A stretch of 64,000 nucleotides of DNA, from UHGV virus genome UHGV-0037395. The stretch is one strand, 5' to 3'. The notes under the pieces are model-generated. The model made no database searches. It was not told the origin of the DNA and saw only the letters and a list, made by a program, of their open reading frames with translations. Source of the stretch: a virus. The position numbers and the translations under genes are program-made. Of the stretch, positions 1-64,000 are shown in pieces (positions within the stretch are counted from its first letter, which is position 1; each line of letters starts with the position of its first letter).

Positions 1-2
1 TC

Positions 3-1109
3 ACTGTTGCGGAAATTGACGAACCACGTTTTGAACGTGATGGTCTGCTTATTGAAGGTCAGAGAACTAACCTGTTAATCAATTCAACCAATCCTACTAA
101 GTGGAACAAGTCGTCAAATATGATCTTAAGTACGTCAGGTGTAGATGATTTCGGATTCCAGTACGCAAAATTTACACTAAAGCCAGAAATGGTAGGGCAA
201 ACTTCAGCGATTAACATAGTAACCGTTAGCGGCAGTAAAGGTTTTGATGTAACAGGCGACGAAAAGTATGTAACTGCATCATGCAGGGTACAAAGTGGAA
301 CACCAGATTTAAGATGCCGATTGCGGTTTGAAGAATATAATGGATCTGCTTACATTTTTCTCGGTGACGCATACTTAAATTTGACAGATTTATCTATTGA
401 AAAAACAGGTGGAGCAGCAGCTCGTATTACTGCAAGAGCTGTTAAAGATGAAGCAAGTAAATGGATTTTCTTTGAGGCAACAATTAAAGCTCTTGATACA
501 GAAAATATGATCGGTGCGATGGTGCAATATGCTCCACCAAATGGAGGATCTGGAACTGGTGCAGATGATTATATTTATGTCGCAACTCCTCAGGTGGAAG
601 GTGGTTCTTGTGCTTCTTCATTCATTATTACTGAAGCAACACCAGTGACAAGAGCTAGCGATGTTGTCACTATTCCATCACAAAACAACCTTGCTGTTAG
701 GCCATTTACTGTTCTTTGTGAAGTAAATAAAAATTGGACTACTCCACCAAATGCAGCTCCACGTATATTTGATGTTGGTGGACATCAGATTGATGATAAT
801 TATCTGTCACTCGGTTTTGTCTCAACAGGAAAGCTGGCCGCAAATGTCGGAATGATTCAACCGCTAATCGCTGTTGATGGTGATAAGTTTGTTGTTGGTT
901 TAAGGGCTAAATTAGATTTATCCGTTAATGCTATATTTAATGGCAGCTACACAACAAACCCTAACGGTAAAGTGTTCAGAATTACAGCAACATCATACCG
1001 ATTTGGGGGACAAACTGCTTCGGGGTTGCGCCATTTATTTGGACATGTTAGAAATTTCCGTATTTGGTTTAAAGAGTTAACTGATAGACAAATAAAGGAG
1101 TATATATGA
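3..1109 (+). CDS. L-shaped tail fibre protein, C-terminal part (5' end lies outside window)
   Basis: Open frame runs from window start with no stop before 120. Large beta-rich C-terminal domain, lectin/ConA-like tail. Sits beside the fibre gene with the S74 domain, convergent with the early genes as in T5-like phages. Confidence 0.6.
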   Translation, partial: TVAEIDEPRFERDGLLIEGQRTNLLINSTNPTKWNKSSNMILSTSGVDDFGFQYAKFTLKPEMVGQTSAINIVTVSGSKGFDVTGDEKYVTASCRVQSGTPDLRCRLRFEEYNGSAYIFLGDAYLNLTDLSIEKTGGAAARITARAVKDEASKWIFFEATIKALDTENMIGAMVQYAPPNGGSGTGADDYIYVATPQVEGGSCASSFIITEATPVTRASDVVTIPSQNNLAVRPFTVLCEVNKNWTTPPNAAPRIFDVGGHQIDDNYLSLGFVSTGKLAANVGMIQPLIAVDGDKFVVGLRAKLDLSVNAIFNGSYTTNPNGKVFRITATSYRFGGQTASGLRHLFGHVRNFRIWFKELTDRQIKEYI

Positions 1110-1384
1110 AAGATTTAATCCTAAAGTTTAGTAATAAACAGGCTTATAAAGATTTTCTCATTCAAATAGGCTGGGAAAATAACGACGAACTCCAAAATTA
1201 TATTATGCTTGATGAGATTGGCTACACGTATACTGAAACCTCCCAGCCAGGTGACGAGGAGCCGACATATATTCGTAATGAAGGATACTATGTTAATGTA
1301 AGGATTCTTGAGGAATCCTTTACTTACGAATACTTTGAGCCTTTTATAGTTCAGTTGGAACAGCCTCTTAGAGAGTGGGCATAA
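1106..1384 (+). CDS. hypothetical small acidic protein between fibre genes (possible fibre assembly factor)
   Basis: 92-aa ORF overlapping the upstream stop (ATGA), same strand within the fibre cluster. Confidence 0.4.
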   Translation: MKDLILKFSNKQAYKDFLIQIGWENNDELQNYIMLDEIGYTYTETSQPGDEEPTYIRNEGYYVNVRILEESFTYEYFEPFIVQLEQPLREWA

Positions 1385-1393
1385 GGTTTTATA

Positions 1394-2395
1394 ATGGTAA
1401 CTAAAACAGCAATTCCTACGGATATTACAAAACTTAAGACTGATGTTCAATCAGTCACTAGTGATGTATCAACATTAAAACAAGATACTACCACACTAAA
1501 ATCTGATGTATCAACACTAAAATCTGATACATCAACACTAAAATCTGATACATCAACACTAAAATCTAATGTTAGCACATTACAGACTCGAGAGAAAATT
1601 AATACTGATTGGACAGCACAGCGACCACAGAATCAGCAGAACGATTCGTCTAGCAACTTCGGAACAGGCTATAAATTAATCTCTCAAGGTATAGATCTTG
1701 ATGGAAAAACATATACTGCGTCACTGGAAATGGTGCGGGTTAGATCTGACGGAATCATAAACGCGCGTATTAATGTTGTTAACGCTGCTGGTAACTCAAT
1801 ATATTATGATTTTAATGATAATGGTGAGATTGTAGTTCCGCCGAGACAAAATATTAGCGCAAGACGTTTTCGTATTGCAAATGATGGCACATCGTCAATG
1901 GATGGTCGTTTGAATATGTGGGGTTCTGGGACACGTGCGGACGTATTTGAATACGGCTGGAGTAATGGTTATGGCTTCTATATGCAGCGTAATAGCGATA
2001 ACTCCCGTCTATTCCAAGTAAACGGCACAGTACAAGCAAATAACGTATCTTCTGGATCGGATCGTGATCTGAAAGAAAATATTCAAGTTATAGATAATGC
2101 TACTGACCGTCTAAGAAAAATGTATGGATACACCTATACACTTAAATCTGATGGTATGCCTTATGCTGGTGTTATCGCCCAAGAAGCAATGGAAGCAATT
2201 CCTGAAGTAGTAGGTGGTATGACCGTTTATACAGAAGAAGATAAAGAAGTTGGGACCCGTTATCTTACTGTAAACTATTCCGGAGTAGTTGGTTTACTTG
2301 TTCAAGTATGTCGTGAAGCGGATGATCGTATAAGTAGATTAGAGACTGAAATAGAAGAGTTAAAAACATTAGTCAATCAACTAGTATCACAATAA
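1394..2395 (+). CDS. tail fibre protein with N-terminal heptad repeats and C-terminal intramolecular chaperone (peptidase S74) domain
   Basis: N-terminal STLKSD(T/V) heptads encoded by 21-bp tandem repeats. C-terminal SDRDLKENI...GY.Y segment matches the autoproteolytic S74 chaperone domain of T5 pb1 and K1F endosialidase. Terminal coiled coil. Confidence 0.75.
   Translation: MVTKTAIPTDITKLKTDVQSVTSDVSTLKQDTTTLKSDVSTLKSDTSTLKSDTSTLKSNVSTLQTREKINTDWTAQRPQNQQNDSSSNFGTGYKLISQGIDLDGKTYTASLEMVRVRSDGIINARINVVNAAGNSIYYDFNDNGEIVVPPRQNISARRFRIANDGTSSMDGRLNMWGSGTRADVFEYGWSNGYGFYMQRNSDNSRLFQVNGTVQANNVSSGSDRDLKENIQVIDNATDRLRKMYGYTYTLKSDGMPYAGVIAQEAMEAIPEVVGGMTVYTEEDKEVGTRYLTVNYSGVVGLLVQVCREADDRISRLETEIEELKTLVNQLVSQ
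1491..1574 (+). repeat. 4 tandem copies of a 21-bp unit (atcaacactaaaatctgatac) inside the fibre gene
   Basis: Direct reading of the sequence: units 2 and 3 are identical and the flanking copies diverge at 2-3 positions. Confidence 0.85.
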
Positions 2396-2396
2396 A

Positions 2397-2432
2397 AGAA
2401 AACCCCAGTGGACAAAATCCACTGGGGTTTTT
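2397..2432. terminator. bidirectional rho-independent terminator between the convergent fibre and dut/D15 operons
   Basis: aaaaccccagtgg acaaaat ccactggggtttttc: perfect hairpin with A-run and T-run on either side. Confidence 0.8.
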
Positions 2433-2435
2433 CTA

Positions 2436-2699
2436 TTATTCGCTTCTACAACCTTCTATAATACCAAGATTATAAATAGTTAATAGTATTTTTAAATGCT
2501 CATTATCAGTATTAGTACAAAGCTCTACAAAACCTTCAGGATCCCAGAAAGTAACATTACCTTCTTTGTCTGTTTTTAGCACAAACGTTTCTGGTTCAGT
2601 AATTTTAATCTGATAAGTTGACATATTAGTATCAATACCTACCATATTAGGATCAGTAAAGTTATTTGCTTCCTGAACTTCCAAATCCGCCTTCCCCAC
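2436..2699 (-). CDS. hypothetical protein
   Basis: 87-aa ORF, last gene of the minus-strand early operon. Confidence 0.4.
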   Translation of the reverse strand: MGKADLEVQEANNFTDPNMVGIDTNMSTYQIKITEPETFVLKTDKEGNVTFWDPEGFVELCTNTDNEHLKILLTIYNLGIIEGCRSE

Positions 2700-3108
2700 G
2701 ATTAGTCTCCCCTAGTTCGTCAACGATTTCAAAATTATGAGTTGAGTAGTGTGGTACTACTACTAGCTGACAAAGTCTTTCAAAATTTTCCAGAGTTTGA
2801 ATTTCAGAACCGTAGTTATAAAGGTTCATCTTAATAGTTCCACGATAGTCTGAGTCAATCACTCCTGCGGTGTTTGCAATCATCAGATGACGCTTACCTA
2901 AAGAACTACGAGGAACTACCAAACCGAACCAACCTCGCGGAATTTCCACCGCGACACCGGTGTCAATCATTAAGGATTTGCCTGGTGCAATAGCACGTAA
3001 ATCTGCGGCAGGGTTAGTACCAAAGAATGCTCGCAGATCCATACCTGCGGCATCTTCGGAACCAATCTTAGGCATACAATCTGGATGAGTTAATTTAATT
3101 TTAATCAT
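2662..3108 (-). CDS. dut: dUTP pyrophosphatase
   Basis: dUTPase motifs AGMDLRA, RSSLGK and GVIDSDYRG. 148 aa. Confidence 0.85.
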   Translation of the reverse strand: MIKIKLTHPDCMPKIGSEDAAGMDLRAFFGTNPAADLRAIAPGKSLMIDTGVAVEIPRGWFGLVVPRSSLGKRHLMIANTAGVIDSDYRGTIKMNLYNYGSEIQTLENFERLCQLVVVPHYSTHNFEIVDELGETNRGEGGFGSSGSK

Positions 3109-3980
3109 TGTTCTGCAATCTCCAAAATATCTTTTGTAAACTTATCTAATACGTCTTGACCTACAGCAGCAATAGCATCCACACAGTAGGTAGGTAAATC
3201 AACCAGAATTAGGTTTCGATAAAGCAATTCTTCCGAAGCATTTAAATTCTGTATATATTTCTGTTTTCCAGGCAGTGGAAGCTGATCAATAATATCCAGA
3301 ACGTTACCAAATTCACGAATAATATTATATCCGCGTTTTGCCCCAATACCTTCAACACCACGGATATTATCCCCTAAATCACCCATAATTGCTTTCAGAG
3401 AGATAAACTGCTCTACATCGTCAACATTATGATGCTCATACATATCACGAAGATGATATTCACGACGTGTTGTGAAAGAGAAGCGAGATACTTTATCAGT
3501 TAATAAAGTATCCCAGTCACCATCGGTAGAAATTAGCCAAACATGATCATAAAGATGCCCAATCAGCTTAACAATATAAGCTGCCATATCATCTGCTTCT
3601 ACGCCACGAATAGTGAAGGTTGGAAATGTAGTTTCACATAGTTCGAAAGCATCTTTCAAATACTCGAAGAACTGCTCATCTAACGCTTTCTCCTCTTCCG
3701 TACGCTGTGAGTATTTCTCATCTCGATTCCCTTTATACTCGGGAAGATGCTCTAAGCGGAATGCAGACTTCCCTTTATCTCCTAAAACTATTGTGGTTCT
3801 AGCAGAATAAGATTTTGCTAGAGACTGGATAGTGGAAACATAACTTGAGGCAAATGGTTTTTTACTATTGTTGTGTTTGAAGCGAAAGCCTAAGTTAGTT
3901 CCATCGACAATCATTAGGTTACGACGGGAAGCCATTTCAGCTTCCTCTTCTTCAATAAATTTTCCCCAGGATTTACTCAT
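3105..3980 (-). CDS. D15: 5'-3' exonuclease / flap endonuclease (T5 D15)
   Basis: 291-aa protein starting MSKSWGKFIEEEEAEMASRRNLMIVDGTNLGFRF, essentially the well-studied T5 flap endonuclease sequence (recalled from memory, not searched). Confidence 0.95.
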   Translation of the reverse strand: MSKSWGKFIEEEEAEMASRRNLMIVDGTNLGFRFKHNNSKKPFASSYVSTIQSLAKSYSARTTIVLGDKGKSAFRLEHLPEYKGNRDEKYSQRTEEEKALDEQFFEYLKDAFELCETTFPTFTIRGVEADDMAAYIVKLIGHLYDHVWLISTDGDWDTLLTDKVSRFSFTTRREYHLRDMYEHHNVDDVEQFISLKAIMGDLGDNIRGVEGIGAKRGYNIIREFGNVLDIIDQLPLPGKQKYIQNLNASEELLYRNLILVDLPTYCVDAIAAVGQDVLDKFTKDILEIAEQ

Positions 3981-4462
3981 TATTTAATTAAGTCCTCAAC
4001 AGATGCATGATGTAGCCACGGTTCAAATAAACCAATTACGATTTCCATGTCTTTCTTATTTAACACCATATGGGTACGACTCATTAAGTTGTCAACCATC
4101 GGGTCTGAGCTATCCAAAGCTATTAACCACTGTCCTCTGTCTTTTTTGAATATTAATGCAGGTTTGGAGTTCATCTGCTCGCCTTCACGTGAGCACTGCT
4201 GCCACCACTTCTCTAGAGTGGATTCACCAACATTAAATAAATTACTTGATATATTATCATCTTTATACCACTTAACTTCGAAGCAGTATTTACTAATGTG
4301 TCCGCTTTGTGGTGGAAGGTAGATGTCACCCTTCAATCCGTGGCTCTGGCCAAAAGCACCAGAGCCAGGAACACGTTCCCACTCAAGACCTGTACGCTCA
4401 CGTAGAATATCTCTTACCTGATATTCACCACGTTTACCTTTCTCTCTACTATCTACAGCCAT
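3980..4462 (-). CDS. PD-(D/E)XK-type nuclease-like protein (T5 D14 position)
   Basis: GDIYL...FEVKW motif arrangement. Lies between the flap endonuclease and sbcC. Confidence 0.5.
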   Translation of the reverse strand: MAVDSREKGKRGEYQVRDILRERTGLEWERVPGSGAFGQSHGLKGDIYLPPQSGHISKYCFEVKWYKDDNISSNLFNVGESTLEKWWQQCSREGEQMNSKPALIFKKDRGQWLIALDSSDPMVDNLMSRTHMVLNKKDMEIVIGLFEPWLHHASVEDLIK

Positions 4463-4465
4463 GTT

Positions 4466-6304
4466 TTATTCTAAGTAGGAAAATCCTTCTGCATCTTTTT
4501 TGACAGTAATCTTATGGGCTAATGGATGCGTATGCCCATGAGAAACAATGATAGAATTTAGACTTTCTTCCTCATTTAATAATTCAACAAGAGTGTCAAG
4601 CCCTTTAGTATCAATAAAGCTAATTACTTCATCAAGGAATAGAAGATTAATATTAACTTTACTAATAGATGTTAGTAGCATTCGAATAGCTAACAGAGTT
4701 GCTAGGTTGATTCGACTTTGCTGACCAGTAGAGCAATTCTCCATACTGGTACGGTTTCCATCATTGAAGATTACTACTTGCAATTTCGTTTCATCAAGTT
4801 CAAATCCAAGTGCGAACTTACCGCCAGTCATAATGGAAAGGTATTTATTAATTAGGTCTTCAAATACTTTCACACTATGCTCTAGCTTATATCCTACTAG
4901 ATTCTTTAACGCAGCAATCAGAATATCGAGATCAGCAACAGCTTCTGATACTCCATCCAGTTTGGAAGTAATCTCGGACATTTCTGCCTCAGCTTTCTCA
5001 ATCTGTTCTAGTTTCGCTTTATATTTTGCATTGGCTAATTCAACATTTGCATTATGCTCTTTGGCAATTGCAACCTTAGAACGGCCATCAGCGATTTCCT
5101 GTTCTAGTTGTCGGATTTGCACCTGTAGGTTTTGCACATTGAGTTCTTCAAAAGAGGTATCACTCATTGAATTTTTGAATTCGTCTCTAGCTGCTACTGC
5201 CTTATCCAAAGCATCCTTTGCTCTAGTATATGCAACGTACTCAAGTTGTTCTTTCTTCAACTGTTCTAGCTTAGCTTCAAGAGATTGCTTCTCTTTGAAC
5301 AGAGGATCATATTCTATTCTAGCCATATCCATTGCTTTTTGAGCAGCAGTTGTATCCAGATGAGTACCACAAGTAGGACATTCAGTATTTGAAGCCTCTT
5401 GCTTGAACTTCTGATAACGTTTCTTAACTTCGCCTGCACGTGAGGACACAATCGTTAGGTCACGCGTAACACTTGAGATTTCTTCATTTTGGTCAGTGGG
5501 CGCGGGTAAATTTTTGAAAGGCTCGAAAGATTGTTCGGCAACTTGTACAGCTTTGTCCAAATTACGCAATTTAGTAATATTAGCCTCTTGAGACTTGGCT
5601 AATGCCGCCTTAATTTTCGATTCAGTAAGTTCTTGTGCTAACGGCTCTTCATCAAACTCTGGTACTTCTACAGGTTCCTGCAAAGTTCCCAGATTATTCT
5701 TTCCATTAAGGATTTTCGTAATTACAGCCATTTGGCCCTGCAAATTATTTAAGGTATTTGCTATTTCTTTACGATCAGCCTTAATAGTTTCTGACATTTC
5801 CTTGTACTGTTCTTGATTGAACAAGTTAACAAGAAAAGCCTTACGTGTTGCATCTGTTGCTTTTAGAAAGTCTAGATTGGAACCCACCGATTGATAAATC
5901 AGTTTGGTGAATGTTTGGAAGTCACCACCCATAATTTCTTCAATCATCTTGTAGGTTTGGGTTGCCGTGTGTCCACTAATATCTTCTCCATTCTTAATAA
6001 GGGTTACTTTAGCAGTTGACTTAACTACTTTATGCAGTTCATACTCATCTTCATCTTTCGAGAAATAGGCGTGCATATCATACTCTTTTTTCGGAGAAGA
6101 CCAAGAGAACAGAGCATCTTTCTTAATACCGCGTGAGTTCTTATTATAAAAGAGTTCTTCAATAACAGTAGCAATGGTGGATTTCCCTAGCCCATTGCCC
6201 CCAATTAGTTGAGTAACTGGATTCTTATCGAAATGAATTACGATGTCCTTACCGTAAGACATAACGTTACTAAATTTTAGTGTCTTAATTATAATCTTTG
6301 ACAT
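4466..6304 (-). CDS. sbcC: SbcC/Rad50-like recombination ATPase (D13)
   Basis: Walker A GGNGLGKST, CPTCG zinc-hook-like motif, long coiled coil, LFLDEV Walker B. Start taken at MSKIIIK (6304) rather than the longest ORF, to avoid overlap with sbcD. Confidence 0.85.
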   Translation of the reverse strand: MSKIIIKTLKFSNVMSYGKDIVIHFDKNPVTQLIGGNGLGKSTIATVIEELFYNKNSRGIKKDALFSWSSPKKEYDMHAYFSKDEDEYELHKVVKSTAKVTLIKNGEDISGHTATQTYKMIEEIMGGDFQTFTKLIYQSVGSNLDFLKATDATRKAFLVNLFNQEQYKEMSETIKADRKEIANTLNNLQGQMAVITKILNGKNNLGTLQEPVEVPEFDEEPLAQELTESKIKAALAKSQEANITKLRNLDKAVQVAEQSFEPFKNLPAPTDQNEEISSVTRDLTIVSSRAGEVKKRYQKFKQEASNTECPTCGTHLDTTAAQKAMDMARIEYDPLFKEKQSLEAKLEQLKKEQLEYVAYTRAKDALDKAVAARDEFKNSMSDTSFEELNVQNLQVQIRQLEQEIADGRSKVAIAKEHNANVELANAKYKAKLEQIEKAEAEMSEITSKLDGVSEAVADLDILIAALKNLVGYKLEHSVKVFEDLINKYLSIMTGGKFALGFELDETKLQVVIFNDGNRTSMENCSTGQQSRINLATLLAIRMLLTSISKVNINLLFLDEVISFIDTKGLDTLVELLNEEESLNSIIVSHGHTHPLAHKITVKKDAEGFSYLE

Positions 6305-7262
6305 ATTTCGCAGCTCTAGCCAAGATTCTATCAATGTCGCCTTGAGATAGCTTCTCGACTTCACGGAAGTAAAGTTCAAGTTCACCTAACATATCAAGAT
6401 CAACAAGATTTAACTTAGCATCTTTAGTAACTCGATGGTTAATCTTCTTATCTAATAAATCAGAGTCTTTGATAGACTTTAATTGAACAACGTCACCAGT
6501 AACTTCATAGACTACACGATCATAATCACTAGGTTCCATCTCTTCACCAGCCCCGATTGTTTTACGAATCAGTTGTGGTAAATCACCAAGTTCAATCCAT
6601 TCTACTTTTAATGTGTCGGTATCAACGATAAAACAACCATTTGTACCTTTTGTGCGTTCTCTATGGAACGATGTAGTTAATGGAGACCCTGGGTAGAGAA
6701 GTCTAGTAGATCCGATAGTCTGGCTATTAGTATAAGAATGTAAATCGCCAGCAATTACAGTATCATAACAGTTGTACTTAGTTAGATCAATTTCTGGTTT
6801 TACATGTGGAGGGATTTCACCACGAACATGCGTGAAACATAGTTTTGATTCAGATGGTTTCCACTTAGATTTATGGATTTCATCATATGGAACAATATCA
6901 AATTCAGGGGAACGATATGGTTTGGTAATTACTTCCCACTTCCCACTAGTTACTTTATTAATAACTCCTGCATAGTGATATAGACATGAAATGGTTTTAG
7001 TTAGCATTTCATGATTTCCAGTAAAGATTTTGCCTGGATGGTCAAGTCTTGACATGAACTGTTCAAGCAGTTCTATTTCTTCTGACGACGGGTCGGCAAC
7101 ATCAAGTATATCACCACCAGCAATATGAAGATCACAGTTATGATTATGGAATATATCATTTAACCGTTCTCCTAGCATCAGGAAGCGACGCTTCTGCCAT
7201 TCTTTGGGTATCTTATCTTGGCCCAGCTTAATATGATGATCAGCACTAAATAGTATTTTCAC
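6285..7262 (-). CDS. sbcD: SbcD/Mre11-like nuclease (D12)
   Basis: Calcineurin-like phosphoesterase motifs (DHH, GNHE). Immediately upstream of sbcC. Confidence 0.85.
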   Translation of the reverse strand: MKILFSADHHIKLGQDKIPKEWQKRRFLMLGERLNDIFHNHNCDLHIAGGDILDVADPSSEEIELLEQFMSRLDHPGKIFTGNHEMLTKTISCLYHYAGVINKVTSGKWEVITKPYRSPEFDIVPYDEIHKSKWKPSESKLCFTHVRGEIPPHVKPEIDLTKYNCYDTVIAGDLHSYTNSQTIGSTRLLYPGSPLTTSFHRERTKGTNGCFIVDTDTLKVEWIELGDLPQLIRKTIGAGEEMEPSDYDRVVYEVTGDVVQLKSIKDSDLLDKKINHRVTKDAKLNLVDLDMLGELELYFREVEKLSQGDIDRILARAAKYVKDYN

Positions 7263-7722
7263 TTAATAGACTATCATATACTGCATTTGCTACAGTCTCT
7301 GCTTCATGTATGGAATCTGTATATCCATAATGCTTACCTTTAATTTGAACAAAATATCTACCAGTTGAATGTTTTAAGAAAACACCTTTTGGTAATTCTT
7401 TATTACTATTCTTGTTTCTATTCAACTGATTGCGTGACTTAGAAGAGTCTAGTAAATTATCTATGGCATTATTTAATGGATTCCTATCCTTATGGTCAAT
7501 TTCTTCTGGAATATACCCATACACATATAAGAAAGCTAGCTGATGTGCTTTATACCTTTTACCATCAATTCGGATTTCCAATCTGATATAGTTATCAGAT
7601 ACCCATACTTCCGTCCCTGCTATGGAGCCTTTTGATACTCTTCCCCTTGAGACTTTCCATCTAAATATACCCGTTAGAGGATCATAGTCCAATAGCTCTT
7701 TAAGTCTATCTTGTGTAATCAT
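7246..7722 (-). CDS. HNH homing endonuclease (HNH_3 plus AP2-like domain)
   Basis: IDHKDRNPLNNAIDNL HNH motif. Free-standing, inserted between sbcD and the D11-like gene. Confidence 0.8.
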   Translation of the reverse strand: MITQDRLKELLDYDPLTGIFRWKVSRGRVSKGSIAGTEVWVSDNYIRLEIRIDGKRYKAHQLAFLYVYGYIPEEIDHKDRNPLNNAIDNLLDSSKSRNQLNRNKNSNKELPKGVFLKHSTGRYFVQIKGKHYGYTDSIHEAETVANAVYDSLLSENTI

Positions 7723-7735
7723 AAAGATATAAGAA

Positions 7736-7760
7736 AAGGGGCCGAAGCCCCTCTATTTAT
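7736..7760 (-). terminator. rho-independent terminator after the D11-like gene
   Basis: ggggc ttcg gcccc hairpin followed by T-run on the minus strand. Confidence 0.6.
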
Positions 7761-8533
7761 TAGTCGTCCAGATCGCTTGCAGCTTCTGAGTCAATACCTT
7801 TCTGGGAGCCTGCATTGCTATTACCAGATTTGGCATCATCATCTTTATTCTCGCGACCCTCCATGAAGGCTAGAATTGCTTCTTTCTGCTCTTCATAGGT
7901 AGGAACCGGATAGGTTTGTTCCAGAGAAGGAACTTTTTCGAACTTAATGATGTCGCCATCTTCATCACACATAGCTTCACCGATCAGATCTACATCCGCA
8001 GCATATTGCTTAGATTCCGCACTGTTAGGATCTTGCAGCTTAATCTGGAACTGCATAGCAGCAATCTGCTGTACATCATACTCAGTATCGAAACCTTTAC
8101 CTTTTTTCTCGATAGAAATATCAATATCAAACGGAGTTGCCAGGCTCAGCTGCTTCATGATAGACTGGATGCCCTTCAGAATAGTAGCCTTGACTTCCAT
8201 TACTTTCAGTTTGTTATCAGAACGGTCGATAACAAAAGCGATATAGTTTTTCTTCGGTTTCAGGGGAACACGATTACCATCTTTATCCAGCTCTTTCTCA
8301 AAGAAGCCCATCTCATGAACCGGGTCAGCTTTACCACGAACAAAGCTCTCTTTGTCACGGTTAAAACGGAGACATTCGAAAGGAGCTACGCTACCCTCTT
8401 TATTAGTCAGCCAATAGACATAACGTGGAAGAACACCAGAAACGATACGAACACGAGTGATACCGTTGTTGAACTTCAGGAATTCGATTTTATCGTTAGA
8501 ACCGCCAGTAGTTTCGCCCCAAGACTTAGCCAT
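7760..8533 (-). CDS. hypothetical early protein with acidic C-terminal tail (possible ssDNA-binding protein)
   Basis: 257 aa. C-terminal ...SEAASDLDD acidic tail as in SSBs. Sits in the replication operon. Function is inferred only. Confidence 0.4.
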   Translation of the reverse strand: MAKSWGETTGGSNDKIEFLKFNNGITRVRIVSGVLPRYVYWLTNKEGSVAPFECLRFNRDKESFVRGKADPVHEMGFFEKELDKDGNRVPLKPKKNYIAFVIDRSDNKLKVMEVKATILKGIQSIMKQLSLATPFDIDISIEKKGKGFDTEYDVQQIAAMQFQIKLQDPNSAESKQYAADVDLIGEAMCDEDGDIIKFEKVPSLEQTYPVPTYEEQKEAILAFMEGRENKDDDAKSGNSNAGSQKGIDSEAASDLDD

Positions 8534-8810
8534 ATTTTATTTCCTCTTTAAAGATTAATTTCGATTTGTTAATTGCGATTAGTGGGTTAGTGTCGATTAC
8601 TAAACGTGGTATCCATACTGGAACATATTGTATGTCCAAACTAGGATCGTTTGTAAACTTGTATTCGGCATAATTTCGTAGACTTAAAATTCCTAGATAT
8701 TCTGCCAGTTGTCTATTAGACAATTTATTTGGATTATCAACAATAGTTGATTCATTCAAAATGAATGAGGAACCGACCAATAATTGGTGAGCATCAGGCT
8801 CTGTAAGCAT
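8526..8810 (-). CDS. hypothetical protein
   Basis: 94-aa ORF directly downstream of two tandem early promoters. Confidence 0.4.
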   Translation of the reverse strand: MLTEPDAHQLLVGSSFILNESTIVDNPNKLSNRQLAEYLGILSLRNYAEYKFTNDPSLDIQYVPVWIPRLVIDTNPLIAINKSKLIFKEEIKYG

Positions 8811-8917
8811 TCTTTTGAATAGCTTAATAATTAGGTCGGAATTTCCTCTAGCTAGTAAGTATAGCTTTTCATAATCGAAGAATTTAATTTTTGTTTTCTC
8901 CTCGAATTTATGTATAT

Positions 8918-8947
8918 ATTATACTAGATTTCGAGAGAATTTAGCAA
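8918..8947 (-). promoter_or_regulatory. T5-type early promoter (TTGCTA / 18 bp / TATAAT)
   Basis: Minus-strand reading aaaattttagTTGCTA...tagTATAATatatacataaattcgag, same cassette as the other early promoters. Confidence 0.75.
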
Positions 8948-9018
8948 CTAAAATTTTTATTTTTCTGCTTCGGACTTTCTTATCAATCCGAAACTTTCTC
9001 TCTCAAATTTATGTATAT

Positions 9019-9047
9019 ATTATACATCATTTATGAGCTGTTGCCAA
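9019..9047 (-). promoter_or_regulatory. second tandem early promoter (TTGGCA / 17 bp / TATAAT) embedded in the helicase 3' end
   Basis: Reverse complement shows TTGGCA-17-TATAAT followed by the conserved ATACATAAATTTGAGAGAG leader. Confidence 0.7.
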
Positions 9048-10383
9048 ATGCAATTTTAGCTAATTGAACTGCTTTCTCAGGAGTCATGGTAATAGTTTTC
9101 CACCCGTTGTTACGATATACTGCCATACGTCCAGAAGCCTGTCTTAGTCCAGTGCCACCTTTCATAATTAGATCTACAACAATAGGGTCGAGTTTACCAT
9201 CGACAATACGTTGAACACGTCCTGCAAGCTGTTCAATGAGAGATTCATTATTAATGAGACTTCCCATTATTAAACAAGACAACTCATTAAGGGAAATACC
9301 TTCAGAGAAAATACTTTGAGCTGCTGCAAGTACACAAGGGCCACCTTTTGCTATATCTTCCTGAATTTTTAATCGGTCATCCAAGTGGGTTGCCCCTATA
9401 ATTTCATATGTTGTAACACCACGCTGTGCGAGAGCTTCTAGTATTGTTTGGATCAACTCTGTTCTGTCACTTACAATGAGTACTTTATGCCCCATATTCA
9501 CGTATAAATGTGCTAGATTTATAATAGTCTCCCGATATTCAGGATGATTATACACATCATTAGCACGTAATGCCCACGGTACGTTTTGGTTTCCTGATAG
9601 CTCAACAGGCACGGAGTACCTATGGATTGTAGGTGCAATAGTATTATTAACCGGTGGGCTAAAGATCTTATATCCAAAGAAATCTTTGAACATGACTTGT
9701 AGACCATCTTTCCGTTTTAATGTTCCAGATAGTCCAATCTTATAGCGAGCACATGATATTTCTAGGAAGTTAGTGAAAGTTGTAGCCACACAATGGTGAA
9801 CTTCATCAACTATAACAGTACCGAATACTTTAGAAAGATTATTCGCATGTTTATTCACTGTTTGAATATTACTGACCACAATTGGTGGATCAATATTGTA
9901 TTTCCCAGAACCTATGATACCCGGTTCAAACCCAAACCATTTACGAACTTCTGCCGCCCACATTTCACGAATAGATGTGTTGGTACAAATTACCAAAGTT
10001 TTCTGGCCAAATTTATACGCAAGTGCAAGGGCTAGGATAGTTTTACCAAATCCAGGCTTACCATTAATAATACAGGTATCATCACATTCTTCGTATATTG
10101 GAAGCTGATCTTCTTCACGCAGCTTGAACTTAGGTTTTGGTATATCTACCGGAGCTAATGTGCGTTTATCGACTAATTCGTATTTTACTCCTTTAGCATC
10201 TAATAAATCCAGACGCGTAATAGGAATCCACTTAATCTCTTTAGCAACAACACCACTATTCTTATACATAATAGGGTATTTACTAGTCATTGTCTCAATG
10301 TGATAAGTGGTTTGCTTACTACAATAATCCCAAAGTTCATCATCGGGCTTGAAATAGGCTTTATTAGATATAACAACCTTCAT
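9031..10383 (-). CDS. D10: SF2 DNA helicase (T5 D10-like branch-migration helicase)
   Basis: Walker A GKPGFGKT, DEVHH box, helicase C-terminal motifs. 450 aa. Confidence 0.85.
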   Translation of the reverse strand: MKVVISNKAYFKPDDELWDYCSKQTTYHIETMTSKYPIMYKNSGVVAKEIKWIPITRLDLLDAKGVKYELVDKRTLAPVDIPKPKFKLREEDQLPIYEECDDTCIINGKPGFGKTILALALAYKFGQKTLVICTNTSIREMWAAEVRKWFGFEPGIIGSGKYNIDPPIVVSNIQTVNKHANNLSKVFGTVIVDEVHHCVATTFTNFLEISCARYKIGLSGTLKRKDGLQVMFKDFFGYKIFSPPVNNTIAPTIHRYSVPVELSGNQNVPWALRANDVYNHPEYRETIINLAHLYVNMGHKVLIVSDRTELIQTILEALAQRGVTTYEIIGATHLDDRLKIQEDIAKGGPCVLAAAQSIFSEGISLNELSCLIMGSLINNESLIEQLAGRVQRIVDGKLDPIVVDLIMKGGTGLRQASGRMAVYRNNGWKTITMTPEKAVQLAKIAFGNSS

Positions 10384-10877
10384 AATTTTATTCTAAGTCT
10401 AGGAATTTCAGGCTCCTCTTGATGGACTTGATAAATAACAGGGCTATTATTTACCAGAATATAGCTTATATAAGCTGGAACATAGGATAATACAAATGGA
10501 TATGGAACTTTAGCTACATAGCATTGGTATTTTCCGTTATAAATTCTAGCTGAATGCAAAACTTTAGAGGTTACAACATCATAGAACGTAGTTTTCTTCC
10601 AGTTAATAAGATTTCCATCAGAATCTATAAATTGGCTACGCTTTGACCCAACTAATTGGGACAACATTGATATTCTACCTCTAATAGGGTAGAGCTTATA
10701 TGGTAATTCTTTCCGTTTCTCAAATAGAATAAGCCTACGTTGAGAAAAAGTGCCGGGCAACTTCCTGTTATCTAGCACATATTTATTATATCTTGTTGTA
10801 ATTACGGAATAATCACCTTCTTGCTCAATTGATACAAAAGCCCGTAAAGCATATACGGGCAATTTGAAATCAAGCAC
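10380..10877 (-). CDS. hypothetical protein between helicase and polymerase
   Basis: 165-aa ORF, translationally coupled on both sides. Confidence 0.5.
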   Translation of the reverse strand: MLDFKLPVYALRAFVSIEQEGDYSVITTRYNKYVLDNRKLPGTFSQRRLILFEKRKELPYKLYPIRGRISMLSQLVGSKRSQFIDSDGNLINWKKTTFYDVVTSKVLHSARIYNGKYQCYVAKVPYPFVLSYVPAYISYILVNNSPVIYQVHQEEPEIPRLRIKL

Positions 10878-13437
10878 CGAGAATCCTTCTCACGTTATCC
10901 AAATCTTTACATACAGCAATAAACTTATCATCCTTGTATTTGCTATGATCTGGATGCTCTTTATCCATTGCAGCTAGTTTCTTATACTCGAACTCTGCAT
11001 CAAGTAATACACCCTTGACATAACGAGTATATTCATCATCATCAATACAGGCGATTGATGGATGCTGCTTCTTCATCTTACCACAAGAGTAGTCACGAGA
11101 ACCTCCAGCCTCAGAATCAGAATCAATACCAATCGGACAGCCAGGAATACTGATACCACGGTCTTTCTGAATATTACGAATCAGGATTTCATTGTATTGG
11201 TCGATTAAATCCTCACGAACAATAGCAACTACGGAGTCATGAACCAGCATAACAATCTTCATCTCTTGTTCTAAGCCAAGAGAAATGATCTCATTATCTG
11301 CATCTACAGCACCTAAAAGGAGACTATCAGAAGAAGCAGACTGAATGATTGCGTTAAATCCAGAACGAATTTCTTCACCCTGAACACCACGGTCTTCGGA
11401 ATGAATATTATGCAGACGACGTTTACGACCAAAGTGACTATAGATAAATCCATGATTCTTGATCTGATCGTGGCACTTATCAATCCAACGCTTAAGCTGC
11501 GGGAACTGACCGAAGTACGTTTCAATGTACTCTTTAGCATCTGCAACAGTACACTCTACAAACGGTTCACCTGTCTTAGCAGCCTGTTCCAGAAGAGCTT
11601 CGTTAACAGAATGAGCTACTTTAGCTGGGCCAGAACCATACAGAATACCAAAGGTAATTGCTTTAGCTGCTTGACGCAGAGCTGGGAATAACTTTTTAAC
11701 ATCACGAGGTTCGCATTGGAGTTTAAATACCATGTGCGCGATGTTAGAGTGGAAGTCCGGGTACTTATCAGGTTCATTTCTCATGTTGATAAATACCTGT
11801 TGCATATTTCTATCACCAGATAGAACAGCAGCATAATAAACTTCCGCAGTTGTTAAGTCCCACGCGATTACACGATACCCCGGAGGAGCTACTACACAAC
11901 CCTTGATAATAGATTCATCACGAGGTAACTGCTGCAGGTTCAGTTTACCAGAAGAACTCAGACGACCAGAAGTAGTCATGTGTTCGTGGAAACCAGTACG
12001 AATGCAACCATCAGCATCAATGCTCAGAAGAATCTTCTCAACGTAAGTAGAGATCAGCTTAGTCAGCTTACGAATCTCTAGCAGAGTTTTAGCAATTGGA
12101 TGCTGCGTAGCCAGTTCGTTCAGAGCTTCTGCATCCGTAGAATCTGCTCCAGTATCTGTCAATTTACCTGTTGGAGTTAAGCCAACATAATCAAACAGAA
12201 GAACACGGAGTTGTTTAACAGAGTTTGGGTTAAACGCTTCGTTCTGATCTTTCTCTAGCTGAACGACTTCTGGATAAGTATACAGTTTTTCACGAGCTTT
12301 ATTCAGATTATGGGTTAACTGGTACTGAGCTTCTTTTAAACGATCAATAGAAATAGGTACACCACGATCCTCAACACGCTGGAGAAATACACAACCAGGC
12401 ATTAGGACATCATAATACAGACTACAAAGTTTTTCATTCTTCTCAATTTTTGGTAAGAAGAAGTTGTGCAAACGTAGGGTGGCATCAGTATCTTTCGCAG
12501 CGTAAGGCCACATAATATCAAACGGAATTAAATCATAGGTGAAATCTTCTTTCTTGATTTTATGTGCTTTGCAGTAATCCTCCTTGAACTTATCTAGTTC
12601 AAAGTCATAGTCACCCATATCGGTATACTTCATTGCTAGAGATTTCAAGCCATGAGTACCACGACGTTCATCTAGAACATAATGCTGCAACATAGTATCA
12701 TGGAGCCTGCGTTCTTTATGCGCTTTATCAAAAGTAAGTCCCAGATGGTACTTATAAAAGTGCATATCAAACTTCAGGTTGTGAAAAACAATAGTGTGGT
12801 TTTCACTATCCAGAATTTTCTGGAGATAATATACTGCAACCTCTGTGAGACAATCAGAATCGATATATACACCCTGATACTCTTGGTGAGACATAGAAAC
12901 ACCAAGCAGATAACCATCTCGACAGTATAGTGCTGAGGTTTCGGAGTCGAATGCGACAGGTCCGATAACCATATTATACACCATCTTGATATACTCTTCT
13001 GCCTCATCAGGGTCAGTAATAGGACGGTAATCACCAGCTTTTGCAATCTTCTCACGACCATTGATAATATCGTGGATATTCTCTACTGTTGCATCGAAAA
13101 CTGGTTTCATTTCAGGTTTAAAGTGTAACTGGGCTGGGCTAATACTCGCAATCCAGTTAGCATATCCATTATACTCTACACGTTTACCGGTATAATCACC
13201 AATACCTTTCTTACCTGCAAAGTACAGGAAAGGTTCGGCACCTACCAGTATAACAAAATCATAATCATTCGGATCAAATGGGTTTTCTGGTGTTCCAATA
13301 GTAATGTGCTTTTTAAGCAAACGACCAGATAACTTCTCGTTACACATATGAAATACATCAACTTCCTCACCATATAGCTGGAAGTGTTTATCATAACGAG
13401 TGTTATTTAGAGCTTTATCAACTACTGCGATTTTCAA
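10870..13437 (-). CDS. D9: DNA polymerase, family A with 3'-5' exonuclease domain
   Basis: 855 aa, the length of T5 polymerase. Exo motifs (FDSET, YAAKD) and the family A polymerase motifs are present. Confidence 0.95.
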   Translation of the reverse strand: MKIAVVDKALNNTRYDKHFQLYGEEVDVFHMCNEKLSGRLLKKHITIGTPENPFDPNDYDFVILVGAEPFLYFAGKKGIGDYTGKRVEYNGYANWIASISPAQLHFKPEMKPVFDATVENIHDIINGREKIAKAGDYRPITDPDEAEEYIKMVYNMVIGPVAFDSETSALYCRDGYLLGVSMSHQEYQGVYIDSDCLTEVAVYYLQKILDSENHTIVFHNLKFDMHFYKYHLGLTFDKAHKERRLHDTMLQHYVLDERRGTHGLKSLAMKYTDMGDYDFELDKFKEDYCKAHKIKKEDFTYDLIPFDIMWPYAAKDTDATLRLHNFFLPKIEKNEKLCSLYYDVLMPGCVFLQRVEDRGVPISIDRLKEAQYQLTHNLNKAREKLYTYPEVVQLEKDQNEAFNPNSVKQLRVLLFDYVGLTPTGKLTDTGADSTDAEALNELATQHPIAKTLLEIRKLTKLISTYVEKILLSIDADGCIRTGFHEHMTTSGRLSSSGKLNLQQLPRDESIIKGCVVAPPGYRVIAWDLTTAEVYYAAVLSGDRNMQQVFINMRNEPDKYPDFHSNIAHMVFKLQCEPRDVKKLFPALRQAAKAITFGILYGSGPAKVAHSVNEALLEQAAKTGEPFVECTVADAKEYIETYFGQFPQLKRWIDKCHDQIKNHGFIYSHFGRKRRLHNIHSEDRGVQGEEIRSGFNAIIQSASSDSLLLGAVDADNEIISLGLEQEMKIVMLVHDSVVAIVREDLIDQYNEILIRNIQKDRGISIPGCPIGIDSDSEAGGSRDYSCGKMKKQHPSIACIDDDEYTRYVKGVLLDAEFEYKKLAAMDKEHPDHSKYKDDKFIAVCKDLDNVRRILGA

Positions 13438-13498
13438 ATTTAATCTCCTCTTGGTAAGTAAGTATAACTTCAGTGTTTCTTCTCTAACTTACCAATAT

Positions 13499-13528
13499 AT
13501 TATACCAAATCTTTAAGCGATTCAGCAA
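13499..13528 (-). promoter_or_regulatory. early promoter for the polymerase gene (TTGCTG / 18 / TATAAT) inside the primase 3' end
   Basis: Reverse complement tagTTGCTGaatcgcttaaagatttggTATAAT. Confidence 0.6.
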
Positions 13529-14390
13529 CTAAAATTTCAATACGTTTTGCTAACATATCAATTTCATCTTTGTTTAAATCACCCGGATCTTTGCCCTCGG
13601 GCAGAAGAAAGTTAGCAACTACAGGTGTTAAACGCGTTTTTGTACGAATTAACTTGGCCAATGCTTGTGCAGCTTTATTACCAGAAGCATCATTATCTAG
13701 TAAGATAACAACAACTTTAACACCAGCAATAATATAAGGGCTGAACTTATCTGCAATATTATCCGAAGTAAACTGATGTGTACCAAAGCAGCAAGAAGCA
13801 TAGTCTATACCATTATCCTCTAGGTTCAGCATATCAAAGATACCTTCAACTAGAATAAGAACTGGAGTATTATATCGTACAGGGAAAATCGGTGGTGAAA
13901 CTTGTTTTGGTTTTACTAAGTATTTAGGAGGGGCAGAACTGTTTATAGAACGACCCAAAAATAGGATATTGCGTCCAACAGCATCTGTGATTGGGAATAC
14001 AATTCTGCCTTCCCAGTCTGCTTGGTGTTGGAAAGCAAAATATTTCTTCAAGGTCTTAGAACTTATACCTCGGAAATCACCTTCGAAAAGGTAAGCAGAT
14101 TCAGGAATTGCAAGATTCGTAGATCCATTCCTAATCTCTGAAATCTTTTTACGTACCTGTGATAGTCTTGGGGACTGTCTGTACTGAGTCTCATTAAAAT
14201 AATGGTAAATGCTCGGTATACCTTTACCGAAGCCACAACTCAAGCAGTGCATAATACCTGTTTCAGGATCAATACGCAAACTTGGGTGTTTATCGTCATG
14301 ATCTGGATTGAGACAACAGATGAGGATGTCCCCACCTGTGTCTTTATATTCAATGCCTTTCAGATCAAGTAGTTCTGTTATTCTACTCAT
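13500..14390 (-). CDS. DnaG-type DNA primase (CHC2 zinc finger plus TOPRIM)
   Basis: CLNPDHDDKHPSLRI...HCLSCG zinc finger. TOPRIM motifs LVEGIFD and LLDNDASG. Confidence 0.85.
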   Translation of the reverse strand: MSRITELLDLKGIEYKDTGGDILICCLNPDHDDKHPSLRIDPETGIMHCLSCGFGKGIPSIYHYFNETQYRQSPRLSQVRKKISEIRNGSTNLAIPESAYLFEGDFRGISSKTLKKYFAFQHQADWEGRIVFPITDAVGRNILFLGRSINSSAPPKYLVKPKQVSPPIFPVRYNTPVLILVEGIFDMLNLEDNGIDYASCCFGTHQFTSDNIADKFSPYIIAGVKVVVILLDNDASGNKAAQALAKLIRTKTRLTPVVANFLLPEGKDPGDLNKDEIDMLAKRIEILVAESLKDLV

Positions 14391-15859
14391 ATATCGCTGG
14401 CCTGTTCACCTGTTGAATTTTCAGCTTTGTCTTTCTTAGCACGTTTAGGTTGAGCCGGCTTATCCTTCTCAATAGGGATAACGAACTCAGCTTCCATTTG
14501 AGATATATCTTCCATTGCTAGATTGGTAGTATTATCCATTCGCAGAGTTTCCCAGTTCATTTTAGGCATAAACTTCACACTATCAGAAGAACGAGTCTTA
14601 ACGAAGTCAAACATAATAGCACCTTGACCATTATCAGCTTTTGCAGCGTTAAGATTAGCAGCCATGTCTGCGGAATCAAGAATCCCCTTTGACATACGTG
14701 TTCTACCATCTTGATCGATCTGGTAAGGAGCTACGCCAGCCACGTTATGTTTCTGGCAGATGGATTTGAAAGACGAGCTAACAACCATCTGTTCTTTCCA
14801 GTCATACATATCAATGGTTTTAGAGTCTGGAAGTCGGGTTTGGTTAATATAGTCCAGTAAAGCTACTGTAACTTTATCACCATATCTAGCAACTAATTTA
14901 TTTAATTCTACGTCAACTGTTGTAATGGACAGTTCAGGGTCATAAACGATAATCATAGGAGTATGTAGTTCATACCCTTCTATTAGCTTACTCTCCATAT
15001 CGTAGAAATCACTCATCTTAGCCATTGTATACTGTTTAACGAAGTTATCGAAAAGCTCTTCACCACCGTTGAACATTCTAGCTCTAGTTCTGGCTAATCT
15101 CAATAGAGCTGCACCTTCTAGAGTATTATTACGCATTGCTAGTGCTGATACCCCGGCTAACATGGCTAGATTACGTCTAAATACTTCATGTTCTTTCATC
15201 TCAATTGAGAAGTATGGAGCAATATCTCCATTCAAATATTGCTGAACCTGTATGTTTGAACAGATAATGGATTTACCAGTACCACGCCAACCACCAAGCA
15301 GTAACGTTTCTGTGCGAGCTAAACCAATTTGAGCGTCGAACTCATTACAAATACCAAGAGCGATTAAGTTCAGTTTGGTATCTTCTTCTCTCTGGAAAAT
15401 ACGCATGTTATCTGCGTTGAATACTTTTCCAGTATTCGTTACTTTCTCTTCTAATTTTAAGTGAAGGGAGGCAACTCGGTTGAGAATTTCTCCCTGATCC
15501 AGCATTGTTAAATCTTGAAGCACGTCTGTTTCTAGAAGCTTCAGGAATAAATCCTGTGTATATTCAGCCTCTAGGACTTCAAGTGCCTGTTCCATGCTCA
15601 CTTCTGGAATTTGAGTGTTAGCTAAGACGACTAGAGCTTGAGAAAGGCGGGCGTTCCTATTAGCTTCAAGCATAAGTGCGTCAATGGACGGCATTGTGTT
15701 ATATTTTTTATAATAATTCTGGACGGCTTGGTAAATTGAGGAGAAAGCGTCATTAAAATGATCTTTATGCAGTTTTGAGAATGTTTCCAATGCTATTTGC
15801 TTCTGTTCGGAAGCTAGAAGCATCTTCAACACTACAGCTTGCACGTTAAACAAGGTCAT
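14387..15859 (-). CDS. DnaB-like replicative helicase / P-loop ATPase
   Basis: Walker A GGWRGTGKS, RecA-like fold signature. Start moved to the ATG preceded by AAGGAGA (15859). Confidence 0.7.
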   Translation of the reverse strand: MTLFNVQAVVLKMLLASEQKQIALETFSKLHKDHFNDAFSSIYQAVQNYYKKYNTMPSIDALMLEANRNARLSQALVVLANTQIPEVSMEQALEVLEAEYTQDLFLKLLETDVLQDLTMLDQGEILNRVASLHLKLEEKVTNTGKVFNADNMRIFQREEDTKLNLIALGICNEFDAQIGLARTETLLLGGWRGTGKSIICSNIQVQQYLNGDIAPYFSIEMKEHEVFRRNLAMLAGVSALAMRNNTLEGAALLRLARTRARMFNGGEELFDNFVKQYTMAKMSDFYDMESKLIEGYELHTPMIIVYDPELSITTVDVELNKLVARYGDKVTVALLDYINQTRLPDSKTIDMYDWKEQMVVSSSFKSICQKHNVAGVAPYQIDQDGRTRMSKGILDSADMAANLNAAKADNGQGAIMFDFVKTRSSDSVKFMPKMNWETLRMDNTTNLAMEDISQMEAEFVIPIEKDKPAQPKRAKKDKAENSTGEQASDI

Positions 15860-15892
15860 TCTCCTTTGCACGCTTTCGTGCCTTCTAAATGC

Positions 15893-15931
15893 AAAAAGGG
15901 GAAGGAGCATAGCCCCCTCCCCTTAGGTTTA
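15893..15931 (-). terminator. rho-independent terminator after the D5-like gene
   Basis: aggggagggggctatgctccttcccct hairpin followed by TTTTT on the minus strand. Confidence 0.7.
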
Positions 15932-15941
15932 ATTTACCAGA

Positions 15942-16709
15942 TTATTCAGCAGCCGCAGCTTTTGCATCCAGTTTAGCACGCTTAGCGGCACCATCATAGT
16001 CCTTAGCAACCAGACCACGACGAGACAGCATAGATTTAACACCGCGCTCAGACTTACCAGTTTTCTCAGCGATCTCGGCAACAGTCATGTTAACCAGATC
16101 CAGACCTTCTAACAGATCTTCACGAGTTTTAGCACTTGAAGTTTCCTGTACCGGCATAGCAGCGATACGACCTTCACGAAGCAAGCTCAGAGCTTTACCA
16201 CGGATCTGCTTGATATTACGACCGAAGTGAGCAGCGATAGCTTCAATAGTAGCACCAGCAACAACCTGATTAACAAAATCAGTTTCTTCATCCGGAGTGA
16301 AGGAACGAACAGCAGCAGCTTTTTCAGTTGGTTTAACAGAAGCGGTCATTTCCAGACTCAGGATCTTACCCTGTACCTGTTTAGCACCGAACTGACCACC
16401 AGCTACAGCAGCAGCGATTTCAGCATAGGTATACTGACCAGCATGAGCGTTCAGGAAATCAACCAGTTCAGCTTCCTGCTCAGGAGTCCACGGGGATTTC
16501 TGTACTTCGTTAGCTTTCTGTACTTCAAAACCTTCTTTACGCAGTTTAGAGCCAACAGAGCGAGCAGTAACATCTTTGCCAGTTTCAGCAGCCAGTTCAG
16601 CAGCAATAGCAGCTACTTGTTCTTGAGAGATTACAGAAACACCCAGAGCGGTGGCTTTTGCTTTCAGAGACTCGGTTACACCTTCTACGTTCCAGTTCAG
16701 TTTAGACAT
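15942..16709 (-). CDS. abundant early DNA-binding protein (T5 D5-like), built from four internal helix-turn-helix-like repeats
   Basis: 255 aa, Ala/Lys-rich. Four repeats of the pattern (A/T)hhEIAxxhG(K/R)xx(K/R)xVxxKhh(K/R). Position between helicase and ligase. Confidence 0.5.
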   Translation of the reverse strand: MSKLNWNVEGVTESLKAKATALGVSVISQEQVAAIAAELAAETGKDVTARSVGSKLRKEGFEVQKANEVQKSPWTPEQEAELVDFLNAHAGQYTYAEIAAAVAGGQFGAKQVQGKILSLEMTASVKPTEKAAAVRSFTPDEETDFVNQVVAGATIEAIAAHFGRNIKQIRGKALSLLREGRIAAMPVQETSSAKTREDLLEGLDLVNMTVAEIAEKTGKSERGVKSMLSRRGLVAKDYDGAAKRAKLDAKAAAAE

Positions 16710-17475
16710 TATTATTTTTCTCCAATAGTTCTTTAATCGACAGGATTTCTATCCCATTCGTTTCGGCTTTCTTATAAGATGAGGAAGAACGTTTTGATTC
16801 ATCCTCACAGATCAGGTATTTGACGTCTTTGGTAACGGATTTCTTAACCGTATATCCTAGACCTTCTAAATAGTTTGTTGCATCCGTTCTATTTGCAAAA
16901 TCTTGCAAAGATCCGGTAATACATACCGCGATTCCATTTGGCTGGGCAACTAAATCATCAGTAACGACGGTTTTAGTTTTAGCACCAGTTGAGAATTTCC
17001 ATGGTAATTCGATAACATCCTTGCCTTGTGGTGAATTTAGCCAGGCTTTATAATTTTCTCCAGCCTTGCCGTCAGCCTTCACATCGTGGAAGCTAGTGCA
17101 ATTTTGGGATAATTTCTTTGCTGCAACCTCTCCAATTAGAGGGATTCCTAAAGAACCGAGAACTGAACCAAAGTCAATGTCTCCGCGAACTTTAGTATTT
17201 AATTCGCTAATTAACTTAGCGGCAACCTTGCTACCCACGGCTCTAACCAAATCTTCTTCGGTTAGGTAAAATAGTTCTGAAATCTTCGTCAGCTCCAGCT
17301 TCTCAATAGTTTTCGGGCCAAAGCCCTTTAACTTCATTTTTGTACAGAAGTTCTCAATTAACTTACTTGATTGCGCTGGACAGTTGGACTTATTACGACA
17401 GAATAATTGTCCATTGACAAGATCTAGCTTAGAACCACAAGAGGGACATTGTGTTGGAATTTCGATTTTCATCAA
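16702..17475 (-). CDS. lig: NAD-dependent DNA ligase, C-terminal subunit (Zn finger, HhH, BRCT)
   Basis: CPSCGSKLDL...C..C zinc finger, helix-hairpin-helix and BRCT-like C-terminus. Pairs with the upstream adenylation-domain ORF. Confidence 0.85.
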   Translation of the reverse strand: MMKIEIPTQCPSCGSKLDLVNGQLFCRNKSNCPAQSSKLIENFCTKMKLKGFGPKTIEKLELTKISELFYLTEEDLVRAVGSKVAAKLISELNTKVRGDIDFGSVLGSLGIPLIGEVAAKKLSQNCTSFHDVKADGKAGENYKAWLNSPQGKDVIELPWKFSTGAKTKTVVTDDLVAQPNGIAVCITGSLQDFANRTDATNYLEGLGYTVKKSVTKDVKYLICEDESKRSSSSYKKAETNGIEILSIKELLEKNNNV

Positions 17476-17502
17476 ATTTCTTCCTTATCAATTTATATAA
17501 AT

Positions 17503-17531
17503 ATTATAGCAAGTATTTAAGCATTTAGCAA
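17503..17531 (-). promoter_or_regulatory. early promoter in the gap between the two ligase ORFs (TTGCTA / 17 / TATAAT)
   Basis: Reverse complement gtagTTGCTAaatgcttaaatacttgcTATAATatttatataaattgataaggaag. Confidence 0.75.
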
Positions 17532-17674
17532 CTACAATTTTAACTAACTTTGCTTACCCTCGCCATAACTTTCTATCCCTCAACTGAATGATAATAGTAT
17601 ATACCTAAGCGGCGAAAATGTCAATAACCACTTTATAATTCCTATATGGTAGATGGGTAGCAAAGGGTTATGTA

Positions 17675-18646
17675 TTAATCGTATACTCGCTCTACTATGC
17701 ACGGGATTACACCACCAGCACGAATCACTCGAATCTGGCAACCGATCTCTAGATCAAGAGAGTTAATATAATCAACGTTATTAAGAGTCGCTTTAACAAT
17801 TGTAGCATCATCAATAATTACCGGTTCGAAATAACCAACTGGAGTTACTTTACCAGAAGCCCCTACCTGCCATTCAACTTTAGTAAGAGTTGTAATCTCG
17901 CCTTCTTCATCCTCTTTAATAGCGAACGCTCCACGAGGGAATTTATTAGTCCAGCCTTCACGGAAGAATTTGTTGTTATCATTAATACGAACAACTTTAC
18001 CGTCCGTTGGAATCCATTTAAAGAAGGAACGCACATTAACAACTGTTAAGAAGTTCTCATTCTCCAGCCAAAGCATATCTTTTAAATATGCTTCTGTAAT
18101 ACCTACAGATTCAGCAGAACACTGGATACCATATGCAACGAAGATTAAACCACCTTCTCCGATACGTTGTACAAAATCATCACTATCTTTGAGGTTAATA
18201 GCACCAGAGGCAAAGTTACGTTTATTTTCTACTTCTTTTGTAATTAGAACTTCACCAGTGATTTGAGTAGGTACTTTTTGGGAAATCTTTTTAGGGATAT
18301 TCAGCAATCTTACGTTGCTTGTGACATCATTCCCTAGAATACCATTACCACGAGTTAGTGCTTGAACAAATTCGCCATTAATATATAACAGAGAAATTGC
18401 ACAACCATCTAACTTATCGGTTTCCACCTGGCCTAATGGGTTAAATGGAGGTTTATCTCCACGATTATAATAAACTTTCTGTAAAGAATACATACGATAC
18501 AGATGTGGAATATCACCCTTAGGCCCGATCTCTTCTTCTAATGGAAATCTTTTAATCAGACGATCATATTCTTCGTCAGAGATTAAAGACATACCTTGAT
18601 AATATGCTTCTTGACAGCGTTTAATAAAGTCTTTTACATTGGTCAT
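17675..18646 (-). CDS. lig: NAD-dependent DNA ligase, N-terminal subunit (adenylation plus OB fold)
   Basis: KxDG adenylation motif (ETDKLDGCAISLLY) and other LigA adenylation-domain motifs. Confidence 0.85.
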   Translation of the reverse strand: MTNVKDFIKRCQEAYYQGMSLISDEEYDRLIKRFPLEEEIGPKGDIPHLYRMYSLQKVYYNRGDKPPFNPLGQVETDKLDGCAISLLYINGEFVQALTRGNGILGNDVTSNVRLLNIPKKISQKVPTQITGEVLITKEVENKRNFASGAINLKDSDDFVQRIGEGGLIFVAYGIQCSAESVGITEAYLKDMLWLENENFLTVVNVRSFFKWIPTDGKVVRINDNNKFFREGWTNKFPRGAFAIKEDEEGEITTLTKVEWQVGASGKVTPVGYFEPVIIDDATIVKATLNNVDYINSLDLEIGCQIRVIRAGGVIPCIVERVYD

Positions 18647-18677
18647 TTATTTATATCTCTCATCAATTTATATAAAT

Positions 18678-18706
18678 ATTATATAATAATACTGAGTTGA
18701 AAGCAA
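18678..18706 (-). promoter_or_regulatory. early promoter for the ligase N-terminal ORF (TTGCTT / 17 / TATAAT)
   Basis: Reverse complement tatTTGCTTtcaactcagtattattaTATAATatttatataaattgatgagag. Confidence 0.75.
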
Positions 18707-18733
18707 ATACATTTATAAAGAAAAAGCCAAGAA

Positions 18734-19042
18734 CTAGGCATTCTTGGCTTTGAGTTCTTCAGCTCGTTTCTGTACTTCATGTAAAACCTCAGATTCGCTA
18801 AGAATCTGTGTAAACGCATAGAAAAGCTGTGATGTTGTTTCTAGGGTGTAAGGAAAAGAGAAGCCAGATTTCGTTGGAAACCATTCATCATTAATATCAA
18901 GAAGCCAGTAACGAATACCCATGTATAGATTCCCACGAAATTCAGATACTGTTAATCTTACTTGTTCTCCCTCCTTCTCCCAAAGTATGATGGACTGGTC
19001 ATCAACGTGTCCTTCATAGTTTTGATTTACCTGTTCGCTCAT
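18734..19042 (-). CDS. hypothetical protein
   Basis: 102-aa ORF with terminator hairpin at its 3' end. Confidence 0.45.
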   Translation of the reverse strand: MSEQVNQNYEGHVDDQSIILWEKEGEQVRLTVSEFRGNLYMGIRYWLLDINDEWFPTKSGFSFPYTLETTSQLFYAFTQILSESEVLHEVQKRAEELKAKNA

Positions 19043-19049
19043 TTACATA

Positions 19050-19088
19050 TCCCAAATACACAAAAAGCCCCATATAGGGGCTAATTGG
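19050..19088 (-). terminator. rho-independent terminator
   Basis: agcccctatatggggc hairpin plus TTTTT on the minus strand. Confidence 0.65.
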
Positions 19089-19092
19089 TTTC

Positions 19093-19389
19093 TTATCGGC
19101 CTACTGGAGAAGCACGATCTAACTCTGATTGGAGGCTAGTCACACGGCGGACTTTCTCGACAGGAATAAAACGGAAGCTATCATTAGTACGAGAGAAGAC
19201 AAGGATCTCATCATCTTTCGCTTTACGAATACGTTCACGTTTAATACGCTCAGCTAGATATTTATCTTGGGCTGGATCAAATTCCATCGTACCCTGAAGG
19301 TACGTGGTTCCTTTCTGACGAAGTTTCTCGTAATGAAGATAAAACTCACCAAATTTTTCACATTGTGCGATAATTTCAGCTTTGGTCAT
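19093..19389 (-). CDS. hypothetical protein
   Basis: 98-aa ORF. Confidence 0.45.
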   Translation of the reverse strand: MTKAEIIAQCEKFGEFYLHYEKLRQKGTTYLQGTMEFDPAQDKYLAERIKRERIRKAKDDEILVFSRTNDSFRFIPVEKVRRVTSLQSELDRASPVGR

Positions 19390-19426
19390 AACTGTAGTTC
19401 CTTTTGTTGGTGGATTTATCTAAAAA

Positions 19427-28199: not shown

Positions 28200-30074
28200 T
28201 TATTTAGCTCGAATATCCTGATGTTTCACCCTGCCCATAACCTCATGCTGTTTGCCTGGGTTAAATGGACGAGCACCAGGATTTCCAAGATACCCACAAA
28301 CTCGACGAGTTACTTCAAGAGTTTCGGGGTCATGATTACCACAGATAGGGCACTTAAATCCATCTTCGGATGCTATTGTTTCACCTAAGAATCCACATTT
28401 ACCACAAGAATCCACTGGAGTATTAATACCGAAGTAATGAACCTTACTAGCAGCATAATTAATAACCCATTCCAGTGCATCTGGGAATCGTTTCATATCC
28501 GGTAATTCTACATAGGAAATGCACCCACCAGAAGCAATAGGAGTAAAGTTAGACTCATAATCAAATTTCACATTGGGAGCAACTTTACGTTCCACATCAA
28601 GGTGGTGAGAGTTAGTGTAGTATCCTTTGGACAGAATATCTTCATGCTCCGGGAAATATTCACGGTCTAGACGACAAAAACGGTCACATAGGGATTCTGA
28701 TGGTGTAGCATACAGGCTATAACCTAACTTAGTTTCTTCCTTCTTCTGATCGACTCTATCCCGCATGTACTGCAATACACGCTGAACAAACTTGATGCAG
28801 GTCTCGGACATCGTGTCTACATCTTTGCCAAACATGAACTGTAGCATTTCATGGCAACCAATATACCCTAGAGATACAGAAGCACGGTTATAGAAATGAT
28901 CGAATACATATTCATCAGGCTCCAAGCGCAGTCCAAAGGCTCCTGACATATAGAGGATGGGCGCAGCTTTAGCTTGAATGTATTTTAAGCGATCAACTCT
29001 CCACTCCAATGCTTTTAACGCTGTATCCACACGTAGCTCAAGTAAATCAAAGAATAGGTCAATATTTCCTTCAGCTTCGATAGCAATTCTAGGCAAGTTT
29101 ACAGAAACAACACCTAAGTTATTACGACCGGCAGTTTCACCATCTTCTGTAGCAGCTAGGAATGAACGACAGCCCATAGAAACTTTATAGTCTCCAGTAA
29201 CTTCCACAACCTTATCATAGCTGATATAATCTGGGTACATACGTTCAGCAGTACATTTCATAGCTAACTTCTTGATGTCATAATTAACATCCCCTGGTTT
29301 CATATTTACGCCATCACGAAGTACAAATACCAGTTTCGGGAAGATAGCTGTACGTTTATTGATACCTAAACCATCCATGCGTACTTTCAATATTGCTTTC
29401 TGTACTAGACGTGCTTCCCAAGAAGTTCCTAGACCAAAACCAAAGGTAATAAATGGACTCTGACCATTAGAGTTGAACATGGTATTGATTTCATATTCTA
29501 AACCCTGACAAGCGTCATAGACTTCTTTTTCAGTCATCTCCGTAGCCATTACTGATGCTTTGGCTTCATCCTTAGTCCAACGTTTTGCAAACGCATGATT
29601 TTTGTCATAGGATTTACGAACATAAGGAGCTAATACTTCATCAAGGCGATCCACGGAAGTGCCACCATACTGATGGGAGCTAACTTGAGTGATAATCTGA
29701 GCAGTAATAGCCGCTGCAGTAGTGATAGAGTTTGGAGTGCTAATTTCAGCATTACCAACCTTCATACCATTCTTCAACATATCTTCCAGAGCTACCAGAC
29801 AACAGTTAGTCATGCCTAATGCAGCATAATCAGCATCATGGAAATGAATATCCCCAATCATATGAGCATTTCGAATCTGAATTGGCATTTCTTCTAGAAT
29901 CAGATACTTACTCAATTCACCTGCAAGCATATCCCTCTGTGTAGGGAAACGTTCTGAGGGTTTATTGGCATTATTAAACAGCAGCTCTTCATCTGCTGAC
30001 CCTTCGATAATCTCTTTGCAGTTTCTAATTAACGCCTGCATTTCTTTATACTTTAGTTCTTCATTGCGATTCAT
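28200..30074 (-). CDS. nrdD: anaerobic ribonucleoside-triphosphate reductase (class III)
   Basis: 624 aa. C-terminal glycyl-radical motif TRRVCGYLG plus a CPICG zinc ribbon. Class III RNR signatures. Confidence 0.95.
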   Translation of the reverse strand: MNRNEELKYKEMQALIRNCKEIIEGSADEELLFNNANKPSERFPTQRDMLAGELSKYLILEEMPIQIRNAHMIGDIHFHDADYAALGMTNCCLVALEDMLKNGMKVGNAEISTPNSITTAAAITAQIITQVSSHQYGGTSVDRLDEVLAPYVRKSYDKNHAFAKRWTKDEAKASVMATEMTEKEVYDACQGLEYEINTMFNSNGQSPFITFGFGLGTSWEARLVQKAILKVRMDGLGINKRTAIFPKLVFVLRDGVNMKPGDVNYDIKKLAMKCTAERMYPDYISYDKVVEVTGDYKVSMGCRSFLAATEDGETAGRNNLGVVSVNLPRIAIEAEGNIDLFFDLLELRVDTALKALEWRVDRLKYIQAKAAPILYMSGAFGLRLEPDEYVFDHFYNRASVSLGYIGCHEMLQFMFGKDVDTMSETCIKFVQRVLQYMRDRVDQKKEETKLGYSLYATPSESLCDRFCRLDREYFPEHEDILSKGYYTNSHHLDVERKVAPNVKFDYESNFTPIASGGCISYVELPDMKRFPDALEWVINYAASKVHYFGINTPVDSCGKCGFLGETIASEDGFKCPICGNHDPETLEVTRRVCGYLGNPGARPFNPGKQHEVMGRVKHQDIRAK

Positions 30075-30103
30075 TATACTCTCCTTCTCTAACTAAGACT
30101 ACT

Positions 30104-30132
30104 ATTATAACTCATTCGAGGGCGGATGTCAA
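30104..30132 (-). promoter_or_regulatory. promoter for nrdD (TTGACA / 17 / TATAAT)
   Basis: Reverse complement atatTTGACAtccgccctcgaatgagtTATAATag, about 25 nt upstream of the nrdD start. Confidence 0.7.
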
Positions 30133-30201
30133 TATAATTTTTCTCTTAGATATCGTATTTTGATCTGTGCTAAGAAAATTGATCAGAATGTCAAAATTTT
30201 A

Positions 30202-30230
30202 TTGACACCACCATAACTTTTGTATAAGAT
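30202..30230 (+). promoter_or_regulatory. promoter (TTGACA ... TGtATAAGA) for the plus-strand HNH gene
   Basis: Divergent from the nrdD promoter. The -10 is less canonical. Confidence 0.5.
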
Positions 30231-30267
30231 ATACACATAACTTAAGAAATTTGACAAGGAAATAAAA

Positions 30268-30759
30268 ATGAACACTGAAATAACCCAAGACCTACTAAGG
30301 ACCTACTTTGACTATAAAGATGGAGAATTGTTTTATAAACCAACTTATAAAACCCCTGCGGGAAGAATATCCAAAAAAGCAGGTAAATCCGCCAGGCTAA
30401 CTCCGTGTAATGGGTACTATCGTATAAATGTACCAAGAATAGGTGTACAGAAAGAACATAGGATGATTTTCCTATATCATGAAGGATACCTACCAGAAGT
30501 AGTAGATCATATTGATAGGGATAAAGAAAACAATAGGATAGAGAACCTTAGGGCATCTAATCTTCAGGACAACGCTATTAATCGCTCCATAAGTAAAAGT
30601 AACACCTCTGGCATTGTGGGTGTCCATTATGATGAATCGTATGGTAAGTGGGTTGTAACGTACAGGGGTAAGTACTTTGGAAGATTTGATACCAAAGAAG
30701 AAGCTGCCGAAGTTAATGCTAATGTTCGTGCCCTTGATCAAACCCGTATAAATAGTTGA
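30268..30759 (+). CDS. HNH homing endonuclease
   Basis: VDHIDRDKENNRIENLR HNH motif plus an AP2-like C-terminal domain. Confidence 0.8.
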   Translation: MNTEITQDLLRTYFDYKDGELFYKPTYKTPAGRISKKAGKSARLTPCNGYYRINVPRIGVQKEHRMIFLYHEGYLPEVVDHIDRDKENNRIENLRASNLQDNAINRSISKSNTSGIVGVHYDESYGKWVVTYRGKYFGRFDTKEEAAEVNANVRALDQTRINS

Positions 30760-30842
30760 TTATCTAGTATCACACATCTCCCGTTAAAAGCAAGCAAATT
30801 TTTTATTTAAATGCAATATCATAGGCTTATTTAAAATTGTAG

Positions 30843-30871
30843 TTGCTTTTTACTGTATATATTGGTATAAT
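30843..30871 (+). promoter_or_regulatory. early promoter (TTGCTT / 17 / TATAAT)
   Basis: gtagTTGCTTtttactgtatatattggTATAATat. Confidence 0.75.
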
Positions 30872-30944
30872 ATATTTGTAAGTTGATAAACAAGATCTTT
30901 TTGTTGATCCTCTGTTAGCGAAGTACACTATAGGAGTGTTATTT

Positions 30945-31697
30945 ATGGGAAAAGCACGTCAAAAAAGAGAGAACCGCAATGGTTCAAGAAAGCGTGGCAA
31001 CAAATATGAGAATAACGTAATTCAGGCTGATTTTTCTAATGATTACGCTAACCCAGTTGCTAAATCCCTAGTAGGTAAAAACCGCGAGCAAAAATCATAT
31101 ATCAATATGATCAAGAACAACACAGTGACTGTGGGTATCGGTGAGCCAGGTACTGGTAAAACCTTTATTCCGTCCGTTCTTGCAGCTCAGGAACTCGTAG
31201 ACATTCACTCAGATATTGAGCAAGTGATCCTCGTACGTCCTAATGAACCTCTAGGTAAGTCTCTTGGTATGCTTCCTGGTGATCTAGCGGAAAAGCTAGA
31301 GCCTTGGTTGGAGCCAATAGCTGATGGTATGAAATGGGCCATCGGCGATCATGCATATAAAGGATATGTCGAACGTCAGAAAATTAAATTTTTGGCTGTC
31401 GAACATGCTCGTGGCAGAACTTTCAACAACTCCTATGTAATTGTCGATGAAGCTCAGAATATTTCCGTTGAGGCAATGATTTGTATCCTAACTCGTGTAG
31501 GACAAGACTGCCGCTTAATTATCTGCGGAGATATAGCTCAGAAAGACATTAAAGGTGACTCAGGTCTAGCACTCCTTATGGAAGTATATGAGAAATACGA
31601 AAATGCCCCATTCTCAATGATTGAATTGATTGATAACGTTCGTTCTGTTGAGTCTAAAGCATTCTATGATATTTTCAAAGACATGGGGAAGGTGTAA
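30945..31697 (+). CDS. phoH: PhoH-like ATPase
   Basis: Walker A GEPGTGKT, PhoH family signature. Start at the ATG after TAGGAG. Confidence 0.9.
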   Translation: MGKARQKRENRNGSRKRGNKYENNVIQADFSNDYANPVAKSLVGKNREQKSYINMIKNNTVTVGIGEPGTGKTFIPSVLAAQELVDIHSDIEQVILVRPNEPLGKSLGMLPGDLAEKLEPWLEPIADGMKWAIGDHAYKGYVERQKIKFLAVEHARGRTFNNSYVIVDEAQNISVEAMICILTRVGQDCRLIICGDIAQKDIKGDSGLALLMEVYEKYENAPFSMIELIDNVRSVESKAFYDIFKDMGKV

Positions 31698-31698
31698 T

Positions 31699-31920
31699 AT
31701 GGGAAACGTCGTTCATCTGAGCCGTAAAACTAAAATACATCGTACTTCACTGAGTGCTGCTAATATGATTACACGTAAGGAAGGGGAAGAAAGTCCTAGG
31801 ACAACCCTAGCGTGGAAAATTGTAACCTCAAATCCAAATAAACCATTCAATTATAACGAGCTGAGCACCTCCATAGATATTCTATTAAAAGAAGTAGCTA
31901 GAGCTAAAGTAATTGAATAA
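31699..31920 (+). CDS. hypothetical protein
   Basis: ATG two nt after the phoH stop. 73 aa. Confidence 0.45.
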   Translation: MGNVVHLSRKTKIHRTSLSAANMITRKEGEESPRTTLAWKIVTSNPNKPFNYNELSTSIDILLKEVARAKVIE

Positions 31921-32062
31921 GCTAAAAAGCTAGACTGGTAATATACAGGGCCTGGGTATGAAAATACTCGGGCCTTTTCTATCAGAAAATTTTATTTGCC
32001 TAATGACCAATAATAAAGTAGAATATTCCTTAAATCCTGATAACTATAAAAAGGAAAACCAA

Positions 32063-34393
32063 ATGAGCCATCGCATTGAAAAAGTAATTAAACGTGACGG
32101 TACTATAGAAGACTTTGCTCCTGAAAAAATCAATGGTTGGGCAGAGTATGGTTGCAAAACAGTTGATGTAAGTTGGTCCGCCATTACTATGGCTGCTCAA
32201 AAAACTCTACCTAAAGGGGTTGTAGATTCCGACACTCTGATGGACGCATTAATTAAAGCTGCTGAAAGTCTTATCAAAGATAACCCAGCATACGATGTGC
32301 CAGCAAAGGAATTACGTCTTGCGCAAATGCGTAAACGCCTTTATGACTCTTTCGAACCACCTTCTCTGCGCTTCTTCCATGATCATATGGTTAGCGTAGG
32401 TGCATGGGAAGACATGAGTGCATGGATTACCGATGAGCAATTTGAAGCTCTGAATCAGGTTATCGATCATGATCGTGACCGTCTTTTTACTAGTGGTGGA
32501 CTGAAGCAGTTCTTTGATAAGTATTCCCGTCGTAATATAGCCACTGGTGAAATTTATGAAACCCCGCAATTCGCCTACATGGGTATGGCAATGGCGATGC
32601 TATCTCAACCTAACTGGACAATTCTAGATGCAATCGACCTCTACAACGCAATGTCGCTCCACAAAATCAACGTTCCTACGCCGCCATTGGTTGGTCTGCG
32701 CTCTAGTGACCGTGGATTTGCTAGTTGCTGCCTCGTGGATTCCACTGACACGTTGGATTCAATCGACACCGCCGAGCACATCGTCTTCAAAATGGTCGCA
32801 GCCAGAGCGGGAATCGGGTATCATCTTGAAAGCCGATCAATTGCTGATCCGGTGCGAAATGGGGCATTCCCGCATTCCGGAAAACTGCCATATTATCGAC
32901 ACATTGACCGCTCAGTAAAGGCTAATACTCAGCAAACTCGTGGTGGTTCTGCTACAGTGTCTTATCCATACTTCGACCCTGAAATCATTCAATTGATGCA
33001 GGTTAAGCAACAACGTGCTACAGATGAGAATAAAATCGATAAGATGGATTATTCTCTGAGCTTTAACAATCTTTTGTTAAAACGTTATCTTAAAAACGAA
33101 GATATTACGCTAATGTCATACTTCTATGCTCCAGAAGTTCATGAAGCGTTTTATAGTGATGACGAGGCTAAATTTGAAGAAATCTACGTGGCAGCGGAGA
33201 AACGTGTGGCATCTCTTACAAAGATCGACCACGAAGGAAAAACAGTTCCAGCAGCTCCTAAAGTCTCTGCAAAAGAAATCCTAGATACTTGGCTACGTAT
33301 CCGAATGGAAACAGGACGTATGTATGCTCATCACATCGGGGAATCTAATCGTCACGGTAACTTCCTTGATCCGATCCGTATGACAAACCTTTGTGTTGAA
33401 ATTACTCAGCCTACCCGCCCGTTCCATCACATTACAGAGCTGTACAAGACAAAAGAGCAGCTTGATCAGATGAAGCCGGAGGATATTGGTGAAGTATCCC
33501 TGTGTAACTTAGGTGGTGTTGTACTTGGACGCATGGAATCTCTGGCTGAGTGGGAAAAAACTTGCTACATCCTTCTGAAGTTTGTTGATACAATTATTGA
33601 AATTCAGGATTATCCGTTCCCAACTATGGAATATACGGCCAAGAAACGTCGTAATGTTGGTATTGGCCTGATGAACGCAGCGGGTGCAATGGCAGCAGAA
33701 GGTCTGGCTTACGAAGGTATTGAAGCGCGTAACTGGATCCACCGTGAGGCTGAAAAACTGTCTTACTTCCTGCATAAAGCCTCTGTACGCCTGGCTAAAG
33801 AACAGGGTGCATGTGAGTGGTTTGATCGTACTAAACCATCTAAAGGAATTCTGGTAATCGATACGTACAAGAAAACTGTTGATGAACTGGTATCCGTAGG
33901 TCTAGAAATGGATTGGGAGTCTCTACGTGCAGATATTCTGAAATATGGTATGCGTAACTCTGTTCTGACGGCTCAGATGCCGGGAGAAAGTTCTTCTGTT
34001 CTGTTAGGTGTTACTAACTCTATTGAACCGCCTCGTAAGATTGTATCTATCAAGGGTAGTGCAGTAAATAAAGTAATTGCAATTGCTCCAGGTGCAATCG
34101 ATTGGGAAACGTTGATGAGCTATAAGCTGGCTTATGATGTAGATCGTATCGAGTGGATCAAATGGGTAGCAACTATGCAGAAATTCTTCAGTCAGTCTAT
34201 CAGTACGAATATGTACTATGACTACACCAAGTTTGAGAATGAAATTATTCCTGGCCCAGTAGTAGTTCGTGATTTCATGACTGCTGTTAAGTATGGGTGG
34301 AAAACTTGGTATTATGCTAACTTCAATACCGCAAATGGTGGAGGTGCTGGAGAAGAAGCAGCCGGTTGTGCATCAGGCGGTTGTACTATTTAA
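32063..34393 (+). CDS. nrdA: ribonucleoside-diphosphate reductase large subunit
   Basis: ATP-cone at the N-terminus, class I RNR catalytic core, C-terminal CxxGGC-like tail. Start at MSHRIEK. Confidence 0.95.
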   Translation: MSHRIEKVIKRDGTIEDFAPEKINGWAEYGCKTVDVSWSAITMAAQKTLPKGVVDSDTLMDALIKAAESLIKDNPAYDVPAKELRLAQMRKRLYDSFEPPSLRFFHDHMVSVGAWEDMSAWITDEQFEALNQVIDHDRDRLFTSGGLKQFFDKYSRRNIATGEIYETPQFAYMGMAMAMLSQPNWTILDAIDLYNAMSLHKINVPTPPLVGLRSSDRGFASCCLVDSTDTLDSIDTAEHIVFKMVAARAGIGYHLESRSIADPVRNGAFPHSGKLPYYRHIDRSVKANTQQTRGGSATVSYPYFDPEIIQLMQVKQQRATDENKIDKMDYSLSFNNLLLKRYLKNEDITLMSYFYAPEVHEAFYSDDEAKFEEIYVAAEKRVASLTKIDHEGKTVPAAPKVSAKEILDTWLRIRMETGRMYAHHIGESNRHGNFLDPIRMTNLCVEITQPTRPFHHITELYKTKEQLDQMKPEDIGEVSLCNLGGVVLGRMESLAEWEKTCYILLKFVDTIIEIQDYPFPTMEYTAKKRRNVGIGLMNAAGAMAAEGLAYEGIEARNWIHREAEKLSYFLHKASVRLAKEQGACEWFDRTKPSKGILVIDTYKKTVDELVSVGLEMDWESLRADILKYGMRNSVLTAQMPGESSSVLLGVTNSIEPPRKIVSIKGSAVNKVIAIAPGAIDWETLMSYKLAYDVDRIEWIKWVATMQKFFSQSISTNMYYDYTKFENEIIPGPVVVRDFMTAVKYGWKTWYYANFNTANGGGAGEEAAGCASGGCTI

Positions 34394-34400
34394 TAAAAAC

Positions 34401-34432
34401 AAGGAGATCTTCGGGTCTCCTTTTTCTTTGAA
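34401..34432 (+). terminator. terminator after nrdA
   Basis: ggagatc ttcg ggtctcc hairpin plus TTTTTCTTT. Confidence 0.75.
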
Positions 34433-34439
34433 ATTTTAC

Positions 34440-34468
34440 TTGCTAATCGCTACCAGATTTGCTATAAT
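34440..34468 (+). promoter_or_regulatory. early promoter (TTGCTA / 17 / TATAAT)
   Basis: tacTTGCTAatcgctaccagatttgcTATAATatt. Confidence 0.75.
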
Positions 34469-34499
34469 ATTCCTGAAATAGTGAGAAAGAGGAAAATCA

Positions 34500-35645
34500 A
34501 TGACTACTTTACTAAACCTGAATTGGGATCATACTAACGCTGACCTTTTCCTGGGAGATTCTCTCGGTATCGCAGATTATGTACGTGTAGCACATCCAGA
34601 ACTAGAACGTCTGGCACTTCTGCAACGCTCTCAATTTTGGACTGAAACTGAAATCAGTCTGGAAGCAGATAAGAAACAATGGCCTAATCTCCCGCGTGAA
34701 ATTCAGGAAATTACACTCCTGAACTTAGCATGGCAGACCCAAACAGATTCCTTTATCAGTCGTGCCCCTGAAGCAGCTATTATGCCACTTGTAAGTCGCC
34801 CAGAATTGGAAGGTATGCTCAAGCAGTGGAGCTACTTCGAAGATCTGCATAGCCGTGCTTATAGTAACATTATTCGTAATGTGCTGACTGATCCAGCAGA
34901 ATTTATTGATTCTGTAACCAAAAACCAGGAAGCATTCGCACGAATCGCTGATTCTGTTGAGCTATTTGATGAGCTATATCAGTTAGGTCAGTATTTCATC
35001 GCAGTACGTGATCATCGTGGTGACAATACATATCCAGAAACTGAGTTCCCTGAAGTTAAACGTGAAACTCAGGCTAAACTATTAGACGCTTACTTTGCGA
35101 TCTATGGTCTGGAAGCAATGCAGTTTTACGCATCCTTTGCATGTACCTTTGCATTAGCAGAGAACGATATTCTGCAGGGTATTGCTAAAAATCTGCAATT
35201 AATCGCTAAAGATGAAGCTCTGCACACTCAGATGTCCAAAGCAATCATCCAGATTATGTTCCAGCAGTTTGACAAAGATCTGGTGGATGAAGCAGTGGCT
35301 AAAGCACCAGCACAGCTCCTGAAAACTCTGAAAACTGAAATTGAATGGGGTCATTTCATTTTCAAAGGTCGTAGTCTGATTGGCTTGAATGCAGAACTTC
35401 TAGAAGAATATCTGTACTTTGTGGGGCGTAATGCATTTATGCACATCGGTGTAGAATGGCCTAGTCATTTACCAGTAATCACCAAGAACCCCATTCCGTG
35501 GATCATGAACTGGCTGGATACCACTTCTTTACAGCCTGCTCCACAAGAAATCCAGATTGGTGCAGCATATCGTGTAGGTCAAGTCACCGAAACCTCTACT
35601 GATACTCTGAAAGATCTGGGTAATGAATTTGGAGATTTCTTATGA
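34500..35645 (+). CDS. nrdB: ribonucleoside-diphosphate reductase small subunit
   Basis: Di-iron ligand motifs (E..H, FACTFALAE), tyrosyl-radical region. Confidence 0.95.
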   Translation: MTTLLNLNWDHTNADLFLGDSLGIADYVRVAHPELERLALLQRSQFWTETEISLEADKKQWPNLPREIQEITLLNLAWQTQTDSFISRAPEAAIMPLVSRPELEGMLKQWSYFEDLHSRAYSNIIRNVLTDPAEFIDSVTKNQEAFARIADSVELFDELYQLGQYFIAVRDHRGDNTYPETEFPEVKRETQAKLLDAYFAIYGLEAMQFYASFACTFALAENDILQGIAKNLQLIAKDEALHTQMSKAIIQIMFQQFDKDLVDEAVAKAPAQLLKTLKTEIEWGHFIFKGRSLIGLNAELLEEYLYFVGRNAFMHIGVEWPSHLPVITKNPIPWIMNWLDTTSLQPAPQEIQIGAAYRVGQVTETSTDTLKDLGNEFGDFL

Positions 35646-36175
35646 TTACAGCAATGTATGCAGTTGGGCCGAATGGGGAGTTCGGCCTCCGCGGTAAACT
35701 TCCATGGGGTTCCTTCAAAGAAGAACTAGATGCTTTCTATTCTCAACTGGACGTGTTGAATCCGGATAACATCATCATTGGTGCTGGTACTTATTTAGCT
35801 CTTCCATACGCCGTTAGGGAACGTATGATTGGAGCTTCTGACCTATTTATTCGTGCTGATCGTCCACTGCCAGACGATATTACGCATGATATTTACACCA
35901 CAATTTCTAAGATTGGGGATACATTGCCTACATTCTTAAAAGATCAACAGACAGTGGTTTTAGGTGGCGCAACATTACTGTATGAAATGTATATTCATGG
36001 ACATATTGAAAGTGCTTTTGTATCCACAATCTTTAGTAATCAAAAACTAGAGGCAGATGTACATCTGGATAATACGATTCTAGATTACAATTATGAATCT
36101 ACTCGTTTAGTTTACGCAACTGGCGCAAACAGTGATAACAGCCTGCGATTTGTACAGGAATTGGTTACTTATTAA
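35642..36175 (+). CDS. frd: dihydrofolate reductase
   Basis: DHFR N-terminal motif MYAVGPNGEFG..KLPW. Translationally coupled (ATGA) to nrdB and thyA. Confidence 0.8.
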   Translation: MITAMYAVGPNGEFGLRGKLPWGSFKEELDAFYSQLDVLNPDNIIIGAGTYLALPYAVRERMIGASDLFIRADRPLPDDITHDIYTTISKIGDTLPTFLKDQQTVVLGGATLLYEMYIHGHIESAFVSTIFSNQKLEADVHLDNTILDYNYESTRLVYATGANSDNSLRFVQELVTY

Positions 36176-37014
36176 TGCAACAATATTTAAAAATTCTAAC
36201 AGATGTAATTCTACTAGGCGAACCACGTAACGATCGTACAGGAACAGGCACAGTTTCAATTTTTGATTCCTATGCTAAGTTCGATCTACGTGAGGGGTTC
36301 CCTGCCGTAACCACTAAACGTCTAGCTTGGAAATCGGTAGTTGGAGAACTCTTATGGTTTTTATCTGGATCTACAAATCTCCATGATCTGCGAGTATTCA
36401 CATTTGGGCGTGACGAAGGACAGTGGACTATCTGGACTCCAAATTATGAAGACCAAGCCATAAGCATGGGTTATGACAGGGGTAATCTGGGACCAGTATA
36501 TGGTAAACAATGGCGCAACTTTGGTGGACGAGATCAGATCACAGAACTCATTGAGGGTCTCAAGAATAATCCACATGGTCGTAGACACCTAGTATCTGCA
36601 TGGAACGTTGCCGAACTAGATAAGATGGCACTACCACCATGTCACTATGGTTTCCAGTGTTACGTAAGTAATGATGGATACTTAGATCTTAAATGGACAC
36701 AACGTTCTGTAGACTGTTTTCTAGGCCTACCTTTCAATATTGCTAGTTATGCTTTATTAACACATATCCTGGCAAAACTGACTGGGCTAAAACCTCGTTA
36801 TCTCATCTTTAGTGGTGGAGATACACACATTTACAGTGATCATATAGAGCAAGTAGAGGAGCAACTGAAACGTAAACCACGTCCTCTGCCAACTCTAGTA
36901 ATGCCAGAATTTGTAGACCTTTATGATTTATTAGAGAATAATACTGCGGCTTGGTCCTTCCAGCTTGAAGGATATGATCCGCATCTAGCTCTTAAAGCTA
37001 AAATGTCTTCTTAG
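36175..37014 (+). CDS. thyA: thymidylate synthase
   Basis: Active-site PPCH..FQCYV, ThyA family throughout. Confidence 0.95.
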   Translation: MQQYLKILTDVILLGEPRNDRTGTGTVSIFDSYAKFDLREGFPAVTTKRLAWKSVVGELLWFLSGSTNLHDLRVFTFGRDEGQWTIWTPNYEDQAISMGYDRGNLGPVYGKQWRNFGGRDQITELIEGLKNNPHGRRHLVSAWNVAELDKMALPPCHYGFQCYVSNDGYLDLKWTQRSVDCFLGLPFNIASYALLTHILAKLTGLKPRYLIFSGGDTHIYSDHIEQVEEQLKRKPRPLPTLVMPEFVDLYDLLENNTAAWSFQLEGYDPHLALKAKMSS

Positions 37015-37020
37015 TTTAAA

Positions 37021-37046
37021 TAGCCCTTCGGGGCTATTATATTTAA
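37021..37046 (+). terminator. terminator after thyA
   Basis: tagccc ttcg gggcta plus T-rich run. Confidence 0.7.
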
Positions 37047-37053
37047 ATTTCAT

Positions 37054-37082
37054 TTGCTTATTTAGTGAAATTTAAATATAAT
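37054..37082 (+). promoter_or_regulatory. early promoter (TTGCTT / 17 / TATAAT)
   Basis: catTTGCTTatttagtgaaatttaaaTATAAT. Confidence 0.75.
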
Positions 37083-37108
37083 ATATTTTATAAATTGGAG
37101 ATACACAT

Positions 37109-37372
37109 ATGGGACTCTTTAGAAAGAAAATTTATTTAACAGAAAGGCAAGAACACAAACTTCTTACTCTATCAGAATACTATCATTTACCTTATGACTA
37201 CTTTGTAGATAGAGCAATAGAGGAATTCTTGGATAGGGAATTAGAGGTTATAAAACCTAAGCCTCCTGAGCCGTCTTTAGCATCAAATGGTCCACAAAGA
37301 GAGTACCCAAGAGTTCCACCAATGCCTCCTACTCCGCCAAAAACTAGAGTTGTAACAGAAGGTGAAAAATAA
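37109..37372 (+). CDS. hypothetical protein (Pro-rich C-terminus)
   Basis: 87-aa ORF with GGAG SD. Confidence 0.45.
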   Translation: MGLFRKKIYLTERQEHKLLTLSEYYHLPYDYFVDRAIEEFLDRELEVIKPKPPEPSLASNGPQREYPRVPPMPPTPPKTRVVTEGEK

Positions 37373-37848
37373 TGTCGGTTTTCCACATTTACACAGATGG
37401 TGCTTGTAAGTCTAACCCAGGTCCAGGTGCTTGGGGTTTTATTGTCTATGATGATAACGACGATCGTTTAGGTTCTAAATCTGGTTATAATCCTAAAACT
37501 ACAAATAATGAGATGGAACTCACAGCTATTGTAGAAGCTCTACGTTGGTCTGTTAAAAAAGATAATAGACCAATTGCTATCTATACTGACTCTGCTTATT
37601 GCAAAAATGGTATGGAAAGTTGGATGTTTTCTTGGCAAAGGAAAGGTTGGAAGAAAGCAGATGGTGAAGTTCCTCTTAATCTAGAACTTTGGCAGGAAGC
37701 ATTTAAATTAACACAGCAATATATTAACTTTCATAATACTAACCCTACCTTTATTAAGGTTAAAGGACATTCTGGTATTAGTGGTAATGAAGCTGTAGAT
37801 GCATTATGTAACACAGTTATTACTGAAGCTGAAATGGCTGAGATGTGA
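37372..37848 (+). CDS. rnh: ribonuclease H (RNase HI)
   Basis: YTDGAC..NPGPGAWG...TNNEMEL...DS catalytic residues of RNase HI. Confidence 0.9.
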   Translation: MSVFHIYTDGACKSNPGPGAWGFIVYDDNDDRLGSKSGYNPKTTNNEMELTAIVEALRWSVKKDNRPIAIYTDSAYCKNGMESWMFSWQRKGWKKADGEVPLNLELWQEAFKLTQQYINFHNTNPTFIKVKGHSGISGNEAVDALCNTVITEAEMAEM

Positions 37849-37868
37849 TAAATAAATTAAAAATTTTC

Positions 37869-37897
37869 TTGCTTAAAGCCCTCTAATTTAGTATAAT
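37869..37897 (+). promoter_or_regulatory. early promoter (TTGCTT / 17 / TATAAT)
   Basis: ttcTTGCTTaaagccctctaatttagTATAAT. Confidence 0.75.
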
Positions 37898-37924
37898 ATT
37901 CGTATTGAAAGTGAGGAGGGCTTT

Positions 37925-38209
37925 ATGCGTATTTATAACTCAAATTCACTAGGATTTAAACCATTGAGAAAACGTGCACAATCACCTCGTCAAATAAGAA
38001 AGGCTAATATTGGTGAGCCAGAAACACGTCTTCCACCCCCTCCAGAACAACGTTTAGTTTATCTGGACGAAGAATTAGCTGAACGCGAAAGAAAAGCTCA
38101 AGAAGAGATTGAGCGTAAGAAAATGTGTACTGCTCCGGCCTACTCCAAAGGGGCTTATCAGTATATCTATACAGCCGAGGAGGCTAAAGATGTGGGGCGT
38201 AAAAAATGA
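37925..38209 (+). CDS. hypothetical protein
   Basis: 94-aa ORF. SD GAGGAGGG. Confidence 0.45.
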   Translation: MRIYNSNSLGFKPLRKRAQSPRQIRKANIGEPETRLPPPPEQRLVYLDEELAERERKAQEEIERKKMCTAPAYSKGAYQYIYTAEEAKDVGRKK

Positions 38210-38655
38210 AGATTACCGAATTTAAAGGTACTTATAGTTTCTTATCTAACTTTTATTTATCACCAATTACTTTCGAATATCTAAACGAGATATGGCATGC
38301 TGATACTGTAGAACATGCTTTTCAGGCTATGAAATCCGACCAAAAAGATGATGTAGCTCATGTACTGCGCTCCCTAAATGCAGGAGTTGCCAAACGTAGA
38401 GGACGTAAATTAACTCTACGCTCTGACTGGGATAAGGTAAAAGATGATGTAATGCTAGAGCTTTTACGGTTAAAGTTTGCAATCCCTGATTTGAGAGACA
38501 AACTGTTAGCAACAAAAAATGCAACTTTGATCGAAGGAAATACCTGGGGAGATACATATTGGGGTGTTTGCCGAGGCATCGGGGACAATACTTTAGGTGT
38601 TCTTTTGATGCAGGTAAGGTCTGAAATTAAAAGAAGCTTACAGTTAATAAATTAA
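38206..38655 (+). CDS. NADAR-domain (YbiA/DUF1768-like) protein, putative ADP-ribose/N-glycoside hydrolase
   Basis: FLSNFY...F.EYxxxxWhs.EHAFQAMK...AKRRGR...W...KDDVM...LRLKF...LLAT....LIEGN.WGDTYWG matches the NADAR/YbiA family consensus along its whole length. Confidence 0.75.
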   Translation: MKITEFKGTYSFLSNFYLSPITFEYLNEIWHADTVEHAFQAMKSDQKDDVAHVLRSLNAGVAKRRGRKLTLRSDWDKVKDDVMLELLRLKFAIPDLRDKLLATKNATLIEGNTWGDTYWGVCRGIGDNTLGVLLMQVRSEIKRSLQLIN

Positions 38656-38663
38656 AAATTCAT

Positions 38664-38692
38664 TTGCTAAACGCTTCAAATTCTCGTATAAT
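38664..38692 (+). promoter_or_regulatory. early promoter (TTGCTA / 17 / TATAAT)
   Basis: catTTGCTAaacgcttcaaattctcgTATAAT. Confidence 0.75.
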
Positions 38693-38730
38693 ATACTTCA
38701 TAAATTGATAAACAAAAAGGAAAATAAATA

Positions 38731-39246
38731 ATGGCTAAGCAGAAAAACGCAAAAACTCAAGCAGCTCCGGCAGTTAAAACTTTCCCAAAGACTGAGGCTA
38801 ATCGCAAAGCTCGTCTGGAACGTCACCTGCGTAAGCATCCTACCGATGCTCAGGCTGCACAAGCACTGAATAACCCGGCTCCGATTCGTCAGAAGCCTAA
38901 AGCTAAAAATGCCACCCGTAAATCCTACAAAATGGTTATGTATGTAGAAAATTACGGCCACAAATCTGTCCCAGTTTCCCTGAGCTTCAACGCTGGGGCT
39001 GAATTGTTCCCTCGTAATGGTATGTCTATGAAAGACTATGAGAAGGCAGTTAACCAGAAGCGTAAACCAACAGCAGATGTATTGCGCGATACTCGTGGAC
39101 AGTTTGGTTCTGTTAAGCCAAATATCTTTGGCGTAGAGTATAGTAAAGATAATGTTCGTGCTCTGTGTTACGGCGTAGGCATTAAGTTCACGGGTGATTC
39201 CGCTCGTAAATCTGCTAAACCAGCTCGCAAACGTAAAGCGAAGTAA
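38731..39246 (+). CDS. highly basic hypothetical protein (possible nucleic-acid binding)
   Basis: 171 aa, K/R-rich termini, strong codon bias. Confidence 0.5.
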   Translation: MAKQKNAKTQAAPAVKTFPKTEANRKARLERHLRKHPTDAQAAQALNNPAPIRQKPKAKNATRKSYKMVMYVENYGHKSVPVSLSFNAGAELFPRNGMSMKDYEKAVNQKRKPTADVLRDTRGQFGSVKPNIFGVEYSKDNVRALCYGVGIKFTGDSARKSAKPARKRKAK

Positions 39247-39254
39247 TAGATAAA

Positions 39255-39285
39255 TAGGGGCAGAAGCCCCTACAATCTACTGATT
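39255..39285 (+). terminator. terminator
   Basis: aggggc agaa gcccct hairpin. Confidence 0.6.
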
Positions 39286-39309
39286 CTCTAACTAATCAAG
39301 GATATTTTT

Positions 39310-39525
39310 ATGTTCTCTAAGAAACCACGTTCTGTTACTGAAATCGTTGCTTCCTTTACCACTATCACTGATGAGCTTCAAGCTCGTATTGAGGCTGATC
39401 AAAAAATCGCTGCTGATATTCAGAAACAGCAGGAAGAACTCGCTTTAAAGTTGGCTGAAACCAACAAGAGTGAAAAATCTGCCCAAACTATTATGGAAAA
39501 TATTCTTAAACTGCTGGGCAAGTAA
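39310..39525 (+). CDS. hypothetical protein
   Basis: 71-aa ORF. Confidence 0.45.
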   Translation: MFSKKPRSVTEIVASFTTITDELQARIEADQKIAADIQKQQEELALKLAETNKSEKSAQTIMENILKLLGK

Positions 39526-39530
39526 TTTAA

Positions 39531-39562
39531 ATCAGGGGGCGAAAGCCCCTCTTATTTGGAGA
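39531..39562 (+). terminator. terminator
   Basis: cagggggc gaaa gcccctc plus TTATTT. Confidence 0.6.
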
Positions 39563-39566
39563 AACT

Positions 39567-39803
39567 ATGCGTAATTTTGTAGCAAAGAATGATTTTAACC
39601 GTGCTAGCACTCATAAGTCCGCTAGGGATTATACACGACTTTCTAGTCATGAGGTAATGGATACCTGTTATGAAGAGCTGGAAGGTAGCTGGAATGAATG
39701 GCCCGACTTCTCTATGGAAGAGAACTGGGATGTCAGTGAGGATATGCTTCCTGGTTTTAAAGACCCCAAGAAGTGGGAGTCTATTAAAGAGACAGCTCTT
39801 TAA
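39567..39803 (+). CDS. hypothetical protein
   Basis: 78-aa ORF. Confidence 0.45.
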   Translation: MRNFVAKNDFNRASTHKSARDYTRLSSHEVMDTCYEELEGSWNEWPDFSMEENWDVSEDMLPGFKDPKKWESIKETAL

Positions 39804-39831
39804 TAGTTTTCTACACAATAAAGGATAAGTT

Positions 39832-40533
39832 ATGAAAGTAAAACCATTTGGTATGCTAGATATTGAATCTCTAGGAACTCCAGGAGATTGTGGTACTACT
39901 CATATCGCAATGCCTTCATTCTCTTTTGTGGCTATGCATGGAATTGATAAAGACCCTGATCTAGTATTTGTTACTTTGGATGTGCAGGATCAGCTTAATT
40001 CTGGTGCCAAAGTTACAGCATCTACTCTAGCATTCTGGATGGATCAAGCTAAAAATAGCCCGTCTGCTATCCACATTATGGAAGCTATGAAGGAACGTAA
40101 TCCAAAACTGATTGCCTTCCAAAATGGTAAACATCATTGCACTAATAAATTAGGCTCAAACTATGCTGCCTTCTCTATGGCTCAAAATATTATGGAGTTG
40201 GCTCTAGGTGAAAATGCTTTGTATTACGGTAATGGCCCAGAGTTTGATATGACTATCTACTCTGCAAACACGTTCCATGCTGGAACCAATGAAGAGGTAG
40301 TTCCGTGGAAATTCTGGAATTTGGGCAATGTTCGATCTCTTCGTAATATCTGGATGCAAGCTGGATACAGTTATAAGGCTCTAGAGACCGAAGGTATTAG
40401 CTGGGCAATAGCTAAAATGGAGAAGATGGACACTATTCGTTATGGGATCTATCCGGTTAAGCATGATCCTGCATTTGATGCCTTAGTTGAAAGCTATTGT
40501 GTTGCAGCTATGATCGAAAAAATGAAAATTTGA
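39832..40533 (+). CDS. DEDDh-family 3'-5' exonuclease (DnaQ-like)
   Basis: Exo I MLDIESLG. Exo III HDPAFDAL with conserved His. Confidence 0.7.
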   Translation: MKVKPFGMLDIESLGTPGDCGTTHIAMPSFSFVAMHGIDKDPDLVFVTLDVQDQLNSGAKVTASTLAFWMDQAKNSPSAIHIMEAMKERNPKLIAFQNGKHHCTNKLGSNYAAFSMAQNIMELALGENALYYGNGPEFDMTIYSANTFHAGTNEEVVPWKFWNLGNVRSLRNIWMQAGYSYKALETEGISWAIAKMEKMDTIRYGIYPVKHDPAFDALVESYCVAAMIEKMKI

Positions 40534-40534
40534 T

Positions 40535-40563
40535 TTGCTTCCGGCCCCAAAATTCTGTATAAT
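40535..40563 (+). promoter_or_regulatory. early promoter (TTGCTT / 17 / TATAAT)
   Basis: gatTTGCTTccggccccaaaattctgTATAAT. Confidence 0.75.
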
Positions 40564-40603
40564 ATATTCATAAATTTGAGAAAACAATAAAAGGAAAACA
40601 TAT

Positions 40604-40786
40604 ATGCCAGTATCTAAAAATGTTCGTAAAAATGGTAAGAAAGCTACTCGTAATCTGGGTATCCGTCGTATGGCTGAACGTCAATCAGGTATCCAGAAAA
40701 TCTTTGATCTGCTAAATCGTGCTAATCCTAAAATTGATAACAGTAATGATACTGTTCTACGCACTCTGCTGGCAATTGGTCTGTAA
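40604..40786 (+). CDS. hypothetical basic protein
   Basis: 60-aa ORF. Confidence 0.4.
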   Translation: MPVSKNVRKNGKKATRNLGIRRMAERQSGIQKIFDLLNRANPKIDNSNDTVLRTLLAIGL

Positions 40787-40839
40787 TAGGCCAACTTTAA
40801 ACAAATTCAAATCTCAAACTTCATATAAGGAAGCAAATA

Positions 40840-41478
40840 ATGACTACTCGTATTTCTAAAACTCGCGCTCTGGCAACTATCAAATCTCTGGAAGCTAAAA
40901 TCCGTAAAGCTACTGAACAGCAGCTTCTGATCGCTGTTGGTGAAGGTAAGGATAAAAACCAAGTTGTAGTTGGCGCTGCAATCGAAGTAGCTGATCTGTC
41001 TACTCGTATTAAGACTGATTTCCAGTCTCTGCTGGATATGATGTCCCAGCGTGATCGTATCAAAGCTGCTCTGATTAAAAGCAATGCGGAAACAATCGTT
41101 GAGATTGGCCCTCGTAAGATGACTGTTGCGGAAGCAATTGAAGCTAAGCGTTCTATGGAACTTAAAGCCCAACTGCTGGCTAACATGCGTAAGCAGTTCC
41201 ATGCCGCTACGGTTAAGTTTAATACGCAGAAAGCACAGTTTGATGCTAAATATGAGCGTTTGCAGGATAGCATGGCTACCCGCGATAAGAAAACTTCCGA
41301 AGATGAAGTTAAAATGCAGCTCAACCTGCTGGAACTCAAGAATACTCCATTCTTGATTGATCCGCTGGAACTGGAAAAGCTGATTAAGCAGCATGACGAG
41401 GAATATCAGGACTTTGCAACAAATGTTGACTTTGTTCTGTCCGAGTCTAACGCCTCTACCTTCATTGAAGTAGAGTAA
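40840..41478 (+). CDS. hypothetical protein, highly expressed-type codon usage
   Basis: 212-aa ORF with AAGGAAG SD. The two long antisense ORFs over it are judged spurious. Confidence 0.55.
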   Translation: MTTRISKTRALATIKSLEAKIRKATEQQLLIAVGEGKDKNQVVVGAAIEVADLSTRIKTDFQSLLDMMSQRDRIKAALIKSNAETIVEIGPRKMTVAEAIEAKRSMELKAQLLANMRKQFHAATVKFNTQKAQFDAKYERLQDSMATRDKKTSEDEVKMQLNLLELKNTPFLIDPLELEKLIKQHDEEYQDFATNVDFVLSESNASTFIEVE

Positions 41479-41861
41479 TAATTTAAAAGCTAGTAAATCG
41501 GTAGACGAAAGCCCAAGCATCTTACCTCGCAGCAGCGGTTGAAATACGAGGTTAAATAAGACCGCTGACCATACTATAAAGTATAATCTATTGGAGATTA
41601 TGTTTATTACACCAGCCTTTTAAGCTGACACGTAAGAACAAAGCGTCGTTGATATTACCGACACAACTTCAAAGATCAACATTTAAGTATGAAAGCTGAA
41701 AAGTTTAAAGAACTCAAACTTCTAAACTTCTAAAGCTAAAAGATGCAAAGTATTCGTTGATGATTCAAATCCTAGATCAAAGGTACATGGCTCATAAGAT
41801 ATGGCCAGTGGCGCCTCTAGGCTGTTTATCGGTTTACTAGTTTCACAATTTAAAAATGTAT

Positions 41862-41890
41862 TTGCTAATTTACTAAGTTATCTGTATAAT
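41862..41890 (+). promoter_or_regulatory. early promoter (TTGCTA / 17 / TATAAT)
   Basis: tatTTGCTAatttactaagttatctgTATAAT. Confidence 0.75.
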
Positions 41891-41920
41891 ATATTTTTAA
41901 ATTGATGAAACGAGGCTATT

Positions 41921-42238
41921 ATGACTTTTCATATTTTGATTGATGATGTGCGCAATCTTCACGGAATGGACATTATCATTCGAACCCCAGAAGCCGCTGT
42001 AGAGTTTCTGAATAAAACTGATACCACAGGCCACTTCGTTTATATGGATAATGACTTGGCTGTAGATGGTATGGAAGGTTATCAAATTCTTCGTTTACTC
42101 TTAGAATTTGGGCAGAGACCAAAGAAAGTGGTACTAGTAACCTCGAACCCAGTAGCTAAGCAAAATATGCGTAATGATTTGCTTGACTTAGGGTATAAAG
42201 AAAATCCCAATCGTGTTGAATATGATTGGCAGGAGTAA
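41921..42238 (+). CDS. hypothetical protein
   Basis: 105-aa ORF. Confidence 0.5.
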   Translation: MTFHILIDDVRNLHGMDIIIRTPEAAVEFLNKTDTTGHFVYMDNDLAVDGMEGYQILRLLLEFGQRPKKVVLVTSNPVAKQNMRNDLLDLGYKENPNRVEYDWQE

Positions 42239-42243
42239 AAAGA

Positions 42244-42693
42244 ATGAAGGCAGCTTTGCTTTTAGTAGCTGCCCTTACCTTCAGCTTTAGTAGTCAGGCA
42301 TCGCACGATGCAAAAGAAATAGATTGCATTGCTAAAAATATCTATTTCGAAAGTCGTGGTGAGGGCATAAAGGGAATGACGGCGATTGCACATGTTACTA
42401 AAAACCGTGTAAACTCCGGTAAATTCCCAGATTCCTACTGTAAAGTAGTATATCAGTCTAACCAGTTCTCTTGGGTATCTAAGAGACCAAAAGTTGATAA
42501 AACTGATGAGGCTTGGCAAACCGCTAAGAATTTAGCTAGAGTGATATACTACGTTGATTTACCACAAGATCCTACACATGGAGCACTATACTTCCATAGT
42601 GGTAAAGATAAACCTTACTGGACAAAGAAATTTAAGAAAACAACTAAGATTAAGGGACATACATTCTATAAACCTGTTGTCACTAAAACTTAA
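42244..42693 (+). CDS. secreted SleB-like cell-wall hydrolase (Hydrolase_2 family)
   Basis: Signal peptide, then AIAHVTKNRV..GKFP.SYC.VV.Q.NQFSW motif block typical of SleB/CwlJ-type hydrolases. Confidence 0.7.
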   Translation: MKAALLLVAALTFSFSSQASHDAKEIDCIAKNIYFESRGEGIKGMTAIAHVTKNRVNSGKFPDSYCKVVYQSNQFSWVSKRPKVDKTDEAWQTAKNLARVIYYVDLPQDPTHGALYFHSGKDKPYWTKKFKKTTKIKGHTFYKPVVTKT

Positions 42694-42701
42694 AAATTTA
42701 C

Positions 42702-42730
42702 TTGCTTAAATACTTAAATTTCCGTATAAT
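42702..42730 (+). promoter_or_regulatory. early promoter (TTGCTT / 17 / TATAAT)
   Basis: tacTTGCTTaaatacttaaatttccgTATAAT. Confidence 0.75.
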
Positions 42731-42761
42731 ACTTCCATAAATTAATGAGAGGAAGCGAAAT

Positions 42762-42932
42762 ATGAAATCAGTTGTAATTATTGGTGTTAACACTCGCGGT
42801 ATTCGTACTACGAAAACTGTTAAAACTTCTAACGTTGCTGAGATCACTACGAACCCTAAAAAGTTTGATTTCGCCAAAGTCTCAGCAGTTATGACAGAAC
42901 AATCTTTTAACCAGGCGTTAGGAATGAAATAA
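42762..42932 (+). CDS. small hypothetical protein (56 aa)
   Basis: Below the ORF-track cutoff, but preceded by the promoter and GAGGAAG SD. Stop overlaps the next start (TAATG). Confidence 0.35.
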   Translation: MKSVVIIGVNTRGIRTTKTVKTSNVAEITTNPKKFDFAKVSAVMTEQSFNQALGMK

Positions 42933-43375
42933 TGGAAGAGAATATTTTAGATGTTTTGCGTAGAGCTTTGCAGGATTCTAAGTTTAATGGTTCTGATAAA
43001 GAAATAGCTAAAAGCTATCAGACCATAATCGGGGATCTTCAGCGTATTGATAAAGATTTCATCACTTCTGAACAATTTGTGTCTTATCTCAAAGCTCAAC
43101 TAAAAAGCATTAACCAGATGAAAGCTAAACTTCATGGTCAAGATCTTGATAGTTATAGCTTGCAGTCTGCTCAGTATGAATACATTCTAAATAAGTGGTT
43201 GCAGGAGTATCTGCCTCCCCAGTTATCTGATACTGAGATTCGTAAATACTTTGCAGAATTAGTTAAGCTAAACCCTGGAATTACAAAAGGTACGCTGATG
43301 AAAGCGATTAAGGAAGAATTTCCTGGGCGTTATGATGGTGGTACTGCTGCTCAGATTGCTGGCGAATTTAATTAA
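42932..43375 (+). CDS. hypothetical protein
   Basis: 147-aa ORF. Confidence 0.5.
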   Translation: MEENILDVLRRALQDSKFNGSDKEIAKSYQTIIGDLQRIDKDFITSEQFVSYLKAQLKSINQMKAKLHGQDLDSYSLQSAQYEYILNKWLQEYLPPQLSDTEIRKYFAELVKLNPGITKGTLMKAIKEEFPGRYDGGTAAQIAGEFN

Positions 43376-43383
43376 AAATTTAT

Positions 43384-43412
43384 TTGCTAAATGCTTATAA
43401 ATTCTGTATAAT
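43384..43412 (+). promoter_or_regulatory. early promoter (TTGCTA / 17 / TATAAT) heading the non-coding RNA-rich stretch
   Basis: tatTTGCTAaatgcttataaattctgTATAAT. Confidence 0.75.
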
Positions 43413-43635
43413 ATATTCATAAATTAGGGAACAGCGAGCCGATTACGCTGAGTGCAGAATCCCAACCGGAGCGCATTGAATAGAGTCGGTGGGTTAGTTG
43501 TAAAACTAGTACACAGGGGGCGGCAATCCCGGTTAGTGGCTAGAACGTGTAAAATGAGGCGTCTGAAACCTCTCCCCTAAATTCTTCTCTAATTTATAAA
43601 TAGTGGGGTGTGGAAATCACTTATGTAGTAACACT

Positions 43636-43707
43636 GCCGTCCTAGTATAATTGGTATTATCAAGCCGTAACTGGTGGAAGATGTAGGTTCGAATCCTACG
43701 GTCGGTA
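43636..43707 (+). ncRNA. degenerate tRNA-like element (good T-arm and acceptor, weak D and anticodon arms)
   Basis: GTAGG TTCGAAT CCTAC T-arm. 7-bp acceptor with one U-U pair. No encoded CCA. Confidence 0.35.
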
Positions 43708-44209
43708 AGAACTGGATAACTGATGCTTTTAACGTAAAAGCTTCCGAGGTTAGTTGCGCACTGCCTAAACCACGCGGTAGTTGGTTCCAGACTAACCAAC
43801 CAGTCTGCTGAATAGTTTTATTACGATTTAACTATGTCCAGGCTAAAGAAGAACTTTAGAAGGTATTCTAGGATAGTGAAGTTCTTTCTCCATATCGGAG
43901 TAGTTTTTCAAGCTATCCACAAAGTGGGAAATGCTGACATGAGAGATGTCACTAATGGTGCACAATAGCACAGGTAATTCGCGATAATTCCTGTTGAGTA
44001 GCAGCAAAAGGCGGGAAGTCATGACCCCAAGCCTAACCGAGTCCTCAATATACCGCAGGACATAACCACTAAGTCACCCTGACTTAAACTGGAAAATAAT
44101 AGACGTTACTGTATTTTGTCTTGAAATACTTAATGAGTGAGACTTATGACTCTCCCGGTATCGTCTGTATTTTTAAGAGTTTTTACGAGAGTTCTTAAAA
44201 ATACTTAAA

Positions 44210-44284
44210 CGGGGTGTAGTCTAAGGGAGAGGCAGGAGTCTTCTAAATTCCTTTATGCAGGTTCGAATCCTGTCACCTCGGCCA
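44210..44284 (+). tRNA. tRNA-Arg (anticodon TCT)
   Basis: Hand-folded cloverleaf: 7-bp acceptor, anticodon stem GGAGT/ATTCC, loop CTTCTAA, TTCGAAT T-loop, encoded CCA. Confidence 0.75.
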
Positions 44285-44318
44285 ATTTTATTAACTGTAA
44301 CTAAAACAAAGGAAATAT

Positions 44319-45266
44319 ATGTTTAATACTAAAAATATGAAAGAACTGACTTCTGAGCAGAAAGTAATTCGTACTATTAAACGTTGGGGGATTGGTGCTG
44401 TAGTTGGTTTAGCAGGTTTAATCCTAGCTTTTAATTCATATACTATTGTTTCTGATGGTACGGTTAAAACTCAAACATTCCTGGGTAAAGTAGACCCTAA
44501 TCCAGTATTGCCCGGTTTCCATCTTGTAAACCCATTTGCATCTTTCGATACTTTTAGTACAAAAGATATTGCTGTAAAATTAGATAAACTTCAGGTTCCT
44601 AGTCAGGATAAGTTTAAATCCACTGTTGACCTGACCGTTATGTTGCAGTTTGATGGTTCTAAGGCACCAATTAACCGTATTAATGCAGGTACTCAGGATC
44701 AAGCGTTAGACAAATATGTAACTGAAAAATTACTGTCTACTATTCGTGAGTTTGGTAAGTCTGTACCTAAAGCACAAGATTTGTTTGATGCTAAAATTCA
44801 GGCTCAATTGCAAACTGCAATTCAACAGGAAGTTGAAGAGTATGCACGCCCATATGGTTACACAGTTAAGCAGGTGTTCCTTCAGGATATTACTTTGCCA
44901 CCAGTAATCATGGAACAGGTACAGAATACCAAAGTTCGTGAAGAGCAAGTTAACGCTGCAAAAGCTGAATTAGCTCGTGTTGAACAGGAAGCACAGCAAA
45001 AAGTTAAACAAGCAGAAGCAGATCGTGAAGCTCGCAACAACCAAGCTATTGCTAACGAACGTGACGCAGATGCTAAGCTGTATGCAGCTAAGAAAGAAGC
45101 TGAAGCTAACGCCGCACTGCAACGTACCATTACTCCTGAGATGATTCGCTGGAAGCAACTGGAAGTTGAAATGATTCGTGCTCAGAAGTATCAAGGTGGT
45201 GTACCGCAGACTGTGGTTGGCACTGGCTATGATGGCCAAATGATTATGGATATGCGTAACAAGTAA
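44319..45266 (+). CDS. SPFH/band-7 (prohibitin/HflC-like) membrane protein
   Basis: N-terminal TM segment, SPFH core, long Ala/Glu/Gln-rich coiled-coil C-terminus. Confidence 0.8.
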   Translation: MFNTKNMKELTSEQKVIRTIKRWGIGAVVGLAGLILAFNSYTIVSDGTVKTQTFLGKVDPNPVLPGFHLVNPFASFDTFSTKDIAVKLDKLQVPSQDKFKSTVDLTVMLQFDGSKAPINRINAGTQDQALDKYVTEKLLSTIREFGKSVPKAQDLFDAKIQAQLQTAIQQEVEEYARPYGYTVKQVFLQDITLPPVIMEQVQNTKVREEQVNAAKAELARVEQEAQQKVKQAEADREARNNQAIANERDADAKLYAAKKEAEANAALQRTITPEMIRWKQLEVEMIRAQKYQGGVPQTVVGTGYDGQMIMDMRNK

Positions 45267-45283
45267 TAGTTACACGTAATCTT

Positions 45284-45322
45284 CGAACCAAGCCCGCGTT
45301 TTCTCCGAGAGCGCGGGCTTTT
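45284..45322 (+). terminator. terminator after the SPFH gene
   Basis: agcccgcg ttttctccgaga gcgcgggct plus TTTTCT. Confidence 0.7.
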
Positions 45323-45342
45323 CTGTATTTAAGGAAAAAGAA

Positions 45343-45385
45343 AAAGCCCCTGCCGAAAGGTAAGGGGCTTTTGTTTTTGGTTTAG
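45343..45385. terminator. bidirectional terminator between convergent transcripts
   Basis: aaaaagcccctgccgaaaggtaaggggcttttgtttttgg, A/T runs on both sides. Confidence 0.7.
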
Positions 45386-45585
45386 AACCATATACTCTTG
45401 TTACAGCAACCACCCATACGGGAGGCCAATCTTGACTGAAAATCTACTCTAGGGGGCAGGATAAGAGTAGGCTTAAAGGCAAACGGATTGAACGCCGGTA
45501 TTTGCGTAAACATTGCTGGAGAGCAACAACGTGCTACAGGCATTGGGCAGCACGAAACAGATTTTCTGCAACACATAATTCCTCC

Positions 45586-46002
45586 TTAGGAGTTATTACC
45601 ACTATTTTGAGCTTTTGCAATTTGGCTTTGGCAGAAGCTATTAAACTTACCCATAAGTGATACGAGCTGTTTCCCATCCTCTGTCTTTGCGAAGTCTTCG
45701 AAAAGGGCTAGTACTGCCTGTCCTTCCGCAGAAACCTGCGGTTGTTGGGTTTGTTGCTGAACTTGCTGCTGCGGCATCTGTTGCTGCATTTGTTGAGGCA
45801 TTTGCGACTGCCCGCTTATTTGCTGCATCATTTGCATAGGACTCACACTTCCAGGGTTTTGCTGGAGTTGTTGCTGCATCTGTTGCGCTTCTGCTAAACG
45901 CTGTTGCAACTGTTGTAAGTAGGGGTTATCCAGACCCGGAATGGGCTGCTGGGAGCCCATACTTTGATTAAGTCCGTTATTTACAAAACCATATTTACTC
46001 AT
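45586..46002 (-). CDS. Gln-rich hypothetical protein (minus-strand island)
   Basis: 138 aa. Low-complexity Q/M/P repeats flanked by ordered N- and C-termini. Confidence 0.45.
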   Translation of the reverse strand: MSKYGFVNNGLNQSMGSQQPIPGLDNPYLQQLQQRLAEAQQMQQQLQQNPGSVSPMQMMQQISGQSQMPQQMQQQMPQQQVQQQTQQPQVSAEGQAVLALFEDFAKTEDGKQLVSLMGKFNSFCQSQIAKAQNSGNNS

Positions 46003-46023
46003 AATGGGCTCCTCCCCTTAATA

Positions 46024-47016
46024 TTAAGCCGGCAGTTTAGCCTGCAGACCAGCCAGAGTCTGAGTGATAGCACCAAGACTTAAAGCGATTTGATTAATTA
46101 CCTGACCGTTAGCACCGCTACCCGCAGCGATTGCTTCACGTAGGCGACATGCATCTAACTCATCCTGGATACGCGCAGTAGTTACACCAGCGATCGCAGT
46201 CTGAAGTTCACAGCAACATTCAGCGATCTGACGTTCCAGAGAGTTCTGGTTAGCACACATCTGAGCCTGAACAGCGGCAAACTGGTTATTAGTTTGTAAA
46301 GTCTGCTGGAAAGCGATCTGTGCAGAATCAAACTTATCTTGTGCACGAGCTATCTGGTTAGCTGCGAAAGATTGATCAATCTGGCGAGAAAGATCGAACT
46401 GACCCTGAATAACGTTGCGGGTTTCCTGGCAGATCTGATTAGACAGATTAGCACCTGTACCATAGATCGTAGTTAGTACAGACTGAGTATCACGACTCTG
46501 GTTTTGGGATGTCTGGCTAAAACCATTGTTAACTGCGCTTAAAACAGCTCCAGTACCCTGGTTAGCTTCTGTACGGGTAGTGTTGATAGCTGCTAGAATA
46601 CTAGCGGTATCTTGGTTCTGAAGTACTGCATCAACTGCGGTACCTTCACCAACTACACCACGTCCACCGAATCCACCGAAACCACCGAATCCGCCTGTTA
46701 ATAGAGCACCGATTAGGATAGCTCCGAATAGCCCCATACCTTCACCACCGAAAGCACCTACGTTTGCTGGGTAACCACCTAGTAGGCCAGGGAAGCCATT
46801 AGTAAATACGTTTACTGGTTCTTGCATTTTATGTTTTCCATATTTATGACAATGTTCATCATCGTCATCTTCATCGTCTTCATCATCGTGTTCACGATGT
46901 TTTTCTTCGTAGGCTCTGACCTTCTCCCACTTTTTCTTATCTGATTCCTCGTGACGGTGCAGTTCTGCCGCAACGCTAGAGACGGTCTCAGGACTCTTAG
47001 CTACTTCTTCTGTCAT
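46024..47016 (-). CDS. hypothetical protein with acidic DE-rich block, glycine-zipper membrane segment and Q/N/A/T-rich C-terminal half
   Basis: Start at MTEEVAK with AGGAGGTG SD. GLFGAILIGALLTGGFGGFGGFGG segment. Confidence 0.5.
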   Translation of the reverse strand: MTEEVAKSPETVSSVAAELHRHEESDKKKWEKVRAYEEKHREHDDEDDEDDDDEHCHKYGKHKMQEPVNVFTNGFPGLLGGYPANVGAFGGEGMGLFGAILIGALLTGGFGGFGGFGGRGVVGEGTAVDAVLQNQDTASILAAINTTRTEANQGTGAVLSAVNNGFSQTSQNQSRDTQSVLTTIYGTGANLSNQICQETRNVIQGQFDLSRQIDQSFAANQIARAQDKFDSAQIAFQQTLQTNNQFAAVQAQMCANQNSLERQIAECCCELQTAIAGVTTARIQDELDACRLREAIAAGSGANGQVINQIALSLGAITQTLAGLQAKLPA

Positions 47017-47078
47017 TTTTTGACACCTCCTAGTATATAGAAAATATGTGTCTCTTTGATCACTCATCCATAACATAT

Positions 47079-47107
47079 ACTTTACACTACCCCAGCGAAA
47101 ATGTCAA
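47079..47107 (-). promoter_or_regulatory. promoter for the minus-strand island (TTGACA / 17 / TAAAGT)
   Basis: Reverse complement ccacTTGACAttttcgctggggtagtgTAAAGTatatg. Confidence 0.5.
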
Positions 47108-47222
47108 GTGGTCTTTAAAAATTGCCCCCGGATTTTTAGTGGGGTCACAAATTTTGGTCCTCACCACTTATCTGCTACCCTTAAGCGCCCTATGATTTTC
47201 CTCTAAAAAGTTAAAAAATTTG

Positions 47223-47251
47223 ATTGCTTGAATGCTAAATTCTCTGTATAA
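47223..47251 (+). promoter_or_regulatory. early promoter (TTGCTT / 17 / TATAAT)
   Basis: gaTTGCTTgaatgctaaattctctgTATAAT. Confidence 0.75.
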
Positions 47252-47282
47252 TATATCTATAAATTTGAGAGAGGAACCAAAT

Positions 47283-47801
47283 ATGAATGTTGATGAGCTA
47301 ACACAGCACCTCTTATCTAGGGGATTTGATGTAGATAAATATCATTGCTGGTTAAGTCCAGAAGGGTGGCTAACAGTCCCGTTGTATGACTTCTCTGGGA
47401 TGTTGAGAGGCTATCAGACTTATAATCCTTCTGCTCCAAAAGGGCATGGTAAGTGCCCCTTTGAAGCTAAATATTTTACCTATTCTACTACACAGTGTGT
47501 ATGGGGACTAGAAACTCTCAATGGAGATGAAAAAGTAGTATTGATTGCTGAATCTGTATTTAAGGCAGTTGCGTTACATAACGCTGGTTATCCAGCCCTG
47601 GCAATGCTGGGTTCTTCTCCAGGAAAAGCCTTATTAAAGCAACTGAAATTATTACCTTTTAAATTGGTAGCTGTCGGGGACAACGATCCTGCGGGTGAAA
47701 AATTTGCTAGAAAATTAAATGGATTTGTTTCTCCTGTAGATGTGGATGAGATGTCTACCGAAAACTTGAAAAATTTTCTTGCTATGAAGCTAAATTTCTA
47801 A
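47283..47801 (+). CDS. TOPRIM-domain protein
   Basis: LIAESVFKAVAL (Glu) and AVGDNDPAG (DxD) TOPRIM motifs. Start at MNVDEL after GAGAGGAACC. Confidence 0.55.
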   Translation: MNVDELTQHLLSRGFDVDKYHCWLSPEGWLTVPLYDFSGMLRGYQTYNPSAPKGHGKCPFEAKYFTYSTTQCVWGLETLNGDEKVVLIAESVFKAVALHNAGYPALAMLGSSPGKALLKQLKLLPFKLVAVGDNDPAGEKFARKLNGFVSPVDVDEMSTENLKNFLAMKLNF

Positions 47802-47807
47802 TATAAT
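47779..47807 (+). promoter_or_regulatory. early promoter (TTGCTA / 17 / TATAAT) embedded in the 3' end of the TOPRIM gene, heading a tRNA pair
   Basis: ttcTTGCTAtgaagctaaatttctaaTATAAT. Confidence 0.65.
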
Positions 47808-47822
47808 ATATCTTATAAATTC

Positions 47823-47911
47823 GGAAGAATAGCATAACGGTATTGCAGCAGATTGCTAATCTGTCGGTTTGAAATATAGCCTTGTGGGTTCGATTCCCAC
47901 TTCTTCCGCCA
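47823..47911 (+). tRNA. tRNA-Ser (anticodon GCT), class II
   Basis: Acceptor GGAAGAA/TTCTTCC, anticodon loop TTGCTAA, long variable arm, GTGGG TTCGATT CCCAC, CCA encoded. Confidence 0.75.
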
Positions 47912-47917
47912 GATTTT

Positions 47918-47995
47918 GGTTCTCAAGCTCATATGGTATGAGCACCCGGCTCATAACCGGAAGGTACGTAGGTTCGAATCCTCGGGGAGCCACCA
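47918..47995 (+). tRNA. tRNA-Met/Ile2-type (anticodon CAT)
   Basis: D-arm GCTC/GAGC, anticodon stem CCCGG/CCGG(A), loop CTCATAA, TTCGAAT loop, CCA. The T-stem pairs poorly, so the score would be modest. Confidence 0.5.
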
Positions 47996-48015
47996 ACTTA
48001 ATTAGGGGATTACAA

Positions 48016-48204
48016 GTGGATCTATATATAGTTTATGTTGTGTTTATCCAAGATAGAGAATACCCGGATGAATATAAAAAAGGATATAGATTAGCCAGAG
48101 CTACCTCTGAAGCCCAAGCTATGGATAAAGTGGCAGATTATATGATTACGGTAGAAAACGTACACTATATCGACTACCTTGAAGCCTCAAAAGTAATTGA
48201 CTAA
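48016..48204 (+). CDS. hypothetical small protein (GTG start)
   Basis: The longer ORF-track call overlaps two tRNAs. The shortest version starts at the GTG after AGGGGA. Confidence 0.3.
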   Translation: MDLYIVYVVFIQDREYPDEYKKGYRLARATSEAQAMDKVADYMITVENVHYIDYLEASKVID

Positions 48205-48213
48205 GGAGACTAT

Positions 48214-48399
48214 ATGTCTAAGTTTCAAGAACTCAAGCAAGAGCTAGAAGAATGTGCCTGCCCTGGGTGTAGGGGGATCGGTGAAAGTTCTGATGCAGAA
48301 GCAGGAGATACTTTTTGCAATATCTGGGTTTGCCCAAATTGCAAGGGTACAGGTATTAATCCTAGCTGTGCTATTTCTCTAGATATTGAAAGAGGATAA
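48214..48399 (+). CDS. small zinc-ribbon protein
   Basis: CPGC...CPNC paired CxxC motifs. 61 aa. Confidence 0.45.
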   Translation: MSKFQELKQELEECACPGCRGIGESSDAEAGDTFCNIWVCPNCKGTGINPSCAISLDIERG

Positions 48400-48500
48400 T
48401 ACCTGTGAAACTAAAAGATTATTATATTGGTTGGTTTGTGGGACTAGTAGTAGGATTTTCACTAGGCTATAATATGTATCAACTAATAAACTGATTACAT

Positions 48501-48577
48501 GGGGGTGTAATCGAATTGGCATAGGTACTGGACTTAAAATTCAGGTTTTGTGGGTTCGAATCCCACCACCCCTACCA
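48501..48577 (+). tRNA. class-I tRNA with anticodon TAA (Leu-decoding by anticodon, but short variable arm)
   Basis: Acceptor GGGGGTG/CACCCCT, anticodon stem CTGGA/TTCAG, loop CTTAAAA, GTGGG TTCGAAT CCCAC, CCA encoded. Confidence 0.55.
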
Positions 48578-48752
48578 ACTTAAGGAAATAAGATGTATAG
48601 ACATCCACCTCCGCCAACACGTCGTTCTAGGGAAGTCATCCTTATGGAATTGACTAAAAACTTCAAGGCAACTCTTGAAGATAGAGATCTAGGCACGGAT
48701 GAAGACATTGATTTTATTTGTAGACTATTAAAGATGAAACTGGAGAAACAAC

Positions 48753-48959
48753 ATGGCTAATCCTGAAATTACCGCACAACGTTTCATGCTTAAAGGCATG
48801 ATTGCTGAGGCAGGTATGACTCAAGAGGTTGCAGACTTTCATAAGCAATTTCTTGATATTATAACTCTAGCTAAAGAGACAGGAGAAAGAGAACACGGAG
48901 CAGCAATTATGGCTATATCTCTTATTAGCCTAGACTTAGCTGAAGAATCTGGAGTTTAG
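48753..48959 (+). CDS. hypothetical protein
   Basis: 68-aa ORF. Confidence 0.4.
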   Translation: MANPEITAQRFMLKGMIAEAGMTQEVADFHKQFLDIITLAKETGEREHGAAIMAISLISLDLAEESGV

Positions 48960-48990
48960 CTCCTCCAAACAGAATTTTTAAAAATGTACT

Positions 48991-49020
48991 TGCCTTTTGC
49001 TTTAAATTTCTGGTATAATA
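48991..49020 (+). promoter_or_regulatory. early promoter (TTGCCT / 18 / TATAAT)
   Basis: tacTTGCCTtttgctttaaatttctggTATAAT. Confidence 0.65.
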
Positions 49021-49049
49021 GTTATATAAATTGATGAAGGAGTTAACGA

Positions 49050-49325
49050 ATGCAAAATCGTGTTATAGCAACTGGTATTGAAAGTGCAATCTGTAAATCC
49101 TGGGAAGGCTGGGAAGGTGAGATTGAATGGCTTTATTTCTACGATGTAGAACTTCTGCCGGAAGTTAAAGCTAAATGTGTTGAAGCTGGCATGGCTCCAG
49201 ATGCAAAAGCTGATATTGATATTTCAATGTCTGAACTTAAAGGTCGTGTAATTACTGTTAGTGATGAGGGCGAAGAAGTTTTCGAACTTCCATTCTCCTT
49301 AACTGTCGCTCCTAAGTTCGACTAA
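49050..49325 (+). CDS. hypothetical protein
   Basis: 91-aa ORF. SD AAGGAG. Confidence 0.45.
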   Translation: MQNRVIATGIESAICKSWEGWEGEIEWLYFYDVELLPEVKAKCVEAGMAPDAKADIDISMSELKGRVITVSDEGEEVFELPFSLTVAPKFD

Positions 49326-49361
49326 CTAATACAGCACTGAGCAAGTTCTTTAAAATTTGAC

Positions 49362-49390
49362 TTGCTCAGTGCCATAAAACTTGATATAAT
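49362..49390 (+). promoter_or_regulatory. early promoter (TTGCTC / 17 / TATAAT) heading a tRNA cluster
   Basis: tttgacTTGCTCagtgccataaaacttgaTATAAT. Confidence 0.7.
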
Positions 49391-49453
49391 AGTTATCTAA
49401 TTTGGAAACATATCTAAAAGTGTTTAAACTAGTATTTGAATACTTTTAAATAT

Positions 49454-49544
49454 GTTGGATTAGTATCGTAGAGGTAGCGAAGCAGACTGTAAATCTGCCG
49501 ACTCGGAAGGGTCTCGGGTGGTTCGACTCCATCATCCAACACCA
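49454..49544 (+). tRNA. tRNA-Tyr (anticodon GTA), class II
   Basis: Perfect acceptor GTTGGAT/ATCCAAC, loop CTGTAAA, long variable arm, CCA encoded. Confidence 0.75.
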
Positions 49545-49551
49545 AATTTAA

Positions 49552-49628
49552 GTCCTGTTAGACAAACTGGTAAAGTCACTACCCTTTCAAGGTAGGATTT
49601 GCGGGTTCGATCCCCGCACAGGACGCCA
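49552..49628 (+). tRNA. tRNA-Glu (anticodon TTC)
   Basis: Acceptor GTCCTGT/ACAGGAC, anticodon stem CTACC/GGTAG, loop CTTTCAA, GCGGG TTCGATC CCCGC, CCA. Confidence 0.75.
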
Positions 49629-49636
49629 ATTTCTGC

Positions 49637-49713
49637 ATTCCTAGAGTGTTACTGGACAGCATGTCGGTCTCCAAAACCGTACGGTCTAGGTTCGAGTCCT
49701 AGTAGGTTTGCCA
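49637..49713 (+). tRNA. possible tRNA-Trp (anticodon CCA) with weak acceptor and D stems
   Basis: Perfect T-arm CTAGG TTCGAGT CCTAG, anticodon loop CTCCAAA, CCA end. The acceptor has two U-U pairs. Confidence 0.4.
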
Positions 49714-49719
49714 AAATTT

Positions 49720-49794
49720 GCACCTTTAGCTGAGATGGATTAGCGCTTGCCTGAAGAGCTTGAGAGGTTCGTTCGATACGAACAGGGTGCACCA
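49720..49794 (+). tRNA. tRNA-Phe (anticodon GAA) with mismatched anticodon stem
   Basis: Acceptor GCACCTT/AGGGTGC, D-stem GCTG/TAGC, loop CTGAAGA, GTTCG TTCGATA CGAAC, CCA. Confidence 0.55.
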
Positions 49795-49796
49795 AA

Positions 49797-50084
49797 TTGA
49801 GGGAGCTGCTGATGCATCCTGAAAACTTCTTTATTTACTGCGCGGATAAGTCGCTGAAACGTAGAATTAACAAAGTCTATCATTATCGTGCTAGTCAACA
49901 GCCTTATGTATACGCTTTTGACGGTGATCACATCCCATTAGAACAACTATCTTGTGATTACATGATATTGAAGAACTTTGACGAGACAAAGATCTCAAGC
50001 GTTCATAATCGACAGAATCCCTTAACGTGGAAATATAAGAAGAAAAAGAAAGGCATCAAATTCTTAAAAAATGTAGTTGCTTAG
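49797..50084 (+). CDS. hypothetical protein
   Basis: 95-aa ORF starting right after the tRNA. Confidence 0.4.
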   Translation: MRELLMHPENFFIYCADKSLKRRINKVYHYRASQQPYVYAFDGDHIPLEQLSCDYMILKNFDETKISSVHNRQNPLTWKYKKKKKGIKFLKNVVA

Positions 50085-50104
50085 TTTCCAAAAGTTCTGT
50101 ATAA
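50076..50104 (+). promoter_or_regulatory. early promoter (TTGCTT / 17 / TATAAT)
   Basis: gtagTTGCTTagtttccaaaagttctgTATAAT. Confidence 0.7.
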
Positions 50105-50133
50105 TAATTACATAAATTGAACTGGAGAAGCAA

Positions 50134-50325
50134 ATGAAACGATTAGTTAGATTTAAGTGTTGTGGTTCTGAACATATTTTCACACATCTTCGTGAATTTA
50201 AAATGTGTGATTGTGGTAAATCAGGCTATGACTCAGGAGATGGGTTCTACATCCGTACTCTAGGGAACTTCAATGATCTAGAATTTGAAGATCTCGAAAA
50301 ACAATATAAACCGACCGTTGGCTGA
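50134..50325 (+). CDS. small Cys-rich protein (zinc-binding)
   Basis: CCGSEH...CDCG motif. Its last 14 nt overlap the tRNA-Cys 5' end. Confidence 0.4.
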   Translation: MKRLVRFKCCGSEHIFTHLREFKMCDCGKSGYDSGDGFYIRTLGNFNDLEFEDLEKQYKPTVG

Positions 50326-50387
50326 ATGGCTTAGGCGAAGGATTGCAAATCCTTTTTATGTGAGTTCAAATCTCATGCGGTCGTCCA
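50312..50387 (+). tRNA. tRNA-Cys (anticodon GCA)
   Basis: Acceptor CGACCGT/GCGGTCG, perfect anticodon stem AAGGA/TCCTT, loop TTGCAAA, U73 discriminator, CCA. Confidence 0.75.
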
Positions 50388-50388
50388 A

Positions 50389-50529
50389 TTTGCTGAAAGA
50401 ATTGTTAAATCAATTCAGGCACGCGTAGGAACACTGTCTCCGTAATTGAAAGATGAGGCACGGTTTGGAGAGGTATGCCGCTACACGCTACGGTGCTAAC
50501 TCCGTCTAGGTGAAAATCCTAGTCAGCAA
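50389..50529 (+). ncRNA. ~140-nt tRNA-like RNA: T-arm and CCA-less acceptor helix closed by a perfect 7-bp long-range stem
   Basis: TTGCTGA (50389-95) pairs perfectly with TCAGCAA (50522-28). Internal CTAGG TGAAAAT CCTAG hairpin. Confidence 0.3.
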
Positions 50530-50539
50530 TACAAATTCA

Positions 50540-50622
50540 GGGTCGTTAGCCAAGCGGTTTGGCGGTGGACTGTTAATCCATGTCGAAAGACAACGTAGGT
50601 TCGAATCCTACACGGCCCGCCA
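50540..50622 (+). tRNA. class-II-length tRNA, anticodon probably GTT (unusual for a long-arm tRNA)
   Basis: Acceptor GGGTCGT/ACGGCCC, D-stem GCCA/TGGC, stem GTGGA/TCCAT with loop CTGTTAA, 13-nt variable arm, CCA. Confidence 0.5.
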
Positions 50623-50724
50623 AATTCTGTGTAGAGTTAAGTAAACCGGTAGCCAACCAGCTATCATTGCTGACATCGAATTCAGCCACAGATACCATTT
50701 TCATTAATAACTGAGGAAACAAGC

Positions 50725-50910
50725 ATGTCCAAGAATGTAATTGCGCAGCTAGAAGTTCATCGTGATAGCACTCTCAACAATATTGAAGTTGAGAAGAAAT
50801 ACATCGAAGAACTTAAACATGATATACTAGTAAGTCTCAATCGTCTTAATGTACGAAAAGAGTTTCTTAAAGAACTTAATGCAGCTATTGAAAAACTCAA
50901 AGCTGAATAA
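50725..50910 (+). CDS. hypothetical coiled-coil protein
   Basis: 61-aa ORF. Confidence 0.4.
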   Translation: MSKNVIAQLEVHRDSTLNNIEVEKKYIEELKHDILVSLNRLNVRKEFLKELNAAIEKLKAE

Positions 50911-50919
50911 ATGAATTAT

Positions 50920-50996
50920 GCGACCGGGGCTGGCTTGGTAATGGTACTCCCCTGTCACGGGAGGGAATGTGGGTTCAAATCCCATCGGTCGCGCCA
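50920..50996 (+). tRNA. tRNA-Asp (anticodon GTC)
   Basis: Perfect acceptor GCGACCG/CGGTCGC, stem CTCCC/GGGAG, loop CTGTCAC, CCA. Confidence 0.75.
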
Positions 50997-51072
50997 ATTT
51001 TTGCAGGACGCTGGTATAGATAACCACCGCGTGGGAAGTATCTATATTTAGAGCACTGCAAAGCATAATAAT

Positions 51073-51148
51073 ACATCCATAGCTCAATGGTTAGAGCTAC
51101 CGCCTCTTAAGCGGAGGGTTCTAGGTTCAAGTCCTAGTGGGTGTACCA
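51073..51148 (+). tRNA. tRNA-Lys-like (anticodon CTT)
   Basis: Acceptor ACATCCA/TGGGTGT, D-arm GCTC AATGGTTAG AGC, loop CTCTTAA, CTAGG TTCAAGT CCTAG, CCA. Confidence 0.6.
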
Positions 51149-51149
51149 A

Positions 51150-51600
51150 ATTTAAAGAGTAAAGGCTACAGTAGGTGCACCCTTACGGACTGCTACACCG
51201 GACTCTTTAAACAAAATTTCAGTGCAGAACACGGAGCTAGCAATTCGGAAGTGCTGACTCATGATAAGCTGCCTATGTACTTGCAAAGCGGTCGTGTCCA
51301 AGACTCGGACTCTTGCACTGAAAACAATCAAACATTCTAGCGTGGTTGATGGGGAAACCAGCTTGGCTAGGGCAGAAGCTCGTTCGATTCGAGTGAAAGA
51401 ATGGTTCTCGTAAGTCCGCACAAGTGATAGCAGGTTCGAGTCCTGTCTAGAATGATACTATAAAGTTTACTTATTGAGTAGGTTCCGATAGATCGGCGGG
51501 TCTATTCTGGCAGTTAAGAGAGGTCTCGCAAACTTCTTTGTCAGCCGTGGGGTTGGTAGCCTCCAGGTGGCCTACACAATAAGTAAATTTATTAAAAATT
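51150..51600 (+). ncRNA. non-coding stretch with long-range helices and several degenerate tRNA-like minihelices
   Basis: Long-range inverted repeats AAAGAGT/ACTCTTT (51155-51210) and CAGTGCAG/CTTGCACTG (51215-51320). Three CCA-less T-arm-like hairpins: GCTCG TTCGATT CGAGT, GCAGG TTCGAGT CCTGT and TGG GTTGGTA GCC. Two overlapping ORF calls on opposite strands here are judged spurious. Confidence 0.35.
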
Positions 51601-51603
51601 CAT

Positions 51604-51632
51604 TTGCTATTTCGCTTAATTCTCGGTATAAT
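51604..51632 (+). promoter_or_regulatory. early promoter (TTGCTA / 17 / TATAAT)
   Basis: catTTGCTAtttcgcttaattctcggTATAAT. Confidence 0.75.
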
Positions 51633-51664
51633 ATATCTTATAAAGTGTTGAGAAGGAAAGCAAA

Positions 51665-51862
51665 ATGAAAAAAGTTTTACTGCTGTCTGTATTCCTACTT
51701 ACTGGTTGTTTTAAACTTGACTCAACCATTAATAAAGAGTATGAATTTGCTAAAAATTTCTGTGGCGGAGAGAGTAATATAAAGAATTTCTACATATATA
51801 GTACAATTCCTAGTACCGTTTATTGTGTAGACGGACGAATTATTAATATTCCTCCACAATAA
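51665..51862 (+). CDS. small lipoprotein (signal peptide plus LTGC lipobox)
   Basis: MKKVLLLSVFLLTGC. 65 aa. Confidence 0.5.
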   Translation: MKKVLLLSVFLLTGCFKLDSTINKEYEFAKNFCGGESNIKNFYIYSTIPSTVYCVDGRIINIPPQ

Positions 51863-51872
51863 AAGAATTAAC

Positions 51873-51948
51873 AGTGCGTAGCGCAGTTGGTAGCGTGGGA
51901 GCCTTGGATGCTTCGGGTCGCAGGTTCGAGTCCTGCCGCACTGACCAA
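51873..51948 (+). tRNA. tRNA-Pro (anticodon TGG)
   Basis: Acceptor CAGTGCG/CGCACTG, D-arm GCGC AGTTGGTA GCGT, stem GGAGC/GCTTC, loop CTTGGAT, CCA. Confidence 0.75.
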
Positions 51949-51954
51949 ACAATT

Positions 51955-52032
51955 GCGGGTTAGATCTCTGGTAGAGATCGCTAGTCTCATAAGCTAGAAA
52001 GAGGTAGGTTCGATTCCTGCACCCGCTTCCAT
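51955..52032 (+). ncRNA. aberrant tRNA-like gene (6-bp D-hairpin, 9-nt anticodon loop TCTCATAAG, U-U at acceptor 1-72)
   Basis: T-arm GTAGG TTCGATT CCTGC and a CCA end are present, but the anticodon arm cannot be folded canonically. Confidence 0.35.
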
Positions 52033-52051
52033 TTTAATAGAGGATTTCGAA

Positions 52052-52219
52052 ATGAAAGTATTTCGATTAGTAGTAAGTGACAAACGTTTAGGTAAGAATA
52101 CCTCAAAATCCTTACTTGCTCATTATGGAAAAGATGAGAAAGAAGTAATGGTAGAATTTAATACTAATCACCCTTACTTGAAAGTTCACTCTATTAAAGA
52201 AGTATATAATGGTTACTAA
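52052..52219 (+). CDS. small hypothetical protein (55 aa)
   Basis: ATG after GGATTTCGAA, between two tRNA-type genes. Below the ORF-track cutoff. Confidence 0.3.
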   Translation: MKVFRLVVSDKRLGKNTSKSLLAHYGKDEKEVMVEFNTNHPYLKVHSIKEVYNGY

Positions 52220-52220
52220 T

Positions 52221-52299
52221 AGATCGCTAGCTCAATAGGTTTAGTAGCATCCGACTTTTAATCGGAAGGTTCTGGGTTCGAGTCCCAGGCGATCTACCA
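52221..52299 (+). tRNA. tRNA-Lys (anticodon TTT)
   Basis: Perfect acceptor AGATCGC/GCGATCT, stem TCCGA/TCGGA, loop CTTTTAA, CTGGG TTCGAGT CCCAG, CCA. Confidence 0.75.
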
Positions 52300-52317
52300 A
52301 TTTCAAGAAAAACGCAG

Positions 52318-52346
52318 TTGCTTGATGCTTAATTTCTTGTTATAAT
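52318..52346 (+). promoter_or_regulatory. early promoter (TTGCTT / 17 / TATAAT)
   Basis: cagTTGCTTgatgcttaatttcttgtTATAAT. Confidence 0.75.
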
Positions 52347-52391
52347 ATTTATATAAATTGATGAGGAGAAATCCTCATCATATTTCACTAA

Positions 52392-52563
52392 GGTATTAGC
52401 TCGACCTAGGACTGGCTGCCAAAAAGCACGATCCCTACGATTCGGGAGAAGTTCTAGATTGGTCCACTAGATTCAGCGGCAACTGAATAGTGTATCGGGT
52501 TTGCGAGATTACGCAGTTCCTTCCGCTCGAAGCGAAGGTGCTGTAGTTACGCCGAGCTAATAG
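52392..52563 (+). ncRNA. ~170-nt structured non-coding RNA closed by an 8-bp long-range stem
   Basis: TTAGCTCG (52396-52403) pairs with CGAGCTAA (52551-52558). Internal hairpins include TCTAG...CTAGA and CCTTCCGC TCGAA GCGAAGG. Sits between a promoter and tRNA-Ala. Confidence 0.4.
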
Positions 52564-52584
52564 CCTTAGTAAACTAAAGAATTT

Positions 52585-52659
52585 GGGCGAATAGTGTCAG
52601 TGGGAGCACACCAGACTTGCAATCTGGTAGGGAGGGTTCGAGTCCCTCTTTGTCCACCA
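52585..52659 (+). tRNA. tRNA-Ala (anticodon TGC)
   Basis: Acceptor GGGCGAA/TTTGTCC with G3-U70, stem CCAGA/TCTGG, loop CTTGCAA, GAGGG TTCGAGT CCCTC, CCA. Confidence 0.75.
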
Positions 52660-52677
52660 AATTAAAGGGTATGTAGT

Positions 52678-53178
52678 ATGAAGGTAGCTAAAAATGGGAG
52701 AAAAGATAACTTAAATGAGTTAGAAATATTCCTCCACAATAACAAACTAGATGTAACCCCTAGTAATTACATGCAAATAGCTCTATGGTATAATGGGTAT
52801 ATAGTTAGAAAGGCCAATCCTAGTAAGGATAAGAAGTCAAATACATATCAAAAGAGACTAGAGCATAGCTATCAAAGATCCCTAAGAGTAGTACAGCTTT
52901 ATTGTTATATCAATAATATAAATAATAAGCTGGGATATATTTATATAATATCTAACCCAGCTTTTCCAGGCTGGTTTAAAGTAGGGGCAGCCAAAGATGC
53001 TGAAACTAGATTAAATACCTATCAAACATATTCCCCTTTTCGAGACTATGTATTAGAGTATTATAAACTAGTAGATAATTATGAACTCAAAGAAAAAGAA
53101 ATCCTAAGTTCTTTTTCATCTAGAAATAATGAGTGGGTTCATGCTCCACTTGAAGAAATAATTGCTTGCGTGGCGTAA
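52678..53178 (+). CDS. T5orf172-domain (GIY-YIG-like) protein
   Basis: GYIYIISNP...GWFKVGAAKDAETRLNTYQTYSP matches the T5orf172/MUG113 domain pattern. Its 3' end overlaps the tRNA-Leu 5' end. Confidence 0.6.
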   Translation: MKVAKNGRKDNLNELEIFLHNNKLDVTPSNYMQIALWYNGYIVRKANPSKDKKSNTYQKRLEHSYQRSLRVVQLYCYINNINNKLGYIYIISNPAFPGWFKVGAAKDAETRLNTYQTYSPFRDYVLEYYKLVDNYELKEKEILSSFSSRNNEWVHAPLEEIIACVA

Positions 53179-53246
53179 TTGGTAGACGCGCGATCCTTAG
53201 GAGTTCGTGTTAATTCGTGTGGGTTCGAGTCCCTCCGCAAGCACCA
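53164..53246 (+). tRNA. tRNA-Leu (anticodon TAG), class II
   Basis: Perfect acceptor GCTTGCG/CGCAAGC, D-arm GCGT AATTGGTAG ACGC, loop CTTAGGA, 13-nt variable arm, CCA. Confidence 0.7.
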
Positions 53247-53340
53247 AATTTGATGGTCATAGTAAATTAAACCTACTATCTCGGTTGAGCTGTTTTAATG
53301 GGTTCGAATCCCAGCGAGGCGTAACTGCCTGGTGTGATAG
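53247..53340 (+). ncRNA. tRNA-like minihelix (T-arm TGGG TTCGAAT CCCA flanked by a 4-bp CTCG/CGAG stem) without D or anticodon arms
   Basis: Direct reading of the sequence. No CCA. The ORF call over it is judged spurious. Confidence 0.3.
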
Positions 53341-53358
53341 AGGCATCATCTTATTATT

Positions 53359-53449
53359 GGAAGAGCAAATCGAATTGGCGACGAAAACCGCTTGGAAAGT
53401 GGCTGACTGGTAAAACGGCTTGAGAGTTCAAATCTCTCCTCTTCCGCCA
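53359..53449 (+). tRNA. tRNA-Ser (anticodon GGA), class II
   Basis: Perfect acceptor GGAAGAG/CTCTTCC, 3-bp D-stem, loop TTGGAAA, long variable arm, GAGAG TTCAAAT CTCTC, CCA. Confidence 0.65.
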
Positions 53450-53461
53450 AACAATTTATAT

Positions 53462-53556
53462 GGTAGGTCAATCCAATGGCTGGCGCTGGACTCCGACTTG
53501 AAATCGGTTGATCGTAGTGATACGGTGTAAGGGTTCGATCCCCTTACCTACCTCCA
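53462..53556 (+). tRNA. tRNA-Ser (anticodon TGA), class II
   Basis: Perfect acceptor GGTAGGT/ACCTACC, stem (T)CCGA/TCGG(T), loop CTTGAAA, long variable arm, AAGGG TTCGATC CCCTT, CCA. Confidence 0.65.
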
Positions 53557-53720
53557 AATCTTGAAGTATGCCGGAATCGGTAGACGGGGCTGCCTAAAAG
53601 GTTTACAGGGAACATCCACTCCCCGCAACATACCTCATAAAGCGGCTGAGATAAATGGTCTATCTCGTGAAGGTTCAAGTCCTTCTGCTTCTTGATACAT
53701 CTATGGCTCAAAGTGTAACG
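53557..53720 (+). ncRNA. non-coding stretch with a D-arm-like and a T-arm-like hairpin but no complete tRNA
   Basis: AGAT AAATGGTCT ATCT hairpin and GAAGG TTCAAGT CCTTC hairpin. No acceptor complement and no CCA. Confidence 0.3.
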
Positions 53721-53922
53721 GTGCTATTTGATGCTCTTAGTAAGACTTTCCCGACATGCGTTCGGGAGTAAGCTGCTAAGACTAGAGTAGAAGAGTTTCG
53801 GAGAGCCGCCACAAGTGAAAATTCGTACTCGTCTTGAGCTGCGTGTAATAGGAGATAACTTGATTAGTATTCTAGAACATGCTAATTGAGGAAGGTTTCG
53901 CTAACCCTGCGAGTTTTCAATT

Positions 53923-53999
53923 GTGGCTATATCATAATTGGTTAATGATCCTGATTGTGAATCAGGCCTATGTGGATTCGAATTCCACTAGCCACCCCA
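53923..53999 (+). tRNA. tRNA-His (anticodon GTG)
   Basis: Perfect acceptor GTGGCTA/TAGCCAC, D-arm TCAT AATTGGTTA ATGA, stem CCTGA/TCAGG, loop TTGTGAA, CCA. Confidence 0.75.
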
Positions 54000-54024
54000 A
54001 ATTAACTTAAATAGGAAATAAAAT

Positions 54025-54219
54025 ATGGCTGATTTCTGCAAACAATGCTCCATTGATATGTGGGGCAGAGATACTGGTGATCTTTCTGGTTTGATTACAG
54101 AAGCTGAAGTTAAAGAAGGCTATGGTGCTGTTGTGATTTGCGAGGGATGCGGAGTTATTCGAGTAGATCATGAAGGCAAACGTTTAGAAGAATCTGAGCC
54201 AACAACAATTTTTCCGTAG
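54025..54219 (+). CDS. small Cys-rich protein
   Basis: CKQC...CEGCG motifs. 64 aa. Confidence 0.4.
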   Translation: MADFCKQCSIDMWGRDTGDLSGLITEAEVKEGYGAVVICEGCGVIRVDHEGKRLEESEPTTIFP

Positions 54220-54230
54220 AATAAAATTAT

Positions 54231-54306
54231 TGGGATGTAGATCAATTGGCAGATCGTCGGTTTCTGACATCGAAGGTTCCTGGTTCGATCCCAGGTACTC
54301 CAGCCA
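54231..54306 (+). tRNA. tRNA-Gln (anticodon CTG)
   Basis: D-arm GATC AATTGGCA GATC, stem TCGGT/ATCGA, loop TTCTGAC, CCTGG TTCGATC CCAGG, CCA. One A-C pair in the acceptor. Confidence 0.7.
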
Positions 54307-54312
54307 AACAAT

Positions 54313-54387
54313 TGGAAAGTAGTGTAATGGTTAGCACTGGAGATTTTGAATCTCTTAGTTAGGGTTCGAATCCCTACTTTCCTGCCA
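54313..54387 (+). tRNA. tRNA-Gln (anticodon TTG)
   Basis: D-arm GTGT AATGGTTA GCAC, stem GGAGA/TCTCT, loop TTTTGAA, TAGGG TTCGAAT CCCTA, CCA. U-U at 1-72. Confidence 0.65.
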
Positions 54388-54393
54388 ATTTAT

Positions 54394-54468
54394 GCGTGAT
54401 TAGTTCAGTGGCTAGAATAACTGGCTTCCAACCAGTAGACACGAGTTCGACTCTCGTATCCCGCACCA
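54394..54468 (+). tRNA. tRNA-Gly (anticodon TCC)
   Basis: Stem ACTGG/CCAGT perfect, loop CTTCCAA, ACGAG TTCGACT CTCGT, CCA. Confidence 0.7.
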
Positions 54469-54485
54469 ATTTTTAAGGGGACATT

Positions 54486-54737
54486 ATGCACGTTTTTGAG
54501 TTCCGTAATAAAAGTACTGATAAACGAGTTATTGTTATCGGAGAAACATACCGAGCATACGAACAAACTGACGGCTCTGTTATCCTGAATGACGAGAAAG
54601 GAGGTTTTAGCTTTTATCCAGAAGAACCTTATGAAGAGTTTCGAAAACAATTTAACCTAGACTGGAGAAAGCATTTAAACACTGTTGCTTCATCTGTAGT
54701 ATTGCCAACTACCAGTACTGTACTCTCTAATGGCTGA
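54486..54737 (+). CDS. hypothetical protein
   Basis: 83-aa ORF with GGGGACATT SD. Confidence 0.45.
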   Translation: MHVFEFRNKSTDKRVIVIGETYRAYEQTDGSVILNDEKGGFSFYPEEPYEEFRKQFNLDWRKHLNTVASSVVLPTTSTVLSNG

Positions 54738-54903
54738 TAACCTAAAAATTAAGATAGACAAACAAAAGAAACGTGTAGAAGTAGAGATTGGTGAAGAACG
54801 TGTTGCCTTTACTTTTGAATTTCTACAACAAATGGCAATGACAGTCATGGCTGATAAGTCTCCTGTTATTGAAAAAGAAATCCCGTTGAAATAACGGGCT
54901 ATC

Positions 54904-54978
54904 GCTCCTAAAGCATTGTTGGCGATGCAGTTGCCTTGTAAGCATCTGAACCGGGTTCGATTCCTGGTGGGAGCACCA
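54904..54978 (+). tRNA. tRNA-Thr (anticodon TGT)
   Basis: Perfect acceptor GCTCCTA/TGGGAGC, D-arm GCAT TGTTGGCG ATGC, loop CTTGTAA, CCGGG TTCGATT CCTGG, CCA. Confidence 0.75.
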
Positions 54979-54993
54979 AATTTAAAAATTCAT

Positions 54994-55022
54994 TTGCTTT
55001 CTCTCTTATTTATTGTTATAAT
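54994..55022 (+). promoter_or_regulatory. early promoter (TTGCTT / 17 / TATAAT)
   Basis: catTTGCTTtctctcttatttattgtTATAAT. Confidence 0.75.
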
Positions 55023-55052
55023 ATTTATATAAATTAATGAGAGGGAAGCCAA

Positions 55053-55346
55053 ATGAAACGTTATCTTTCTGTTGTGTTCCAAACTGGTGGTCAACGCTAT
55101 ACTTACGAATTTCCTGGCTCTTGGAAAATCAAAGAAGGTGATCAAGTAGTTGTACTAACACCGCGTGATGGGTACAAGGTAGTAACGGTTAAGCAAGTCT
55201 TTCCAAAAGATCATGAACTAGCTAAAGGCATTCGCTATAGGATGATTCATGGTGTAGTTCGTCAAGTACCACGGGCGGAAGTCGAAATCAAAGTAGATAA
55301 AGATGGTAAACTTAAATATACCTCTTGCTTAGACGAGTTGCTATAA
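55053..55346 (+). CDS. hypothetical protein
   Basis: 97-aa ORF. SD GAGGGAAG. Confidence 0.45.
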   Translation: MKRYLSVVFQTGGQRYTYEFPGSWKIKEGDQVVVLTPRDGYKVVTVKQVFPKDHELAKGIRYRMIHGVVRQVPRAEVEIKVDKDGKLKYTSCLDELL

Positions 55347-55552
55347 TGAGGATTACTTTTACAGAAAAGATCATGAGTAATGGTGTTATGATCATTACCG
55401 CATGGGACGGTAATCAGTGGTGTAGTGTTTCAGGTATTAAGCCTGAAGAACAAACACTAGAAAATATCTCAAAGATTAAGCGAAGAATGGCAGAACGTGC
55501 ACGACTTCCAGGTGCACCTAGAAATGGCAAACGTTCTGCTGTGAAATGTTAA
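55325..55552 (+). CDS. hypothetical protein
   Basis: 75-aa ORF ending 2 nt before tRNA-Ile. Confidence 0.4.
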   Translation: MLRRVAIMRITFTEKIMSNGVMIITAWDGNQWCSVSGIKPEEQTLENISKIKRRMAERARLPGAPRNGKRSAVKC

Positions 55553-55553
55553 T

Positions 55554-55630
55554 GCTTCGGTAGCTTAGCGATCTAAAGCACTCGGCTGATAACCGAGAGA
55601 TCGGGGGTTTAAATCCCTCCCGGAGTACCA
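55554..55630 (+). tRNA. tRNA-Ile (anticodon GAT)
   Basis: Perfect anticodon stem CTCGG/CCGAG, loop CTGATAA, D-stem GCTT/AAGC, GGGGG TTTAAAT CCCTC, CCA. Confidence 0.75.
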
Positions 55631-55726
55631 AATTTAGGAATTAAGACTATGCGTCCAGGAAAGTTTAAAAAAGCTAATTGGTCTAAAGAGTATAAAGAAT
55701 ACTTACTTAGTCTAGTAAAACATAAT

Positions 55727-55802
55727 AGTTAGTTGGCAGAGTGGTTATGCACCTCCTTCATACGGAGTGACTACAGTGGTTCAAATCCACTACTAACTAC
55801 CA
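55727..55802 (+). tRNA. tRNA-Met-type (anticodon CAT), second CAT tRNA
   Basis: Perfect acceptor AGTTAGT/ACTAACT, loop TTCATAC, AGTGG TTCAAAT CCACT, CCA. Confidence 0.7.
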
Positions 55803-55839
55803 TTAAAAGAGCTAGAGATAGCTAACTTTAGGAGCAGCT

Positions 55840-56034
55840 ATGTTAACAATTAAAATAATGTCAGCCAAGAATGGGGAACAGATTCATACAGGAAAAAGTG
55901 TAAGCTTTAATCCTAGAAATAAAAGACTGGCTATAGTTGGAGTAGACCAAGCCATCTTTTTAAAAGAAGATGAAGTAGCATATGTCATGAACCAAACTGG
56001 TAAGACAGTTTCCGTATACTATGGAAAAGTATAA
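55840..56034 (+). CDS. hypothetical protein
   Basis: 64-aa ORF. SD AGGAG. Confidence 0.4.
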   Translation: MLTIKIMSAKNGEQIHTGKSVSFNPRNKRLAIVGVDQAIFLKEDEVAYVMNQTGKTVSVYYGKV

Positions 56035-56076
56035 AGAATAAATAGCTGAGCCAAATTCTAACATCGGGGAGATCTA

Positions 56077-56445
56077 ATGAAAGCATATCAAAACCTTAAA
56101 TCTGGCGTAATTAATATTGTTCATAATAATCAGATCATTCAGCTATATTCCGATAATGGTGAACTTAAACAGAAAGTTCTAGTTGAAGATCTAGAAGGTA
56201 TCACACCTCACTTTGACCCTGAGGCCTTTCGCATTGTAGATGTGGAAGTGGTTCCTCAAATCGAAGGTGGTCAGCACCTAAATGTCAATGTATTAAGCCG
56301 TGATCAGCTTTTGGATGCGCAGAAACATCCTGAAAAATATCCTCAGTTGACCATTCGTGTCTCTGGCTATGCTGTACGTTTTAATGCACTGACGCGTGAA
56401 CAACAGAACGACGTTATTAGTCGTACATTTACTCAGGCGATGTAA
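56077..56445 (+). CDS. GrcA/YfiD-like autonomous glycyl-radical cofactor protein
   Basis: C-terminal [31 protein letters not shown] is the glycyl-radical domain signature (RVSGY) of the PFL C-terminus / GrcA. 122 aa, the size of stand-alone GrcA. Confidence 0.8.
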
Positions 56446-56526
56446 TGGGGTTTGGGTACGATTTCTCCCAGCTACGCAAGGTAGTCGAGCAAACTCCGTT
56501 TATCTCCCAAGTTTTAGGAGAAATGT

Positions 56527-56832
56527 GTGGATCGAGCATTAAGACGTCATCACAGGCAACGTGTAAAGAACAACCGCAAGAAGTACTGGACAGTCTTTCC
56601 ACATGAAGAAAGCCCTAAGCGGTTAGGTATTATCACTACTACTCCTTGCATCTGTTCTTGTTGGATGTGTGGGAACCCTCGCAAGTACTATAAGAATAGT
56701 AAAGCAGGCATGAAAACCTCGGAGATCAGGAAAATGGAAGCGATGATTGCGGGCATCACCTATACTGGTGGTATTTCAAATGATGAATTTGATGGCTTTG
56801 TGTCGTTCGAAGATGAACGCCCCGATCTGTAA
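56527..56832 (+). CDS. hypothetical Cys-rich protein
   Basis: 101-aa ORF. The start codon is uncertain. Confidence 0.4.
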   Translation: MDRALRRHHRQRVKNNRKKYWTVFPHEESPKRLGIITTTPCICSCWMCGNPRKYYKNSKAGMKTSEIRKMEAMIAGITYTGGISNDEFDGFVSFEDERPDL

Positions 56833-56838
56833 TTAATA

Positions 56839-56880
56839 ACAAACCCCAGCTATTGAATAAGTAGTCTGGGGGTTTTCTGT
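56839..56880 (+). terminator. rho-independent terminator
   Basis: accccagctattgaataagtagtctggggg plus TTTTCTG. Confidence 0.65.
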
Positions 56881-56953
56881 ATAAAGGTGCATAATATATG
56901 TATAATAAAATTCATCCACATTAGGTTAATTTAAAAGACTTAATGGAGGTAAT

Positions 56954-57301
56954 ATGAGCCGTACTTATCGTAAACAATCTGGTGATCAGTGGTGGAAGTT
57001 TAAAGAACACTTCTCTCAAGAATATTCTTTCTTCAAAGAAAATGGCTACTGGATTCGTGTTATTTATCCCAAATCCTGGGACGACATCAAAAAAGAAATG
57101 AAGGAAGCAACCATTCGTAATGAGAAAAAGGATGGTTATAACTGGAATTCCATTAGTAAGAATGTTAAGTGGCACTCTAATAAAATGGTTCGTCAAGGGA
57201 ATCGTCAAGAACTTCACCGCGTGATGAAAGATCCAGAAAATTACGACTATAATCGCGATCATGACATGCGTAAGCGTGGGTTATGGTGGTGCTATGACTA
57301 A
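56954..57301 (+). CDS. hypothetical protein
   Basis: 115-aa ORF. SD GGAGG. Confidence 0.45.
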   Translation: MSRTYRKQSGDQWWKFKEHFSQEYSFFKENGYWIRVIYPKSWDDIKKEMKEATIRNEKKDGYNWNSISKNVKWHSNKMVRQGNRQELHRVMKDPENYDYNRDHDMRKRGLWWCYD

Positions 57302-57318
57302 ATTCTGAAATAATTCAT

Positions 57319-57348
57319 TTGCTAAACCTCTCTTTTCTTGCTATAATA
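57319..57348 (+). promoter_or_regulatory. early promoter (TTGCTA / 18 / TATAAT)
   Basis: catTTGCTAaacctctcttttcttgcTATAAT. Confidence 0.7.
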
Positions 57349-57377
57349 TGTTTATAAATTGATGAGAGAGGTTTGAA

Positions 57378-57659
57378 ATGAAAACTCGTCTAGACTGTGC
57401 TGTTCATGTTCTTGAGCATGATGTTGCTGGAACCTGTATGTCTTACCACGAAGCAGGTCGTTTAATTAAAGAACGTGTGGCAGATGTGTGCGGATTGAAG
57501 ATTACTGCTGAGGAAGCTGATGATCTTTTAGGTCAAGCACTGGAGAAAACCGAAATGTTCCTCTGCGATTCTTGTTCTTGGTGGTGTGAAGCTCACGAAC
57601 GTTCTTTCAATGATTATGATGTATGTCGTGATTGTAGTGGGGAGGATGAAGATGAATAA
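57378..57659 (+). CDS. hypothetical Cys-rich protein ending ...CSGEDEDE
   Basis: 93-aa ORF. SD GAGAGG. Confidence 0.45.
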   Translation: MKTRLDCAVHVLEHDVAGTCMSYHEAGRLIKERVADVCGLKITAEEADDLLGQALEKTEMFLCDSCSWWCEAHERSFNDYDVCRDCSGEDEDE

Positions 57660-57951
57660 GTTTATTATTGCACTGATGATCTCCACAGTTAGTTTCGGTT
57701 CTCTGGCGTCTACCAAAGTTTCTATGAAAAATGGTAATGTTAAAGTCCAACAGAACGGCATTATTATTGAGTATGGTAAAGTTCGTAATGTTAAAGAACG
57801 TAATGGTAAGGTAGAAATCTATACTAATAAAAACTTCTCTACTCCAGCCGTTACTATTAGCAAACGCGGTGAAATAACCACCCAACGTACTAATAGCTCC
57901 AGTTCTTTTACTTGTCGTTATGATTGCGACTTTGAAGGTGAAGATGAATAA
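57652..57951 (+). CDS. small secreted protein (signal peptide) ending ...CDFEGEDE
   Basis: Start MNKFIIALMIS overlapping the upstream stop (ATGAATAA). Signal peptide with AS-T cleavage-like site. Confidence 0.45.
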   Translation: MNKFIIALMISTVSFGSLASTKVSMKNGNVKVQQNGIIIEYGKVRNVKERNGKVEIYTNKNFSTPAVTISKRGEITTQRTNSSSSFTCRYDCDFEGEDE

Positions 57952-58339
57952 TTTAGACCCTAGAATTAAATTTGCAATTACAGAAATCCAAGATCAAATT
58001 GATGAGGATTTCACTGTTTGGTCAAGGTCTGGTAATGGAGAATATTGCCAGCTTTATAGTATGAAAATGGGTATCTCAATTGAGCTTAATATCAACCCTG
58101 AAGGTAGAGTAGAAGCCCAACCCATGTTTAGCGTTCCAGGCTTCTCTGGATTTGTTGCAGGTATAAAATTGTGTCTACCAAATAACCATCTTCATCGAGT
58201 TATTTGTCAGCTAGAGACTATTAAGCATTTCTTGCCAGAAGATAACATTAATGACTACTACCACGAAGTTGTAGCAGCTCATATGATGAAAGAATCTAAA
58301 CGTCGGAGAGAAGAACGTGAAAAGACTAAACATCAATAG
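57944..58339 (+). CDS. hypothetical protein
   Basis: Start MNNLDP, again overlapping the upstream stop via the same GAAGATGAATAA junction. Confidence 0.45.
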   Translation: MNNLDPRIKFAITEIQDQIDEDFTVWSRSGNGEYCQLYSMKMGISIELNINPEGRVEAQPMFSVPGFSGFVAGIKLCLPNNHLHRVICQLETIKHFLPEDNINDYYHEVVAAHMMKESKRRREEREKTKHQ

Positions 58340-58613
58340 CACAGTGCAGATTCCAGCAACTAAGGATGTTTTAACATTCCTACGAAGTGAAAACGCTCAG
58401 TTTTGGCATGATCATGTTGTAAAGAACGGTAGTACTCCAGATGTAGTTGCCTTTGCTAAAAAACGTATCGAAGAATATAAAGATCCAGAGATTAAAGATG
58501 GGATAATCACTATGCAATTGTGGGTAGCCATGAATACGTTTGGGCCTACTATGAGTCTAGGAGTTACTCCACTGTTTACTAATATTCTAATTAATGAAAA
58601 GGATCTGAAATGA
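58317..58613 (+). CDS. hypothetical protein
   Basis: 98-aa ORF. Confidence 0.45.
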   Translation: MKRLNINSTVQIPATKDVLTFLRSENAQFWHDHVVKNGSTPDVVAFAKKRIEEYKDPEIKDGIITMQLWVAMNTFGPTMSLGVTPLFTNILINEKDLK

Positions 58614-58894
58614 TTATTTCTCCATTTGCTCTTTGGTTCGTCATTGGATCTATAGTAGCTATTTACAGCTTGGTTGATGATCTGTATATTTCTAAAAATA
58701 AAGATGTAATATTATACGTTATACATAAAACTCGACCGTTAGATCTGCCTCCTCTTGATGATAAAACATTACTCAGATGTGCTAGATCTATGATATTTGT
58801 TGTGGATATTCTTCTAGGCCCAACATCTGTGTTTTTCTTTTATAGAAAGACTCGTAATATGAAAAAATTTAAAGCTGAAATGCAGAGTACCTAA
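58610..58894 (+). CDS. small membrane protein
   Basis: N-terminal TM helix. ATGA coupling. Confidence 0.45.
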   Translation: MIISPFALWFVIGSIVAIYSLVDDLYISKNKDVILYVIHKTRPLDLPPLDDKTLLRCARSMIFVVDILLGPTSVFFFYRKTRNMKKFKAEMQST

Positions 58895-59004
58895 AGAACT
58901 CGCGTAGGACCGAGTTGCGTCACCTGCAATTGTTACGGATAAGGGAGTCGTGCCCCTTAGTGCGGTAAGTGGTGAGGTGGCTGCTAGCCCTAACTGGAGA
59001 TAAT

Positions 59005-59349
59005 ATGACTATATTACTAATTCTTGTTACAACTTGGTTTTTAATCGGTGCTGGATATGCGATAGCTATTATTAGACATCTGGACGAATATTCTGCTGAA
59101 TGGTTTGTTAAGTATCTACGTATTGATGATCAAGAACAGAAGTTTAAAGATGAAAAGCAGAAAAAAGCAGTAAATAATATGACAGCCAAAGAATGCTTGT
59201 TCTACATGCGTATTGTAGGGTTCTTTGGACTATTAGTTGCTGGCCCAATTGGTTCTACCATTGCCCCATATAAAGAAACAGTTGCTGACATCAAATTGTG
59301 GAGAAATGCAGGGGTACTACGCAAAGCTAGAGAAACTAATATTACATAA
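59005..59349 (+). CDS. membrane protein (two TM helices)
   Basis: Start at MTILLILV. Second TM at FFGLLVAGPIG. Confidence 0.4.
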   Translation: MTILLILVTTWFLIGAGYAIAIIRHLDEYSAEWFVKYLRIDDQEQKFKDEKQKKAVNNMTAKECLFYMRIVGFFGLLVAGPIGSTIAPYKETVADIKLWRNAGVLRKARETNIT

Positions 59350-59393
59350 GATTGATATTAAATCAACTTACTAGCAAAAGCAAATAATGACAA

Positions 59394-59428
59394 AGCCCAG
59401 CCTGCAAAGTTGCGACTGGGCTATTTTT
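59394..59428 (+). terminator. rho-independent terminator
   Basis: agcccagcctgcaaagttgcgactgggct plus ATTTTTAT. Confidence 0.7.
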
Positions 59429-59443
59429 ATAATAAAATTTTAG

Positions 59444-59472
59444 TTGCTTAGATGCCCAAACTTTTGTATAAT
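59444..59472 (+). promoter_or_regulatory. early promoter (TTGCTT / 17 / TATAAT)
   Basis: tagTTGCTTagatgcccaaacttttgTATAAT. Confidence 0.75.
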
Positions 59473-59503
59473 ATGTTTATAGATTGAGGCAAGAGGATTA
59501 AAT

Positions 59504-60202
59504 ATGAGGATTATTTCTAAGTTCGCCGATGTGTATGATTTGCAGAACAGTTTGTTCGACCCAGATCGTGTTTGGGAACGTAAAACTGAAGAGTTGCTGG
59601 TTAAAGTAACCGATGATGCAGAAAAGAACATTGTGCATACTCGCCAGGTATTTCGTGATGGTTCGCTATCTTTCCGTGGTGATTTCGAATATTTTGTAAA
59701 CCCACTATTTGTTGCAGGTGAAGTTTACTGGTTACACGAGCTGTACTGCTGGCATCCAGAGTTTAGCTTCAAAACGTTCGACCTCGACACTATGTTCGAT
59801 AAAATGGAAGAGATGGGATTGCATGCTCGCTCTTATTTAATGGATAAGAGTCGCGGAGATGTTCGTGAAACAATGCGTGATTTGCTCGCGGAAGCAAAAC
59901 CTAAAGCAGAACGTATCTTATCCGAACTGCGTGTACCAATTGCATATGTGAAAGGTATTAAAAAGAACGATAACGATGATGTTCGTAACTTCGTGATTCA
60001 GACTAACATTCGTTTCCATCAATCAGGTATTCCGTGGCAGGAAATTGAAAGTAACTTATACCGTTTACACCAAGTTCTCGAACAGTATATCTTTGGGGTA
60101 CTAGGAACTGGTGAGCCTGATATGATTAAAGTATCAGATAAAGACAGGTTAGCAGCGCATGGATTTGATACAAAAACTTCTTTCAGGAATATGGCACGGT
60201 AA
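59504..60202 (+). CDS. hypothetical protein
   Basis: 232-aa ORF. SD AAGAGGA. Confidence 0.5.
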   Translation: MRIISKFADVYDLQNSLFDPDRVWERKTEELLVKVTDDAEKNIVHTRQVFRDGSLSFRGDFEYFVNPLFVAGEVYWLHELYCWHPEFSFKTFDLDTMFDKMEEMGLHARSYLMDKSRGDVRETMRDLLAEAKPKAERILSELRVPIAYVKGIKKNDNDDVRNFVIQTNIRFHQSGIPWQEIESNLYRLHQVLEQYIFGVLGTGEPDMIKVSDKDRLAAHGFDTKTSFRNMAR

Positions 60203-60608
60203 GTGGTATATCCTGGGAGCAGGTCTAGCGATAGGCATCGGGTTTGGTGCTTATCACTTAGTAGATAAAGTGGAGACTCTAGCAGGTGATCTTGCAGTAG
60301 CTACTAAAAAGATCTCTTCTCTAGAGACTTCGCTTAATAAGGTGAAAGCTGAAAGTGAACTTCGTGAGACTAGAATGAATCAGTATTTCACGATGAATAA
60401 TATTTCTCAAGCAGATCTAGACAAAAAGATTAAGCAGTTAGATAAAGCACTTAGTCGCCAAGATATTATAGCTGCAAAGCCTGGATTGGTAACATTAATT
60501 GCTAAAAAGCAGAGTAAAGAGTTCGAGGAAAGATTAGCGTGTTTAACTGGAAACTTGGAATACTGCTCGCAGCCGCAATCACAATCACAGGCTGTGCAGA
60601 AGAAATAA
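60159..60608 (+). CDS. membrane-anchored coiled-coil protein (i-spanin-like architecture)
   Basis: N-terminal TM (WYILGAGLAIGIGFGAY) followed by a coiled coil. The next gene starts inside its 3' end in another frame. Function inferred from architecture only. Confidence 0.35.
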   Translation: MDLIQKLLSGIWHGKWYILGAGLAIGIGFGAYHLVDKVETLAGDLAVATKKISSLETSLNKVKAESELRETRMNQYFTMNNISQADLDKKIKQLDKALSRQDIIAAKPGLVTLIAKKQSKEFEERLACLTGNLEYCSQPQSQSQAVQKK

Positions 60609-60892
60609 AACCAGAGCCATCTCATGAGTTAAAGCAAGCTCATGTAGGCTGGCCTAAAGGACTTCAACCTTGTAGCTTTGACTTTAAGTTTGAAAAGAAA
60701 TTAGCTACAAATGGAGAAGATGGCGTAGTAGTTGTTGTACCATATAAAGATTGGAATATGTTGGCAAAATGCCGTGAGGCAGAATACTCATATATTTCAC
60801 GACTGACAAGTATGGTTTGCTTCTATCGTCAAGATTTACAAGAAAAACGTTGTTTAGTATATTATCCACCAATTAACAATAGGAAAGATTAA
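60539..60892 (+). CDS. lipoprotein (o-spanin-like architecture)
   Basis: Signal peptide with ITGC lipobox. Embedded start within the upstream gene. Cys residues in the periplasmic part. Confidence 0.4.
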   Translation: MFNWKLGILLAAAITITGCAEEIKPEPSHELKQAHVGWPKGLQPCSFDFKFEKKLATNGEDGVVVVVPYKDWNMLAKCREAEYSYISRLTSMVCFYRQDLQEKRCLVYYPPINNRKD

Positions 60893-61644
60893 TGTCAGTA
60901 TTAGTCGGTTTACATGGTGAAGCTGGTTCGGGAAAAGATACCGTTGCAAAATTAATTATCGATTGGTGTAATGACACGTATCCAACGTGCTTATCTCGTC
61001 GTTATAGTTTTGCTAAGCCCGTTTATGAACTTGCATCCGTAATCCTCGGTGTAACTCCAGAGTTTCTAGGAGAGCGCAGGGGAAAAGAGATTGACCAATG
61101 GTTTACGGTCACACAATCTCAGTTGGAGCGAGCCAGGGATGTATGGTTTAAGTACGGTATCGATAAGTTCGAAGACTTCTCGTACGTTTGGCCTATTTTT
61201 GAGGAAAAATATCTTAATCCTCAACAACTTATATCAGAGAATAAAGAAGACGGTCTTTATAGCTTATTTATTTCTCCGAGAAAAATGTTACAGCTCGTAG
61301 GAACAGAGCTAGGAAGGCAGCTGGTGCATGAACGCATTTGGCTCATAATTCTGGAGCAATCCATCGCTAAAGACGACCCAGATGTCGCCGTAATAACAGA
61401 TGTTAGATTCCCCAATGAAGGAGAGCTACTCAGAGAAACAAACCATTTAGATATGGATTCTTTGATAGTAAATGTAGTACCAGCTGAGCAGAAGTTCACT
61501 ATTAAATCAGATCATCCATCTGAAAGTGGTATTCCTGCAAAATATATTACTCACGAATTAGTTAATAAATTCGATGGTATCAATAACCTTAAACTAGAAG
61601 TTTATAACTTCTGTGACTTAGAGCTAGAACCACTAGTTGGATAA
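60892..61644 (+). CDS. dnk: deoxynucleoside monophosphate kinase
   Basis: N-terminal P-loop GLHGEAGSGKDT as in T4/T5 dNMP kinases. 250 aa. Confidence 0.75.
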   Translation: MSVLVGLHGEAGSGKDTVAKLIIDWCNDTYPTCLSRRYSFAKPVYELASVILGVTPEFLGERRGKEIDQWFTVTQSQLERARDVWFKYGIDKFEDFSYVWPIFEEKYLNPQQLISENKEDGLYSLFISPRKMLQLVGTELGRQLVHERIWLIILEQSIAKDDPDVAVITDVRFPNEGELLRETNHLDMDSLIVNVVPAEQKFTIKSDHPSESGIPAKYITHELVNKFDGINNLKLEVYNFCDLELEPLVG

Positions 61645-61656
61645 TCAAGGATCGCT

Positions 61657-62256
61657 ATGACTAATAAAAAAGAAGAAAAGACTAACCTGTTTCACTCCAT
61701 TCGCCAATCTAATGAGTATACCTTTTTCTTTGATGAAGAATTAGGCCCGCCGGATGAATACCGTGATTTATCAATGGTACTTATGCAAGCAAATGAGGAC
61801 GACGAAATTAATCTGATGATTAATGGTCCAGGTGGTTATGTTGATACTGCTGCACAATTATCTAACTTAATTGCTAATTGCCGTGGAACAGTTATAGGAC
61901 ATCTGGTTGGTCCTAGTGCTTCTGCTTACTGCACAATTTTCCTATCCTGTCATGGATGGGTAGTACATCCACATGCTACGCTAATGGGACACACGTTCTC
62001 TGGCGGATTCTGTGAGAAAGGTCAAGAAATCAAGAAAGCCTATGAATCTTACAACAAGTTCGTAGAAGATATGATGCTAGATGTCTACTATCCGTTCTTC
62101 TCAATAGATGAGATCGACGAGATGGTAAAAGACAACAAAAATATCTATCTAGATAGCAAGGAAATCCATAAGCGTATTGAAATCTTGGCGAAATATCGAT
62201 CTGAGCAATATAATAAAGCCCAGTTACCTCAATCCGAGGAGCACAACGAAGAGTAA
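61657..62256 (+). CDS. ClpP-like (S14) serine protease
   Basis: INGPGGYVDTA (cf. ClpP INSPGG), Ser in SASAYC, downstream His. 199 aa. Confidence 0.6.
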   Translation: MTNKKEEKTNLFHSIRQSNEYTFFFDEELGPPDEYRDLSMVLMQANEDDEINLMINGPGGYVDTAAQLSNLIANCRGTVIGHLVGPSASAYCTIFLSCHGWVVHPHATLMGHTFSGGFCEKGQEIKKAYESYNKFVEDMMLDVYYPFFSIDEIDEMVKDNKNIYLDSKEIHKRIEILAKYRSEQYNKAQLPQSEEHNEE

Positions 62257-62261
62257 GTAAT

Positions 62262-62300
62262 TTTAAGCCAGGGTTTAACGACCCTGGCTTTTCTTTTATC
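62262..62300 (+). terminator. rho-independent terminator
   Basis: agccagggtttaacgaccctggct plus TTTCTTTTAT. Confidence 0.75.
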
Positions 62301-62359
62301 TAAAATTCTTCTTGACAACGACAAAATTTTATGCTCCAGAAGTGATCTTTAAAAACACA

Positions 62360-62388
62360 TTGTAATTTTCCTCCAAAATTAGTATAAT
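62360..62388 (+). promoter_or_regulatory. promoter for the lysis cassette (TTGTAA / 17 / TATAAT)
   Basis: cattgtaattttcctccaaaattagTATAATgg. An upstream TTGACA is also present. Confidence 0.5.
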
Positions 62389-62412
62389 GGTAATGGTTAG
62401 AGGAGGTTACAA

Positions 62413-63069
62413 TTGGAAAAGTTCTTACAATTATTAACAGTACTGCTCCAAGAAGCGAAAGATCCAGCATCGCTTCTTAAACGTCTGCTAACTATCTTAG
62501 TTGCTGTCATTATTTTCTTATTTGTTAGTAATACTAGCGAGGTGATGTCATTCTTAAAGACTTTCTCCACGTCTGCGGTTCTACAGGATGTTCAAACTCA
62601 AAGGATAGATAACTTTCCTAATGTAGCTAGAGAAAAGAGCATGGTACTCTTTTCTCAAACGGGTGCGGATGCTGTTTTTGTCGTCAAGTATAAACCCGAT
62701 GCCATTAATGATTATTCTAACATTATTGCATGGGAAAGCAATGCGCAATTAGATAGGGCTGACTTGGCCGATAAAGCGGTAAATAAAACGTCTGAGCTAT
62801 ATAGACGTCACTTGGAAGGCTTTAACTACGCATCGGATTTAAGTGTAAAAGTAAATAAATACATGGGGTTAAATATACCTGCGTTTAAGAACGTTACTTT
62901 TAATTACATATACACTTGTCCGTATTTCAATCTAAACAATATCTATGCTGGATATATTGGTATTGCTTGGAAAGATAATCCTGTAGATGCAGCCGATTCT
63001 GAGAAATTTAATGAGTATTTAACAAAGCTCTGTTCCCCACAACAGAGATCTTTAGGTAGATCAATATGA
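62413..63069 (+). CDS. hol: holin
   Basis: 218 aa with an N-terminal TM helix, immediately upstream of and ATGA-coupled to the endolysin. T5 holin has the same size and position (recalled). Confidence 0.55.
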   Translation: MEKFLQLLTVLLQEAKDPASLLKRLLTILVAVIIFLFVSNTSEVMSFLKTFSTSAVLQDVQTQRIDNFPNVAREKSMVLFSQTGADAVFVVKYKPDAINDYSNIIAWESNAQLDRADLADKAVNKTSELYRRHLEGFNYASDLSVKVNKYMGLNIPAFKNVTFNYIYTCPYFNLNNIYAGYIGIAWKDNPVDAADSEKFNEYLTKLCSPQQRSLGRSI

Positions 63070-63479
63070 GTTTTAAATTTGGTAAAAACAGCGAAAAACA
63101 ATTAGCTACAGTTAAGCCAGAGCTACAAAAAGTAGCTCGTAGAGCTTTAGAATTATCCCCATATGATTTCACAATCGTACAGGGTATTCGTACAGTAGCA
63201 CAAAGTGCCCAGAATATTGCTAATGGTACTTCATTTTTAAAAGATCCTAGTAAAAGCAAGCATATTACTGGGGATGCGCTTGATTTTGCTCCATATATTA
63301 ATGGCAAAATTGATTGGAATGACTTAGAAGCATTTTGGGCGGTTAAAAAGGCTTTTGAACAAGCGGGTAAAGAACTAGGTATTAAACTTCGTTTTGGTGC
63401 TGATTGGAATAATTCTGGAGACTATCACGATGAAATAAAACGTGGTACCTATGATGGCGGTCATGTCGAACTAGTTTAA
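63066..63479 (+). CDS. lys: endolysin, L-alanyl-D-glutamate peptidase (M15 family)
   Basis: 137 aa. H..GDALD and DGGHVE metal-binding motifs of VanY/M15C peptidases. Matches T5 endolysin size and motifs. Confidence 0.85.
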   Translation: MSFKFGKNSEKQLATVKPELQKVARRALELSPYDFTIVQGIRTVAQSAQNIANGTSFLKDPSKSKHITGDALDFAPYINGKIDWNDLEAFWAVKKAFEQAGKELGIKLRFGADWNNSGDYHDEIKRGTYDGGHVELV

Positions 63480-63482
63480 TTA

Positions 63483-63520
63483 ATAACTGAGGCGGGAATA
63501 TTCCCGCCTTTTTAGGCAAA
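63483..63520 (+). terminator. rho-independent terminator after lys
   Basis: gaggcgggaatattcccgcc plus TTTTT. Confidence 0.75.
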
Positions 63521-63556
63521 GGGGGCTTTAATAATTTTTGAAGATAGGAGAAAGCC

Positions 63557-63973
63557 ATGTTTGCAGAACTATTCACTATGATGCTGCTAGGTATCTGGAA
63601 AATAAGTCTAGTAGTATTCGTTTTAATGATAGTCTTTACTATCATTGCATTAACTACCCGAAATAGCTTATTAATAAAGGTTATTCACGGACTAGAGTAT
63701 ATAATTATGGGTTCATTCGGCGTTTGTAAATGCAATTGCCATAGAGATACGAAATATTGTTGGTTATGGATGGAACTAGAGAATCCTATATCCATAACTT
63801 TGGCTGTTTCATTCGGTATGATTCTTATGGCCCTTACTCTAGCATTAATACCTTTGATGTTAGCTGGGGGAGTTACAGCGTATTTCACCCTTTTCTCCCC
63901 GATACTTATGTACTCAATATACCCAATAACTATGTATCTAGTTAGGAAAAAATTTATACATGCAGTAGATTAA
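63557..63973 (+). CDS. integral membrane protein (4 predicted TM helices)
   Basis: 138-aa hydrophobic ORF downstream of the lysis genes. Confidence 0.45.
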   Translation: MFAELFTMMLLGIWKISLVVFVLMIVFTIIALTTRNSLLIKVIHGLEYIIMGSFGVCKCNCHRDTKYCWLWMELENPISITLAVSFGMILMALTLALIPLMLAGGVTAYFTLFSPILMYSIYPITMYLVRKKFIHAVD

Positions 63974-64000
63974 GATAAAAAAGTAGTTGACTTTTAGCCC

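Follow-up and report, generated by a model that had tools for sequence, protein, structure and literature searches.

The locus examined here encodes a 149-residue protein with a NADAR domain in the early region of a T5-like phage, and the question it raises is what such a protein does for the phage: whether it removes ADP-ribose that a host DarT-type toxin has written onto guanines, as an earlier note based on the letters alone had proposed, or whether it acts in metabolism or upon some other ADP-ribose conjugate. The window, by which we mean the whole 64,000-nucleotide stretch of viral DNA that was analysed (UHGV-0037395), belongs to a T5-like phage (Markadamsvirinae). The region around the gene was 96-98% identical to many T5-like Salmonella and E. 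coli phages, and the closest record found for it was Salmonella phage WP85, with 97.6% DNA identity.

The gene occupies an ATG-to-TAA frame in the ORF list of the window, and its product matched the Pfam NADAR profile (PF08719, DUF1768) at E = 6.3e-22 and 79 bits, compared to a gathering cut-off of 35.1 bits. In the protein this match spanned residues 9-142, and in the profile, which has 163 positions, it ran from 9 to 163, so that the claim of NADAR/YbiA likeness over the length of the ORF, for which the earlier note had suggested this very profile search, was upheld at a significant score. The protein also matched phrog_1017 (E = 8.4e-45), and a sequence search of the PDB returned E. coli YbiA (2b3w, E = 2.8e-15) and the Phytophthora nicotianae NADAR (8bau, E = 6.8e-7). 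Comparison with the gene of Escherichia phage Bas32 revealed nine synonymous and two non-synonymous codon changes, and comparison with WP85 revealed seven synonymous changes and none that were non-synonymous; judged by these counts, the gene is under purifying selection. Two 76-aa ORFs that lie inside the gene on the opposite strand were taken as chance ORFs, because both the domain and the synonymous-dominated variation sit in the plus frame.

The gene order in this part of the window (nrdA, nrdB, frd (DHFR), thy, an 87-aa ORF, rnh, the T5.090 homologue, the NADAR gene and the DUF7022 gene, which is the T5.089 homologue) is that of the T5 early nucleotide-metabolism and replication block. The coordinates of these and other features are collected in Table 1. 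A likely promoter, near-identical to one annotated in T5, precedes the T5.090 homologue and is followed by a strong ribosome-binding site. The TGA stop of the T5.090 homologue overlaps the start codon of the NADAR gene (ATGA), and the homologue of the T5 promoter P-H207 lies directly after the NADAR stop, where it forms the right boundary of the NADAR cassette; a site scan revealed no terminator-like site between that stop and the P-H207 homologue. Because of the T5-like promoter upstream, the ATGA overlap and the P-H207 homologue downstream, it is reasonable to infer that the NADAR gene is expressed early, in second place in a two-gene unit, and the overlap suggests that its translation may be coupled to that of the T5.090 homologue. 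RNase H, which the earlier note had placed in the same region, was indeed found two genes upstream on the same strand. Its statement that Sir2 shares this early region held only loosely, as a Sir2 gene is present in the window, but on the opposite strand and at a distance of 10.8 kb, and is not part of the same operon.

Table 1. Positions of the features discussed, numbered from the first nucleotide of the window
Feature	Position	Strand	Evidence or remark
HNH_3 endonuclease gene	24500-25006	-	
DUF7415 repeat gene	25095-25484	-	Adjacent paralogue of the next gene
DUF7415 repeat gene	25494-25922	-	
HAD_SAK_2 gene	25925-26431	-	PF18143, E = 7.2e-20; beside Sir2
Sir2	26587-27423	-	PF02146, E = 7.7e-25
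HNH_3 endonuclease gene	30268-30759	+	
RNase H (rnh)	37372-37848	+	PF00075, E = 2.7e-32
Likely early promoter of two-gene unit	37869-37897	+	TTGCTT, 17 nt, TATAAT, A/T-rich stretch upstream; near-identical to T5 (AY543070) 'promoter' between rnh and T5.090
Ribosome-binding site	37913-37919		GAGGAGG
T5.090 homologue, 94 aa	37925-38209	+	phrog_4593, E = 3.4e-55
NADAR-domain protein, AdfN^Bas32 orthologue, 149 aa	38206-38655	+	PF08719, AlphaFold2 model, Foldseek, identity to Bas33/Bas32
Antisense ORF, 76 aa	38327-38557	-	Taken as chance ORF
Antisense ORF, 76 aa	38358-38588	-	Taken as chance ORF
P-H207 homologue	38664-38692	+	TTGCTA, 17 nt, TATAAT; promoter scan, 10/12 matches; identical to AY543070 'promoter P-H 207'
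DUF7022 gene (T5.089 homologue)	38731-39246	+	Predicted to be driven by the P-H207 homologue
Small accessory gene, 71 aa	39310-39525	+	phrog_2380
T5.087 homologue	39832-40533	+	PF16473 (Rv2179c-like 3'-5' exoribonuclease), E = 5.9e-8; phrog_255 'exonuclease', E = 8.1e-52
ORF, 237 aa	40807-41520	-	Annotated in the WP85 record
ORF, 212 aa	40840-41478	+	Annotated in the Bas32 record; no Pfam match
cREC_REC gene	41921-42238	+	PF20274, E = 3.8e-15

An AlphaFold2 model of the protein, built from an alignment of 40 relatives, reached a pLDDT of 97.8 and a pTM of 0.91. The predicted structure comprised helices and two small beta elements, consistent with the NADAR fold, in which a helical core is flanked by two small beta-sheets. 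When the model was searched against the PDB with Foldseek, the only significant matches were YbiA (2b3w; TM 0.82, 37% identity) and 8bau (TM 0.79), the structure of the P. nicotianae NADAR with ADP-ribose. In that enzyme, Schuller et al. (2023, PMC11543638) report that the distal ribose is flanked by E43 and E125 and that the pyrophosphate is held by K50, R79, W89, R93, D130 and W133, with K75 near the site. The same source reports that the NADAR domain of DarG1 from E. coli C7 requires E88, K95 and D171 for the hydrolysis of guanine-ADP-ribose, and that its K115, the equivalent of P. nicotianae K75, is required in vivo against DarT1, but not for catalysis.

Residue equivalences were obtained by aligning segments of YbiA and of the P. 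nicotianae protein to the existing family alignment with MAFFT, using the numbering of PMC11543638, and conservation was counted in the 40-sequence alignment of relatives. Five positions of the window protein, namely E36, K43, E110, D116 and W119 (P. nicotianae E43, K50, E125, D130 and W133, respectively), were invariant among the 40 relatives. Conservation was at least 90% for K63 (K75), for W75 (W89) and for the glycine of the pair G66/R67 (G78/R79), and K79 corresponds to R93. With the ADP-ribose-binding and catalytic residues all kept, the enzyme looks catalytically intact. The position that defines the subfamilies, E110, appears to carry the glutamate of the YbiA/NADAR signature, rather than the aspartate of DarG1 or the histidine reported for T4-like proteins. 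Furthermore, K63 seems to match the C7 lysine that is required against DarT1 in cells, a position at which YbiA has alanine.

On the question of function, the protein proved to be one that has already been studied. Escherichia phage HildyBeyeler (MZ501074), which is BASEL phage Bas33, encodes a NADAR identical to the window protein at 149/149 residues, and that of IrisVonRoten, or Bas32 (MZ501075, 6642-7091), which is encoded at the same locus, is identical at 147/149 (98.7%). The two differences in the Bas32 record, T9A and K104E, both lie away from the catalytic positions. The GenBank records of the Bas32 and Bas33 proteins thus differ at two residues, although PMC11825919 calls the two NADARs identical. 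The window gene shares with the Bas32 gene its slot between the T5.090 homologue and the DUF7022 gene, its promoters and its taxonomic setting (Markadamsvirinae, genus Tequintavirus), and apart from the two GenBank substitutions there is essentially no difference, the window representing another phage isolate. It is therefore an orthologue of the Bas32 gene, the function of which was published in 2025 and hence is not new.

Johannesman, Awasthi, Carlson and LeRoux (Nat Commun 2025, PMC11825919; preprint PMC11257639) named this protein AdfN^Bas32, for anti-DarT factor NADAR. Supplied from a plasmid, it was reported to neutralize DarT1 toxicity in uninfected E. coli, and on DarTG1 hosts its ectopic expression allowed RB69, T5 and Bas25 to reach full titre again (PMC11825919, Fig. 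5). The plaquing of T5 on DarTG2 was unchanged. The authors describe the protein as guanosine-specific, as requiring no other phage factor and as having been co-opted independently of AdfN^T4 (gp30.3), and they assign it a position apart from the YbiA-like housekeeping branch. They further report that T5 is inhibited by DarTG1 (PMC11825919, PMC11257639), which fits the absence of the NADAR gene from T5. The proposal of a phage NADAR that reverses guanine ADP-ribosylation by a DarT-type toxin, and so counters DarTG, is accordingly supported by the identity to AdfN^Bas32 and by its reported rescue against DarT1 and DarTG1. In scope, however, it holds for the guanine-modifying DarTG1 and not for DarTG in general, as T5 was not rescued on DarTG2 (PMC11825919). 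Most of the experiments that the earlier note suggested have already been published for AdfN^Bas32, with the exception of a knock-out in a native T5-like phage. No such knock-out was found in the available text of the article (PMC11825919) or of its preprint (PMC11257639), and a HIDEN-SEQ preprint, in the part available, concerns only T4 adfN. Likewise, the evidence in the available text of PMC11825919 is from in vivo experiments, namely toxin neutralization and plaque rescue, and no in vitro hydrolysis data for AdfN^Bas32 were found there.

Comparison with other characterized NADARs placed the window protein apart from each of them. AdfN^T4 (T4 gp30.3), the first anti-DarTG1 NADAR described from a phage, shares the superfamily, the reversal of guanine ADP-ribosylation by DarT1 and the logic of an orphan antitoxin. 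However, a BLASTP comparison of the window protein with gp30.3 gave E = 1.2 and no meaningful alignment, on which ground membership of the gp30.3 type was rejected; this value is consistent with an independent origin of the T5-like and T4 AdfN proteins. T4-like NADARs are reported to carry histidine at the equivalent of E125 (PMC11543638), where the window protein has glutamate, although the histidine of gp30.3 itself was not located, as its C-terminal half aligned unreliably in MAFFT. The two phage proteins are also reported to differ in behaviour: AdfN^T4 did not neutralize DarT1 outside infection and its rescue of T5 stayed below half a log, whereas AdfN^Bas32 is active by itself and protects unrelated phages too (PMC11825919, PMC11257639).

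DarG1, the antitoxin of DarTG1 in E. coli C7 and G. lovleyi (BC4488 subfamily), would share with the window protein both the fold and the hydrolysis of guanine-N2-ADP-ribose, and C7 residues E88, K95 and K115 correspond to E36, K43 and K63 of the window protein. Membership of this type was rejected on three grounds. The second acidic catalytic residue is aspartate in DarG1 (D171 in C7), but glutamate (E110) in the window protein. DarG1 carries an N-terminal beta1-beta2-alpha1 extension, proposed to bind ssDNA, whereas the 149-aa window protein is a minimal domain without it, with the Pfam match beginning at residue 9 and the model having no extra N-terminal helix module. In addition, a Pfam and PHROG scan of the flanking ORFs (37109-40533) revealed no DarT or other ART gene beside the NADAR gene, the neighbours being the T5.090 homologue, RNase H and the DUF7022 gene. 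The K-12-type housekeeping NADAR of E. coli, YbiA, is the closest solved structure and is likewise a minimal single domain with a Glu-type active site. It differs in giving no protection from DarT1 (PMC11125620) and in its alanine at the position of K63.

Taken together, we consider it highly probable that the gene encodes an orphan antitoxin-like NADAR, a Markadamsvirinae AdfN of the AdfN^Bas32 type, which acts as a guanine-N2 ADP-ribosyl DNA glycohydrolase. The protein would be made early, from the second cistron of the two-gene unit within the nucleotide-metabolism and replication block. Infection of a DarTG1 host would free DarT1, which would place ADP-ribose on the N2 amino group of guanines in the phage DNA and so block replication. 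The NADAR would then bind the ADP-ribose, with K43 and R67 on the pyrophosphate, W75 and W119 contributing, and E36 and E110 beside the distal ribose; these putative roles are assigned from the homologous P. nicotianae and E. coli C7 enzymes. Cleavage of the N-glycosidic bond to guanine would restore unmodified DNA and allow replication to resume, and the thymidine adducts of DarT2 would not be acted upon. The sufficiency of AdfN^Bas32 in trans suggests that the window phage would need its NADAR for growth on DarTG1 hosts. A natural correlation exists in T5, which lacks the gene, is sensitive to DarTG1 and is reported to be rescued by AdfN^Bas32 in trans (PMC11825919).

Three other readings of the protein were weighed against this one. 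The first holds that its main targets are other ADP-ribose conjugates, such as soluble immune signals, guanine-ADP-ribose in RNA or the cytidine-ADP-ribose of pierisin/ScARP-like or YarT-like toxins, and that the reversal of DarT1 is a side activity. This reading takes support from Iyer et al. and from the finding that Glu-type NADAR/YbiA families also remove cytidine-ADP-ribose from DNA and RNA, as well as guanine-ADP-ribose from RNA, whereas cytidine-ADP-ribose is left in place by DarG1- and T4-type proteins (PMC12945103), the window protein being Glu-type. However, the reported DarT1 phenotype is strong, with full titre regained (PMC11825919), and there was no ART-type partner among the flanking ORFs, and we regard it as unlikely that DarT1 reversal is secondary. 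A related proposal, that T5-like AdfN is a broad-spectrum eraser of nucleic-acid ADP-ribosylation that acts against pierisin/ScARP-like, YarT-like and RNA-targeting ARTs besides DarT1, strikes us as possible, if still doubtful. If true, it would help to explain why AdfN^Bas32 is active on any DNA without phage co-factors, unlike AdfN^T4.

The second reading, which we judge to be somewhat less probable again, is that the protein is a YbiA-type metabolic N-glycosidase that clears reactive intermediates of the riboflavin pathway and has no primary role in the evasion of defence; such a function of E. coli and plant YbiA/COG3236 is cited by Schuller et al. (2023, PMC11543638). It agrees with E. 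coli YbiA being the best match among solved structures by both sequence and fold, with glutamate at the subfamily-defining position, as in YbiA, and with the many GenBank labels of 'swarming motility protein YbiA', 'N-glycosidase' and 'GTP cyclohydrolase II'. It is also favoured by a match to the NCBIfam model TIGR02464 ('riboflavin biosynthesis intermediates N-glycosidase'), but the score of 66.8 bits fell below the curated cut-off of 73.7 bits, and assignment to the YbiA equivalog was therefore rejected. More directly, an identical protein is reported to neutralize DarT1 and to rescue phages on DarTG1 hosts (PMC11825919), whereas E. coli YbiA hydrolyses guanine-ADP-ribose in vitro but gave no rescue from DarT1 in vivo (PMC11125620). 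The placement of the protein by Johannesman et al. off the YbiA-like housekeeping branch also speaks against a metabolic role, and a dispensable cassette present in about one-fifth of T5-like phages fits counter-defence better than metabolism. A different or second physiological substrate may nevertheless exist for the anti-DarT1 NADAR, given that YbiA is its closest solved relative and that the glutamate signature is common to both.

The third reading, a functional pairing of the NADAR with the phage's own Sir2, for example to erase ADP-ribosylation written by Sir2, is hinted at by the remark of the earlier note on co-location and draws on the presence of both genes in the window and on their shared NAD+/ADP-ribose biochemistry, but it is very improbable, as Sir2 is distant and on the opposite strand, as 864 phage records contain a Sir2 homologue, 205 of them with at least 90% identity, compared to 96 for the NADAR, so that many phages have Sir2 without a NADAR of the window type, and as AdfN^Bas32 is reported to be active alone in E. 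coli with no phage factor (PMC11825919). Finally, the protein gave sub-threshold cross-matches to the PADLOC/NCBIfam defence models PDC-M42C (27.8 bits) and DS32_2 (45 bits compared to a cut-off of 240), which mirror the shared domain only and were set aside.

The distribution of the anti-DarTG1 NADAR among relatives revealed it to be a variable part of the genome. Between 95 and 96 of the approximately 435-447 T5-like records that matched the region carry the gene, all with at least 95% protein identity. In T5 (AY543070, region 1900-1990), the NADAR is absent as a clean, gene-sized indel, the T5.090 stop lying within about 10 nt of P-H207. The window's T5.090 homologue is 92% identical to T5.090 and diverges only over its last ~12 residues, beside the insertion point. 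By this alignment, the NADAR gene forms an accessory cassette of exactly one gene's length. In the Epseptimavirus Salmonella phage UTK0009 (OQ359889, 2989-3438), a NADAR that is only 60% identical occupies a site one gene further left, with rnh on one side and the T5.090 homologue on the other. This suggests that a NADAR has entered the neighbourhood more than once, the second acquisition being independent. Recent capture from an enterobacterial host was not supported as a source, and the gene is not a recent copy of host ybiA. The best 80 cellular relatives were only 40-53% identical and came from many distant bacterial phyla and, in a few cases, from archaea; Enterobacteriaceae were absent from these 80, and all plasmid matches of the protein were below 60% identity.

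Other small genes in the vicinity also vary between phages. The 71-aa ORF downstream of the DUF7022 gene occurs in Bas32 and WP85, whereas T5 lacks it between T5.089 and T5.088, and WP85 carries an additional 261-bp ORF near the equivalent position. On these comparisons, the interval from rnh to T5.087 is a hotspot of small gene indels. The matches of the T5.087 homologue to exonuclease families indicate that the legacy label of 'metallopeptidase', carried by T5.087 in T5 and in many relatives, is probably wrong. Further downstream, two long ORFs overlap on opposite strands, and the WP85 and Bas32 records each annotate a different one of the two.

Elsewhere in the window, the HAD_SAK_2 gene beside Sir2 and the cREC_REC gene both encode domains associated with RNA repair or ADP-ribose processing, so that the phage carries several domains of NAD+/ADP-ribose networks, namely Sir2, NADAR, HAD_SAK_2 and cREC_REC. 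The two adjacent paralogous genes at 25095-25484 and 25494-25922 contain two DUF7415 repeats each (E = 2.5e-32, 2.1e-34). The two HNH_3 genes, one of which has a weak, sub-threshold match to the AP2 domain, are probably homing endonucleases, which are common in T5-like phages.

In summary, the function of an identical or near-identical protein was already known, and our study adds the structure of the locus, the distribution of the gene, its active-site signature and its separation from Sir2. The remaining interest lies in the correction of annotation, in the polymorphism among T5-like phages and in the breadth of the substrate range. Most T5-like GenBank records call the gene by one of the three enzyme or motility labels given above or 'hypothetical protein', where the correct name is AdfN, or anti-DarTG1 NADAR. 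The gene illustrates clearly how a phage can carry an orphan antitoxin-like enzyme that reverses, by chemical means, a modification made by host defence, and its presence or absence predicts which T5-like phages should be able to plate on DarTG1 hosts, which could aid in the choice of therapeutic phages.

What the first reader, a model, noticed from the sequence alone, without database searches (positions are those of the whole stretch)
43430..53720. tRNA region contains many degenerate tRNA-like minihelices and atypical tRNAs alongside canonical ones
About 24 cloverleaf tRNAs are present. Hand-folding also reveals at least seven partial tRNA-like elements (43636-43707, 50389-50529, 51954-52032, 53247-53340, 53557-53720, plus hairpins in 51150-51600): a TTCGA(A/G)T T-arm next to an acceptor-like helix, but no credible D and anticodon arms and often no CCA. 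Several apparently functional tRNAs have U-U pairs in the acceptor or anticodon stem (49637-49713, 49720-49794, 54313-54387). One class-I-sized tRNA carries a TAA anticodon (48501-48577) and one long-arm tRNA reads GTT (50540-50622). These could be decoys for tRNA-targeting nucleases, processing signals, primer-like RNAs or decaying duplicates.
Basis: seen in the sequence. Interest (0 to 1): 0.6.

Follow-up and report, generated by a model that had tools for sequence, protein, structure and literature searches.

The report
T5-phage tRNA-like stable RNAs rediscovered
The window is the tRNA gene cluster of a T5-like phage, and most of the odd "partial tRNAs" are the tRNA-like stable RNAs already annotated in phages T5 and BF23, which are conserved, structured RNAs of still unknown function, not decaying tRNA copies.

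Summary
The window is from a T5-like phage (Tequintavirus; 95-97% identical to many records). The region holds 26 tRNA genes, not about 24. The others are real non-decoding RNAs. Eight are orthologues (85-100% identity) of misc_RNAs annotated in T5 (AY543070) and BF23 (NC_042564): RNAX, RNA3, RNA2, RNAIV, RNA2H, RNA1, RNAI and RNAIII, described there as "(tRNA-like) stable RNA with unknown functions". Two, 50390-50530 and 53247-53354, are not annotated in those records. Their anticodon loop is replaced by a conserved 41-63-nt insert. Covariation is strong: 13-15 compensatory pairs each, against 0-5 in slid controls. Homologues occur in other Demerecviridae genera, and also in Vequintavirinae and Straboviridae tRNA clusters, so they are not decaying duplicates. 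All eight T5-annotated RNAs are missing from at least one viable T5 deletion mutant. The U·U pairs, the short tRNA-Leu(UAA) and the long-arm tRNA-Asn are confirmed. The kind is already known. The function is unresolved, and tRNA mimicry is inferred only.

The parts
43573..44209 (+). RNAX homologue: the long 5' leader between the P16-17-type promoter (43384-43412) and tRNA-Arg
   Evidence: blastn to T5 RNAX gives 91.7% and 98.6% identity in two pieces. It is annotated 'stable RNA with unknown functions' in AY543070 and NC_042564.
43636..43707 (+). tRNA-like element X inside RNAX. It has acceptor, D and T arms, a degenerate anticodon arm and no CCA.
   Evidence: RF00005 scores it 35.5 bits, with the anticodon arm skipped in the alignment. 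Default ARAGORN does not find it. It is flagged as a pseudo-tRNA in AY587007. The Sugarland homologue has a different, longer hairpin in place of the anticodon arm.
50390..50530 (+). E50392: a 140-nt tRNA-shaped RNA with a 7-bp acceptor-like stem, a D-like hairpin, a 10-bp stem carrying two hairpins and a pseudoknot, and a T-like arm with loop UGAAAAU. It has no CCA. It is not annotated in T5 or BF23, which carry a T5orf172 ORF at this position.
   Evidence: 39 pairs are 97.9% paired and 15 are compensatory, against 0-2 in slid controls. It occurs in 220 phage records. It is 88% identical in Klebsiella phage Sugarland and 74% in the Vequintavirinae phage KP12. There is no Rfam hit. ARAGORN with introns allowed models it as a tRNA with a 63-nt insert.
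50625..50697 (+). RNA3: a 73-nt tRNA-sized RNA with a 6-bp acceptor stem plus U1·U72, no D stem, a 6-bp stem with a 6-nt loop, a T-like arm with an 8-nt loop, and an encoded A73-CCA end
   Evidence: It is 100% identical to T5 RNA3, annotated 'putative tRNA-like RNA'. Sequence diversity is too low for a covariation test.
51153..51210 (+). Long imperfect hairpin directly after tRNA-Lys(CUU)
   Evidence: Fold. A 51-nt stretch is 100% identical in Salmonella phage rutana and Pectobacterium phage DU_PP_V. The hairpin and tRNA-Lys(CUU) align together as one block to DU_PP_V.
51333..51457 (+). RNA2: a class-I tRNA-shaped RNA with an 8-bp acceptor stem, a D arm with GG, a 5-bp 'anticodon' stem, a ~60-nt insert that contains a second T-arm hairpin (51378-51394), and a canonical T arm (51430-51446)
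   Evidence: 96.7% identical to T5 RNA2, annotated 'tRNA-like stable RNA'. 25 pairs are 95.9% paired and 15 are compensatory. Homologues occur in phiR2-01, DU_PP_V, Sugarland and the T4-like Acinetobacter phage ZZ1.
51476..51578 (+). RNAIV: a stable RNA whose 5' and 3' ends are closed by a terminal stem; it has no T arm
   Evidence: 97% identical to T5 RNAIV. The alifold consensus has 36 pairs, 4 of them compensatory.
52394..52565 (+). RNA2H: a 172-nt stable RNA closed by a 10-bp terminal stem, downstream of a P13b-type promoter
   Evidence: 96.5% identical to T5 RNA2H. 57 pairs, 10 of them compensatory.
53247..53354 (+). E53247: a conserved ~105-nt spacer RNA between tRNA-Leu(UAG) and tRNA-Ser(GGA), with a T-loop hairpin (UGGG-UUCGAAU-CCCA). 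T5 has the HNH endonuclease gene hegC at this position.
   Evidence: Present in BF23, where it is unannotated, and in phiR2-01 and rutana; 78% identical in DU_PP_V, with one compensatory change in the T-like stem. The overall fold is weakly supported. There is no tRNA-model hit.
53355..53449 (+). Atypical tRNA-Ser(GGA): the acceptor stem, G73-CCA, anticodon arm and T arm are intact but the D stem is not canonical
   Evidence: Missed by ARAGORN and RF00005. It scores 19.7 bits with the tRNA-Sec model. It is annotated tRNA-Ser in T5_ev212, flagged pseudo in AY587007, and its T5 counterpart is noted as not convertible into an amber suppressor in AY543070.
53560..53704 (+). RNA1: a class-II (Leu-like) tRNA-shaped RNA. 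It has an acceptor stem with a U·U pair, a D loop GAAUCGGUAGA, a 5-bp 'anticodon' stem, a 48-nt insert ending in the invariant loop GAACAUCCACUC, a variable-arm hairpin and a canonical T arm. It has no CCA.
   Evidence: 85.5% identical to T5 RNA1, annotated 'tRNA-like stable RNA'. 38 pairs are 98.7% paired and 13 are compensatory. Homologues occur in Sugarland and DU_PP_V. ARAGORN with introns allowed models it as a tRNA with a 41-nt insert.
53705..53811 (+). RNAI: a 107-nt stable RNA with a 5-6-bp terminal stem followed by G-CCA
   Evidence: 90.7% identical to T5 RNAI. 22 pairs, 5 of them compensatory.
53816..53921 (+). RNAIII: a 106-nt stable RNA with a 12-bp terminal stem, abutting tRNA-His
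   Evidence: 98.1% identical to T5 RNAIII. Fold. Diversity is too low for a covariation test.
49637..49713 (+). tRNA-Trp(CCA) with tandem U·U pairs at 2:71 and 3:70, plus U27·U43
   Evidence: Cloverleaf. RF00005 scores it 36.3 bits. The U·U pairs are kept in Sugarland and DU_PP_V while pairs 6:67 and 7:66 covary.
49720..49794 (+). tRNA-Phe(GAA) with tandem U·U pairs at 28:42 and 29:41 in the anticodon stem
   Evidence: Cloverleaf. The same stem is found in T5, BF23, phiR2-01 and DU_PP_V; in rutana it is fully paired.
54313..54387 (+). tRNA-Gln(UUG) with U1·U72
48501..48577 (+). tRNA-Leu(UAA), 77 nt, without a long variable arm; it has a Leu-type D loop and A73
   Evidence: In the alignment, T4 tRNA-Leu carries a 10-nt longer variable arm, and BF23 has a 77-nt tRNA-Leu(UAG) annotated as an effective suppressor after an anticodon swap.
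50540..50622 (+). tRNA-Asn(GUU), 83 nt, with a 13-nt variable arm (3-bp stem and GAAA loop)
   Evidence: The long arm is also present in rutana. T5's own tRNA-Asn (78 nt) is a different allele.
   Evidence: ARAGORN; RF00005 at 43.6 bits; T5 annotation 'initiator tRNA fMet'; cloverleaf.

Best explanation
The region is the early-gene tRNA cluster of a T5-like phage. Between its 26 tRNA genes lie about a dozen small non-coding RNAs that are the same as, or belong with, the 'stable RNAs' and 'tRNA-like RNAs' annotated in T5 and BF23.

They sit head to tail with the tRNAs, 0-9 nt apart, behind the same sigma-70 promoters. They are therefore made as parts of the polycistronic tRNA transcripts. Each closes its 5' and 3' ends in a terminal stem. 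Inferred step: they are cut out by the host tRNA-maturation enzymes, with RNase P cutting at the 5' end of each downstream unit, and the terminal stem protects them from exonucleases, which is why they accumulate.

Five of them (X, E50392, RNA3, RNA2, RNA1) keep a tRNA body: an acceptor stem and a T arm, usually with a D arm. None has a 7-nt anticodon loop, so they cannot decode. In RNA1, RNA2 and E50392 a conserved, structured 41-63-nt insert sits exactly where the anticodon loop would be. This is the same design as the engineered 'tRNA scaffold' RNAs.

Most likely (inferred, not shown) the tRNA body gives processing, stability and recognition by tRNA-binding proteins, while the insert carries a specific accessory function in trans. 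On this view they are tRNA mimics that bind, titrate or block host factors acting on tRNAs. They are dispensable on laboratory E. coli.
For: Identity:
- 43400-56000 is 95-97% identical to T5-like phages.
- Eight elements map at 85-100% identity and in the same order onto the misc_RNAs of AY543070 and NC_042564.

Structure under selection:
- E50392: 97.9% of cells paired, 15 compensatory pairs, 0-2 in slid controls.
- RNA1: 98.7% paired, 13 compensatory, 1-5 in slid controls.
- RNA2: 95.9% paired, 15 compensatory, 1-4 in slid controls.
- RNA2H, RNAI and RNAIV have 10, 5 and 4 compensatory pairs.

Conservation:
- Against Sugarlandvirus and Hongcheonvirus, DNA similarity in the region is largely confined to tRNAs, promoters, a few ORFs and these RNAs.
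- E50392 also lies in Vequintavirinae tRNA clusters.
- An RNA2-like element lies in a Straboviridae tRNA cluster.

tRNA body with an insert:
- ARAGORN with introns allowed models E50392, RNA2 and RNA1 as tRNAs with 63-, 48- and 41-nt inserts in the anticodon loop.
- The Rfam tRNA model aligns X only by skipping the anticodon arm.

Arrangement and expression:
- Coordinates come; promoters.
- In T5 the annotated RNA1 3' end abuts the RNAI 5' end.
- The T5 and BF23 depositors call them stable RNAs.

Dispensability: the viable T5 mutants st0, T5Mos and T5-123 between them delete all eight annotated RNAs.
Against:
- The 'stable RNA' status rests on depositor annotation of T5 and BF23. The original papers could not be read here.
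- In the PARIS study, only the T5 fragment carrying tRNA-Lys rescued infection. The other two fragments of the T5-123 deletion, an interval that contains RNA1, RNAI, RNAIII and RNA2H, had no effect, so those RNAs are probably not anti-PARIS. Which fragment held which RNA was not stated.
- No antisense target of the invariant RNA1 loop was found in the window above chance.
- RNA3, RNAIII, E53247 and the spacer at 51217-51323 lack enough sequence diversity for a covariation test.
- Natural loss of E50392 in T5 and BF23 shows that at least that RNA is expendable.
Confidence: 0.55

Rival explanations
1. They act only in cis, as punctuation. On this view they are structured spacers that supply RNase P or RNase E cleavage sites and 3'-end protection, so that the neighbouring tRNAs and small ORF mRNAs of the polycistronic transcripts are released and stabilised. 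The excised RNAs would be inert by-products.
For: - They are arranged head to tail with tRNAs and small ORFs.
- Every element, including those without a T arm (RNAI, RNAIII, RNAIV, RNA2H), closes its ends in a terminal stem.
- They are dispensable in deletion mutants that also lose the flanking genes.
- The SegB paper mentions that processing in the tRNA cluster is thought to limit expression of the T5 homing endonuclease ORFs.
Against: - Punctuation needs only an acceptor/T-arm minihelix. It does not explain invariant insert sequences across genera, such as GAACAUCCACUC in RNA1 or AUGCCGCUACACGCUACGG in E50392.
- It does not explain the covarying internal helices and the pseudoknot.
- It does not explain why the same RNAs sit among different neighbours in other phage families.
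Confidence: 0.25
2. They are decaying tRNA pseudogenes or duplicates with no function, still transcribed only because they lie inside the cluster.
For: - tRNA-like arms sit beside broken anticodon arms.
- The RNAs show presence/absence polymorphism, linked to homing-endonuclease-type ORFs. E50392 is replaced by a T5orf172 ORF in T5 and BF23, and E53247 is replaced by hegC in T5.
- All annotated ones are dispensable.
- Several true tRNAs of the cluster are themselves called pseudo or OTHER by annotation pipelines.
Against: - Compensatory changes keep 96-99% of cells paired.
- Identity between genera is 75-88%, equal to that of real tRNAs, while most neighbouring DNA does not align.
- None is a close copy of a resident tRNA: best alignment scores are 10-18, against 13-38 among true tRNAs.
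- The inserts themselves are conserved and structured.
Confidence: 0.1
3. RNA1, RNA2 and E50392 are intron-containing tRNA genes that are spliced into working tRNAs.
For: ARAGORN with introns allowed returns tRNA models with 41-63-nt inserts in the anticodon loop.
Against: - The residues that would form the anticodon after removal differ between homologues. For RNA1 they are CUAAAAGG, CGAAUAGG, CUAACGAG and CUAAAGGG.
- The inserts are far shorter than group I introns, which by established knowledge are the only self-splicing introns known in bacterial tRNA genes.
- T5 and BF23 annotate the full-length 144- and 125-nt species as the stable RNAs.
- E50392 has a non-canonical T loop and D loop.
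Confidence: 0.03
4. The partial elements are ordinary tRNAs whose arms were missed by hand folding.
For: This is true for 51954-52031, which is tRNA-fMet. It is partly true for 43636-43707, which scores above the Rfam gathering score.
Against: There is no RF00005 hit even at E<=10 for 50390-50530, 51333-51457, 53247-53354 or 53560-53704. The hit at 43636 skips the anticodon arm.
Confidence: 0.02

Closest known systems
Phage T5 and BF23 misc_RNAs RNA1, RNA2 and RNA3 ('tRNA-like') and RNAI, RNAIII, RNAIV, RNA2H and RNAX ('stable RNA with unknown functions'), GenBank AY543070 and NC_042564
   Same: They are orthologous: same order, same flanking tRNAs, 85-100% identity.
   Different: - This phage lacks several T5 ORFs, including T5.063, hegC, T5.067 and T5.069, and it lacks tRNA-Val.
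- It carries tRNA-Lys(CUU) with its hairpin, and E50392, neither of which T5 or BF23 has.
- It also carries E53247, which T5 lacks and which BF23 has but does not annotate.
Phage T4 species 1 and species 2 RNAs (rnaC, rnaD)
   Same: They are small stable RNAs at the end of the T4 tRNA cluster, of unknown function. rnaC (139 nt) folds with a canonical T arm next to an acceptor-like stem that carries U·U mismatches, around a large insert. That is the same architecture as RNA1 and RNA2.
   Different: No sequence homology was detected. The E50392 covariance model does not hit T4.
Engineered tRNA-scaffold RNAs, in which the anticodon arm of a tRNA is replaced by a cargo RNA to obtain stable, correctly processed RNA in E. 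coli (recalled from the literature, not read here)
   Same: The design is the same: an intact acceptor, D and T body with the cargo inserted at the anticodon stem.
   Different: Those are artificial and these are natural. The cargo function here is unknown.
tmRNA (SsrA)
   Same: It has a tRNA-like domain (acceptor stem and T arm) with the anticodon arm replaced by a long helix and pseudoknots. E50392 also has a long helix and a pseudoknot.
   Different: - The phage RNAs are 125-145 nt, against about 360 nt for tmRNA.
- They have no G3·U70 pair.
- They have no tag reading frame.
- RNA1, RNA2 and E50392 have no encoded CCA.
- ARAGORN finds no tmRNA. Rfam gives only 10-11-bit fragments of tmRNA, which cover T loops.
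Bacterial Y-RNA-like tRNA mimics (YrlA)
   Same: They are non-decoding RNAs with a tRNA-like module, also found in some phages (recalled knowledge).
   Different: In YrlA the ends lie in the Ro-binding stem and the tRNA-like module is distal. Here the ends form the acceptor stem. No Rfam Y-RNA or YrlA hit was found. The Pfam scan of ten ORFs around the cluster gave no Ro/Rsr hit, but the rest of the window was not searched.

Membership tests
T5-family stable and tRNA-like RNAs (RNA1, 2, 3, I, III, IV, 2H, X) | Sequence homology to the annotated T5 and BF23 RNAs | tested here: met
   blastn identities are RNA3 100%, RNAIII 98%, RNAIV 97%, RNA2 97%, RNA2H 96.5%, RNAX 92-99%, RNAI 91% and RNA1 85.5%. 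E50392 has no counterpart in T5 or BF23. E53247 has none in T5 and is present but unannotated in BF23.
T5-family stable and tRNA-like RNAs (RNA1, 2, 3, I, III, IV, 2H, X) | Same position in the tRNA cluster, on the tRNA strand, between the same tRNAs and promoters | tested here: met
   The order Ser(UGA)-RNA1-RNAI-RNAIII-His, Asn-RNA3, RNA2-RNAIV-promoter-Pro and promoter-RNA2H-Ala matches AY543070.
T5-family stable and tRNA-like RNAs (RNA1, 2, 3, I, III, IV, 2H, X) | Accumulation as discrete stable RNAs in infected cells | not testable with these tools
   Only the depositors' annotation for T5 and BF23 is available. There are no expression data for this phage.
Canonical tRNA (Rfam RF00005 / ARAGORN) | Score at or above the curated threshold with all four arms aligned | tested here: not met
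   E50392, RNA2, RNA1, E53247 and RNA3 have no RF00005 hit at E<=10. X reaches 35.5 bits, but only with its anticodon arm skipped. By contrast, 51954-52031 meets the criterion (43.6 bits).
Canonical tRNA (Rfam RF00005 / ARAGORN) | A 7-nt anticodon loop with a conserved anticodon | tested here: not met
   In RNA1, RNA2 and E50392 the loop is replaced by 41-63-nt inserts, and the flanking residues vary among homologues. RNA3 has a 6-nt loop. In X the anticodon arm is not alignable to the tRNA model, ARAGORN leaves the anticodon undetermined, and Sugarland has a different hairpin there.
Canonical tRNA (Rfam RF00005 / ARAGORN) | Discriminator base plus CCA 3' end, encoded or added | tested here: inconclusive
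   CCA is encoded only in RNA3 (A-CCA) and RNAI (G-CCA); this is read directly from the sequence. Post-transcriptional CCA addition cannot be tested here.
tmRNA | tRNA-Ala-like acceptor stem with G3·U70 and CCA, plus a tag-peptide reading frame and pseudoknots | tested here: not met
   ARAGORN, which also searches for tmRNA, reports none. Rfam RF00023 gives only 10-11-bit T-loop fragments. Position 3:70 of the acceptor stem is G:C in E50392.
Intron-containing tRNA genes | An insert in the anticodon loop whose removal restores a conserved, functional anticodon loop, plus a known splicing mechanism | tested here: not met
   ARAGORN can model the inserts, but the restored loops are not conserved. 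No group I intron family was hit in Rfam.

The most novel reading that the evidence does not exclude
RNA1, RNA2 and E50392, and by analogy T4 species 1 RNA, may form a widespread class of natural tRNA-scaffold RNAs that has been overlooked. In this class a phage keeps a processable, nuclease-resistant tRNA body and replaces the anticodon loop, which is the cleavage site of most anticodon nucleases, with a conserved structured insert. Such an RNA would be an uncleavable tRNA mimic that traps or blocks host tRNA-targeting defence nucleases or tRNA-handling enzymes. E50392 and RNA2 would then be RNA families shared among tRNA clusters of at least three phage families. Neither is covered by an Rfam family.
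Probability: 0.2. Interest if true: 0.75.

Novelty: already known. Interest (0 to 1): 0.35.

Why it matters
Phage tRNA clusters are now known to counter tRNA-cleaving defence systems: T5 tRNA-Lys counters PARIS and T5 tRNA-Tyr counters retron Eco7. The non-decoding RNAs interleaved with those tRNAs are still annotated with unknown functions in both T5 and T4, and no later functional study turned up in the paper searches.

This analysis does not discover them. It adds three points:
- They are under strong structural selection.
- Three of them share a tRNA-body-plus-insert design.
- Two of them cross phage-family boundaries.

That gives concrete, testable candidates for tRNA mimicry and two RNA families (E50392 and RNA2) that could be curated. 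For the scan itself, the lesson is that this finding is a rediscovery of annotated features, with one ordinary tRNA wrongly included.

Tried and rejected
- The search for related loci with the 65-aa ORF at 51665-51862 returned only 5 viral contigs, so diverse genomes were fetched one at a time instead.
- The invariant E50392 17-mer was scanned against metagenome and genome collections. It gave 56 and 43 loci, but nhmmer showed only 5 metagenome contigs are real, all near-identical to known phages. The rest are at the level expected by chance for a 17-mer.
- A covariance model of E50392 found no paralogues in the window, T5, BF23, T4, ZZ1 or DU_PP_V.
- RNA1, RNA2 and E50392 with their inserts removed, together with X and RNA3, were aligned to the 26 resident tRNAs. 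No close parent was found.
- Aligning T4 rnaC and rnaD with the T5-type RNAs showed no homology.
- Antisense targets of the invariant RNA1 loop in the window were at chance level: 6 matches against 3.9 expected.
- The idea that the stretch after the first T arm of RNA2 is a second acceptor strand was dropped. The motif GAAAGAAUGGUUC is conserved in ZZ1 and Sugarland although their acceptor stems differ.
- Literature searches for a function of the T5 stable RNAs found nothing. The T4 genome review could not be opened.

Full report
**What the window is.** Bases 43400-56000 match 653 phage records. 127 of them cover at least 80% of the query, and the best are 95-97% identical. All the best hits are T5-like phages of Salmonella and E. 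coli (Tequintavirus, Demerecviridae). The region is therefore the early-region tRNA gene cluster of a T5-like phage.

**How many tRNAs.** ARAGORN finds 23 tRNAs and Rfam RF00005 finds 25 hits at or above the gathering score.
- Rfam adds 47918-47992, which is T5 tRNA-Ile2(CAU), and 43636-43707.
- A sub-threshold tRNA-Sec hit at 53462-53552 is tRNA-Ser(UGA). Relaxed ARAGORN finds it and T5_ev212 annotates it.
- 53355-53449 is an atypical tRNA-Ser(GGA). It has an intact acceptor stem, G73-CCA, anticodon arm and T arm, but no canonical D stem. Both programs miss it, and it scores 19.7 bits with the Sec model.
- The total is 26 tRNA genes.

**The key comparison.** The T5 reference record AY543070 and the BF23 tRNA-region record NC_042564 annotate misc_RNA features between the tRNAs.
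- RNA1, RNA2 and RNA3 are described as 'tRNA-like (stable) RNA with unknown functions'.
- RNAI, RNAIII, RNAIV, RNA2H and RNAX are described as 'stable RNA with unknown functions'.

blastn places them in the window as follows (alignment):

| T5 RNA | Window coordinates | Identity |
|---|---|---|
| RNAX | 43573-44209 | 92-99% |
| RNA3 | 50625-50697 | 100% |
| RNA2 | 51333-51457 | 96.7% |
| RNAIV | 51476-51578 | 97% |
| RNA2H | 52394-52565 | 96.5% |
| RNA1 | 53560-53704 | 85.5% |
| RNAI | 53705-53811 | 90.7% |
| RNAIII | 53816-53921 | 98% |

- 43636-43707 is the pseudo-tRNA inside RNAX. It is flagged pseudo in AY587007. Rfam aligns its acceptor, D and T arms but skips the anticodon arm.
- 53557-53720 is RNA1.
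- The 'hairpins in 51150-51600' are a conserved hairpin, a spacer, RNA2 and RNAIV.
- 51954-52032 is simply tRNA-fMet.
- 50389-50529 and 53247-53340 are real elements that T5 lacks. T5 and BF23 carry a T5orf172-domain ORF at the first site (T5.069 in T5). T5 carries the HNH endonuclease gene hegC at the second site. BF23 has the 53247 element but leaves it unannotated.

**Anatomy.** MFE folds show that every one of these RNAs closes its 5' and 3' ends in a terminal stem.

Three of them are tRNA-shaped with a large insert at the anticodon loop:
- *RNA1* has a 7-bp acceptor stem with U·U and a D region identical to a tRNA-Leu D loop (GAAUCGGUAGA). It then has a 5-bp 'anticodon' stem and a 48-nt insert of three helices capped by the invariant loop GAACAUCCACUC. 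A variable-arm hairpin and a canonical T arm complete it.
- *RNA2* has an 8-bp acceptor stem, a D arm with GG and a 5-bp stem. Its ~60-nt insert contains a second, covarying T-arm hairpin. A 4-nt variable loop and a canonical T arm follow.
- *E50392 (50390-50530)* has a 7-bp acceptor stem and a D-like hairpin. A 10-bp stem bears two hairpins, and a pseudoknot joins one hairpin loop to the 'variable' region. Its T-like arm has the loop UGAAAAU.

ARAGORN with introns allowed returns exactly these three as tRNAs with 41-, 48- and 63-nt inserts. The residues that would form an anticodon are not conserved, so these are not decoding tRNAs.

RNA3 is a 73-nt RNA with an acceptor stem, no D stem, a 6-nt-loop hairpin, a T-like arm and an encoded A-CCA end. 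RNAI ends in G-CCA.

**Are they structured RNAs under selection?** Homologues were collected from T5, BF23, T5_ev212, IMG/VR and metagenome contigs, SpoonbillGilly, rutana, phiR2-01, Sugarland, DU_PP_V, KP12, P8734 and ZZ1.

| RNA | Pairs tested | Cells paired | Compensatory pairs | Same in slid controls |
|---|---|---|---|---|
| E50392 | 39 | 97.9% | 15 | 0-2 |
| RNA1 | 38 | 98.7% | 13 | 1-5 |
| RNA2 | 25 | 95.9% | 15 | 1-4 |

- The slid controls for E50392 had 30-46% of cells paired.
- RNA2H, RNAI and RNAIV show 10, 5 and 4 compensatory pairs.
- RNA3, RNAIII and the spacer at 51217-51323 are too invariant to test.
- E53247 has one compensatory change in its T-like stem, but its overall fold is weak.

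**Conservation.**
- Against Sugarlandvirus and Hongcheonvirus, DNA similarity across 43-56.5 kb is largely limited to tRNAs, promoters, a few ORFs and these RNAs. The RNAs involved are X, E50392, RNA2, RNA1, E53247 and the hairpin at 51153-51210.
- RNA1-region matches occur in 500 phage records, RNA2 in 484 and E50392 in 220.
- E50392 also lies inside the tRNA arrays of Vequintavirinae-type Klebsiella phages.
- An RNA2-like element with both T arms and the motif GAAAGAAUGGUUC.CGUAAG lies in the tRNA region of the T4-like Acinetobacter phage ZZ1.
- None of the five tRNA-like RNAs is a close copy of a resident tRNA.
- Together this argues against decaying duplicates.

**Biogenesis and function.**
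- The elements are 0-9 nt from the neighbouring tRNAs and share their promoters. Strong sigma-70 matches lie at 43384, 47779, 48990 and 51604. T5-homologous promoters sit upstream of RNA2H and after tRNA-Thr.
- In T5 the annotated 3' end of RNA1 abuts the 5' end of RNAI. Release by the tRNA-processing machinery is therefore the natural inference, but it is not shown here.
- All eight annotated RNAs are dispensable in the laboratory. The st0 deletion removes RNA3 and RNAX. T5Mos (Δ30661-38625) removes RNA2H, RNAIV, RNA2 and RNA3. T5-123 (Δ29191-32442) removes RNAIII, RNAI, RNA1 and RNA2H.
- In that PARIS study only the fragment with tRNA-Lys rescued infection.
- The design matches engineered tRNA scaffolds: a tRNA body for processing, stability and protein recognition, with an insert as cargo. 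It resembles tmRNA only superficially.
- I therefore favour trans-acting tRNA mimics. My confidence in that functional step is about 0.2-0.25, and a purely cis punctuation role is the main rival.

**Atypical tRNAs.**
- ARAGORN cloverleaves confirm tandem U·U pairs in tRNA-Trp (2:71, 3:70, and also 27:43) and tRNA-Phe (28:42, 29:41). They also confirm U1·U72 in tRNA-Gln(UUG).
- The Trp U·U pairs persist in Sugarland and DU_PP_V while the neighbouring pairs covary. They are therefore a selected feature, not damage.
- The 77-nt tRNA-Leu(UAA) lacks the long variable arm. BF23 has a 77-nt tRNA-Leu(UAG) that its depositors report as an effective suppressor after an anticodon swap.
- The 83-nt tRNA-Asn has a genuine extra arm, shared with rutana.

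**Comparison with what is known, and verdict.**
- The closest known entities are the T5 and BF23 RNAs themselves, which are orthologues. Next is T4 species 1 RNA (rnaC). It sits in the T4 tRNA cluster and folds with a T arm next to an acceptor-like stem containing U·U pairs, around a large insert. No sequence homology to it was detected.
- No Rfam family covers any of these RNAs.
- The finding is essentially a rediscovery of annotated, functionally unexplained features. It contains one misclassified tRNA and a partly wrong description of the arms.
- What this analysis adds is the covariation support, the shared tRNA-body-plus-insert design and the cross-family spread of E50392 and RNA2.

Noticed in passing
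window 52678-53178 (+): A 166-aa ORF with a T5orf172/MUG113 domain (GIY-YIG-related) sits between tRNA-Ala and tRNA-Leu(UAG). T5 and BF23 carry a paralogous T5orf172 ORF (T5.069 / trn 2.8) at a different site, where it replaces E50392 and comes with a different tRNA-Asn allele. Mobile nuclease-type ORFs seem to drive cassette swaps in the cluster.
   Followed up: partly
window 42932-43375 (+): A 147-aa ORF just upstream of the RNAX promoter has a sub-threshold YqeY/GatB-tail domain hit (25.2 bits against a cut-off of 27). Its phiR2-01 homologue is annotated 'tRNA amidotransferase'. It could be a phage tRNA-binding protein and a candidate partner for the tRNA-like RNAs.
   Followed up: no
L029 (Acinetobacter phage ZZ1) 2968-3092 and 3102-3332: The RNA2-like element of this T4-like phage lies about 10 nt upstream of a 76-aa ORF with an RF-1 (peptidyl-tRNA hydrolase/GGQ-type) domain (Pfam 40.5 bits). 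This may hint at a link to ribosome or peptidyl-tRNA biology, or it may be coincidence.
   Followed up: partly
window 51070-51206: tRNA-Lys(CUU) and the following hairpin align as one block to Pectobacterium phage DU_PP_V (91% over 138 nt). The hairpin core of 51 nt is 100% identical in DU_PP_V and in rutana. T5 has ORF T5.067 at this position. This looks like a recently exchanged cassette.
   Followed up: partly
window 54025-54219 (+): A 64-aa Cys-rich ORF (CxxC...CxxC) has 95% nucleotide identity over 128 nt with Klebsiella phage Sugarland, far above the rest of the region. It has no Pfam hit.
   Followed up: no
window 53355-53449 (+): tRNA-Ser(GGA) is missed by ARAGORN and by the Rfam tRNA model because its D stem is non-canonical. 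It is 91% conserved in DU_PP_V, where it is unannotated. The T5 counterpart is flagged pseudo in one record and noted as not convertible into a suppressor in another.
   Followed up: partly
window 52300-52320, compared with T5 L004:6082-6155: tRNA-Val(UAC), which follows tRNA-Lys(UUU) in T5 and BF23, is absent here and in T5_ev212. tRNA-Gly(GCC), which sits between RNA2 and RNAIV in BF23, rutana and SpoonbillGilly, is also absent.
   Followed up: partly
window 45290-45320: A strong 14-bp GC-rich hairpin with T runs lies at the convergence of the + and - strand genes. It corresponds to the 'efficient bidirectional rho-independent terminator' of T5, next to a mapped T5 nick site.
   Followed up: no

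What the first reader, a model, noticed from the sequence alone, without database searches (positions are those of the whole stretch)
56077..56445. Stand-alone GrcA/YfiD-like glycyl-radical spare-part protein in the tRNA region of a phage that also encodes NrdD
The C-terminus carries the RVSGYAVRF glycyl-radical signature. In E. coli, GrcA replaces the oxygen-cleaved C-terminus of pyruvate formate-lyase. The same window encodes NrdD (28200-30074), a glycyl-radical enzyme clipped at the equivalent glycine by oxygen, but no nrdG activase was found. A phage GrcA could rescue host PFL, or conceivably NrdD, during microaerobic infection.
Basis: partly seen in the sequence, partly recalled or inferred. 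Interest (0 to 1): 0.55.

Follow-up and report, generated by a model that had tools for sequence, protein, structure and literature searches.

The report
Phage copy of PFL spare-part protein GrcA
This T5-like phage gene encodes a small "spare-part" protein that most likely repairs the host's oxygen-damaged pyruvate formate-lyase; the same kind of protein was shown to do this in phage T4 in 2001, so the finding is real but ordinary.

Summary
Window 56077-56445 (+) is a 122-aa ORF with a good ribosome-binding site. It carries RVSGYAVRF at aa 94-102, and Gly97 aligns with the radical glycine of PflB (G734) and GrcA (G102).

The window is a T5-like phage (Demerecviridae, Tequintavirus). An identical protein is in GenBank (phage Es2). 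Orthologues in T5 and DT57C are already annotated "putative autonomous glycyl radical cofactor GrcA".

The C-terminal 62 aa are 77-82% identical to the E. coli GrcA, PflB and TdcE C-termini. The N-terminal half is diverged, but profile comparison links it to other phage GrcAs and through them to bacterial GrcA. The gene is under strong purifying selection (dN/dS 0.07), and 1,583 phage records hold a homologue. One of these is T4 vs.6, apparently the Y06I protein that reconstituted oxygen-cleaved PFL in vitro.

The NrdD idea is not supported. The phage NrdD has the class III loop RVCGYLG behind a zinc ribbon and shows no similarity to this protein. By published work, PFL activase accepts RVSGYAV but not RVCGYLG. 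No activase is encoded in the window or in a complete relative, so the protein must rely on host PflA.

Verdict: already known, low interest.

The parts
56066..56071 (+). Shine-Dalgarno-like GGGGAG, 5 nt upstream of the ATG
   Evidence: Read directly from the sequence.
56077..56445 (+). CDS of the phage GrcA-like protein (122 aa plus stop)
   Evidence: ORF list; phrog_1209 full length E=5e-47; 100% identical protein in phage Es2 and 93-97% in other T5-like phages; dN/dS 0.07 over 31 distinct alleles.
56077..56256 (+). N-terminal half (aa 1-60): diverged, phage-type GrcA N-terminal region. By analogy with YfiD it is likely the part that helps dock onto damaged PFL.
   Evidence: hhalign against other phage N-termini: Prob 94.5%, E=8e-8 over aa 1-62. 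Those N-termini against bacterial GrcA N-termini: Prob 99.4%, E=6e-22. The direct match to bacterial GrcA covers only aa 50-62. dN/dS 0.11. AF2 predicts beta strands with pLDDT 82-89, and does the same for a bacterial GrcA control. The role of YfiD residues 1-60 comes from PMC8683613.
56257..56442 (+). C-terminal PFL-type glycyl-radical domain (aa 61-122)
   Evidence: Pfam PF01228 aa 63-103. Aligns to PflB 698-759 and YfiD 53-126. Identity: TdcE 82%, PflB 79%, GrcA 77%. Foldseek top hit 6owr, TM 0.75 on the target. dN/dS 0.016.
56356..56376 (+). Gly loop RVSGYAV (aa 94-100). The Gly97 codon at 56365-56367 is the predicted radical site.
   Evidence: R94 V95 S96 G97 Y98 A99 are invariant in 74 homologues. 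The loop is identical to that of PflB, TdcE and GrcA. RVSGYAV is the heptapeptide that PFL-AE activates (PMC13450708, section 2.5).
44210..55802 (+). Context only: array of 23 tRNA genes ending 275 nt upstream of the gene
   Evidence: ARAGORN. In 29 of 30 T5-like loci the nearest upstream tRNA ends 14-619 nt before the gene; none was found in the short flank held for the other.
28200..30074 (-). Context only: phage NrdD (class III ribonucleotide reductase), not a partner of this protein
   Evidence: 624 aa, 54% identical to E. coli NrdD, C-terminus ...CGKCG...CPICG...RRVCGYLG. No similarity to the GrcA-like protein.

Best explanation

Proposed mechanism:
1. The phage encodes no activase, so the host activase PflA, using S-adenosylmethionine, abstracts a hydrogen from Gly97 in the RVSGYAV loop.
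2. The C-terminal domain copies the last 62 residues of pyruvate formate-lyase. It inserts into a host PFL molecule (PflB, possibly also TdcE) whose own glycyl-radical domain was cut off by oxygen or is inactive.
3. It hands the radical to the catalytic cysteine pair, and pyruvate is again converted to acetyl-CoA and formate.
4. By analogy with YfiD, the diverged N-terminal half helps binding to damaged PFL.

Why the phage carries it is inference. T5-type phages shut off host gene expression (established knowledge of T5 biology, not tested here), so the host could not replace PFL or GrcA. A phage-supplied spare part would keep fermentative ATP and acetyl-CoA supply running during infection in fluctuating low-oxygen gut conditions.

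Shown here: homology, motif, fold, selection and absence of a phage activase. Shown elsewhere, for T4 Y06I and E. coli YfiD only: radical installation by PflA and reconstitution of cleaved PFL. Inferred: that the T5-type protein does the same, and that this benefits the phage.
For: - Pfam Gly_radical E=4e-18. The best NCBIfam hits are the three GrcA models, then PFL.
- PDB phmmer: YfiD 6owr E=2.8e-29, PFL E=6e-27.
- The C-terminal 62 aa are 77-85% identical to GrcA, PflB, TdcE and other phage GrcAs, with an identical [10 protein letters not shown] loop. 29 columns are invariant in 74 homologues, including the whole loop.
- The AF2 model's best structural match is the YfiD NMR structure, then PFL.
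- Full-length homology (51-52% identity) to T4 and T4-like vs.6, which is annotated GrcA. Literature: E. coli YfiD and T4 Y06I are the two biochemically validated PFL spare parts (PMC8683613).
- N-terminal homology is transitive, through other phage GrcAs to bacterial GrcA.
- Purifying selection on both halves (dN/dS 0.11 and 0.016). 1,583 phage records hold a homologue.
- No NrdG or PflA homologue in the window or in the complete Es2 genome, whereas E. coli K-12 encodes pflA, pflB, tdcE and grcA.
- PFL-AE activates TdcE, whose Gly loop is also RVSGYAV, and the RVSGYAV peptide (PMC13450708).
Against: - No experiment exists for the T5-type protein.
- Its N-terminal half is the most diverged in the family, and its direct profile match to bacterial GrcA covers only aa 50-62.
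- It scores below the curated cutoffs of all three NCBIfam GrcA models (118.9 against 170). The T4-like vs.6 control also falls below (153.3), so this is weak counter-evidence.
- AF2 confidence is moderate (pLDDT 76, pTM 0.42) and the 61-72 linker is below 50.
- The benefit to the phage is untested, and no open-access paper was found that discusses the gene in T5-like phages.
Confidence: 0.8

Rival explanations
1. It is a spare part for the phage's own anaerobic ribonucleotide reductase NrdD, replacing the C-terminal piece lost when oxygen cleaves NrdD at its glycyl radical.
For: NrdD is encoded in the same genome and no phage activase is present. NrdD-like and GrcA-like genes are each found in roughly 400-450 T5-like records, by counts only. 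Reviews state that spare parts for glycyl-radical enzymes other than PFL have not been found but are conceivable (PMC8683613, PMC13450708).
Against: - No sequence similarity between the two proteins (E=3.5 and E=38).
- NrdD's loop is RVCGYLG behind a CxxC...CxxC zinc ribbon that the small protein lacks.
- The small protein is 77-82% identical to the PFL-family C-termini, and its model matches YfiD and PFL, with no NrdD in the top 50.
- PFL-AE activates RVSGYAV but not RVCGYLG peptides, so loop sequence sets activase specificity (PMC13450708, section 2.5).
- The gene is 26 kb from nrdD here. It is not adjacent to nrdD or nrdG in T4-likes or in any of 35 viral loci examined.
Confidence: 0.02
2. 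It acts on intact but non-radical PFL, or on TdcE, rather than specifically on oxygen-cleaved PflB. In this reading it is a mobile radical donor that raises total formate-lyase activity after host shut-off, independent of oxygen damage.
For: - The C-terminus is slightly closer to TdcE (82%) than to PflB (79%) or GrcA (77%).
- PflA activates TdcE, which has the same loop (PMC13450708).
- E. coli GrcA restores activity to a full-length inactive PflB G734A variant in vivo (PMC12338860 and the Kammel and Sawers 2022 paper listed as ref. 112 in PMC13450708).
Against: The identity differences are only 2-3 residues in 62 and cannot discriminate targets. This is a variant of the main explanation rather than a true alternative.
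Confidence: 0.12
3. It is a decoy that soaks up host PflA activity or the radical pool, lowering host PFL flux instead of restoring it.
For: It carries a perfect PflA substrate loop. Its N-terminal half is diverged from the bacterial region implicated in PFL binding.
Against: - T4 Y06I reconstitutes PFL activity in vitro (PMC8683613).
- The whole PFL-contacting C-terminal domain is under very strong purifying selection, not just the loop (dN/dS 0.016; 29 invariant columns). That is more than a decoy loop would need.
Confidence: 0.04
4. It is a non-functional remnant of a captured host pflB, tdcE or grcA 3' end. Many GenBank records label it 'pyruvate formate-lyase'.
For: Only the last 62 residues of PFL are matched. 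Records carry inconsistent product names.
Against: - The ORF is intact and the same length in all 33 T5-like gene copies compared, with dN/dS 0.07 despite dS 0.38.
- GC is 0.40, matching the phage (0.39), and third-codon-position identity to host genes is only 42-53%, so the gene has long been resident in the phage.
- The N-terminal half is conserved across phage families.
Confidence: 0.01

Closest known systems
Bacteriophage T4 Y06I, apparently gene vs.6 (NP_049730.1), autonomous glycyl radical cofactor
   Same: A stand-alone phage protein of about 120 aa starting MKAYQ, with full-length alignment at 51% identity. It has the same [10 protein letters not shown] loop and the same phage-type N-terminal half. 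The literature reports radical installation by PFL-AE and reconstitution of oxygen-cleaved PFL for Y06I (PMC8683613).
   Different: The N-terminal half is only about 29% identical. The T4-type C-terminus is 97% (protein) and 96% (DNA) identical to E. coli grcA, indicating recent exchange with the host. The T5-type gene is 70-75% identical in DNA to any host paralogue. T4 also encodes its own NrdG; T5-like phages encode no activase (the T4 nrdG statement is from general knowledge). The T5-type protein has not been tested. That Y06I and vs.6 are the same gene is my inference: vs.6 is the GrcA homologue annotated in T4, and T4-like records show one place each.
E. coli GrcA/YfiD (P68066; PDB 6OWR)
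   Same: C-terminal domain is 77% identical over 62 aa. It is the best PDB hit by sequence and by fold. Overall size and two-part layout are the same. AF2 predicts a similar N-terminal beta region in both.
   Different: The direct profile match of the N-terminal halves is limited to aa 50-62. The phage protein scores below the TIGR04365 cutoff (118.9 against 170; E. coli GrcA scores 234). It has the phage signature Gln in 'DAQ' (72 of 88 phage-type proteins, 0 of 30 bacterial-type). It is phage-encoded, so it is expressed from the phage programme rather than under host stress control (inference).
C-terminal glycyl-radical domain of PflB and TdcE (E. coli)
   Same: 79% and 82% identity over the last 62 residues, ending ...TFTQAM against TFTQSM and TFTQAL. 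The best E. coli DNA match is the pflB 3' end, 76.9% over 186 nt.
   Different: It lacks the roughly 700-residue catalytic barrel and the Cys418/Cys419 pair, so it cannot be a formate-lyase on its own. The GenBank labels 'pyruvate formate-lyase' and '2-ketobutyrate formate-lyase' are misnomers.
C-terminal glycyl-radical domain of class III RNR (NrdD)
   Same: Only the R-V-x-G-Y core of the glycine loop, and the general chemistry.
   Different: RVCGYLG against RVSGYAV. NrdD has a zinc ribbon before the loop and no detectable sequence similarity. It uses a different activase, NrdG (PMC13450708).

Membership tests
GrcA/YfiD autonomous glycyl radical cofactor | Small stand-alone protein (about 120-130 aa) without the glycyl-radical-enzyme catalytic barrel | tested here: met
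   122-aa ORF with its own ribosome-binding site and stop codon. Only PflB residues 698-760 are matched.
GrcA/YfiD autonomous glycyl radical cofactor | C-terminal PFL-type glycyl-radical domain with the RVSGYAV loop | tested here: met
   PF01228 at 66.2 bits against a cutoff of 22.2. The loop is invariant in 74 homologues. 77-82% identical to GrcA, PflB and TdcE.
GrcA/YfiD autonomous glycyl radical cofactor | C-terminal domain has the fold of the PFL C-terminus | tested here: met
   AF2 model (pLDDT 76). Foldseek top hits are 6owr YfiD (E=3.7e-6, TM on target 0.75), then PFL 2pfl, 1cm5 and 1mzo. This rests on a predicted structure of moderate confidence.
GrcA/YfiD autonomous glycyl radical cofactor | N-terminal half homologous to the GrcA N-terminal region | tested here: inconclusive
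   The direct profile match to bacterial GrcA covers only aa 50-62 (Prob 54%). Homology is transitive: T5-type to other phage N-termini Prob 94.5%, and those to bacterial N-termini Prob 99.4%.
GrcA/YfiD autonomous glycyl radical cofactor | Score above the curated NCBIfam cutoff (TIGR04365 170 bits; GrcA3 158; GrcA2 145) | tested here: not met
   Scores are 118.9, 116.4 and 89.9 bits. Controls: T4-like vs.6 also fails (153.3), two other phage homologues score 135-137, and E. coli GrcA passes (234). The models are tuned to bacterial proteins.
GrcA/YfiD autonomous glycyl radical cofactor | Glycyl radical installed by PFL activase (PflA) | not testable with these tools
   Needs EPR or an oxygen-cleavage assay. 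Indirect support only: an identical RVSGYAV loop, which PFL-AE activates even as a heptapeptide (PMC13450708).
GrcA/YfiD autonomous glycyl radical cofactor | Restores activity to oxygen-cleaved PFL | not testable with these tools
   Shown only for E. coli YfiD and T4 Y06I (PMC8683613).
Class III RNR (NrdD) glycyl-radical domain or a hypothetical NrdD spare part | RVCGYLG-type loop preceded by a Cys4 zinc ribbon, with similarity to the NrdD C-terminus | tested here: not met
   The loop is RVSGYAV, the protein contains no cysteine at all, and BLASTP against the phage NrdD gives E=3.5.
Pyruvate / 2-ketobutyrate formate-lyase (as labelled in many GenBank records) | Catalytic barrel of about 750 aa with the Cys418/Cys419 pair | tested here: not met
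   The protein is 122 aa. It scores 85.7 bits against a TIGR01255 cutoff of 994, matching only profile positions 683-744.

The most novel reading that the evidence does not exclude
The T5-type protein has the most diverged N-terminal half in the family. It may have been retargeted away from oxygen-cleaved PflB. Possible targets are another host glycyl-radical enzyme (TdcE, PflD or YbiW-type) or, least likely, the phage NrdD. Alternatively it may serve as a phage-controlled radical donor that switches on the never-activated PFL pool after host shut-off. Any of these would be the first spare-part protein with a role beyond PflB repair.
Probability: 0.06. Interest if true: 0.6.

Novelty: already known. 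Interest (0 to 1): 0.18.

Why it matters
This is a clean example of a phage-carried auxiliary metabolic gene that props up host fermentation. It is very widespread: 1,583 phage records across T5-like, T4-like, jumbo and Vibrio/Aeromonas phages. Its benefit to any phage has never been measured.

For this window it adds little. The protein family, its mechanism and its presence in T5-like phages are already on record, and the one novel element proposed, rescue of NrdD, is contradicted by the sequence.

Practical value is a corrected annotation. It is a GrcA-like cofactor, not "pyruvate formate-lyase", "acetyltransferase" or "ribonucleotide reductase subunit".

Tried and rejected
1. NrdD link. 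BLASTP of the protein against the phage and E. coli NrdD found nothing, and Foldseek returned no NrdD. Rejected.
2. Hidden activase. tblastn with E. coli NrdG and PflA against the window and the whole Es2 genome found nothing credible (best E=0.2 in the window; no hit at E<=1 in Es2). A CxxxCxxC scan found only a 101-aa Cys-rich ORF (56527-56832, phrog_4499, unknown function, no Pfam hit), which is too small and unlike a radical-SAM enzyme.
3. Functional clues from neighbours. All six flanking ORFs are of unknown function. No nrdD, nrdG, pflA or long pflB hit lies within 4 kb in 35 viral loci.
4. Recent capture from the host. Rejected for the T5 type (70-75% DNA identity, phage-like GC), but true for the 3' half of T4-type vs.6.
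5. A folded N-terminal domain specific to the phage. AF2 predicts a beta sheet (pLDDT 82-89), but the bacterial GrcA control gives the same prediction (pLDDT 85-91) even though YfiD 1-60 is disordered by NMR. This is not a distinguishing feature (PMC8683613).
6. Promoter and terminator scan around the gene. Counts were at or below shuffle expectation and uninformative.
7. Literature on this gene in T5-like phages. Nothing was found in the open-access library. One search call failed on a term that was too short.

Full report
**1. The observation**

Window 56077-56445 (+) is an intact 122-aa ORF. A GGGGAG Shine-Dalgarno-like sequence lies at 56066-56071, 5 nt before the ATG. The protein ends ...[44 protein letters not shown] is aa 94-102 (nt 56356-56382) and the Gly97 codon is at 56365-56367.

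The match to the glycyl-radical domain is far beyond chance:
- Pfam PF01228: E=4.2e-18, 66.2 bits against a gathering score of 22.2.
- The best NCBIfam hits are the three GrcA models, followed by PFL.
- Against the PDB, the best hits are E. coli YfiD/GrcA (6owr, E=2.8e-29, aa 50-121) and E. coli PFL (1h16, E=6e-27, aa 61-122 on PFL 698-759).

- 23 tRNA genes lie at 44210-55802, the last ending 275 nt upstream of the gene.
- A 624-aa NrdD lies at 28200-30074, on the minus strand, 54% identical to E. coli NrdD.
- No NrdG or PflA homologue is in the window (tblastn, best E=0.2).

**2. What the window is**

The 3-kb surroundings are 95-98% identical to many T5-like phages of Salmonella and Escherichia. 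The taxonomy of close relatives is Demerecviridae, Markadamsvirinae, Tequintavirus. Phage Es2 encodes a 100% identical protein, and the window is collinear with Es2 at 94-98% DNA identity.

In DT57C the orthologue is annotated [quoted passage not shown]. Other records call it pyruvate formate-lyase, 2-ketobutyrate formate-lyase, acetyltransferase-related, ribonucleotide reductase subunit or hypothetical protein. A 121,750-bp IMG/VR contig, probably T5 itself, carries it at 95% identity.

**3. Family and distribution**

tblastn finds a homologue in 1,583 phage records:
- about 445 at 80% identity or more (T5-like);
- many T4-like phages at about 50% over the full length;
- jumbo Klebsiella, Escherichia and Salmonella phages;
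- Vibrio, Aeromonas, Yersinia and Proteus phages.

The large protein database returns the same picture, plus bacterial GrcAs of Vibrio, Aliivibrio, Photobacterium, Aeromonas and Pantoea.

In an alignment of 74 homologues, 29 columns are invariant. These include P89[10 protein letters not shown]99, R101-F-N103 and R116-T-F-T119.

Phage-type proteins share a signature Gln in "DAQ" (72 of 88). It is absent from the 30 bacterial-type proteins, which have V, M, I or A there.

**4. The two halves**

*C-terminal half (aa 61-122).* It is 82% identical to the E. coli TdcE C-terminus, 79% to PflB, 77% to GrcA and 79-85% to other phage GrcAs. These differences are too small to name a preferred target.

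*N-terminal half (aa 1-60).* It is diverged.
- The direct profile comparison with bacterial GrcA N-termini aligns only aa 50-62 (Prob 54%).
- It aligns over its whole length with the N-termini of other phage GrcAs (Prob 94.5%, E=8e-8).
- Those in turn match bacterial GrcA N-termini (Prob 99.4%, E=6e-22).

The protein is therefore a full-length but diverged GrcA homologue, not a bare PFL tail.

*Score against curated models.* It falls below the curated cutoff of TIGR04365 (118.9 against 170). The T4-like vs.6 control also falls below it (153.3), while E. coli GrcA passes (234).

**5. Structure**

AF2 with the 74-sequence alignment gives pLDDT 76 and pTM 0.42. The model has beta strands in aa 2-36 and 51-54, a low-confidence linker at 61-72, and a helix, beta-hairpin and helix around the Gly loop.

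Foldseek against the PDB returns YfiD (6owr, E=3.7e-6, TM 0.75 on the target), then PFL (2pfl, 1cm5, 1mzo), then other glycyl-radical enzymes. No NrdD appears in the top 50.

A control model of a bacterial GrcA (Pantoea) shows an equally confident N-terminal beta region (pLDDT 85-91). Yet YfiD residues 1-60 are disordered in solution by NMR (PMC8683613). The predicted N-terminal sheet is therefore a family trait, perhaps reflecting folding on binding. It is not a phage novelty.

**6. Selection and origin**

Across 31 distinct alleles from T5-like phages:

| Region | dN/dS |
|---|---|
| Whole gene | 0.07 (dS 0.38) |
| N-terminal half (aa 1-60) | 0.11 |
| C-terminal half (aa 61-122) | 0.016 |

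Both halves are functional.

The gene's GC content (0.40) equals the window's (0.39). Its last 189 nt are only 70-75% identical to E. coli grcA, pflB or tdcE, with 42-53% identity at third codon positions. This is an old phage-resident lineage.

Its position just after the last tRNA is conserved: in 29 of 30 T5-like loci the nearest upstream tRNA ends 14-619 nt before the gene, and none was found in the short upstream flank held for the other.

**7. Mechanism**

The literature supplies the mechanism for the family.
- E. coli YfiD and T4 Y06I are the two biochemically validated spare-part proteins. PFL activase installs a glycyl radical on them, and they complex with oxygen-cleaved PFL to restore activity (Wagner et al. 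2001, as summarised in PMC8683613 and PMC13450708).
- The YfiD N-terminal half promotes binding to cleaved PFL and radical installation, but it is not needed for catalysis (PMC8683613).
- GrcA also rescues a full-length inactive PflB G734A in vivo (PMC12338860).
- PFL-AE activates an RVSGYAV heptapeptide and TdcE, but not the class III RNR loop peptide RVCGYLG (PMC13450708, section 2.5).

The window protein carries RVSGYAV exactly.

T4 gene vs.6 (NP_049730.1) is annotated GrcA and is 51% identical over the full length to the window protein. T4-like records show one match each, so I take vs.6 to be Y06I. That equivalence is my inference.

No activase is encoded in the window or in the complete Es2 genome. 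E. coli K-12 encodes pflA, pflB, tdcE and grcA, and every one of 5,426 complete E. coli genomes has matches to the 3' half of the gene. The phage protein must therefore use host PflA and host PFL.

The benefit is inference. It would sustain fermentative energy and acetyl-CoA supply in infected cells that can no longer express host genes, under fluctuating oxygen.

**8. The NrdD idea**

The phage NrdD C-terminus is ...CGKCGFLGETIASEDGFKCPICGNHDPETLEVTRRVCGYLGNPGARPFNPGKQHEVMGRVKH. This is a zinc ribbon plus an RVCGYLG loop, nearly identical to E. coli NrdD.

- The small protein has no cysteine and no similarity to NrdD (E=3.5 and 38).
- The two genes are 26 kb apart here.
- The GrcA-like gene is not next to nrdD or nrdG in T4-likes, nor in any of 35 viral loci checked.

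The missing nrdG is explained more simply. The phage NrdD keeps a host-like C-terminus and can presumably be activated by host NrdG (inference).

**9. Verdict**

The item is already known. The mechanism was shown for a T4 homologue in 2001, T5 and DT57C records already carry the GrcA annotation, and an identical protein is in GenBank.

What remains open is modest:
- the T5-type protein itself is untested;
- its N-terminus is the most diverged in the family;
- no phage phenotype has been measured for any phage GrcA.

Noticed in passing
L002:6001-6363 (phage Kha5h vs.6) against L004:2067-2450 (E. coli K-12 grcA); T4 vs.6 at L044:3058-3420: The last 189 nt of T4-type vs.6 are 96.3% identical in DNA to E. 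coli grcA, and 95% identical at third codon positions. Its 5' half is phage-type. This looks like recent gene conversion or recombination between the phage gene and the host grcA. The T5-type gene shows no such exchange (70-75%).
   Followed up: partly
Proteins P0076, P0097, P0098, P0117, P0120: Small metagenome proteins that join a bacterial GrcA N-terminus to a PflB-like C-terminus (...MNREMLLDAMEHPEK...TFTQSM). One cluster has 900 members. They are either short-read assembly chimeras formed through the shared [16 protein letters not shown] stretch, or real grcA/pflB conversions.
   Followed up: no
window 56445-56606 and 56527-56832 (+): The ORF after grcA starts at the ATG that overlaps the grcA stop (TAATG), which suggests translational coupling. 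It overlaps, in another frame, a 101-aa ORF with a Cys cluster TPCICSCWMCGNPRK (phrog_4499, unknown function, no Pfam hit). DT57C annotates both overlapping ORFs, one with '????'. Which of the two is real is unresolved.
   Followed up: partly
window 57378-57659 (+): A 93-aa Cys-rich ORF (CDSCSWWC...CRDCSG) in phrog_2855, of unknown function. It is possibly a small zinc-binding protein.
   Followed up: no
window 30133-30756 (ORF 30268-30759, +): About 620 bp beside nrdD are replaced by about 107 bp in phage Es2 (gap in the blastn tiling). The segment holds a 163-aa ORF that by eye resembles an HNH/AP2-type homing endonuclease. It is likely a mobile insertion. This was not checked against any family library.
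   Followed up: no
window 1-122 aa model m0c54a93fff86 and control model m764dc61e567e: AF2 predicts a confident beta sheet (pLDDT 82-91) for the N-terminal half of both the phage and a bacterial GrcA, although NMR found YfiD 1-60 disordered in solution. This may reflect a conformation adopted only on binding PFL or PflA.
   Followed up: partly
window 13494-19949: The window runs across the arbitrary start and end of the Es2 GenBank record (Es2 105018-107569, then 1-3967). The records are linearised at different points, which is a bookkeeping difference and not a rearrangement.
   Followed up: yes
window 26587-27423 (-): A 278-aa ORF whose Es2 counterpart is annotated as a SIR2-family NAD-dependent deacetylase. 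It lies just upstream of the nrdD block. It is a conserved T5-like gene and was not examined here.
   Followed up: no
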